NCBI GenBank assembly: GCA_964247135.1
Contig: CAXTTL010000051.1
Location: 1 to 23,299 of the forward strand
Reading direction: 5' to 3'
DNA length: 23,299 nt
Origin: an uncultured Deinococcales bacterium
GTDB taxonomy: Bacteria > Deinococcota > Deinococci > Deinococcales > JAAFIG01
In this document: positions 1 through 23,299 of the stretch, in pieces
Numbering within the stretch: the first letter of the stretch is position 1
Layout: every line of letters begins with the position of its first letter
Notes under the pieces: generated by a model
The model's database searches: none
The model's input: only the letters and a program-made list of their open reading frames with translations
Told to the model about the DNA's origin: nothing
Position numbers and translations under genes: made by a program

Positions 1-15
1 AGGAGATGATCGAAA

Positions 16-1104
16 ATGAGCTTGATTGCAACCAAACGAACTCGAGAAAAAACCGCCAGTGATCGAATCAGGGATGCACAATCAATTCGTTCAATTGTTG
101 TCTCGGTTCTTGTGACGCTATTTGTTGGCTGGCTGGCTTTTGTCTTTTTAACACCGCTTTATGAGCTGCTCAATGCCAGTTTGGGTGCATCATCTCGAGA
201 ACCAAATCAACCTTATGGACCTTATGTTGGTAAAATTTTTACTTATGAAGATAAAGACTTAAGCGTGTATAAAGTACCAGTCGATGGTCAAATAAGGGAA
301 TTGGCATTAATCGAACCAGGGCGTGCAAACAGTGTCTTCATTGATCCCAGCAATCCAACAGTTAAAATTAATTACCCAGGCTCATACCGAGCACTTGATC
401 GTTTATGGGTTTTTAAGCCTCAATTTAAGAATTATGTAGATGCTTGGAATAACTTGCCCAATGGTTTTGCCAGAGGCTTGTTAAATACTTTTTTAATTGC
501 GGGTTTAAGTACACTTGGAATATTAATCAGCAGTTTGTTTACAGCTTACGGTCTGGCAAGATTTAATTTGCCGGGTAAAGATTTAATGTTGGGTATTGTG
601 ACTGCCACTTTAATGTTGCCATCAATTGTATTGTTTGTCCCTCAATACATTATGTTTTTTACAGTTGGCTGGGTTGGAACGTGGTTACCGCTTATTGTTC
701 CAAATTTTTTCGGTAACGCTTTTTCAATCTTTTTGTTGCGTCAATTTTTTATGGCAATTCCACGCGAGTTTGACGAAGCCGCCAAAGTAGACGGGGCAAA
801 TCCATTGCACATTCTTTGGTATATCTTGCTGCCTCTATTGCGTCCTGCCGTGATTGCGGTTGCCATTATCAACTTTATTATCGTTTGGAATGATTTCTTT
901 AATCCAACCCTGTACTTGGCTGGAAAAACCGAACTGATGCCGCTCTCTGTACTGATTCGCGCCTTCAGTTCGGCTCGAGGCAGCACCGACCCCCAAATGA
1001 TTTCGGCTGCTGCCGTCATTGCCACGGTCGTCCCAATGGCGCTGTTCTTGTTGGCGCAAAAACCCTTTATTCGTGCGGTCACCATGCCAGGTTTAGACAA
1101 ATAA
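16..1104 (+). CDS. Carbohydrate ABC transporter permease (MalG/CUT1 type)
   Basis: Multiple hydrophobic helices; EAA loop 'FDEAAKVDGA'; RBS AGGAG at 1-5. Confidence 0.9.
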   Translation: MSLIATKRTREKTASDRIRDAQSIRSIVVSVLVTLFVGWLAFVFLTPLYELLNASLGASSREPNQPYGPYVGKIFTYEDKDLSVYKVPVDGQIRELALIEPGRANSVFIDPSNPTVKINYPGSYRALDRLWVFKPQFKNYVDAWNNLPNGFARGLLNTFLIAGLSTLGILISSLFTAYGLARFNLPGKDLMLGIVTATLMLPSIVLFVPQYIMFFTVGWVGTWLPLIVPNFFGNAFSIFLLRQFFMAIPREFDEAAKVDGANPLHILWYILLPLLRPAVIAVAIINFIIVWNDFFNPTLYLAGKTELMPLSVLIRAFSSARGSTDPQMISAAAVIATVVPMALFLLAQKPFIRAVTMPGLDK

Positions 1105-1168
1105 CTTAAAACTTTGCCTGGCTTTTAAGACTCTAGAAAATCTGATGTCTCGAGCGAGGTGGTACGGC

Positions 1169-2191
1169 ATGAAACGCATTTTGGGATTGATTGTAGTCTT
1201 GGTCGCGGGGGTTGTGGTGTTTGCACAGGACAACCCGAACCCAAGTACAACCACCGAAAATCCAGTCTTTGCAACAAATCGTTTGTTGGCACGTAGCGTC
1301 AATTTTGGCAATGCGCTCGAGGCTCCTGGTGAGGGCGCATGGGGCATCACCTTAAACGAAAATTATTTTGAACTGGTAAAAAAAGCTGGTTTTACGGCGA
1401 TTCGTTTGCCCGCCAACTACAACGCACATGCAGACCAAAAGGCGCCGTACAAAGTCCAGCGCGAGTTTATGTTGCGGATCGACTGGGCAATACAAAACGC
1501 CAAAAAGCGTGGTTTGGCGATCATCATTGACTTGCACAATTACGAAGACTTCTGCACCAAACCCACCCAGAATGAAGATCGCTGGCTTGGCATCTGGCGC
1601 CAAATTGCGACCCGTTACGCGAATCAACCCGAGAGCGTTATTTTTGAACCCTTCAATGAACCGCACGACAAACTCGAGCCATTCTGGAACGATTATTTTG
1701 CCAAGGTCTTGGCGGTCATTCGTGAACGCAACCCAATTCGGGCGGTGGTCATGGACGGCAACGGTTGGAGCAACGCGGAGCGCATGACCGAATTGCAAAT
1801 TCCAAACGACCCGAACCTGATTTTGACCTTTCACAATTACACGCCGTTTCAGTTCACCCATCAGGGTGCGGAATGGTGGGCGGACGGCGCAAAATACTTG
1901 GGTACGAAATGGAATGGCACCCCTGCCGAGCAAGCGGTGGTAACTGATTACATCGAGAAAGCCGAAAAAATTGCGCAATCGGCAAACCTGCCGTTGTACA
2001 TGGGTGAGTTTGGCGCATACCGAAAAGCCGACATCGCCTCGAGAATCCGTTGGACGACCTTCACCCGCCAAACCGCCGAGCGCAAAGGGATTTCTTGGGG
2101 GTACTGGGAATTTGCTTCGGGATTTGGAATTTATGACCCGTTAATGAAACAATGGCGTACCGATTTGTTAAACGCAGTTATTGGTCAATAA
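1169..2191 (+). CDS. GH5 endoglucanase/cellulase, secreted
   Basis: Motifs 'VNFGNALEAP', 'IIDLHNY', acid/base 'NEPH' and nucleophile 'GEFG'; signal peptide MKRILGLIVVLVAGVVVFA; start moved to ATG 1169 after GAGGTGG. Confidence 0.9.
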   Translation: MKRILGLIVVLVAGVVVFAQDNPNPSTTTENPVFATNRLLARSVNFGNALEAPGEGAWGITLNENYFELVKKAGFTAIRLPANYNAHADQKAPYKVQREFMLRIDWAIQNAKKRGLAIIIDLHNYEDFCTKPTQNEDRWLGIWRQIATRYANQPESVIFEPFNEPHDKLEPFWNDYFAKVLAVIRERNPIRAVVMDGNGWSNAERMTELQIPNDPNLILTFHNYTPFQFTHQGAEWWADGAKYLGTKWNGTPAEQAVVTDYIEKAEKIAQSANLPLYMGEFGAYRKADIASRIRWTTFTRQTAERKGISWGYWEFASGFGIYDPLMKQWRTDLLNAVIGQ

Positions 2192-2280
2192 GTTTTGAAT
2201 CTCGGGATATTTGAACAACACCAGGCTCGAGGTTTTGCTCACATTAAAAAAACCAAAATCGATTTCAGTAAAGGACAACC

Positions 2281-3615
2281 ATGATTAACCGTTCGGAATT
2301 TCCCAAAAACTTTGTCTGGGGTGCAGCCACCTCGAGCTTTCAAATTGAGGGCGCCACCACCGCCGATGGGCGCGGTCCAAGCATCTGGGATACCTTCGCC
2401 GCCACGCCGGGAAAGACCCGCAATGGCGACATCGGCGAACCAGGCTGCGACCATTACCACCGCTACCAGAGCGACCTTGACCTGATGAAAGAACTCAACC
2501 TCGAGGCGTACCGATTTTCCACCGCTTGGTCGCGCGTGCTGCCACTTGGTCGCGGGAAGGTCAATGAAAAAGGCATGGGGTTTTACGAACGCCTGGTCGA
2601 TGGTCTTCTGACGCGAGGCATCACGCCGTGGCTGACCTTGTACCACTGGGATTTGCCGCAAGCCCTGGAAGATTTGGGCGGTTGGGCATCTCGAGATACC
2701 GTTCACGCCTTTGAGGAGTACGCCCACGTCATGTCTGAACGTCTTGGCGATAGGGTCAAGCACTGGATTACCCACAACGAACCGTGGTGCACCGCCTACC
2801 TGGGTTATCAGGTCGGTCATTTTGCCCCAGGCATCAGCGATCTCAAAACTGGCATTCAAGCCTCGCATCATCTGCTCTTGTCGCACGGTTTGAGCGTGCC
2901 GATCATTCGTGAAAATGTGCAGGATGCCAAAGTTGGCATCACCTTAAATTTGTGGCCCGTTCATGCCCTGACCGACTCGAGCGAGGATCAAGCCGTGGCA
3001 AAACGCCTCGATGGTTTCAGCAACCGTTGGTATTTGGACCCATTGTACGGACGCGGTTATCCAGAAGACAGCTTGGCTATTTTGGGCGAATTTGCACCCG
3101 ATGTTCAAGCGGGCGATCTAAACAAAATTGCTGTGAAAACCGATTTTATCGGCGTCAATTATTACATGCGTAACTTGGTGAAATATAATCCAGAAGCAGA
3201 AAACGGCTTTGAATTTGTCAAATCTGATCTCGAGCGCACCGATTTTGATTGGGAAATTTACCCCGAGGGTTTGACCGAACTTGCCCTGCGTTTGGGCACC
3301 GATTACCAAGCCAAAGAAATTTACATCACCGAAAACGGCTCGTGTTACGACGACACCATGATTGACTCCCAGGTCAACGACGAAAAGCGCCGCAAATACC
3401 TCGAGCTTCATTTGGAAGCCTCGAGCGAGGCGGTCAAGCAGGGTGCGCCTTTAATGGGGTATTTCGCCTGGTCGTTGATGGATAATTTTGAATGGGCAGA
3501 AGGCTATTCCAGACGGTTTGGCATTGTGCACGTGGATTTTGAAACCCAGGTGCGCACGATCAAAAGTTCGGGCAAGTTCTATCAAAACTTTTTAAAAGGC
3601 AGCGTGCTCGACTGA
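2281..3615 (+). CDS. GH1 beta-glucosidase
   Basis: Motifs 'FVWGAATSSFQIEG', 'TLYHWDLP', 'HNEPW', 'ITENG', 'DNFEWAEG'. Confidence 0.95.
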   Translation: MINRSEFPKNFVWGAATSSFQIEGATTADGRGPSIWDTFAATPGKTRNGDIGEPGCDHYHRYQSDLDLMKELNLEAYRFSTAWSRVLPLGRGKVNEKGMGFYERLVDGLLTRGITPWLTLYHWDLPQALEDLGGWASRDTVHAFEEYAHVMSERLGDRVKHWITHNEPWCTAYLGYQVGHFAPGISDLKTGIQASHHLLLSHGLSVPIIRENVQDAKVGITLNLWPVHALTDSSEDQAVAKRLDGFSNRWYLDPLYGRGYPEDSLAILGEFAPDVQAGDLNKIAVKTDFIGVNYYMRNLVKYNPEAENGFEFVKSDLERTDFDWEIYPEGLTELALRLGTDYQAKEIYITENGSCYDDTMIDSQVNDEKRRKYLELHLEASSEAVKQGAPLMGYFAWSLMDNFEWAEGYSRRFGIVHVDFETQVRTIKSSGKFYQNFLKGSVLD

Positions 3616-3696
3616 TGTCTCAACAGTGCATCATTACAGTTCAACGAACAAATATTTCAAGGATCGAAATATTTACCGTCTCGAGCTTTAAGTTAG

Positions 3697-3723
3697 AAGC
3701 CCCAAGTCAATCTTGGGGTTTTT
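3697..3723 (+). terminator. Stem-loop with T tract between GH1 and the isomerase gene
   Basis: AAGCCCCAAG-tcaat-CTTGGGGTTTTT, immediately before the next RBS. Confidence 0.55.
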
Positions 3724-3738
3724 CTTGAGGAGAAACCC

Positions 3739-4539
3739 ATGAACCAGATTTCATTTATCAGCGCCAATTTTGTCGCCCGCGAACTTGGCTACAACATGAC
3801 CGAAGGTTGGATGCAGGGTGACACCGCCACCCAAGCCTTCTTTGCGCCGCTCGAGACATTCCAAACCAGGTTCGATGCCCTGCTGCTGGAAGTCAAAAAC
3901 ATGGGTTTTCACGCCATCGACCTTTGGGGTGCTCACCTCAACCCAAAATGGGCGAGCTTGGAGCACCTCGAGATTGCCCGAGCATCATTAAAAAACCACG
4001 GTTTAAGCGTGCCGAGCCTTGCCGCCTTTTGTAGCACGCTCGAGCAAGTTGAGGGTTTTTGTGGTGTTGCCAATGCCGTCGGCGCGAGCGTGATCGCGGG
4101 CGGTGCGCCGATATTGACCGAAAAACGCGTTGAGGTGATCGCCATTCTCAAGCATCACCACGTCAAACTTGGACTCGAGAATCACCCCGAAAAAACCGCC
4201 GATGAAGTGCTGCGACTGATTGCGGATGGTTCAGACGGTTTTGTTGGTGCGGCGTGCGACACGGGTTGGTGGGGAACGCAAGGATTCTGGGCGCCGCAAG
4301 CCATTCACGAATTAAAAGACCATTTGCTTGCCGTTCACCTCAAGGACATCAAAGCCGTGGGCGCTCATGACACCTGCAAATTTGGCGACGGCATCGTGGA
4401 CATTCAAGCTTGCGTGAAAACGATTCTCGAGATTGGTTACGCAGGACCTATCGGTATCGAACATGAACCAGAAGACCACGACCCAACCCAAGATGTGCTC
4501 AGTAGCGCCAAACTGCTTAACACCTGGCTTAGCCGTTAA
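3739..4539 (+). CDS. Sugar phosphate isomerase/epimerase family (xylose-isomerase-like TIM barrel)
   Basis: Metal-binding pattern 'LENH...DTGW...VHLKD...IEHE'; RBS GAGGAG. Confidence 0.85.
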   Translation: MNQISFISANFVARELGYNMTEGWMQGDTATQAFFAPLETFQTRFDALLLEVKNMGFHAIDLWGAHLNPKWASLEHLEIARASLKNHGLSVPSLAAFCSTLEQVEGFCGVANAVGASVIAGGAPILTEKRVEVIAILKHHHVKLGLENHPEKTADEVLRLIADGSDGFVGAACDTGWWGTQGFWAPQAIHELKDHLLAVHLKDIKAVGAHDTCKFGDGIVDIQACVKTILEIGYAGPIGIEHEPEDHDPTQDVLSSAKLLNTWLSR

Positions 4540-4568
4540 AAACTCGAGGTTGACCAAAAGGAGTGACC

Positions 4569-5630
4569 ATGAACATTGCCATTGTCGGATGCGGAAATAT
4601 TGCAGGACCTTACAGCAAAGACATCAAACAACACCCGAGCCTCAAGCTGCTTGGATTTTCGGACATTGACCTTGCTCGAGCGCAAGCTTTTGCCAGCGAA
4701 CACGGCGGGAAAGCCTACGAAAGTCTCGAGGCGTTGCTGGCAGACCCCAAAATTGAACTGGTCGTGAATTTAACGATTTTTGGGGCGCATTACGAGGTCA
4801 TCAAAAAAGCGCTCGAGGCTGGGAAGCACGTTTACAGCGAAAAACCGCTGGCGCTCGTCAGCGCCGAGGCGAATGGGTTGGTCGAACTCGCCGCCGCCAA
4901 AGGTTTAAAACTGGCTGGCGCACCGATCACCTTCTTGGGTGAAGCCCAGCAAACCGCCATGAAACTGATCCGCGAGGGCAAAATTGGTGATGTGCGCGTG
5001 ATTTACGCCGAAGTGAACCACGGGCGAATTGAGAGTTGGCATCCCAACCCAGCGCCGTTTTATGCCGTCGGACCGATGCTCGACGTTGGCGTGTATCCAC
5101 TGGCTTTAATCACCGCGCTGTTCGGACCAGCCTCGAGACTCACCGCCTTTGCCAAAACTTTAAAACCAAACCGCATCACCAAAGACGGACAGCCTTTCAC
5201 CATCGAAGCCCCAGATTTTTACGTGGTCAATATTGAATTCCCCAGCGGTTTGCTCGTGCGCCTGACCGCCGATTTTTACGTCTCAAACAAGACCCTTCAA
5301 GGCGAAGGCATCGAATTTCACGGCGACATTGGATCGCTGCATTTGCACTCGTGGTTCTCCGCCACCAGTGGACTCGAGTACGCCGAATTCGGCAAAGATT
5401 ACGAAGCCTTACCGCTCGCTCGAGCAGCCACCGTCGGCATTGACTGGGCGCGAGGATTGCAAGATTTTAGCGACGCCATCAAAGAAAACCGAGTCTCGAG
5501 GGTCACTGGCGCTCATGCCGCGCACGTGGTCGAAATTTTGGAAGCCACCAACGAAAGCGCCAAAACGGGCAAAACCATCGAATTGCACTCGAGGTTTACG
5601 CCGCCAGAGGCGATGGATTGGGCGAAATAG
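4569..5630 (+). CDS. Gfo/Idh/MocA family NAD(P)-dependent oxidoreductase
   Basis: Rossmann 'IAIVGCGNIA', 'GKHVYSEKP', 'MLDVGVY'; RBS AAGGAG favours ATG 4569. Confidence 0.9.
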   Translation: MNIAIVGCGNIAGPYSKDIKQHPSLKLLGFSDIDLARAQAFASEHGGKAYESLEALLADPKIELVVNLTIFGAHYEVIKKALEAGKHVYSEKPLALVSAEANGLVELAAAKGLKLAGAPITFLGEAQQTAMKLIREGKIGDVRVIYAEVNHGRIESWHPNPAPFYAVGPMLDVGVYPLALITALFGPASRLTAFAKTLKPNRITKDGQPFTIEAPDFYVVNIEFPSGLLVRLTADFYVSNKTLQGEGIEFHGDIGSLHLHSWFSATSGLEYAEFGKDYEALPLARAATVGIDWARGLQDFSDAIKENRVSRVTGAHAAHVVEILEATNESAKTGKTIELHSRFTPPEAMDWAK

Positions 5631-5690
5631 GGGAGAGCGTTCAGATTTAATTTTTTCTGTCAAAAACAGGAGGAATCGATTGCCTGTGAT

Positions 5691-5737
5691 CCCTCATCCC
5701 CGACCCTTCTCCCAAGCGGGGAGAAGGGAGCTTTTTT
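5691..5737. repeat. Intergenic palindromic element, probable terminator between convergent genes
   Basis: CCCTCATCCCCGA followed by stem CCCTTCTCCC (5704-5713) / GGGAGAAGGG (5719-5728), then a T tract. Confidence 0.6.
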
Positions 5738-5768
5738 GCTTTACGAGTGTGGCTCGAGCCTCGAGTTT

Positions 5769-8237
5769 TTAACCCAGAGTGATTTCGACGTTGTGCTCTT
5801 TCCCGTCGCCAACGAACGGAATGGGCGCGGTTGGATTACACTCTTGTCCGTCAACAATCAATTTGGCGACGCCTTTGGACACATGGTTCGGATTTTTGAC
5901 CTCGATCTTGTACGTATCACCACGGTACTTGCGCGAGGCGCCAAAACCATCCCAGCCTTTGGGAATGCACGGGTTAACCCGCAAGCCGGTGTAATCGGGT
6001 TTAACCCCAAACAAGCCCTGCGAAACAGTCACAAAGGTCCAAGCGGCGGTGCCGGTCAACCAGGAATTCTTGGCTTCACCAAAGCAAGGCGCGTCTTTGC
6101 CCGCGATCATCTGCGCATACACATAAGGCTCAGACCTGTAGGTTTCAATCTGGTCTTGTTTGGCGCTTGGGCAAATTGAAAGGTAATACTCGAGCGCCCG
6201 ATCCCCCTCGCCGAGCATACACCAAGCCAAGTGAATCCAAGTGTTGTTGTGCGCGAAAATCCCCGCGTTTTCCTTGACCCCTGGCGGGTACGACGTGACC
6301 TCACCAAGCTCGAGGTGGTATTCGCTGAAGGCGGGTTGTTGCAAGACAATACCGTTTTTGGTGTACAAATGCTTGTGAACACTCTCGAGCGCCTGACGTG
6401 CCCGACCATTGTTTTTGCCCGCGCCACCCAGCACCGCCCACCCTTGAGATTCGATAAAAATTTTGCCCTCAATGTTGCTGCTCGAGCCGATGACCTGCCC
6501 TTTGGCGTCGTAAGCGCGGGTGTACCATTCGCCGTCCCAGGTTTTGGTTTCAATCACGTTCAGCATGTCGTCATAACCAGCTTGCATTCTGGCGGCATCC
6601 TCGGGTTTCTTAAGAAAGTTGTAAAGCTCGATCATGTCGTTGCTGGCGTACAAGAACAAACCGGCGATCATGACCGATTCGGCTATCGAATCTTTGACAT
6701 CGCCCGCCGTTTGAAACGATTCGTTCGGTTCGCTCGAGAAACAGTTCAGGTTGAGGCAATCGTTCCAGTCTGCATGACCAATCAGCGGCAAACCGTTCGG
6801 ACCACGTTTTTTCATGGTGTAAGCAATCGAAATCTCGAGGTGATGCAGCAGAGATTCGCGCTCGGTTTCCTGGGCGTAACTGAGGTCTGCATAACCCGTC
6901 GGTGCGTCCAGAATCGAGACATCGCCCGTTTCCTTGATGTACGCGCAAGTCGAGAGGATCAACCACAAGTGATCGTCGTAAAACTCGCCGCCGATGTCCG
7001 CATTGCCTTTTTTGGTCAATGGCTGATACTGGTGGTAACACGTGCCGTCAGAAAGTTGCGTGGCGGCAATGTCCAAAATTCGTTCTCGCGCCCTCGAGCC
7101 GATCATGTGCACAAAACCCAGCAAATCTTGGTTGCTGTCACGGTAACCCATGCCGCGCCCGATCCCCGTTTCGTACATCGACGCCGACCTTGACATGTTA
7201 AACGTCGCCATGCACTGATACTGATTCCAAACATTCAACATGCGGTTGGCGTGCTCGTTCGGCGAATGCGCCTGAAAATTCTCGAGCAAATCGTCCCAGT
7301 ATTTTTTGAGGTTGGCGAGCGCCGCATCCACCGCTCCAGGCGCGGAATACTTGTCCATGATCGCCTGTCCAACGGTTTTGTTCATGACAAACTTCGATTC
7401 AAACTTCGGTTCATCGCCCTGTTCGACATACGCCAGCACAAACGCAAACGATTCTTCCGCCCCAGGACTAAGTGTCAAATTAATTTGATGCGAACCAATC
7501 GGATTCCAACCGAAAGCCTTGGAATTGCTCGCCTGCCCCGCGAACGGCACTCGAGCCTCGTGCAAGCCCTCGTGAATGCCGACAAAGGCGTCTCTGGAGG
7601 TGTCAAAGCCATCAATCTTGCGGGTGCAACCAAACAGCGTGTAATGGTTGCGGCGCTCGCGGTATTCGGTCTTGTGGTAGATCGCAGAACCCTCAACCTC
7701 GACCTCGCCAATCGAGTAGGTGCGTTGGTAATTGGTCATGTCGTTTAGCGCCTCATAAAACGCGAACTCCTGATACGAGAAAATCTTCGGCGATTTTGTG
7801 ACACTCGAGCGATTGCGAACCGTGACCTTCCAAACCTCGAGGTTCTCGCCTGGAGGGACGAAAAACAGCATTTCGACTTCCAGACCATCACGCGCTCCAA
7901 TGATCTTCGTGTAACCCAACCCGTGACGGCATTCGTAAGAGACATCTTTGGCTTTGATCGGTTTCCAACCAGGATTCCAGACCGCGCCCGCATCATTGAT
8001 GTAAAAATAACGCCCGCCCAAATCATAAGGCACGTTGTTGTAACGGTAACGGGTTAAACGCCGCAGCTTGGCATCTTTCCAAAAGGTGTAACCGCCCGCC
8101 GTGTTGGTGCAAAGCCCAAAAAACTCATCCTGTCCCAAATAATTGAGCCAAGGCAATGGTGTGTCAGGACGGGTGATGACATACTCTCGAGCGGGGTCAT
8201 CAAAATAACCGTAATCATTTGGGGCTTGGTTTGTCAT
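5769..8237 (-). CDS. GH94 glycoside phosphorylase (cellobiose phosphorylase-like)
   Basis: 'YGYFDDPAREYVITRPDTPLPWLNYLG', 'RGMGYRDSNQD', catalytic 'ADWNDCLNL', 'KENAGIF', 'NSWLTGTAAW'; start moved to ATG 8237 after AAGGA. Confidence 0.92.
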   Translation of the reverse strand: MTNQAPNDYGYFDDPAREYVITRPDTPLPWLNYLGQDEFFGLCTNTAGGYTFWKDAKLRRLTRYRYNNVPYDLGGRYFYINDAGAVWNPGWKPIKAKDVSYECRHGLGYTKIIGARDGLEVEMLFFVPPGENLEVWKVTVRNRSSVTKSPKIFSYQEFAFYEALNDMTNYQRTYSIGEVEVEGSAIYHKTEYRERRNHYTLFGCTRKIDGFDTSRDAFVGIHEGLHEARVPFAGQASNSKAFGWNPIGSHQINLTLSPGAEESFAFVLAYVEQGDEPKFESKFVMNKTVGQAIMDKYSAPGAVDAALANLKKYWDDLLENFQAHSPNEHANRMLNVWNQYQCMATFNMSRSASMYETGIGRGMGYRDSNQDLLGFVHMIGSRARERILDIAATQLSDGTCYHQYQPLTKKGNADIGGEFYDDHLWLILSTCAYIKETGDVSILDAPTGYADLSYAQETERESLLHHLEISIAYTMKKRGPNGLPLIGHADWNDCLNLNCFSSEPNESFQTAGDVKDSIAESVMIAGLFLYASNDMIELYNFLKKPEDAARMQAGYDDMLNVIETKTWDGEWYTRAYDAKGQVIGSSSNIEGKIFIESQGWAVLGGAGKNNGRARQALESVHKHLYTKNGIVLQQPAFSEYHLELGEVTSYPPGVKENAGIFAHNNTWIHLAWCMLGEGDRALEYYLSICPSAKQDQIETYRSEPYVYAQMIAGKDAPCFGEAKNSWLTGTAAWTFVTVSQGLFGVKPDYTGLRVNPCIPKGWDGFGASRKYRGDTYKIEVKNPNHVSKGVAKLIVDGQECNPTAPIPFVGDGKEHNVEITLG

Positions 8238-8404
8238 GATTTTCCTTAAGATGCAGCTTGATTGAAGTGCCGAGGCTAAAAGATGAAGATGACAGAAGTT
8301 TCTCGAGCATTTTTGTTTAGTAATCATAACCTACGGAATGTTAAAAAACGAACGATCTCGAGTCATACCTGATACAGAATTTCAGTCACAGAGGTAAACT
8401 AACA

Positions 8405-9058
8405 ATGATGCGTTCAGAATTGACCCTCGAGTTACTGCAAACAGAAGCGAAGCAATTCGCCACTACGCAATCATTGGTTCACGAATCTAGCTTGTACGGC
8501 GTGACAGACGGTAAAGCAGTTGGAACACACATTGAAGCAAAATTTGTCAATCACTTGTTCGAGCGCTACAGCTTTACTCGAGGGAATGCCGCCAAAGGTA
8601 TTGACTTGCCTTCGATCAACCTGGACATCAAAGTGACCAGTGTAATCCAACCGCAATCGTCATGCCCATTTCGTTCGGCACGGCAAAAAATCTTTGGGTT
8701 GGGTTACTCATTGTTGGTGTTTGTTTATGAAAAAACCGACGACCAAAAACGCAAAACCTCCAACCTCAACATTTTACACACTGTCTTTGTCGCGGCAGAA
8801 CGCACCGCCGATTTCACAACCACACGGTTATTGCGCGAGACAATTAATACTGGAGGCAACAAAGAAGATTTGGTCGCCTTGATGTTTGACCGCAATTTAC
8901 CACTCGATGAAATCGAAGCCGAAAAAATTGCGCTGGAATTGCTCGAGAAACCAGCATTGCAAGGGTATTTGACGATTTCCAATGCTTTGCAATGGCGATT
9001 GCAGTATGCACGGGTGATTCAGGAAGCTGGACAAGTTGAAGGTTTGGTTCGTTTATGA
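8405..9058 (+). CDS. Type II restriction endonuclease, NspV-like (putative TTCGAA specificity)
   Basis: PD-(D/E)xK-like 'GIDLPSINLDIK'; blocks 'LYGVTDGKAVGT', 'QPQSSCPF', 'SNALQWRLQY' recalled from the NspV family but not verified by search; stop overlaps the MTase start (ATGA). Confidence 0.7.
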   Translation: MMRSELTLELLQTEAKQFATTQSLVHESSLYGVTDGKAVGTHIEAKFVNHLFERYSFTRGNAAKGIDLPSINLDIKVTSVIQPQSSCPFRSARQKIFGLGYSLLVFVYEKTDDQKRKTSNLNILHTVFVAAERTADFTTTRLLRETINTGGNKEDLVALMFDRNLPLDEIEAEKIALELLEKPALQGYLTISNALQWRLQYARVIQEAGQVEGLVRL

Positions 9059-10599
9059 CCTTGCTAGCTTCCAAGCCCCCTGTCGAGTTTGGAGATTTTC
9101 AAACACCCCCAGAACTTGCCCGAAAAGTTGTAGACCTGGCTCGAGTACGTGGTTTTAAGCCGAAAAGCATTTTCGAGCCAACCTGCGGTGTTGCGAATCT
9201 CTTAAGGGCGGCGCTTGATACTTTTGAAATTGAACACGCATTGGGAGTTGAAATTCAAGCCGATTATGTGGCTCGAGCCAGGTCAAAATGCAGTGCTCGA
9301 GTTGAAATTTGGCATTCGGATTTCTTTGAACTAAATCTTAAAGAATTGATTTCAAAATTGACCCCACCCATTTTAATTGTTGGGAATCCACCGTGGGTGA
9401 CAAGTGCAACCATTGGCGTTGCTGGCGGTACGAACCTTCCTAGAAAGCAAAATCTTCAAGGGTTCTCGGGACTAGATGCCATGACGGGCAAAAGCAATTT
9501 CGATATTTCGGAAGCAATTTTAATTCGATTGCTCGAGTGCGTCTCTCAAACCTCAAACATGTTGGTCATGATCGTCAAATCAAGTGTGGCACGAAAGATT
9601 TTGCGTTACGCTGCAAAACATAAACTTGGAATTGCAAACTGGGCATTGTATGGCATTGATGCCAAAAAAGAATTCAACGCTGCCGTTGATGCCAGCGTTT
9701 TTGTCTGCCAAGGAAATCGAGCAATCCCAAATTATGACTGTCAAGTATTTGCTGACCTTGAGTCAGGCATACCAACGCATATAATTGGATTTCAAAATGG
9801 ACATTTGATCGCAGATGTTAAAGCCTACACTCGAGCGCAGGCGTTCATTGGGCAAAATGCTCTTGAATGGCGTTCTGGTATTAAGCACGATTGTGCAAAA
9901 GTTATGGAATTGCGCCAAGTTGAAACTGGTTTTGAAAACGGTTTGGGCGAACGTGTCAACCTTGAAATGGATTATCTTTACCCAATGCTTAAAAGCTCTG
10001 ATCTTGGCAATTCAAGGCTCGAGCCTCGGTTGTGGATGATCGTTCCACAAAAATTTATTGGTGAGAACACAAACAATGTACAGTCACGCGCTCCTCTAAC
10101 TTGGGCATACCTGACGCGTCACCGTGAAGCCTTACAAGCAAGGCAAAGTTCGATTTACAAGAACAATCCAGAATTCAGTATTTTCGGCGTCGGAGATTAC
10201 AGTTTCTCGAGTTGGAAAGTTGCCATTTCGGGTTTGTACAAAAGCCTCGAGTTTCAAGTGATAGCGCCTTGGAATAATAAACAGGTGGTCTTTGATGACA
10301 CTTGTTACTTCTTGCCATGTCAAACCGAAGGAGAAGCACTCGTGATTCATGCGCTTTTATGCTCCAGTGAAGCTCGAGATGCCTTAAGTGCCTTGGTGTT
10401 CTGGGATGAAAAACGCCCAATTACCAAAGAACGTCTGAACCAACTTGAAGTGCAAACCCTTGCCGTTCGTTTAAAATCTCGAGTGATGGCTAAGTTGTTG
10501 GCAAAGTATTCAGACACATTAGTTGAAATTCAGATTCGTGATGCGTTCATCAAATTATTCCAAGAATCTAACCAAGATGTACCTTTGCTTTTCGGTTAA
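9055..10599 (+). CDS. N6-adenine DNA methyltransferase, gamma class (M.NspV/TaqI-like)
   Basis: Motif X 'GDFQTP', motif I 'FEPTCGVAN', motif IV 'GNPPW', C-terminal TRD; coupled to the upstream endonuclease. Confidence 0.85.
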   Translation: MTLLASKPPVEFGDFQTPPELARKVVDLARVRGFKPKSIFEPTCGVANLLRAALDTFEIEHALGVEIQADYVARARSKCSARVEIWHSDFFELNLKELISKLTPPILIVGNPPWVTSATIGVAGGTNLPRKQNLQGFSGLDAMTGKSNFDISEAILIRLLECVSQTSNMLVMIVKSSVARKILRYAAKHKLGIANWALYGIDAKKEFNAAVDASVFVCQGNRAIPNYDCQVFADLESGIPTHIIGFQNGHLIADVKAYTRAQAFIGQNALEWRSGIKHDCAKVMELRQVETGFENGLGERVNLEMDYLYPMLKSSDLGNSRLEPRLWMIVPQKFIGENTNNVQSRAPLTWAYLTRHREALQARQSSIYKNNPEFSIFGVGDYSFSSWKVAISGLYKSLEFQVIAPWNNKQVVFDDTCYFLPCQTEGEALVIHALLCSSEARDALSALVFWDEKRPITKERLNQLEVQTLAVRLKSRVMAKLLAKYSDTLVEIQIRDAFIKLFQESNQDVPLLFG

Positions 10600-10696
10600 G
10601 AGTTTGTTGCCGAGAACGTACTCGAGGCTGTGAAATGGATTCTCGAGAAGCAATCTTGGTTTCTGCCATTGACGTAACGCATGGTAGGCTCTGCCC

Positions 10697-12307
10697 ATGA
10701 GCCACTCGAGCGCCCCCGAAAACCTCGAGTTGATTGAGATGGCAGAGCACTTCCCCTACGCCGCGTACCGTCCTGGACAACGCGAAGCCTTGCAAGCCAC
10801 AAGGGCAGCCTTCGCCAAAGGCAAGCGTTTTGTGATCGTCGAAGCCCCAACTGGCGCGGGCAAATCGGGCATTGCGGTTACGATGGCTCGAGAAGCCAAA
10901 AGTGCTTACGTTCTGACCGCACAAAAATTATTGCAAGACCAGTATGCCAGGGATTTTCCTGATTTGGCGGTGGTCAAGGGTCGTGCCAATTACCCGTGTT
11001 TGGTTATGGATACCCACGCTGGTGCAGCGCCGTGCATGGCTGGGCGCAAGTTCCCAATCTGCGAGGAATGCACGTACATCATTGCCAAAGACGATGCCCT
11101 TCACGCGCACACCGCAACCCTGAATTACTCGTACTTTCTGGCGGAAATCAACCATGCGGGCGCATTCCAAAAACGTGATCTTTTAATCTTGGACGAAGCG
11201 CACAACACCGAAGACATGCTGATGCGTTTTGTTGAAGTCTATGTTTCAAAACAAACCTTGGCTCGAGCGGGCATGGACATCGAATTCCCAACCACTCCCG
11301 ATCTCGAGGAACGCATTCATTTCGCCATTTCCTTGCTGCCAGAAGTAGCGAAAGCCTTGTACAAACTCGAGATGCACCTCGAAGACCTTGAAGAAATCCC
11401 GCCCGATCTTGCCACGCACAAAAACGAACTCGAGGGACTGTGCAAACGCCTCGCGCTCTTGCGCGATGACACCGACGCGGCTTGGGTTTGCGAGCAATCC
11501 GACGATCAAGGTTTGATGGGTGGCGGCGCGATGTGGTGGCGTTTCCGCCCCGTGCGCGTCAACACTTTCGCTTACGATTTTGTCTTCAAACATGCTGATC
11601 GCGTTTTGTTTTTGAGCGCCACGATCCTCGACCCGCAAACGTTTCTTCGCGCCCTGGGCATTCCACTCGAGGATGCCGCCTTCATTCGTGTCCCCTCGAG
11701 CTTCCCCGCCAAAAACCGTCCGATTTACCCGCTCAACGTCGCACGCCTCAACCGTGACACCCTCGATGCCGAACTGCCGCGCATCACCAACGTTGTCATG
11801 AAACTTCTCGAGCATCACAGCAGCGAAAAAGGCGTGATTCACGCGCATTCGTACAAAATTTTGCGCCATCTCGTCTCGAGTTTGCCAGGAAAATACCAGA
11901 ACCGTTTGATCTATCACTTCGGGGCTGAAGGACGCGAGGATGCTCTGGAACGACATCTCTCGAGCAAGAAACCCACGGTGCTCTTGACACCCAGCATGAC
12001 CGAAGGCATTGATCTGGCAGACGATCACGCCCGATGGCAGATCATTGTCAAAGTGCCATACCCGTACTTGGGCGACCCGCAAGTGAATGCCCGCCGCAGC
12101 ATCGACCCCAGTTGGTACGAATGGCGCACCGCCTTGCGCCTCGTGCAAGCCTATGGTCGCGCCGTGCGAAGCAGCGACGATTACGCTAGCACCTACATTC
12201 TGGACTCGTTGTTCCCAAGTTGGGTGCAACGGCAACGCTCGAGGTTGCCGTCATGGTTTATGGAAGCGATTGCCCCAGCGCGACAAGATGCTCGAGAAGA
12301 AATGTGA
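10697..12307 (+). CDS. DinG/XPD (Rad3)-family SF2 helicase
   Basis: Q motif 'YRPGQ', Walker A 'APTGAGKS', 'DEAH', 'LSAT', 'EGID', 'QAYGRAVR'; four Cys after 'KGRANY' (Fe-S candidates). Confidence 0.88.
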   Translation: MSHSSAPENLELIEMAEHFPYAAYRPGQREALQATRAAFAKGKRFVIVEAPTGAGKSGIAVTMAREAKSAYVLTAQKLLQDQYARDFPDLAVVKGRANYPCLVMDTHAGAAPCMAGRKFPICEECTYIIAKDDALHAHTATLNYSYFLAEINHAGAFQKRDLLILDEAHNTEDMLMRFVEVYVSKQTLARAGMDIEFPTTPDLEERIHFAISLLPEVAKALYKLEMHLEDLEEIPPDLATHKNELEGLCKRLALLRDDTDAAWVCEQSDDQGLMGGGAMWWRFRPVRVNTFAYDFVFKHADRVLFLSATILDPQTFLRALGIPLEDAAFIRVPSSFPAKNRPIYPLNVARLNRDTLDAELPRITNVVMKLLEHHSSEKGVIHAHSYKILRHLVSSLPGKYQNRLIYHFGAEGREDALERHLSSKKPTVLLTPSMTEGIDLADDHARWQIIVKVPYPYLGDPQVNARRSIDPSWYEWRTALRLVQAYGRAVRSSDDYASTYILDSLFPSWVQRQRSRLPSWFMEAIAPARQDAREEM

Positions 12308-12337
12308 TTCCAGTTATTAAAAAAATGTAAAATATTT

Positions 12338-12739
12338 ATGGAAACATCATCTCAAATTACTGGACACGATCTCATTAATTTTATTGGGGGAATTTTTAGC
12401 ATATTGCTTATCTTTCCGTTATTTTATGTGACTTATTTAGCTTTTCAAAAATCAGGTGAATTAATCTATCAATATAAAATTACTGATGAATATTTTGAGA
12501 TTCGCAGATTTTTTCTTTACACAGTATTGAGAATACATAGCTCTGAAATAGAAAAGTATAATTTTAAAGTAGCGCAGAGTGTAATTTTAAGCAATTTTAT
12601 AGTCAAAGATGAAATGTATCTTTCAAATACTCAAAGAGATTTTTTGATTCTTGAACCGAAATTTCAAAAACGCTTAATTGTTGTTTCACCTAAAAAATCG
12701 ACTGAGTTGCTCAATTTTTTAAGTAAAATATCTAATTAG
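12338..12739 (+). CDS. Hypothetical membrane protein, AT-rich
   Basis: 133-aa ORF with one N-terminal hydrophobic helix; much more AT-rich than its neighbours; no recognisable motif. Confidence 0.55.
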   Translation: METSSQITGHDLINFIGGIFSILLIFPLFYVTYLAFQKSGELIYQYKITDEYFEIRRFFLYTVLRIHSSEIEKYNFKVAQSVILSNFIVKDEMYLSNTQRDFLILEPKFQKRLIVVSPKKSTELLNFLSKISN

Positions 12740-12822
12740 CACAGCATCGCCAACCGTATAATTCTGAAGCAAATTGTTAAGGGAATCAAGCTTTGAAATC
12801 TTGCGTTGCCATGAAACATCAA

Positions 12823-12853
12823 AAAAGCTCGAGAATTAAATTCTCGAGCTTTT
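12823..12853. terminator. Bidirectional terminator-like inverted repeat built on two CTCGAG
   Basis: AAAAGCTCGAGAATT-A-AATTCTCGAGCTTTT: perfect 15-bp arms between convergent transcription units. Confidence 0.7.
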
Positions 12854-13022
12854 CACTAAATACTATTGACATCCTTAACTTGAACAAGACAAAAGTGTTC
12901 TCATAGTGAAAAAATACTCGAGCCTAAATGCCTTCTAAGAAGCAAAAATTGACTTCATCAAATACTAACCGTTCTCGAGTCTCGTCATCCCGAAGTTGCG
13001 GAAGTCAATATTTGTTAACAGC

Positions 13023-13397
13023 TTACTTAACTTCGACGGTTGCGCCAGCGTCAACCAATTGCTTCTTGATTTTCTCGGCTTCGTCCTTGCTCACGCCTTC
13101 TTTAACAGCGCCGCCGGCTTCGGTCAAGTCTTTGGCTTCTTTCAAGCCCAAACCGGTGATGGCACGGACTTCTTTGATGACGTTGATCTTGTTCGCGCCG
13201 GCTTCTTTGAGCACAACGTCGAACTCAGTCTTCTCTTCGACGGCTGCGGCTGGTGCTGCGCCTGCGGCTGGACCGGCGGCGACGGCGACGGCTGCGGTGA
13301 CGCCCCAGGTGTCTTTGAGGGTGTCAATCAGGTCTTTGATTTCCAAGATGGTGGCGCTTGAAAGTTCTTCTACGATACGTGCTTTGTCGAAAGCCAT
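13023..13397 (-). CDS. rplL: 50S ribosomal protein L7/L12
   Basis: '[10 protein letters not shown]...[22 protein letters not shown]'; RBS AAGGAG. Confidence 0.98.
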
Positions 13398-13469
13398 GAT
13401 AATTCTCCTTTAAAGTCTCGAGGTTTCTCGAGGGTGAAATAAACTTGCGGTATTTCGAGTTGTCTCGAG

Positions 13470-13991
13470 TTATTCCGAAGCTTGTTGGACTTTGGCATCG
13501 AGGATGCCGACGAGTTCCTGTTGTTTACCGCCGAGCACGCTGACCAGTTGTGATGGTACGGCTTCGAGCACGCCGAGCAATTCTGAACGCAGAACGTCCT
13601 TGCTGGGCAGGTTGGCAATGTCTTCAAAACGCTTCGCATCGATTAAAGCACCGTCCAGAACGCCGCCTTTGGCGTTTGGAATGCCTTTGTCGTTCTTCTT
13701 GGCGTAATCTACCAGGGCTTTGACTGGGCTGATGGCGTCTGCGCCAACGAGCACCAGCGCCGAAGGACCTTTTAAGAGGTCGTTCAGTTCAAAACCTTTG
13801 TCTTTGATCGCCAGGTTAATCAAGGTGTTTTTCGCCACCACGAGACGTGCTCCCACGTTTCGGAGTTCTTTGCGAAGCCCACCCAGCCCCTCGCTGGTCA
13901 AACCTTGGTAGTTCACGACGTAGAAGCTCGATTGTCCCTCTAAGGACTTGCGAAGCGAAGTGAGTGATTCAAGATTGCGTTGATTTGCCAC
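13470..13991 (-). CDS. rplJ: 50S ribosomal protein L10
   Basis: 'VVNYQGLT...LRKELR...VAKNTL...GPSA...IANLPS'; GTG start at 13991 after AGGAGG. Confidence 0.96.
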   Translation of the reverse strand: MANQRNLESLTSLRKSLEGQSSFYVVNYQGLTSEGLGGLRKELRNVGARLVVAKNTLINLAIKDKGFELNDLLKGPSALVLVGADAISPVKALVDYAKKNDKGIPNAKGGVLDGALIDAKRFEDIANLPSKDVLRSELLGVLEAVPSQLVSVLGGKQQELVGILDAKVQQASE

Positions 13992-14044
13992 TTCTTCCTC
14001 CTTTGTCGCGCCAGCAACACAAAACCGCGTTGCAGGCAAGTTTA

Positions 14045-14140
14045 TTACCTCAAAACGCGGGATTTAGGCAAAAGAATTTTAAGCCTTACTCTCGCATCTC
14101 GGCAGGTTCTTTAAGTCTTGCGACCCCTGCTGTCATTGAC
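14045..14140 (-). promoter_or_regulatory. L10 leader (ribosomal protein autoregulatory RNA)
   Basis: Minus strand GACAGCAGGGGTC-GCAA-GACTTAAAGAACCTGCCGAG fits the L10-leader pattern directly upstream of rplJ; boundaries approximate. Confidence 0.75.
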
Positions 14141-14243
14141 GCTCGCAACCCGAGGGTTACGCCTGATTCACCTTTCCCTTAAGGGTTTCCCATACAGGTT
14201 CGCACGGTGTTCAGGATGCTCGAGTATTACCCCAAGCCGAGAA

Positions 14244-14272
14244 AGGGTATCACAGAGTGCTTAAGATGTAAA
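14244..14272 (-). promoter_or_regulatory. Putative sigma70 promoter of rplJL
   Basis: Minus strand TTTACA - 17 nt ending TGA - TACCCT (extended -10). Confidence 0.5.
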
Positions 14273-14338
14273 GGTTTTGAGATTTTGGTTTTGTAGGGTG
14301 CGCTTCTTGACCATAAAATGCACCTTGTAAGTTGGTAG

Positions 14339-14532
14339 TGGAACTCAGCACGACAGATCGCAATGCACCCTGATCCTTGAGATCGTCCCGAAGCGAGATC
14401 GTCGTGCTGCCCGTTTCCAATCGAGTCCGAACGGCTTCTTGACCCTACTACGCCACCTGACGGGGCTGGGTCGCTGCATGAACCTCGAGTTCGCTTTGCA
14501 AGGATGGACGATTGTTGGAAACCCACGTTCCA
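14339..14532 (+). ncRNA. Putative bridge RNA of the IS110 element
   Basis: Two stem/internal-loop domains: CAGCACGAC 14346-14354 / GTCGTGCTG 14401-14409 and GTTTCCAA 14413-14420 / TTGGAAAC 14515-14522; the loops carry target- and donor-matching segments. Confidence 0.8.
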
Positions 14533-14542
14533 GGAGGTCAAA

Positions 14543-15499
14543 ATGCGGAAAGAAGTTTTCATCGGTGCAGACATTAGTAAAACCAGATTAGACGTGTTTA
14601 ACCTTGTCACAGGCGAGATTCTCGAGTTTGAGAACAACCCTGCTGGAATCAAGAAATTCCTGAAATACGCTCGAAAAGCTAAACCCACACTCATCACCTG
14701 CGAAAGCACTGGCGGACTCGAGCAACCTTTGCTCCGCGCGTGTGCCGATACTAAACTCCCAATTGCAGTCCTCAACCCAAGACAAGTCCGCGATTTCGCC
14801 AAAGCAATGGGTAAGTTCGCAAAAACCGACGCGATAGACGCAACCATACTGGCAGAGTTCGGCTCACGAATGCGTCCAGAATTAACCACACCCGCACCAG
14901 AAGAGCTTCGAGCACTCGAGGCAGTCATGAGCCGACGCGCCCAGATTCTCGAGATGATCACAATGGAAACAAATCGTCTTGGCAGCACTCGAGACGCGAA
15001 GGCTCGAGCCAGTTTGGAAGCTGTGATTGAATTTCTGAAAGAACAAGTCAAAGACATGGATTCGCAGATGCTCGAGCTTGTGCGTTCAAACTTGGAACTC
15101 AAAACCTTAGATGAGTTGTTGCAGAGCGTTCCTGGTGTTGGACCAGTGCTGTCTGCGACGTTACTCTCGAGTTTACCCGAACTTGGTCGTGATTCTCGAG
15201 GAGCAATTTCTTCCTTGGTGGGGGTTGCGCCTTTGAACCATGATAGTGGTTCGCACCGTGGAGTACGATTCATTCGTGCTGGTCGTGGGAATGTGCGTTG
15301 TGCATTGTACATGGGGACTCTTTCGGCTGTGCGTTGGAATCCTGCATTGCAGGTGGTGTACGAGCGTTTGGTGTTAGCTGGGAAGGCGAAGATGGTGGCT
15401 TTAGTGGCGTGTATGCGGCGTTTGTTGGGGATATTGAACGCGATTGTGCGGGATCGGAAACCTTGGATGGATGTGACATTGGAGGCTGTAGGGACTTGA
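14543..15499 (+). CDS. IS110 family transposase/recombinase (DEDD RuvC-like plus Tnp_20 domain)
   Basis: 'IGADISK', 'CESTGG', 'KTDAIDA', 'SVPGVG', catalytic-Ser region 'DSGSHRG'; RBS AGGAGG 14532-14537 supports ATG 14543. Confidence 0.95.
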   Translation: MRKEVFIGADISKTRLDVFNLVTGEILEFENNPAGIKKFLKYARKAKPTLITCESTGGLEQPLLRACADTKLPIAVLNPRQVRDFAKAMGKFAKTDAIDATILAEFGSRMRPELTTPAPEELRALEAVMSRRAQILEMITMETNRLGSTRDAKARASLEAVIEFLKEQVKDMDSQMLELVRSNLELKTLDELLQSVPGVGPVLSATLLSSLPELGRDSRGAISSLVGVAPLNHDSGSHRGVRFIRAGRGNVRCALYMGTLSAVRWNPALQVVYERLVLAGKAKMVALVACMRRLLGILNAIVRDRKPWMDVTLEAVGT

Positions 15500-15667
15500 C
15501 TTTTAACACGGCTGCTTCGGGCAGGGTCGCCGTGCGCACCGTCAAGCGCGTACCACCGATTTGGAATTGGTGCGGGCAGATTTTGACAGGCACGAATTTT
15601 GCTCACTCGAGATACCCACCACAATAAACTGGATGCAAAGCCACGGGTTTTGCTCGAGATATCAGGT

Positions 15668-16852
15668 TCAATCAGGGTTGTTGGTTTCAAGCAAATTGTG
15701 AAACGCAAATCCCGCCGCGCCAATCGTGACCGAGTCCAACCCAAACGAGCAACGCTCGACGGTCACACTGCGGTAATCTATGCCAAACAAGCGCCGCTCG
15801 AGTTCTTGGGTGGCGGGTTGAATTAGCGCGTCGCCAAGTTCGGCGACGCGTCCGCCCAAAATCATCAGTTTGGGATCAAAAATATTGGCGAGGTTGCCCA
15901 GAAACGTTCCCAGGTGAATGGCGGTTTTGTGAATGATTTTGACCACAATCGGGTGGCGTTGCTCGAGCAACTCGAGAATCTGTTTTAAATCTGGGCGCTC
16001 GCCCGTGCCAGTCTGGATGGCGCTTTGAATGGCGTTTAAACTGAACAGTGTTTCGGCGCAGCCGACGCTGCCGCACAAGCATTTTTGACCATTTGGGGCG
16101 ACGGTCATGTGTCCCCACTCGCCCGCAAAACCGCGCTGCCCGTGATACAGCCGGTGATCGAGGATCAAGCCGCCGCCGATGCCAGTGGTCATGTGGACGT
16201 ACAGCAGGTCGCCGTCGTGTTTGTGCGATCCAAACAAATATACCGCCATGACCGATAAATTCGCGTCGTTGTCAACAAAAATGCGGTCTGCTGGGATGTC
16301 TGGGATTTGCTTTTGCAACAAACTTAAAAATGGCATGTTTTCCCAACCCAAACTTGGGGCTTTGAGCACCAAACCTCGACCGGCATCGACTGGTCCTGGA
16401 ATGCCGACGCCCAAACCGAGGATGGTTCTGGCGTTTAAAGTCTGATTGGCTCGCAGTTTTTTGACGCATTTCGCCAGACTCGAGATGGCGCTCGTGACGT
16501 TGCTGAAATCCCCCGTAATGCTTTCTCGAGCCAGAATTTCGCCGTCGATGTTGATGGCGACACAACTGATCTCAAACAGGTTTATTTCTGCGCCCAATAA
16601 CGCAAACCTCAAGTCGTTTAAAAAAAGTGGAATCGAAGGTCGCCCCATCGCCAAACTGATCCCACCCTCGCCAATGCGCAGCCAACCGTCCAGCTCGAGA
16701 TCGGTCACCACCGAACTGACGGTGCTTTTGGTAATGCCGAGTTCTTTGGCGACATTGCTTCTCGAGATGCCAGGGTTTTGCCAGACCAGTTTGATGACGC
16801 CACTGCGGTGGGCGCGTTTGGAAGTCATTTTTTCGTTTGAGTTTGAGGTCAT
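15668..16852 (-). CDS. ROK family transcriptional repressor (XylR-like)
   Basis: N-terminal HTH 'ISRSNVAKELGITKSTVS', 'GRP', 'DNDAN', 'GEWGHM...CLCGSVGCAE'. Confidence 0.92.
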   Translation of the reverse strand: MTSNSNEKMTSKRAHRSGVIKLVWQNPGISRSNVAKELGITKSTVSSVVTDLELDGWLRIGEGGISLAMGRPSIPLFLNDLRFALLGAEINLFEISCVAINIDGEILARESITGDFSNVTSAISSLAKCVKKLRANQTLNARTILGLGVGIPGPVDAGRGLVLKAPSLGWENMPFLSLLQKQIPDIPADRIFVDNDANLSVMAVYLFGSHKHDGDLLYVHMTTGIGGGLILDHRLYHGQRGFAGEWGHMTVAPNGQKCLCGSVGCAETLFSLNAIQSAIQTGTGERPDLKQILELLEQRHPIVVKIIHKTAIHLGTFLGNLANIFDPKLMILGGRVAELGDALIQPATQELERRLFGIDYRSVTVERCSFGLDSVTIGAAGFAFHNLLETNNPD

Positions 16853-16905
16853 GGTGTTTTTAAAATCTTGGTTTCCGAAGTCGGAAATCCCAGAAGTCCT
16901 TAAAG

Positions 16906-16930
16906 ACTTATTTCATTTTTGTAACTAAAT
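16906..16930. promoter_or_regulatory. Putative ROK operator 1 (autoregulation)
   Basis: ACTTATTTCATTTTTGTAACTAAAT, a 25-bp XylR-type box, just downstream of a minus-strand extended -10 TGTTATACT (16933-16941). Confidence 0.6.
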
Positions 16931-17024
16931 GCAGTATAACATGACGCATTCGAGAAACGCGATTTGGATAATCTTGCGTTCTAAACAGTATTTTTAATCA
17001 AGAATGAAAATCTCGAGTTGGATA

Positions 17025-17054
17025 TTGACAGATCAATCATCAGGATTGTATGCT
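17025..17054 (+). promoter_or_regulatory. Putative sigma70 promoter of the sugar ABC operon
   Basis: TTGACA (17025-17030) - 18 nt - TATGCT (17049-17054). Confidence 0.65.
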
Positions 17055-17055
17055 C

Positions 17056-17080
17056 ACTTAGTACAAAAAACGAACAAAAG
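17056..17080. promoter_or_regulatory. Putative ROK operator 2
   Basis: ACTTAGTACAAAAAACGAACAAAAG resembles operator 1 and the XylR box; overlaps the predicted transcription start. Confidence 0.6.
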
Positions 17081-17234
17081 ATTTGTGCTCTGTCTTGAGC
17101 CTTTGGACTGTCTTGCATCCGCCTCGATTTGGGGTACAATGCAACCGATTCCAAGAACTCAAAAACGGCAAGAAATTGAGTAAGTCGTGCTTTGTCACGG
17201 ATGGGATTTTAGCGTCACCGTTTCAGGAGGTTGT

Positions 17235-18290
17235 ATGAAGAAATGGCAAATTGGTGCAATTGGTTTACTCTCCGCGAGCTTGCTCTCGGGTTCTTTCATG
17301 GCGCTCAACAGCAGCGCAGGCGCACAAGGCGGAATGATTGTTGGCGTTAGCTGGAGCAACTTCCAAGAGGAACGTTGGAAGACAGACGAAGCCGCCATCA
17401 AAGGCGCACTCGAGAAGGCAGGCGCAACCTACGTCAGCGCCGACGCCCAAAGCTCGAGCGAAAAGCAACTCAACGACATTGACAGCCTGATCGCCAAGGG
17501 TGCAAAAGCGCTGATCATCCTTGCGCAAGACAAGGACGCCATCGGACCGGCAATCGCCAAAGCCAAAGCCGCAAAAATCCCAGTCTTGGGTTACGACCGT
17601 TTGATCGAAGACCCATACGCCTTCTACTTGACGTTTAACAACATCGAAGTTGGTCGTATCATGGGACGCGAAGTTTTGAAGGTTCGTCCCAAGGGCAACT
17701 ACGTGTTTATTAAGGGTGACCCAGGCGATCCAAACGCTGGATTCGTTTACGGTGGACAAAAAGAAATCTTGCAATCCGCCATTGACAAAGGTGACATTAA
17801 AGTTGTTGGCGAACAAGCCACCGACGGCTGGAAGCCAGACGTTGCCCAAAAGAACATGGAAGGCATCCTGACCCAAAACGGCAACAAAGTCGATGCGGTC
17901 ATGTCATCGAACGACGGCATGGCAGGCGGCGCCGTTGCAGCCCTCGCCGCCGTCGGCTTGGCTGGCAAAGTCGCAGTTTCAGGACAAGACGGCGACCTTG
18001 GCGCACTCAACCGAGTCGCAAAAGGCACCCAAACCGTCAGCGTCTGGAAAGACTCACGCGCCCTGGGCAAAGCCGCAGGCGAAATCGCGGTTCAACTCAT
18101 CAAGGGCGGCAAAGTTACCGGCGCTAGCGTCTTCTCTGACGGTCCAAAGAAAGTCAAGATGAACGCCGTGCTGCTCAAGCCAGTCGGTATCACCAAGCGC
18201 AACCTGAAAGTTGTTTTGAACGCCGGTTGGATCACCAAACAAGTGCTCTGCGAAGGCGTAGACGCTAAAAAAGTCAGCGTCTGTAAGTAA
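17235..18290 (+). CDS. xylF: D-xylose-type ABC transporter substrate-binding protein
   Basis: '[16 protein letters not shown]', 'YDRLI', 'VSGQDGD', 'QTVSVWKD'; signal peptide; RBS AGGAGG. Confidence 0.85.
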
Positions 18291-18313
18291 TAACACGTAA
18301 TTAGCATCTCGGG

Positions 18314-18357
18314 TTGCGGGCAGGCACGCGGAAATGGTGTCTGCCCGCAATTTCTTT
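18314..18357 (+). terminator. Stem-loop after the binding-protein gene (partial terminator or mRNA stabiliser)
   Basis: TTGCGGGCAGGCAC / GTGTCTGCCCGCAA followed by TTTCTTT. Confidence 0.65.
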
Positions 18358-18390
18358 AAAAGCTCGAGCTTACAAAAATTTGAGGAAAAA

Positions 18391-19608
18391 ATGCAAAATT
18401 CTGCAAACAAACAAACGAACCGTGCGGGACTCTCGAGTCTTGGCGTTGATGTTCGTCAATTGTTGATGATTGGCGTGCTGGCGGCGGTCTGGATTATTTT
18501 TCACATCATCACGCTCTCCATGAATCAACCTGGAAAATTTTTGAGTCCAGCCAATTTGTACAACCTTGCCGTTCAAACTTCGGTGGTCGGCATCATGGTG
18601 GGTGGCATGGTGCTTATCATCGTGATGCGCCAAATTGACCTCAGCGTTGGCAGTGTGCTCGGTTTCACAGCGATGGTCATGGCACTGATGCAAGCCCCGA
18701 TACCGCTCGGCGCGGGGTGGTTCTGGGGCATCACGGTGGTGCTGGGTTTGGGACTCGCTGTTTTGATCGGCGCTTTTAACGGTTCAATCGTTGCATACTT
18801 GGGCGTTCCCGCCTTTGTGGTCACGATGGCGGGTTTGCTAATCTTCCGCAATGCCTCGTTTGTCGCCAGCGGACGCACCTTGTCCAATTTCCCAGCCGAA
18901 TTTTTGTGGTTTGGGCAAGGTTCGATAGGCGAAATTCCAAGCTGGATTTTTGGTGGTCTCGCCATCATTTTTATTGTTTTTCAAGCCCTGAACAACCGCA
19001 ACAGGCGTGTCAAAAACGGTTTTGCCGTGCGTCCAATGTGGGCAGAATGGTTGGTCAACGGTGCGTTAATTGTTTTTGTGCTGGGTTTTGTGCTCATCAT
19101 GAATTCGTATGTGCCATTTGAAGGTGCTCCGCCAGCAGGCATTCCAGTTCCGGTCATGATTACCCTGGTGGTGCTCGGATTCCTGTCCTGGATGACCCAG
19201 AACACCCGTTTTGGACGTTACATTTACGCCATCGGCGGCAACCCAGAGGCGGCGCTGCTGGCAGGTATCAACGTCAAACGCACGATGGTCTTCGTGTTCA
19301 TGCTGATGGGCTTTTTAACAGGTCTAGCCGCCATCGTTCAATCGGCGCGTCTGACCTCCGCCACCACAAACTTGGGCAAAGACCTCGAGCTTTCGGTGAT
19401 CGCGGCAGCCGTGATCGGCGGCACGGCGCTTTCGGGCGGAAGCGGCACCATCATTGGCGCGGCGCTCGGCGCAATTTTTATGGAAAGCCTGCGCAACGGT
19501 CTGGTGCTTTTGGGCGTTCAAACCGAATGGCAGAACATCATCATTGGCGTTGTGCTGTTGATCGCCGTGATTTGGAACACCTATGTTGCTCGAACAAGGA
19601 AGGTTTGA
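18391..19608 (+). CDS. xylH: Sugar ABC transporter permease (XylH-like, CUT2)
   Basis: 'IDLSVGS', 'TRFGRYIYAIGGNPEAA', 'IAAAVIGG'; start ATG 18391 after GAGG. Confidence 0.85.
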   Translation: MQNSANKQTNRAGLSSLGVDVRQLLMIGVLAAVWIIFHIITLSMNQPGKFLSPANLYNLAVQTSVVGIMVGGMVLIIVMRQIDLSVGSVLGFTAMVMALMQAPIPLGAGWFWGITVVLGLGLAVLIGAFNGSIVAYLGVPAFVVTMAGLLIFRNASFVASGRTLSNFPAEFLWFGQGSIGEIPSWIFGGLAIIFIVFQALNNRNRRVKNGFAVRPMWAEWLVNGALIVFVLGFVLIMNSYVPFEGAPPAGIPVPVMITLVVLGFLSWMTQNTRFGRYIYAIGGNPEAALLAGINVKRTMVFVFMLMGFLTGLAAIVQSARLTSATTNLGKDLELSVIAAAVIGGTALSGGSGTIIGAALGAIFMESLRNGLVLLGVQTEWQNIIIGVVLLIAVIWNTYVARTRKV

Positions 19609-19647
19609 CATGATGCCAGAATCTCGAGTTCTTAGAGGAGTGAAATC

Positions 19648-20403
19648 ATGACAAACAGTCCTTTGGTTGAAATGAAGAATATTTCGTTGCGTTTCGGTGG
19701 AAACCAAGCGTTAAACGACGTGTCCATCAATCTTTATCCTGGCGAAGTGGTCGGGCTTCTGGGTCACAACGGCGCGGGAAAAAGTACACTGATTAAAGTG
19801 CTTTCTGGAGCGTACAAATCCGACTCTGGGCAGATTTTTGTGGACGGGTCTGAAGTCAAAATCAACAACCCTCAAGATTCGCAAAAGCACGGCATCGAAA
19901 CGATTTATCAAAGCTTGGCACTTGCAGACAATCTTGATGCGGTCGCCAACGTTTTTCTCGGGCGCGAAAAAGTCAACGGCGTGGTGCTCGACGAAGATAC
20001 GATGGAAGTCGAAGCCCGCAAAGTCCTGGATCGTTTGCGCGTCAAAATCCCGAGCCTGCGCGTGCCTGTTTCCAACATGTCCGGCGGTCAACGCCAAACC
20101 GTCGCCATCGCTCGAGCCGTGTACTTTAAAGCCAAAGTGCTGATCATGGACGAACCCACGGCGGCGCTCGGACCCGAAGAAACCCAGAAGGTCGGCGAGC
20201 TGATCAAAGCCCTGAAAGCCGAAGGCGTCGGGATTTTCTTGATCTCGCACGATTTGCACGACGTGGCAGACCTTTCTGATCGCTTGACCGTCATGAAAAA
20301 CGGACGGGTGGTTGGCACGGTCAACACCAAAGATGTCAGTGAAGACGAAGTGCTCGGCATGATTATTGCCGGCACAACCCCAAAGCACCTTTCAAACAGA
20401 TAA
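19648..20403 (+). CDS. Sugar ABC transporter ATP-binding protein (single NBD)
   Basis: 'GHNGAGKST', 'MSGGQRQ', 'LIMDEPT', 'ISH'. Confidence 0.93.
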
Positions 20404-20418
20404 AGCCACCCTTTCAGG

Positions 20419-20447
20419 CTCGAGATTCGCAATCCAGGAATCTCGAG
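20419..20447. terminator. Intergenic hairpin closed by two CTCGAG
   Basis: CTCGAGATTC-gcaatccag-GAATCTCGAG just after the ABC operon; weak T tract. Confidence 0.45.
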
Positions 20448-20519
20448 TTACCATTTTAAAAAGGTTGATTTCAGGTTTGAACACGTGCAAATTTCAGGGA
20501 AAAACCCGAGGATAGGTCA

Positions 20520-21845
20520 ATGAAAAAACAAATCGTGAAAGGTATATTGCTGATCTCGAGCCTTGGGGCGCTTGGTTTGGTCTTGAGCGCTCGAGCCGAC
20601 GAAACTCCGAGTTTGCCACTCGAGAAAACAGTCATCAACGACTGGTACGGTTTGACCCTCGAGTTGATCCGTCACACGCCTGGTTACGCGCCGCCCGTGG
20701 CTTCACGCACCCTGGGTTACCTGGGCGTGGGCTTGTACGAGGCGCTGGTGCCAGAATTTAAGAATTACAAATCACTGGTTGGGCAACTCAACGCCCTCGT
20801 TAAACTTCCAACCCGTATCGCCAACAAAACTTACGACACCGCCACCATTGAAAACGTGGTGCTCTCGAGTTTGGTGCAAGACTTTTTTGACAACACCGGA
20901 CCGAGCGGAACGCAATCCATCAAAGCCCTTGAGAAGCACTTAAAACAAAATCTTGAAGCTCGAGGAATTGCCAAAGATGTTCTGGAACGCTCGAGAAACC
21001 ACGGCAGGCGCATTGCGAATGCCATTTTTGAATGGTCAAAAACCGATGGCGGCGCGGACGGAATGCACGTTGGTTATCCGCAAACTTTTACGCCACCGCA
21101 AGGTGCAAATTACTGGGTCAGCCTTGTGCCGACCCAACCCAGACCCCTCCTGCCATACTGGGGCAACAACCGCCCGATGGCACTCAAAACGGGCGATGAA
21201 TGCAAGATTTCCGCGCCGCCAGCCTATTCTGAAAAACCGGACAGCGCCTTTTACAAAGACGCGCTCGAAGTTTACAACATCAGCAAAAACCGCACTGAAG
21301 AACAATCCAACATTGCCCGTTTCTGGTCAGACGACGCCATGCTCTCCAAAACACCGCCAGGGCATTGGGTGGGAATTTTAATGCAAATGCTCGAGGAAAA
21401 AAATGCCAGCCTCGAGACCTACGCCGAAGGTTACGCCCGACTCGGCATCGCCGTGAACGATGCGTTCATTGGTTGCTGGAAAACCAAATACGAGTACAAC
21501 CTCTTGCGCCCAGTGACCTACATCAAACGTCTTATCGACCCGAAATGGGAACCGATGCTGACCACGCCGCCGTTTCCAGAATACCCGAGCGGTCACAGCA
21601 CCCAGTCCGCCGCCGCCGCCGAAGTCTTGACGCAACTCTTGGGCGACAACCAAAGCTTCACCGATCACACCCACGACGAGGACGGACTGCCCGCCCGCAC
21701 TTACACCAGCTTCCGCGCCGCCGCATCAGAAGCCGCCCTCTCGAGGTTGTACGGCGGTATTCACTACCGCGCCGCCATCGAACGCGGACTCGAGCAGGGA
21801 CAGTGCATCGGTGAAAAAGTAGCGAAATTGCAGTTTAAGCGGTAA
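20520..21845 (+). CDS. Vanadium-dependent haloperoxidase / PAP2 superfamily protein, secreted
   Basis: 'KYEYNLLRP', 'PEYPSGH', 'SRLYGGIHY'; N-terminal signal peptide. Confidence 0.88.
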   Translation: MKKQIVKGILLISSLGALGLVLSARADETPSLPLEKTVINDWYGLTLELIRHTPGYAPPVASRTLGYLGVGLYEALVPEFKNYKSLVGQLNALVKLPTRIANKTYDTATIENVVLSSLVQDFFDNTGPSGTQSIKALEKHLKQNLEARGIAKDVLERSRNHGRRIANAIFEWSKTDGGADGMHVGYPQTFTPPQGANYWVSLVPTQPRPLLPYWGNNRPMALKTGDECKISAPPAYSEKPDSAFYKDALEVYNISKNRTEEQSNIARFWSDDAMLSKTPPGHWVGILMQMLEEKNASLETYAEGYARLGIAVNDAFIGCWKTKYEYNLLRPVTYIKRLIDPKWEPMLTTPPFPEYPSGHSTQSAAAAEVLTQLLGDNQSFTDHTHDEDGLPARTYTSFRAAASEAALSRLYGGIHYRAAIERGLEQGQCIGEKVAKLQFKR

Positions 21846-21848
21846 TTT

Positions 21849-22394
21849 TCAAACCGCCAAAAACGAAACTATCGGCGCGACCAGACTCTCCACTCGAGCC
21901 ACCATCTCATCTCGGGTGTAGGTTCTGGTTGGACCGAGTTCGACCAGCACGGCGGGTTTGGTCGTGTCGTTGATGTAGAGTCCTTGCCCGATCACCACGC
22001 CTTTTTTGTCGTACCATTTGCGCTCCCAATGCGAAAGCACCTTGACGCTCGCGCCCAGCGCCTCGCCCAAACTGTCACCGAGCGTTTTGGCAAACGGTTT
22101 AGCCGCTTTGACATCGTTAAAAAACATCCACAAACCAGGATCAGCCGTTGTCGTATCATGATGGATGGCGACCACCAAACCCTCGTCGCTCGGCGTTGCC
22201 ACACGGTCTGCGTAGGTGGGTCTGGTGTCCGAATCTCGAGACAAACTCGAGCCAATGTTTTGCAATTTTAAAAAATACTGCAAGGCTTTGGCAGAAGTCA
22301 GGTTCAAATCTTTCTCAAGGACGCCCTCACCAGCCGCGCCACCATCACGCCCACCATGTCCAGGATCGATGCGCACCAGGATTGGCAATTTCAT
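21849..22394 (-). CDS. N-acetylmuramoyl-L-alanine amidase (Amidase_3), catalytic domain only
   Basis: 'IDPGHGGRD..A....LEKDLNL', 'AIHHD', 'PAVLVELG'. Confidence 0.85.
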   Translation of the reverse strand: MKLPILVRIDPGHGGRDGGAAGEGVLEKDLNLTSAKALQYFLKLQNIGSSLSRDSDTRPTYADRVATPSDEGLVVAIHHDTTTADPGLWMFFNDVKAAKPFAKTLGDSLGEALGASVKVLSHWERKWYDKKGVVIGQGLYINDTTKPAVLVELGPTRTYTRDEMVARVESLVAPIVSFLAV

Positions 22395-22516
22395 AGCCAA
22401 AAGTTACGCTCAGCCCGTGAGTCTGTCGTGAACCAAAACTCGAGCCACCACGTCTGGTAGGGGAGACTGGAGCGGCGTTTGACTCGAGCCGCTCGAGATG
22501 TTAGTTTTAATTCAAG

Positions 22517-22561
22517 ATGGGTTTTCGCGCAGCAAACATTGGTTGGTGGTGGTTCAGGTAA
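22517..22561 (+). CDS. trpL: Trp operon leader peptide MGFRAANIGWWWFR
   Basis: 14-codon ORF with three consecutive TGG codons upstream of trpE, followed by antiterminator and terminator; not in the ORF track. Confidence 0.88.
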   Translation: MGFRAANIGWWWFR

Positions 22562-22624
22562 ACCTGGGCTGCTTTGGTTTTGTGATTTCGCGCCCCAGGT
22601 TGAACGCCTGGGGCGTTTTGTTTT
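22554..22624 (+). terminator. Trp attenuator (alternative hairpins and intrinsic terminator)
   Basis: Terminator CGCCCCAGG...CCTGGGGCG-TTTTGTTTT (22591-22624); antiterminator AACCTGGG 22561-22568 / CCCAGGTT 22594-22601; competing TCAGGT/ACCTGG pairing across the leader stop codon. Confidence 0.85.
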
Positions 22625-22682
22625 GATTTTGCGTTTTGAAAGGTACAAGTTGGAAATCTCGAGAAGTGGCAATTCATGCCGT

Positions 22683-22707
22683 GGGTGAACACAAGGTTCA
22701 CCCCTAC
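22683..22707 (-). repeat. REP-like element (GTAG plus palindrome)
   Basis: Minus strand GTAG-GGGTGAAC-CTTGT-GTTCACCC. Confidence 0.6.
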
Positions 22708-22731
22708 AAAAACCAAAAAACAGGAGAATCC

Positions 22732-23299
22732 ATGAACATCACAGCCGAACAATTCGCCCAACTGACCCCAGGAACTCGAGTGCCCATTTACCGTGAAGTG
22801 CTGGCAGACCTCGAGACGCCCGTCAGCGCGTACCTGAAAGTCACGCAAGGCAGCCCGATGAATTTCTTGCTTGAGAGTGTTGAAGGCGGCGAACGTTGGG
22901 CGCGGTACTCGTTCATTGGTGTGGGCGCGAAAGGCAGCATCACCGTATTTGGGCACCACGTCAAACTGACGGGTTCGTTTGGCGATGAAGAATTTCACTC
23001 GAGCGACCCGTTGAAGGTTTTATACAAAAAAATTGTCACCCGCGTCGAACCTGACCCCGTCCTGCCAGCGCTTTTTGGCGGCGCAATCGGTTACTCGAGT
23101 TACGACCTGGTGCGTTGCTACGAAAATCTGCCCGTCAAAAACCCTGACGAACTCGAGATTCCAGACCTCAAATTTATCGAACCCGAAGGCATGGTGATTT
23201 TTGACCACCTCAAACACCGACTTTTTATTGTCGCCACCGCCGAAACGGGCATGATCTCGAGTTACGTGCACGCCAAAGCCGTGGTTCAAAAATTGCACC
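22732..23299 (+). CDS. trpE: Anthranilate synthase component I (5' part, runs off the window)
   Basis: Manual translation MNITAEQF...REVLADLETPVSAYLKV...FLLESVEGGERWARYSFIG; RBS AGGAG; absent from the ORF track because it has no stop in the window. Confidence 0.93.
   Translation, partial: MNITAEQFAQLTPGTRVPIYREVLADLETPVSAYLKVTQGSPMNFLLESVEGGERWARYSFIGVGAKGSITVFGHHVKLTGSFGDEEFHSSDPLKVLYKKIVTRVEPDPVLPALFGGAIGYSSYDLVRCYENLPVKNPDELEIPDLKFIEPEGMVIFDHLKHRLFIVATAETGMISSYVHAKAVVQKLH

Follow-up and report, generated by a model that had tools for sequence, protein, structure and literature searches.

CTCGAG is a HIP-like highly iterated palindrome in an uncultured lineage of Deinococcales

In this lineage of Deinococcales, the hexamer CTCGAG belongs with the highly iterated palindromes (HIPs): it is a DNA-level word and not a codon effect, a repeat or an artefact. 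The window (i.e., the whole stretch of 23,299 nucleotides that was analysed) contains exactly 136 copies, the first at 41-46 and the last at 23256-23261, against 3.94 expected in dinucleotide-preserving shuffles (sd 2.19, maximum 11), with at least 136 copies reached in 0 of 100 shuffles. The genome of 5.09 Mb contains 33,925 copies, corresponding to 24.8 times the expectation or one per 150 bp (~6,660 per Mb), an over-representation more than twice that of the next-ranked hexamer; the hand count of about 136 and the large excess claimed in a sequence-only reading were thus borne out. With regard to its origin, we somewhat favour a HIP-like word subject to a local, copy-by-copy fixation bias, with a putative symmetric reader and weak selection. 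No published report of CTCGAG enrichment in this lineage was found in the literature, and the word stands as a denser counterpart, in a different phylum, of cyanobacterial HIP1, itself still unexplained.

41..23261, no strand: all 136 CTCGAG copies, listed by position with phase and per-gene counts

The enrichment extends over 297 of 297 contigs of at least 5 kb (2.6-10.5 per kb; the assembly consists of 386 contigs) and over 18 of 18 other family genomes, independently assembled and including the single-contig G011 (4.3-6.8 per kb), which disposes of two concerns voiced beforehand, namely restriction to one contig and a library or assembly artefact. This family comprises 5 genera whose L10 proteins are just 60% identical, and a weaker recurrence of the word is found over much of the phylum. 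The observed/expected ratio (O/E) was 22.6-26.0 in all bins between 35 and 70% G+C and fell to 17.4 in segments below 35% (n = 4); density was flat along genes and raised just downstream of stop codons (11.8 per kb). The bias is alike in the three codon phases, the spacers, resident mobile DNA and at every local G+C content.

Each one-off neighbour of CTCGAG is present in 0-10 copies in the window, with a chance level of ~5-6, so that the neighbours are not depleted and the perfect hexamer alone is exceptional; the earlier description of a handful of copies each was accurate as a count but mistaken as a sign of depletion. Genome-wide, the 18 one-off neighbours occur at 0.08-1.76 times the expectation, the lowest two containing the avoided CTAG and the highest being transitions. 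Many palindromes are extremely avoided, including GGCC (380 copies) and GAGCTC (0 copies, with a SacI-family homologue present). Accordingly, no two CTCGAG copies have a spacing of 6 anywhere in the genome, as the resulting CTCGAGCTCGAG would include GAGCTC.

Within the window, 109 sites were located in ORFs (43 in phase CTC-GAG, 30 in xCT-CGA-Gxx and 36 in xxC-TCG-AGx) and 27 in the 2.1 kb not covered by ORFs, according to our own longest-ORF calls, by which some small genes and start codons will be wrong; the occurrence in all three phases and in intergenic DNA had therefore been described correctly. Genome-wide, intergenic density (7.6 per kb) exceeds coding density (6.5 per kb), and 29,164 coding copies were observed against 4,148 +/- 55 after per-gene synonymous-codon shuffling, so the excess persists under a codon-preserving null and dipeptide preference is insufficient, as had been argued. 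Phase CTC-GAG is the most frequent (17,664 of the 29,164 coding sites); these sites write 17,664 of 23,032 Leu-Glu pairs, while CTC represents 24.5% of Leu codons, and Leu-Glu is the most over-represented dipeptide, at 2.42 times the expectation. The bias overrides synonymous-codon choice and many amino-acid preferences, and the abundance of the word has been enough to alter the proteins of this lineage, as illustrated by the following gene.

5769..8327, minus strand: GH94 (cellobiose-phosphorylase-like) gene, assigned by Pfam, with 13 sites

In an alignment of the GH94 protein with 27 homologues from other lineages, several CTCGAG sites coincided with amino acids specific to this lineage: Leu-Glu at window positions 7281-7286, where Leu-Ser or Leu-Gly is found in 23 of the 27; FSS at 6733, where 18 have FST; and GSS at 6481, where 12 have GSK.

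In an alignment with a congener (433 kb, 85% identity), CTCGAG was conserved in place in 2,329 of 2,948 cases (79%), compared with ~46% for other hexamers, ranking 1 of 1,707; intergenic copies were kept in 238 of 332 cases, compared with 45% for other intergenic hexamers. The third position of CTC was retained in 1,406 of 1,544 codons within CTCGAG and 1,073 of 1,807 elsewhere, and that of GAG in 1,413 of 1,544 and 1,199 of 1,742, respectively. Exchange at the three half-site positions was equal (197:200:176), indicating no hypermutable cytosine; the whole hexamer is the unit, with all six positions defended equally. Isolated copies were more conserved than clustered ones (83% vs 75%, p = 0.008, with flank identity controlled). 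Alignment of 5 same-genus genomes provided examples of turnover in the window.

5132..5137, no strand: private site, CTCGAG here only; the others have TTCACG, TTCAAG, TTCACG and CTTGCG
5373..5378, no strand: second private site; the others have GTCGAT, CTTGAT, GTTGAT and CTTGAT
13563..13568, no strand: one-off position, CTCGAG in G005 only and TTCGAG in this genome as well as four relatives

Judged from the aligned letters, the site at 5132..5137 is likely a recent gain that would have required 2-3 base changes, and 13563..13568 reads as a one-transition gain in relative G005, pointing to ongoing turnover. Individual copies are kept and new copies are favoured, the perfect hexamer being preferred ~27 to 1 over any one-off variant. 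As a separate observation, 21.5% of 1,045 site/non-site pairs differed at 3 or more of the 6 positions, vs 11% of controls, an excess unpredicted by a simple one-step model.

Spacing between copies is near-Poisson (CV 0.96), with a Fano factor of 0.79 at 150 bp and pairs less than 20 bp apart at 0.33-0.73 of expectation. Flanks at 3,741 fully non-coding sites are symmetric (44% have A at -3 and 43% T at +3; 35% have G at -1 and 36% C at +1), and the most frequent 14-mer around non-coding sites has only 9 copies, which shows that CTCGAG is not a repeat element. Together, flank symmetry, the short-range deficit, the Fano factor and the higher conservation of isolated sites hint at a bound, partly redundant site; the deficit below 20 bp could instead reflect selection against hairpins, since two palindromes close together form a stem. 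Full density is also displayed by resident mobile DNA.

5753..5765, no strand: site pair with a spacing of 7 bp, at the margin of a dispersed 68-bp repeat
14227..15744, minus strand: multi-copy (IS-like) ORF of 505 aa, with 12 sites (7.9 per kb)

The 505-aa ORF has many copies per relative genome (65-89%), and family searches with it gave no match. Furthermore, a phage tail-module contig without an assigned host carries 5.2 CTCGAG per kb in all phases, for which the simplest account would be a mutational or repair bias of the host.

Among known iterated words, the DUS of Neisseriaceae and USS of Pasteurellaceae spread in a drive-like manner through genes and terminators, are conserved between species (in place, for USS) and mark the proteome. 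CTCGAG shares with them its lineage specificity, interspecies conservation and trace in proteins; however, uptake words are non-palindromic, of 9-12 bases and present at ~1 per kb, whereas CTCGAG is a 6-base palindrome at one per 150 bp without saturation at the kilobase scale. In E. coli, Dcm/Vsr very-short-patch repair corrects mismatches in a sequence-specific manner and raises the frequency of the methylase word (CCWGG/CTWGG); this effect is small and limited to T:G mismatches, in contrast to a 25-fold excess with six equally defended positions and no Vsr homologue here (0 of 19). HIP1 (GCGATCGC) of cyanobacteria, for which a 10-90 kb periodicity has been reported, resembles CTCGAG in being a lineage-wide palindrome that is over-represented (15- to 300-fold) within genes as well as spacers, conserved in place and with no function assigned after decades, and in occurring where numerous other palindromes are avoided. 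Unlike HIP1, CTCGAG has 6 letters instead of 8, its one-off variants are even over all positions rather than concentrated at the outer letters, and no cognate orphan methylase was found in a Pfam census that is incomplete. The in-place conservation of HIP1 is taken as selection by Xu, Lawrence and Durand (2018, PMC5861425), and Elhai (2015, PMC4390886) gives densities of 500-2,500 per Mb for HIPs, below that of CTCGAG, and describes alternate hexameric HIPs which replace HIP1 in a genome at O/E ~15 or more. These alternates (e.g., GGCGCC in Calothrix PCC 7103) are likewise grossly over-represented 6-base palindromes, but they are sporadic, being limited to individual strains that possess a methylase of the corresponding specificity, whereas CTCGAG is kept throughout a 5-genus family. 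The same six-base word is that of XhoI/PaeR7I-type systems, of which M. smegmatis MamA/MSMEG_3214 is a predicted pair (PMC7526240); such systems usually accompany avoidance of the word, in contrast to this enriched family. The window has a restriction-modification pair of its own.

8405..10599, plus strand: type II restriction-modification pair, with 13 sites in both genes together
8405-9058, plus strand: endonuclease of 217 aa (NF052465, E 1.7e-98)
9055-10599, plus strand: predicted gamma-class N6-adenine methylase of 514 aa, NPPW read in the translation

That CTCGAG is the target of a resident restriction-modification system or orphan methylase, possibly this pair, is very improbable, even though the pair combines a type II endonuclease with an adenine methylase that has homologues in 9 of 19 genomes of the family and in none of 12 from elsewhere, and cyanobacterial alternate HIPs each have a cognate methylase (PMC4390886). 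G005 lacks the pair at the syntenic position, and G004 has only a 61-residue remnant of it, yet both genomes retain 28,000-29,000 CTCGAG; 10 of the 19 family genomes have no homologue of the methylase; an active nuclease usually causes avoidance, as for GAGCTC here; and the endonuclease family is ~60-65% identical across phyla (8,000 matches scored), in organisms without enrichment. With such a patchy distribution, the pair is not the general cause even if specific for CTCGAG. XhoI-family endonuclease (PF04555) and Vsr were each found in 0 of 19 family genomes, and the one XhoI homologue of the order belongs to a genome with just 1.7 CTCGAG per kb (G021), the methylase beside it giving motif-level family matches only; the putative reader of CTCGAG is not a conserved XhoI-type restriction-modification system. 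The sequence-only reading had proposed an XhoI/PaeR7I-type methyltransferase or a methylation-linked ratchet, and neither gained support: five DNA-methylase Pfam families yielded no orthologue common to the high-density genomes, and half-sites lack the hypermutable cytosine. The census misses some methylases, including the window's own, which has no Pfam-A match, so that such a link, though unproven, may exist. A function-blind ratchet in the broader sense, dependent on methylation or not, is possible, if doubtful: very-short-patch-like repair or gene conversion would resolve heteroduplex mismatches near CTCGAG towards the perfect word, spreading like biased gene conversion at a protein cost while the cell gains nothing. 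Being multiplicative and context-blind, it suits the O/E of ~25 in all G+C bins, the similarity of phases and spacers, the flat profile along genes, the amino acids replaced to suit the word, the sites in the phage fragment and the changes accumulated after site loss, as if CTCGAG had been burdensome; Elhai (2015) put such a ratchet forward for HIP1 and the hexameric alternates. Against it, besides the missing Vsr, XhoI family, common methylase and hypermutable cytosine, G at -1 reaches only 35-39%, too little for the G-meC rule in Elhai's model; the mismatch-repair version of that model saturates near one per kb, far below the one per 150 bp seen here; and a pure ratchet does not predict neighbour-dependent conservation.

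It is unlikely that CTCGAG labels kin DNA for the natural-transformation machinery and accumulates through preferential uptake and recombination of fragments that carry it, in the manner of DUS/USS. ComEC and DprA were both found in each of the 5 high-density genomes examined, but also, respectively, in 10 and 11 of 14 control genomes, and being near-universal their presence shows little. The heavy restriction load with many avoided palindromes, in-place conservation, slight over-dispersion, enrichment after stop codons and effect on the proteome would fit, the last four having been reported for USS too. HIP1 itself is argued to be a DNA-uptake sequence in a 2026 paper (PMC13756078) and is reported to increase transformation in a 2024 preprint (10.1101/2024.09.10.611283). 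Conversely, incoming fragments of kilobases would carry dozens of sites, so a single-copy drive should fade far below this density, whereas O/E stays at ~25 at any local density with redundancy only below ~100 bp; moreover, the word is short and palindromic, and the phage fragment bears it. That the excess follows from codon, dipeptide or base composition, from a dispersed repeat family or from an artefact of assembly or library preparation has a negligible probability: CTC-GAG is indeed the commonest phase, and in high-G+C relatives (genus g9) CTCGAG reaches 0.6-1.6 per kb, GAGCTC (its mirror word) being just as common, but the excess is seven-fold over a synonymous shuffle that already retains the inflated codon and Leu-Glu content, spacers are denser than coding DNA, GAGCTC has no copies here, the sites lack an extended flanking consensus, and the word is enriched in 19 genomes assembled independently. 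These observations refuted that reading. In the explanation we favour, CTCGAG would be the recognition site of a putative lineage-encoded factor reading it symmetrically, in the manner of a dimer, with weak selection per bound copy maintaining it. Its role would probably lie less in gene expression than in DNA handling, such as protection, packaging or repair; the analysis identified no such reader protein. The part of this explanation that invokes selection on a recognition site is held tentatively, since biased repair or gene conversion equally yields positional conservation and accelerated gain, the data do not separate them, the constant 25-fold O/E and near-Poisson spacing suit a function-blind multiplicative bias at least equally, and a function with diminishing returns fits the constant O/E no better. 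The lineage's own HIP1-like motif, by comparison, has been upheld as genome-wide, in all phases and spacers, conserved in place and family-wide.

With regard to genes of the translation machinery, the bias is present but weaker in tRNA genes, and the window's ribosomal-protein genes L7/L12 (13023-13397) and L10 (13470-14039) carry no CTCGAG, the sites being found in the spacer between them.

13417..13469, no strand: three-site cluster in the spacer separating the genes for L7/L12 and L10

The palindrome CTCGAG occurs 136 times in the window, where a dinucleotide-preserving shuffle gives 3.94 expected copies and a maximum of 11 (none of 100 shuffles came near), which upholds the strong excess claimed by a sequence-only reading. 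The copies lie in all codon phases and between genes, as that reading had also described, with 43 as CTC-GAG, 30 as xCT-CGA-Gxx, 36 as xxC-TCG-AGx and 27 outside ORFs. The same reading had noted that single-base variants of the word (four named) are few; such variants indeed number 0-10 each in the window, but this is the chance level and does not amount to depletion. Genome-wide, the 18 neighbours range from 0.08 to 1.76 times expectation, the highest being transitions and the lowest the two variants that contain CTAG.

The excess extends to the whole assembly (G000; 5.09 Mb in 386 contigs, 84% complete, 52.7% G+C), which holds 33,925 copies, that is, 24.8 times the composition expectation or one per 150 bp. 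CTCGAG is the top hexamer of this genome, more than twice as common as any other, and the runners-up all overlap it. Likewise, the enrichment is not confined to the window's contig, as all 297 contigs of at least 5 kb carry 2.6-10.5 copies per kb. The spacing of sites is near random (CV 0.96), except that distances under 20 bp are too few (0.33-0.73 of expectation) and those of 60-150 bp too many, and counts are sub-Poisson at 150-300 bp (Fano 0.79-0.82). G000 has no arrays and no clusters of unusual density, the maximum being 8 sites in 250 bp, at three places. The observed/expected ratio (O/E) based on local composition is 22.6-26.0 in each bin between 35 and 70% G+C and falls to 17.4 in the four windows with less than 35%; this flatness indicates that composition explains much of the lower site density in low-G+C DNA, where 11 of the 16 gaps of more than 1.5 kb without a site are located (43% G+C or less). 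Site density is flat along genes, with a modest rise, to 11.8 per kb, in the first 30 bp downstream of stop codons. The site outnumbers its mean neighbour about 27 times (33,925 versus a mean of 1,245), which under a one-step reversible model would correspond to a scaled fixation bias near 3.3.

Codon usage does not account for these numbers. With genes crudely taken as the longest non-overlapping ORFs (4,922, covering 87.9% of G000), site density is 7.6 per kb in intergenic and 6.5 per kb in coding DNA. A per-gene shuffle of synonymous codons, which leaves unchanged both the protein and a codon usage that is already inflated, yields 4,148 ± 55 coding sites versus 29,164 observed, so that the earlier contention that the excess goes beyond coding preferences holds under a codon-preserving null. 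The excess is present in every phase, with 17,664 observed versus 3,178 shuffled sites for CTC-GAG, and 4,717 versus 377 and 6,783 versus 592 for the others. Furthermore, no dipeptide of the proteome is more over-represented than Leu-Glu (23,032 versus 9,537 expected), and CTCGAG spells 77% of these pairs, though CTC makes up only 24.5% of Leu codons. The GH94 gene of the window illustrates the effect on proteins: part of its 13 sites lie on ancestral residues and part on lineage-specific replacements, such as Leu-Glu in place of the Leu-Ser or Leu-Gly seen in 23 of 27 homologues, and FSS in place of the FST of 18.

A dispersed repeat element of the REP or MITE kind was also considered and rejected, since the 3,741 fully non-coding sites share no extended consensus and their commonest 14-mer has 9 copies. 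Flank preferences at these sites are weak and symmetric (A-3 44%, T+3 43%, G-1 35%, C+1 36%). An Rfam search of the window gave no match.

Some genes are poor in the word. The tRNA genes contain 10 sites versus 34 expected at genome density; in several G000 tRNAs predicted by aragorn the word lies inside stems, among them two tRNA-Glu (3' acceptor strand) and, twice, tRNA-Leu(GAG). In the window, the L7/L12 gene, the L10 gene and the ORF at 12338-12739 have no sites (12338-14039), and the sugar ABC-transporter operon (17187-20403) has 1.3-2.4 per kb versus 5-9 in neighbouring genes; high expression, constraint or recent import could be the cause. In addition, rpoB (TIGR02013) and ribosomal protein L16 were not found in the 84%-complete assembly, and we speculate that word-poor conserved operons may differ in k-mer signature and hence be lost in binning.

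The sites are also conserved in place, well above other hexamers. Over 433 kb of a genome of the same genus (G005) aligned to G000 at 85% identity, 2,329 of 2,948 sites (79%) are CTCGAG in both, versus about 46% for all other hexamers, and the word ranks first in conservation among the 1,707 hexamers that occur 100 times or more. Of the CTC-GAG sites, 83% are conserved, as are 69% and 79% of those in the other phases, and 72% of intergenic sites versus an intergenic background of 45%. Synonymous third positions of the codons involved are retained much more often inside the word than outside it.

Third-position retention of codons inside and outside CTCGAG
Codon; inside the word; outside the word
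CTC; 91.1%; 59.4%
GAG; 91.5%; 68.8%
TCG; 89.2%; 70.2%
CGA; 83.4%; 69.5%

Site turnover continues in this genus. Among 64 window positions covered by at least five of six compared genomes, the site is present throughout at 26, absent from one genome only at 12 (putative losses) and present in one genome only at 8 (putative gains), several of the last requiring two or three base changes. Site/non-site pairs differ at three or more positions in 21.5% of 1,045 cases, versus 11% of controls. Exchanges with a single difference are mostly transitions and affect the three half-site positions about equally (197:200:176), which indicates that the whole hexamer is the unit and that no hypermutable cytosine is involved.

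Beyond the genus, the proposal that the lineage has an iterated motif of its own was borne out in all 18 other genomes of the family, distributed in 5 genera, at 4.3-6.8 sites per kb. This family is deep: two of its genera share only 60% identity in ribosomal protein L10. GAGCTC, the mirror palindrome, is absent from the 5.09 Mb of G000 and has at most 25 copies in most family genomes; the closest public contig (94% identity over the GH94 protein) has 79 CTCGAG sites in 16 kb and no GAGCTC. Among sequencing runs, two were listed as sharing 0.05-0.08 of the query's sequence words, neither of them an RNA run. Across 80 loci compared from many phyla, the median was 0.13 sites per kb. In a sample of 301 genomes of the phylum (including G265, on which no claim rests), densities range from 0.01 to 7 sites per kb. 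With 0.01-0.27 per kb, the 100 genomes of g7, the largest genus, are depleted; in another (g9, 31 genomes), the 0.6-1.6 sites per kb are as codon usage would give, since GAGCTC is equally common; and many other genera show 1.4-3.5 per kb, far above GAGCTC. Outside the family, the extremes are G253 (24,536 sites in 3.5 Mb) and G196 (13,562 in 3.8 Mb). When about 80 kb of each was sampled, G253 showed 6.7 sites per kb, an O/E of 27.6, no GAGCTC and 49.8% G+C, whereas G197, which the database places in the same genus (a placement taken as given), showed 0.36 per kb, an O/E of 1.4 and 50.9% G+C. Both are about equally distant from G000 in translated comparison; L10 was not found in G253.

Sequences classified as viral were scanned for three sites within about 60 bp, and at least 80 loci were listed. 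Among the loci listed, the clearest case is a 14-kb contig (L217), which with major tail, tape-measure, endolysin and adaptor genes carries 73 sites versus 4.3 expected, distributed in the three phases (17, 20 and 15) and outside long ORFs (21). It cannot be taken for a phage of this lineage, as it has no similarity to G000 or to the 301 phylum genomes. In 9.7 kb analysed of a second, 110-kb viral contig (L211), there are 57 CTCGAG, no GAGCTC and 64% G+C, with three triple site clusters within the first 141 bases; this signature is that of the bacterial family, and the contig could be prophage DNA or a piece of chromosome wrongly filed as viral.

A relation to methyltransferases of the XhoI/PaeR7I kind, which had been proposed for the motif, is not supported by the families searched in these genomes. 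The XhoI nuclease family (PF04555) is present in 0 of 19 family genomes and 1 of 12 others (G021), and the methylase located beside the XhoI homologue of G021, used as a probe, gave only motif-level matches of 33-47% in the family. The word as target of an XhoI-type restriction-modification (R-M) system is improbable, no cognate endonuclease with adjoining methylase having been found in the family. More generally, no methylase orthologue common to the high-density genomes was found with PF00145, PF01555, PF02086, PF02384, PF07669 and PF12950, a census that is incomplete, since at least one methylase family that the genomes do possess escapes these models. C5 methylases (PF00145) occur in 17 of 18 family genomes (none was found in G008); the single copy of G011, a single-contig family genome, is at most 38% identical to those of the other 18 genomes and 28% to the single copy of G196, and both of these lie in defence islands. 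PF01555 methylases were found in neither G011 nor G196, PF02086 was not found in G196, and PF02384 gave only weak matches there. TaqI_C (PF12950) is present in 6 of 18 family genomes, and PF07669 does not discriminate, since it is present in every low-density family too. Vsr (PF03852) was found in none of the 19 family genomes.

Many other palindromes are near-absent from G000, such as GGGCCC (1 copy), CGGCCG (3) and GGCC (380, O/E 0.016); GRGCYC, CTAG and many 6-bp palindromes are nearly absent as well. A homologue of the SacI-family endonuclease (PF09566) is located in G000 (C320:1304-1735) and in 4 of 5 congeners, and was not found in genera g3, g4 and g5.

The window itself encodes an R-M pair:

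8405-9058, + strand: type II endonuclease, 217 aa (NF052465, E 1.7e-98; precomputed Pfam PF27258)
9055-10599, + strand: methylase, 514 aa, with NPPW motif; overlaps the endonuclease and is missed by Pfam-A

Nine of 19 family genomes have homologues of this methylase, versus 0 of 12 others. At the syntenic site, the pair is missing in G005 and reduced to a 61-residue remnant in G004; given this patchiness, it cannot be the general cause of the CTCGAG abundance. Members of the endonuclease family share 60-65% identity even between distant phyla (among the 8,000 matches scored). No solved structural relative was found for the endonuclease, and the methylase matched only marginally to L11 methyltransferase (E 0.0079). 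Regarding the specificity of the pair, protein databases and plasmids gave generic names only, and palindrome avoidance in G000 versus G005 revealed no telling difference. In G011 (C1:536788-539819), a homologue of the window methylase (59% identity) is located about 0.9 kb from dprA; the two are not adjacent in G009, and their closeness in G011 may be a coincidence.

These results show a copy-by-copy bias, acting at the DNA level on the exact hexamer; this bias is of long standing, extends over the whole lineage and has the strength to reshape proteins. We infer that CTCGAG would be recognised by a symmetric reader. Isolated sites are conserved in 83% of cases versus 75% for those with a neighbour within 30 bp (p = 0.008, controlling for flank identity), and because of this short-range redundancy signal, together with the symmetric flanks, we lean, with somewhat less than even confidence, towards weak selection on each recognised copy. 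A repair or conversion bias blind to function would fit the multiplicative, context-blind pattern as well as selection does, and we consider it a possible, if somewhat doubtful, origin of the sites. Drive by DNA uptake, as for known uptake sequences, is improbable: ComEC and DprA are present in 5 of 5 genomes tested, an argument of little weight since 10-11 of 14 control genomes have them too, whereas an advantage at the level of the DNA fragment should saturate far below the observed one site per 150 bp. Saturation near about 1 per kb was not observed, and O/E stays constant at about 25 whatever the local density. A Chi-like recombination hotspot was rejected because CTCGAG is its own reverse complement and cannot provide orientation.

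A more specific and still rather speculative proposal is a "word drive" without a methyltransferase, that is, a lineage-encoded activity that biases mismatch resolution or fixation towards one exact 6-bp palindrome. If true, such a drive would amount, in prokaryotes, to a sequence-specific counterpart of biased gene conversion acting independently at each genome position, which would have written about 34,000 copies into a 5-Mb chromosome, rewriting codons and amino acids. It would also reach resident mobile DNA and phages, and would be switched on or off between close relatives (6.7 per kb in G253 versus 0.36 in G197).

The closest known systems are the cyanobacterial HIP1 and the alternate hexameric highly iterated palindromes (HIPs), as described in three papers (PMC4390886, PMC5861425, PMC13756078). 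As these, CTCGAG is a short perfect palindrome with O/E of at least 15 and the most over-represented word of its genome, occurs in all coding frames and in non-coding DNA beyond codon usage, and is conserved at orthologous positions above background. A cyanobacterial host, as for the HIPs, does not apply, the organism belonging to the Deinococcales; the window encodes genes of a sugar-degrading heterotroph. CTCGAG differs from HIP1 in word and phylum, in its roughly 3-10 times higher density, in the visible rewriting of proteins and in having no obvious cognate methylase. No paper that connects CTCGAG with iterated palindromes or with the genomes of Deinococcus or Meiothermus was found in a literature search confined, for the HIP papers, to the articles themselves, and the word is absent from the text of Elhai 2015 (PMC4390886).

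For three decades the HIP1 puzzle could be studied in a single phylum only; with this independent and stronger second example, what seemed peculiar to cyanobacteria becomes a general phenomenon. The search for its cause can draw on natural contrasts, as densities run from 0.01 to 7 sites per kb within one phylum and differ 20-fold between G253 and G197, which are placed in one genus. Moreover, the DNA-level force distorts Leu-Glu and Ser-Ser/Arg content, codon-pair statistics, k-mer binning and alignment-based rates, and word density constitutes a ready marker of native versus imported DNA.

The window carries other repeated elements. One intergenic element of 68 bp (5691-5758) has dozens of copies at 80-90% identity on many contigs and in all five same-genus genomes, and is probably a REP element. 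Upstream of the L7/L12 gene, a segment of about 150 bp (12864-13010) has 76% copies on several other contigs of relatives. A further repeated feature is the following:

14227-15744, - strand: 505-aa ORF with no Pfam or NCBIfam match, containing 12 CTCGAG

This ORF looks like an unclassified insertion sequence, judging from its several copies per relative genome (65-89% identity) and from its terminal stretch of about 35 bp (14289-14326), which recurs at 95-100% identity.

Follow-up and report, generated by a model that had tools for sequence, protein, structure and literature searches.

The bridge RNAs of IS110 elements, their targeting of REP sequences and the concordance between guides and targets are already in print (PMC11208160, PMC11208158, PMC1525189). 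IS621 from Escherichia coli (PDB 8wt6) has a long left end with a two-loop RNA, a CT core, and a layout of left and right target guides (LTG, RTG) and left and right donor guides (LDG, RDG) (PMC11208160, PMC11208158). It also has a handshake base after each right-hand guide, a −35 box in the right end with a −10 box in the left end, and a palindromic repeat as natural target. ISPpu10 and ISPpu9 of Pseudomonas putida, IS110-family elements found in REP sequences, insert site-specifically in an intergenic hairpin repeat, and the target stem-loop may add specificity. The IS1111 group, known for its seekRNA, shares the recombinase family and the RNA-guided principle; its elements encode the RNA in their right end, which is long, and have subterminal inverted repeats.

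The element considered here is located in a stretch of 23,299 nucleotides, called the window, from an uncultivated Deinococcota lineage (Table 1). It resembles IS621 in the points listed above, with promoter boxes that are candidates, as well as in its two Pfam domains and five catalytic residues. It is unlike IS621 in its host, in its target and donor sequences, in having C as the ninth base of the LTG and the LDG, and in carrying a 39-nt repeat within the LDG; the native length of its RTG is 7 nt, compared with 4 nt for that of IS621. Compared with ISPpu10 and ISPpu9, the repeat family and the guides are different, and the insertion is at the apex loop of the hairpin with an RTG that tracks the apex variants. 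Unlike in the IS1111 group, the RNA is in the left end, which is 217 nt long. We consider it very probable that 14326–15516 represents an insertion sequence of the IS110 group, mobilised through IS621-type recombination under the guidance of a bridge RNA, with the apex of a hairpin repeat as natural target and with the mismatch in the LDG as a secondary event. Its membership of the IS110 family is genuine, though as a member it is ordinary.

Table 1. Features of the insertion sequence and its surroundings (window positions).
Feature	Span	Strand	Evidence
Outer GTAG-type REP hairpin, left arm (GTAGGGTGCGC); right arm 15532–15540	14293–14303	.	Sequence; context recurs
Hairpin repeat, left half (TCTTGACC...GCACCT); left target 14317–14323, core CT 14324–14325	14305–14325	+	Repeat family
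IS110-group insertion sequence; second CT core 15515–15516	14326–15516	+	Ends common to 8 relatives
Candidate −10 box TAAGTT	14328–14333	+	Paired with the right-end −35 box in the circle only; arrangement conserved in 4 clades
Predicted bridge RNA, ~190 nt, ends approximate; outer helix 14339–14342 with 14529–14532	14339–14532	+	Fold, covariation, covariance model
Target-binding loop; basal stem 14346–14359 with 14397–14409; distal hairpin 14371–14375 with 14381–14385	14346–14409	+	
Target-loop guides	LTG 14362–14369; RTG 14387–14393; handshake bases 14394–14395	+	
Donor-binding loop; basal stems 14415–14420 with 14515–14520 and 14425–14428 with 14506–14509	14415–14521	+	
Donor-loop guides; distal hairpin 14480–14483 with 14489–14492	LDG 14431–14438; RDG 14496–14502; handshake bases 14503–14504	+	
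39-nt hairpin-repeat copy in the LDG, between guide positions 6 and 7	14437–14475	+	Relatives, run contigs
Recombinase gene, 318 aa; catalytic D10, E54, D96, D99, S235	14543–15499	+	Pfam and alignment
Candidate −35 box TTGACT of the circle-junction promoter, overlapping the stop codon	15496–15501	+	
Left donor ACGGCTG and core CT (element right end)	15508–15516	+	Sequence, relatives, end comparison
Interrupted hairpin repeat, right half (TCGGGCAGGGTCGC); right target 15517–15521	15517–15530	+	Repeat family

The element is 1,191 bp long, starts with TGTAA (14326–14330) and ends with ACGGCTG (15508–15514) followed by CT; the flanks are AATGCAC followed by CT on the left and TCGGG on the right. 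A script that re-read the sequence strings found all those of the original prediction in place. The span proposed there, 14317–15521, did contain the element, but nine bases on its left and five on its right belong to the flanks. Terminal inverted repeats are absent, the ends TGTAAGTTGG and CACGGCTGCT not being inverted copies. The eight relatives with both junctions on the contig have CT at both, that is, a 2-nt core and no longer duplication. The non-coding left end with the RNA and a right end of 17 nt past the stop codon together form the IS110-group layout. Other copies had been expected to share the ends and the flanks, and indeed all 8/8 close copies have ends identical to those in the window and lie in one repeat family. 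The antisense open reading frame at 14227–15744 has no Pfam match.

The recombinase gene is immediately preceded by a Shine-Dalgarno-like AGGAGG (14532–14537). Its product matches PF01548, the N-terminal RuvC-like DEDD domain (E 1.1e-21, 77.7 bits, cut-off 29), and PF02371, the C-terminal domain (E 1.7e-17, 64 bits, cut-off 21.3). Among solved structures, the best phmmer match is the transposase of ISCro4 (PDB 9t56; E 2.1e-35, residues 5–307), a comparison of the proteins only, followed by IS621 at E 1.5e-31, a likeness measured by this value and not as identity. The five catalytic residues, all kept in an open reading frame, align with those of IS621 (8wt6; chain numbering offset +2), which are D11, E60, D102, D105 and S241 (PMC11208158).

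The two-loop fold is supported by the comparison of nine left ends, in which 97.5% of the cells of its 42 pairs are paired, against 25–47% when the partners are slid, and 12 pairs show compensatory change, against 0–2 in the slid controls. In the donor loop, the window row lacks the 5' base of model pair 92/201. The minimum-free-energy fold of the single sequence is not significant relative to shuffles (z −1.38; 16/200 shuffles fold equally well). A covariance model matched the RNA just 5' of the recombinase gene in 19/29 more distant loci, while in its own genome the one match is the window itself. The comparative fold and the covariance model of 14339–14532 agree with the original prediction, and its identification of an IS110 element whose bridge RNA is of the IS621 type is upheld by the Pfam domains, the catalytic residues, the covarying fold, the covariation of guides and flanks, and the matches of the covariance model. 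Rfam gave no match at the gathering score in the window, with none from Rfam 15 to the bridge RNA, and at E ≤ 10 only a chance-level miRNA match (E 6.6) in 14280–14560.

The four guide matches could be re-read as originally described. The LTG, AATGCACC, equals the left target plus C (8/8), the RTG, CCCGAAG, is the reverse complement of CTTCGGG at 15515–15521 (7/7), the LDG, ACGGCTTC, agrees with ACGGCTGC at 15508–15515 in 7/8 positions, and the RDG, TTGCAAG, pairs with CTTGTAA at 14324–14330 in 6/7 positions plus one G–T wobble. The wobble is at donor position 12, where the pair of IS621 is described only as non-canonical. What the earlier reading had overlooked is the hairpin repeat as target, the 39-nt insert that causes the 7/8 match, and the ninth base of the LTG and LDG. 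This base is C and not U, and the core T is therefore left unpaired by these guides in the window copy. The handshake bases of the window do not pair with their cognate DNA.

One has to ask whether such matches could be a by-product of repeat homology or of chance, with no RNA guiding at all. Namely, a complete repeat copy is present in the left end, the LTG and the left arm of the repeat agree in sense, and the donor-guide pair alone is unlikely by chance only at the level of about 2%: when the left end (217 nt) was shuffled by mononucleotides, both donor guides had at most one mismatch in 393/20,000 shuffles. The donor pair is thus weakly beyond chance alone, and comparative evidence is needed. 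In shuffles of the same kind, both target guides were exact in just 15/200,000, which puts that pair far beyond chance alone. Moreover, the RTG is the reverse complement of its flank and not a same-sense copy, it tracks the flank in 8/8 elements, and the guides are located in internal loops of the covarying fold.

In the eight close elements there are five distinct RTGs, each matching its own right flank at 7/7, while differing flanks score 4–6. The LTG is perfect in 3/8 of them and scores 5–6 of 8 in the other five, with GCACC kept in all (cognate 8-mer scores: L007, L008 and L020, 8; L022, L047 and L017, 6; L037 and L023, 5), and in a wider set several of the top LTG matches are at the wrong position. 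We also considered 11 elements whose boundaries were set independently by comparison of two copies per genome. The left donor of each with its following C was found at 8/8 in the left end of 10/11, at one conserved position, with four different right ends represented; the window reaches 7/8 and non-cognate clades 5–7. The RTG was 7/7 in 9/11 and 6/7 in two. Furthermore, the base that follows the RDG is able to pair with position 7 of the target in 16/16 elements (G where the target has C or T, C where it has G), and the base that follows the RTG with position 7 of the donor in 16/16, a rule that has no discrimination in the five elements with G at both positions. The LDG, the RTG and the handshake base track the ends and flanks also in three other clades, whose targets are other than the hairpin repeat. 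The guide logic holds across the relatives, with the LTG as the weaker guide, and the by-product or chance reading is largely refuted and, in our judgement, most improbable.

The sequences show that the natural target is a hairpin repeat of ~38 nt (TCTTGACC...GCACCT..CGGGC..GGTCGC), at its apex; about 135–200 copies of this repeat exist in the genome. The repeat is itself placed in the apex of a GTAG-type REP, and the arrangement of ggtagggtgcgc, the hairpin element and cgtgcgcacc is found again at other copies. In the close relatives, each differing RTG matches the apex variant that is occupied. It is conceivable that the recombinase largely reads the shape of the hairpin, with RNA pairing mainly on the right side and the LTG as a loose filter. 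This would fit with the LTG being imperfect in 5/8 close elements while the RTG is perfect in 8/8, with all nine insertions being at the identical apex position of a hairpin, and with a 2026 preprint in which the stem-loop of the target is reported to be a further determinant of the specificity of ISPpu10, the second one. Against it, 3/8 LTGs are perfect and GCACC is present in all. We consider this reading improbable as stated, and it would refine rather than replace guiding by the bridge RNA.

The repeat is inserted behind a CT, has CT as its last two bases, and nests at the apex point that the insertion sequence also uses. That it is a non-autonomous IS110 derivative is unlikely, given one IS110 gene against about 135–200 repeat copies; the same-genus genome G045 has repeat matches and no match to the insertion sequence at E ≤ 1e-40, and a double-stranded circle of 39 bp appears physically implausible. 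A single-strand Y1 transposase is a more likely mover than IS110. Matches to PF01797 exist at four loci, and a pattern search for the repeat within these four found none.

The same repeat explains the imperfect donor guide. The LDG of the window is 7/8 because a copy of the repeat has been inserted between its positions 6 and 7 (placement ambiguous by 3 nt, 14434–14472 being equivalent); the first two bases of the insert, TC, replace the displaced GC, and the mismatch therefore falls at donor position 7 only. The relatives L009, L023 and L017 are without the insert and have a perfect ACGGCTGC, and contigs of two runs from other samples, X2 and X6, omit exactly the 39 nt with 0–1 other differences in the left end. 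Two types of insert occur at this one site, their distribution is at odds with the recombinase tree, and elements that are nearly identical may carry the insert or lack it. The insert could reduce or abolish donor recognition. Tentatively, and as the less probable case, the repeat can be seen as a parasite of a parasite that repeatedly colonises, and precisely leaves, this spot in the bridge-RNA gene.

By analogy with IS621, the element would excise as a circle, in which the joined right and left ends would form a promoter driving the ~190-nt bridge RNA and the downstream recombinase gene. The first internal loop of the RNA would read the target and the second, through the LDG and RDG, the joined ends of the element, while the base after each right-hand guide would act as a handshake with the other DNA following strand exchange. 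The DEDD/Ser recombinase would then swap strands at the CT core. The candidate junction promoter, TTGACT and TAAGTT at a distance of 17 nt, agrees with 8/12 consensus positions, and in each of the four clades TTGAC(T/A) precedes the right end by 15 nt. In the integrated copy, a −35-like TTGACC (14307–14312) in the left half of the repeat is separated from TAAGTT by a spacer of 15 nt, and a scan of integrated 14200–15700 for promoters and terminators gave no site.

Is the window copy functional? It could be correctly built but dead, a fossil immobilised by the repeat in its LDG, by the ninth-base C or by changes in the protein. It is the single copy in its assembly (84% complete, 386 contigs), where searches at the level of DNA, protein and Pfam family and with the RNA model gave no further one; its LDG is 7/8 with the insert, and the scan of the integrated state gave no promoter. 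Relatives are decaying, with two stops in L020, split or broken genes in L047 and L037, and 36 extra nt of repeat in the L008 frame. However, the reading frame is open with the five catalytic residues kept, the ends are those of the relatives, and insertion sequences present in several copies are collapsed or lost when an assembly is fragmented. Donor position 7 is also the one singled out as mismatch-tolerant, the best tolerated, in the IS621 data (PMC11208160). Finally, L008 carries the same insert at an unrelated locus, so that, short of two separate arrivals of the insert, there has been at least one movement of an element that carries it. A dead copy is possible yet rather unlikely, and the window copy is probably still mobile, although "intact" and "reprogrammable", as used in the original prediction, are inferences.

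The original prediction had also looked to flanks and empty sites. The flanks of other copies bear it out. Four same-genus genomes (L049–L052) lack the whole of 14277–15676, comprising the outer repeat, the hairpin repeat, the insertion sequence and about 150 nt; there, the rplJ leader is followed within about 10–100 nt by the end of a ROK gene. No clean empty site is thus found among these four, and the assembled contigs of the sequencing runs showed no circle junction. A contig of run X1 (155 nt, 93% alike, 23 nt on its short side) joins 14304 to 15533 and is a weak indication of a site without both the hairpin repeat and the insertion sequence, not of a site empty of the latter only. A contig of run X2 joining 14325 to 15518 differs upstream and represents another copy of the repeat, away from this locus.

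The known mechanism is unchanged by these results, and the element adds to it a well-documented natural lineage of bridge recombinases from Deinococcota, which the ortholog tables of PMC11208160 may already include. The new points are the apex of the hairpin repeat as target and the insertion of the same repeat as the explanation for the 7/8 LDG. Since in the close relatives only 2–3 bases of the RTG vary, tracking the apex variants of one repeat family, they form a natural retargeting series. The lineage is likewise a natural test of the tolerance to disruption of the donor guide. If the repeat does come and go, and if donor recognition suffers from its insertion, it would act as a natural and reversible throttle on an RNA-guided transposon; if the insertion is harmless, a guide of the bridge RNA can accommodate a hairpin of 39 nt at its centre, a tolerance that would be of use in engineering.

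There is little doubt that the element belongs to the IS110 group and encodes an IS621-type bridge RNA; the sequences show family membership, a covarying two-loop fold, covariation of guides with flanks and ends and of the handshake bases, and a repeat as the target. With the candidate junction promoter set apart, all defining features of the group and of such RNAs that could be tested are present. Each string named in the original prediction was found in place when re-read by script (see table), and a single long sense ORF lies between the two junctions. Its plausible start codon has AGGAGG ahead of it; ATG 14504, which is earlier, was rejected as it falls within the RNA structure. The 318-aa product contains both IS110 domains, PF01548 (1.1e-21) and PF02371 (1.7e-17), and its top solved relatives are the ISCro4 (2.1e-35) and IS621 (1.5e-31) transposases. 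D10, E54, D96, D99 and S235 are aligned opposite D11, E60, D102, D105 and S241, described as the catalytic residues of IS621 (PMC11208158), the PDB chain numbering being offset by two in this alignment. The left non-coding end is 217 nt long and the right end extends 17 nt past the stop codon, the layout described for the IS110 group and unlike that of the IS1111 group (PMC11208160). Domains, residues and end layout all bear out the IS110 element that had been predicted. An antisense open frame of 505 codons, without a match in a Pfam search, spans the whole element and both flanks and probably arises as a side effect of codon usage.

Features of the insertion sequence and its surroundings in the window
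Feature	Sequence	Coordinates
Insertion sequence (+), 1,191 bp		14326-15516
Left junction (re-read by script)	AATGCAC, CT, TGTAA	14317-14323, 14324-14325, 14326-14330
Right junction (re-read by script)	ACGGCTG, CT, TCGGG	15508-15514, 15515-15516, 15517-15521
Predicted bridge RNA		14339-14532
Plausible recombinase start	ATG	14543
Hairpin repeat copy in left donor guide, 39 nt		14437-14475
Candidate promoter, first box	TTGACT	15496-15501
Candidate promoter, -10 box	TAAGTT	14328-14333
-35-like box in left arm of repeat	TTGACC	14307-14312
GTAG-type REP, two arms		14293-14303, 15532-15540
Stretch between repeats and ROK gene end, ~135 nt		15541-15676
Antisense open frame (-)		14227-15744

The flanks are the two halves of a hairpin repeat of ca 38 nt (left half TCTTGACC...GCACCT, right half ..CGGGC..GGTCGC), which has 198 sites by a looser and 135 by a stricter pattern in the own assembly (386 contigs, 5.09 Mb, 84% complete). 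Its stem covaries among copies (GACCAT/ATGGTC, GACCCT/AGGGTC, GATCCC/GGGATC), and the CT core is the hairpin apex. The bases after CT differ from copy to copy, namely GACGG (26 copies), TCGGG (25), AACGG (25), TACGG (15) and ATCGG (5), which are exactly the variants read by the five kinds of right target guide (RTG) discussed below. The 14-nt target of the window has no other exact copy in this assembly, and 22 sites are within one mismatch of it. Here the hairpin repeat is in turn nested at the apex of a GTAG-type REP, a context recurring elsewhere in the genome, and three levels of nesting result. Tobes and Pareja (2006) are reportedly a source for the insertion of IS110 members in palindromic repeats. 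Such insertion is described in PMC11208160 and in the ISPpu10 preprint.

CT nearly always precedes the repeat (C at -2 in 112/135 copies, T at -1 in 109/135), and T follows it in 96/135. Copies also form head-to-tail arrays, occur in apices of GTAG-type REPs, and in 27-34 cases are nested in the apex of their own family, at the same point as the element. At the related locus L023 (G020:C26), three left halves in a row precede the element and three right halves follow it, the element being in the innermost apex. The genome also has Y1-transposase (PF01797) matches, at C249, C136, C5 and C1.

Searches by DNA, protein, Pfam family and RNA model found one copy of the element in the own assembly, while public genomes, MAGs labelled Deinococcales, provided 8 close relatives with protein identities of 58-92%. 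Different ends or unrelated flanks in other copies had been named in advance as evidence against the prediction; the ends turned out to be common, with 9/9 left ends of the close set starting with TGTAAGTT, and the last 23 nt, including TTGACT and ACGGCTGCT, identical in 8/8 visible right ends. Decay is visible in several of these copies: two stops interrupt L020, L047 and L037 are split, and L017 is truncated at a contig end. Among the same-genus genomes and the contigs of other sequencing runs examined, there is no empty site lacking only the element. Four same-genus genomes lack the stretch next to the ROK gene end.

We now turn to the guides. In mononucleotide shuffles of the element's left end, the 8-mer of the left target guide (LTG; left target plus C) and the 7-mer of the RTG (complement of CT plus right target) occurred together in 15/200,000 cases, and this pair stands beyond chance on its own. 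Both donor guides (LDG and RDG), at ≤1 mismatch, occurred in 393/20,000 shuffles, and comparative support is needed for them. In 8/8 close elements with the right flank on the contig, the RTG corresponds without mismatch to the reverse complement of CT and the next five bases, with five kinds being represented (CCCGAAG, CCGTCAG, CCGATAG, CCGTTAG and CCGTAAG), and it scores 4-6/7 against a different flank. The cognate LTG 8-mer scores 8 in L007, L008 and L020, 6 in L022, L047 and L017, and 5 in L037 and L023 (L009 cannot be scored); GCACC is always matched and bases farther from the core are often mismatched. To avoid circularity, the boundaries in three more distant clades were set by comparing two copies per genome, giving the right ends ACAATTG, ACAGCTG and ACCGTTG, each followed by CT. 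The own right end plus C is found 8/8 in the left ends of 10/11 elements, its location being constant (105-112 nt from the start), with the window at 7/8 and non-cognate clades at 5-7. In the same 11 elements, the RTG matches 7/7 in nine and 6/7 in two (L024, L044), and the LTG 7-8 in five, the rest being poorer or best at the wrong position. The guide matches of the original prediction, with 7/8 for the LDG, are confirmed in the window; the imperfect LDG is explained by an insert, and the LTG is loose in relatives.

The handshake rule (PMC11208158) could also be examined. The base after the RDG pairs with target position 7 in 16/16 elements (G opposite C or T, C opposite G), and that after the RTG with donor position 7, also in 16/16, the rule being non-discriminating in five of them, which have G at both positions. 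In the window, neither handshake base pairs with the cognate DNA, matching the rule. The single G-T wobble predicted for the RDG was recovered at donor position 12, its G is kept in 9/9 close relatives, and a non-canonical pair at this position is described for IS621 (PMC11208158), so that the wobble is a family trait rather than decay. The ninth base of both LTG and LDG in the window is C, which leaves the core T unpaired by them; in L022, L047, L009 and L023 that of the LTG is T.

The minimum-energy fold of the predicted RNA has the expected shape, yet it is no better than shuffles (z -1.38; 16/200 fold as well). It is the alignment of nine left ends, not the single-sequence fold, that is decisive for the structure. 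RNAalifold predicts a pair of stem-loops, both containing an internal loop, and an outer helix enclosing them that stops just 5' of the ribosome-binding site. After removal of three pairs drawn between LDG and RDG, 42 pairs were kept, for which 97.5% of cells are paired, as compared to 25-47% with partners slid by 1-3 columns, and compensatory changes are seen in 12 pairs versus 0-2 in the slid controls. The covariance model built from this alignment, a check that had been proposed originally, finds the RNA in 19 of 29 additional IS110 loci (E≤0.01); where coordinates were compared, it lies on the strand of the recombinase gene, immediately 5' of it (e.g. L027, 1312-1490, ORF from 1504). The ten loci without a match are L011, L012, L013, L018, L026, L030, L038, L040, L041 and L042, some of which are truncated. 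CTCGAG stands at the apex of both distal bridge-RNA hairpins in relatives; it is by far the commonest hexamer of the own genome (33,925 copies in 5.09 Mb versus 1,243 by uniform expectation; the next palindrome, TTTAAA, has 3,272), with 136 copies in the window, 10 of them within the element.

By analogy with IS621, the element would be excised as a circle, transcription would run from a promoter across the circle junction, RNA and protein would assemble, and strands would be exchanged at CT. Joining the ends creates a candidate promoter with a 17-nt spacer and 8/12 consensus positions, and in each of the four clades a TTGAC(T/A) box precedes the right end by exactly 15 nt. Once integrated, the element has only 15 nt between its -10 box and the TTGACC of the repeat, and a scan of this integrated form found no promoter. 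This is consistent with the weak expression described for integrated IS621 (PMC13626964), a likeness only that is no evidence on the window element. In the left arm of the repeat, a -35-like TTGAYC box lies 15-17 nt upstream of TAAGTT in integrated L007, L008, L020, L022, L023, L037 and L017 (counted by eye; the 15 of the window confirmed by script), and a hybrid promoter using it at the longer spacings is conceivable.

Bridge RNAs are predicted for 85.7% of the ISfinder IS110-group elements and natural guide/target concordance is already reported (PMC11208160), so the window element represents a known kind of system. Full-text searches (supplements aside) found no report of a hairpin repeat nested in a guide, of presence/absence polymorphism of a guide insert among near-identical copies, or of recurrence of a repeat at one guide site.

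Such a full repeat copy separates guide positions 6 and 7 in the LDG of the window. The TC with which it starts stands in for the displaced GC, leaving a mismatch at donor position 7 alone, the only donor position for which mismatch tolerance is reported in IS621 (PMC11208160). The insert-free relatives L009, L023 and L017 carry ACGGCTGC, and in contigs of two further samples (runs X2 and X6) precisely the 39 nt of the insert are missing, the left end differing otherwise from that of the window at 0/114 and 1/168 positions, respectively. Judged from these comparisons, the LDG mismatch is secondary. Recombinase ORFs of related copies have received the repeat as well: it is present in L008 (~611-649; +36 nt in frame, no stop, five codons before the catalytic D-x-x-D) and, reversed, in the X2 contig after window position 14963 (14963/14964), both sites reading CAATGG.

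Two types of LDG insert exist, type 1 in L007, L008, L022 and L047, and type 2, also found as a genomic subfamily, in L020 and L037. The insert state is non-monophyletic on the recombinase-gene tree (10 rows, ORF DNA only): L020 groups with type-1 L007 and L008, and L037 with insert-free L009 and L023, both with support 100/100. Insertion, loss or exchange at the LDG site has thus taken place several times. The insert of the window is also carried by L008, which lies at an unrelated locus, and this suggests that an insert-bearing element is still able to move, unless the insert arrived there independently; that the window copy is itself still mobile seems somewhat favoured.
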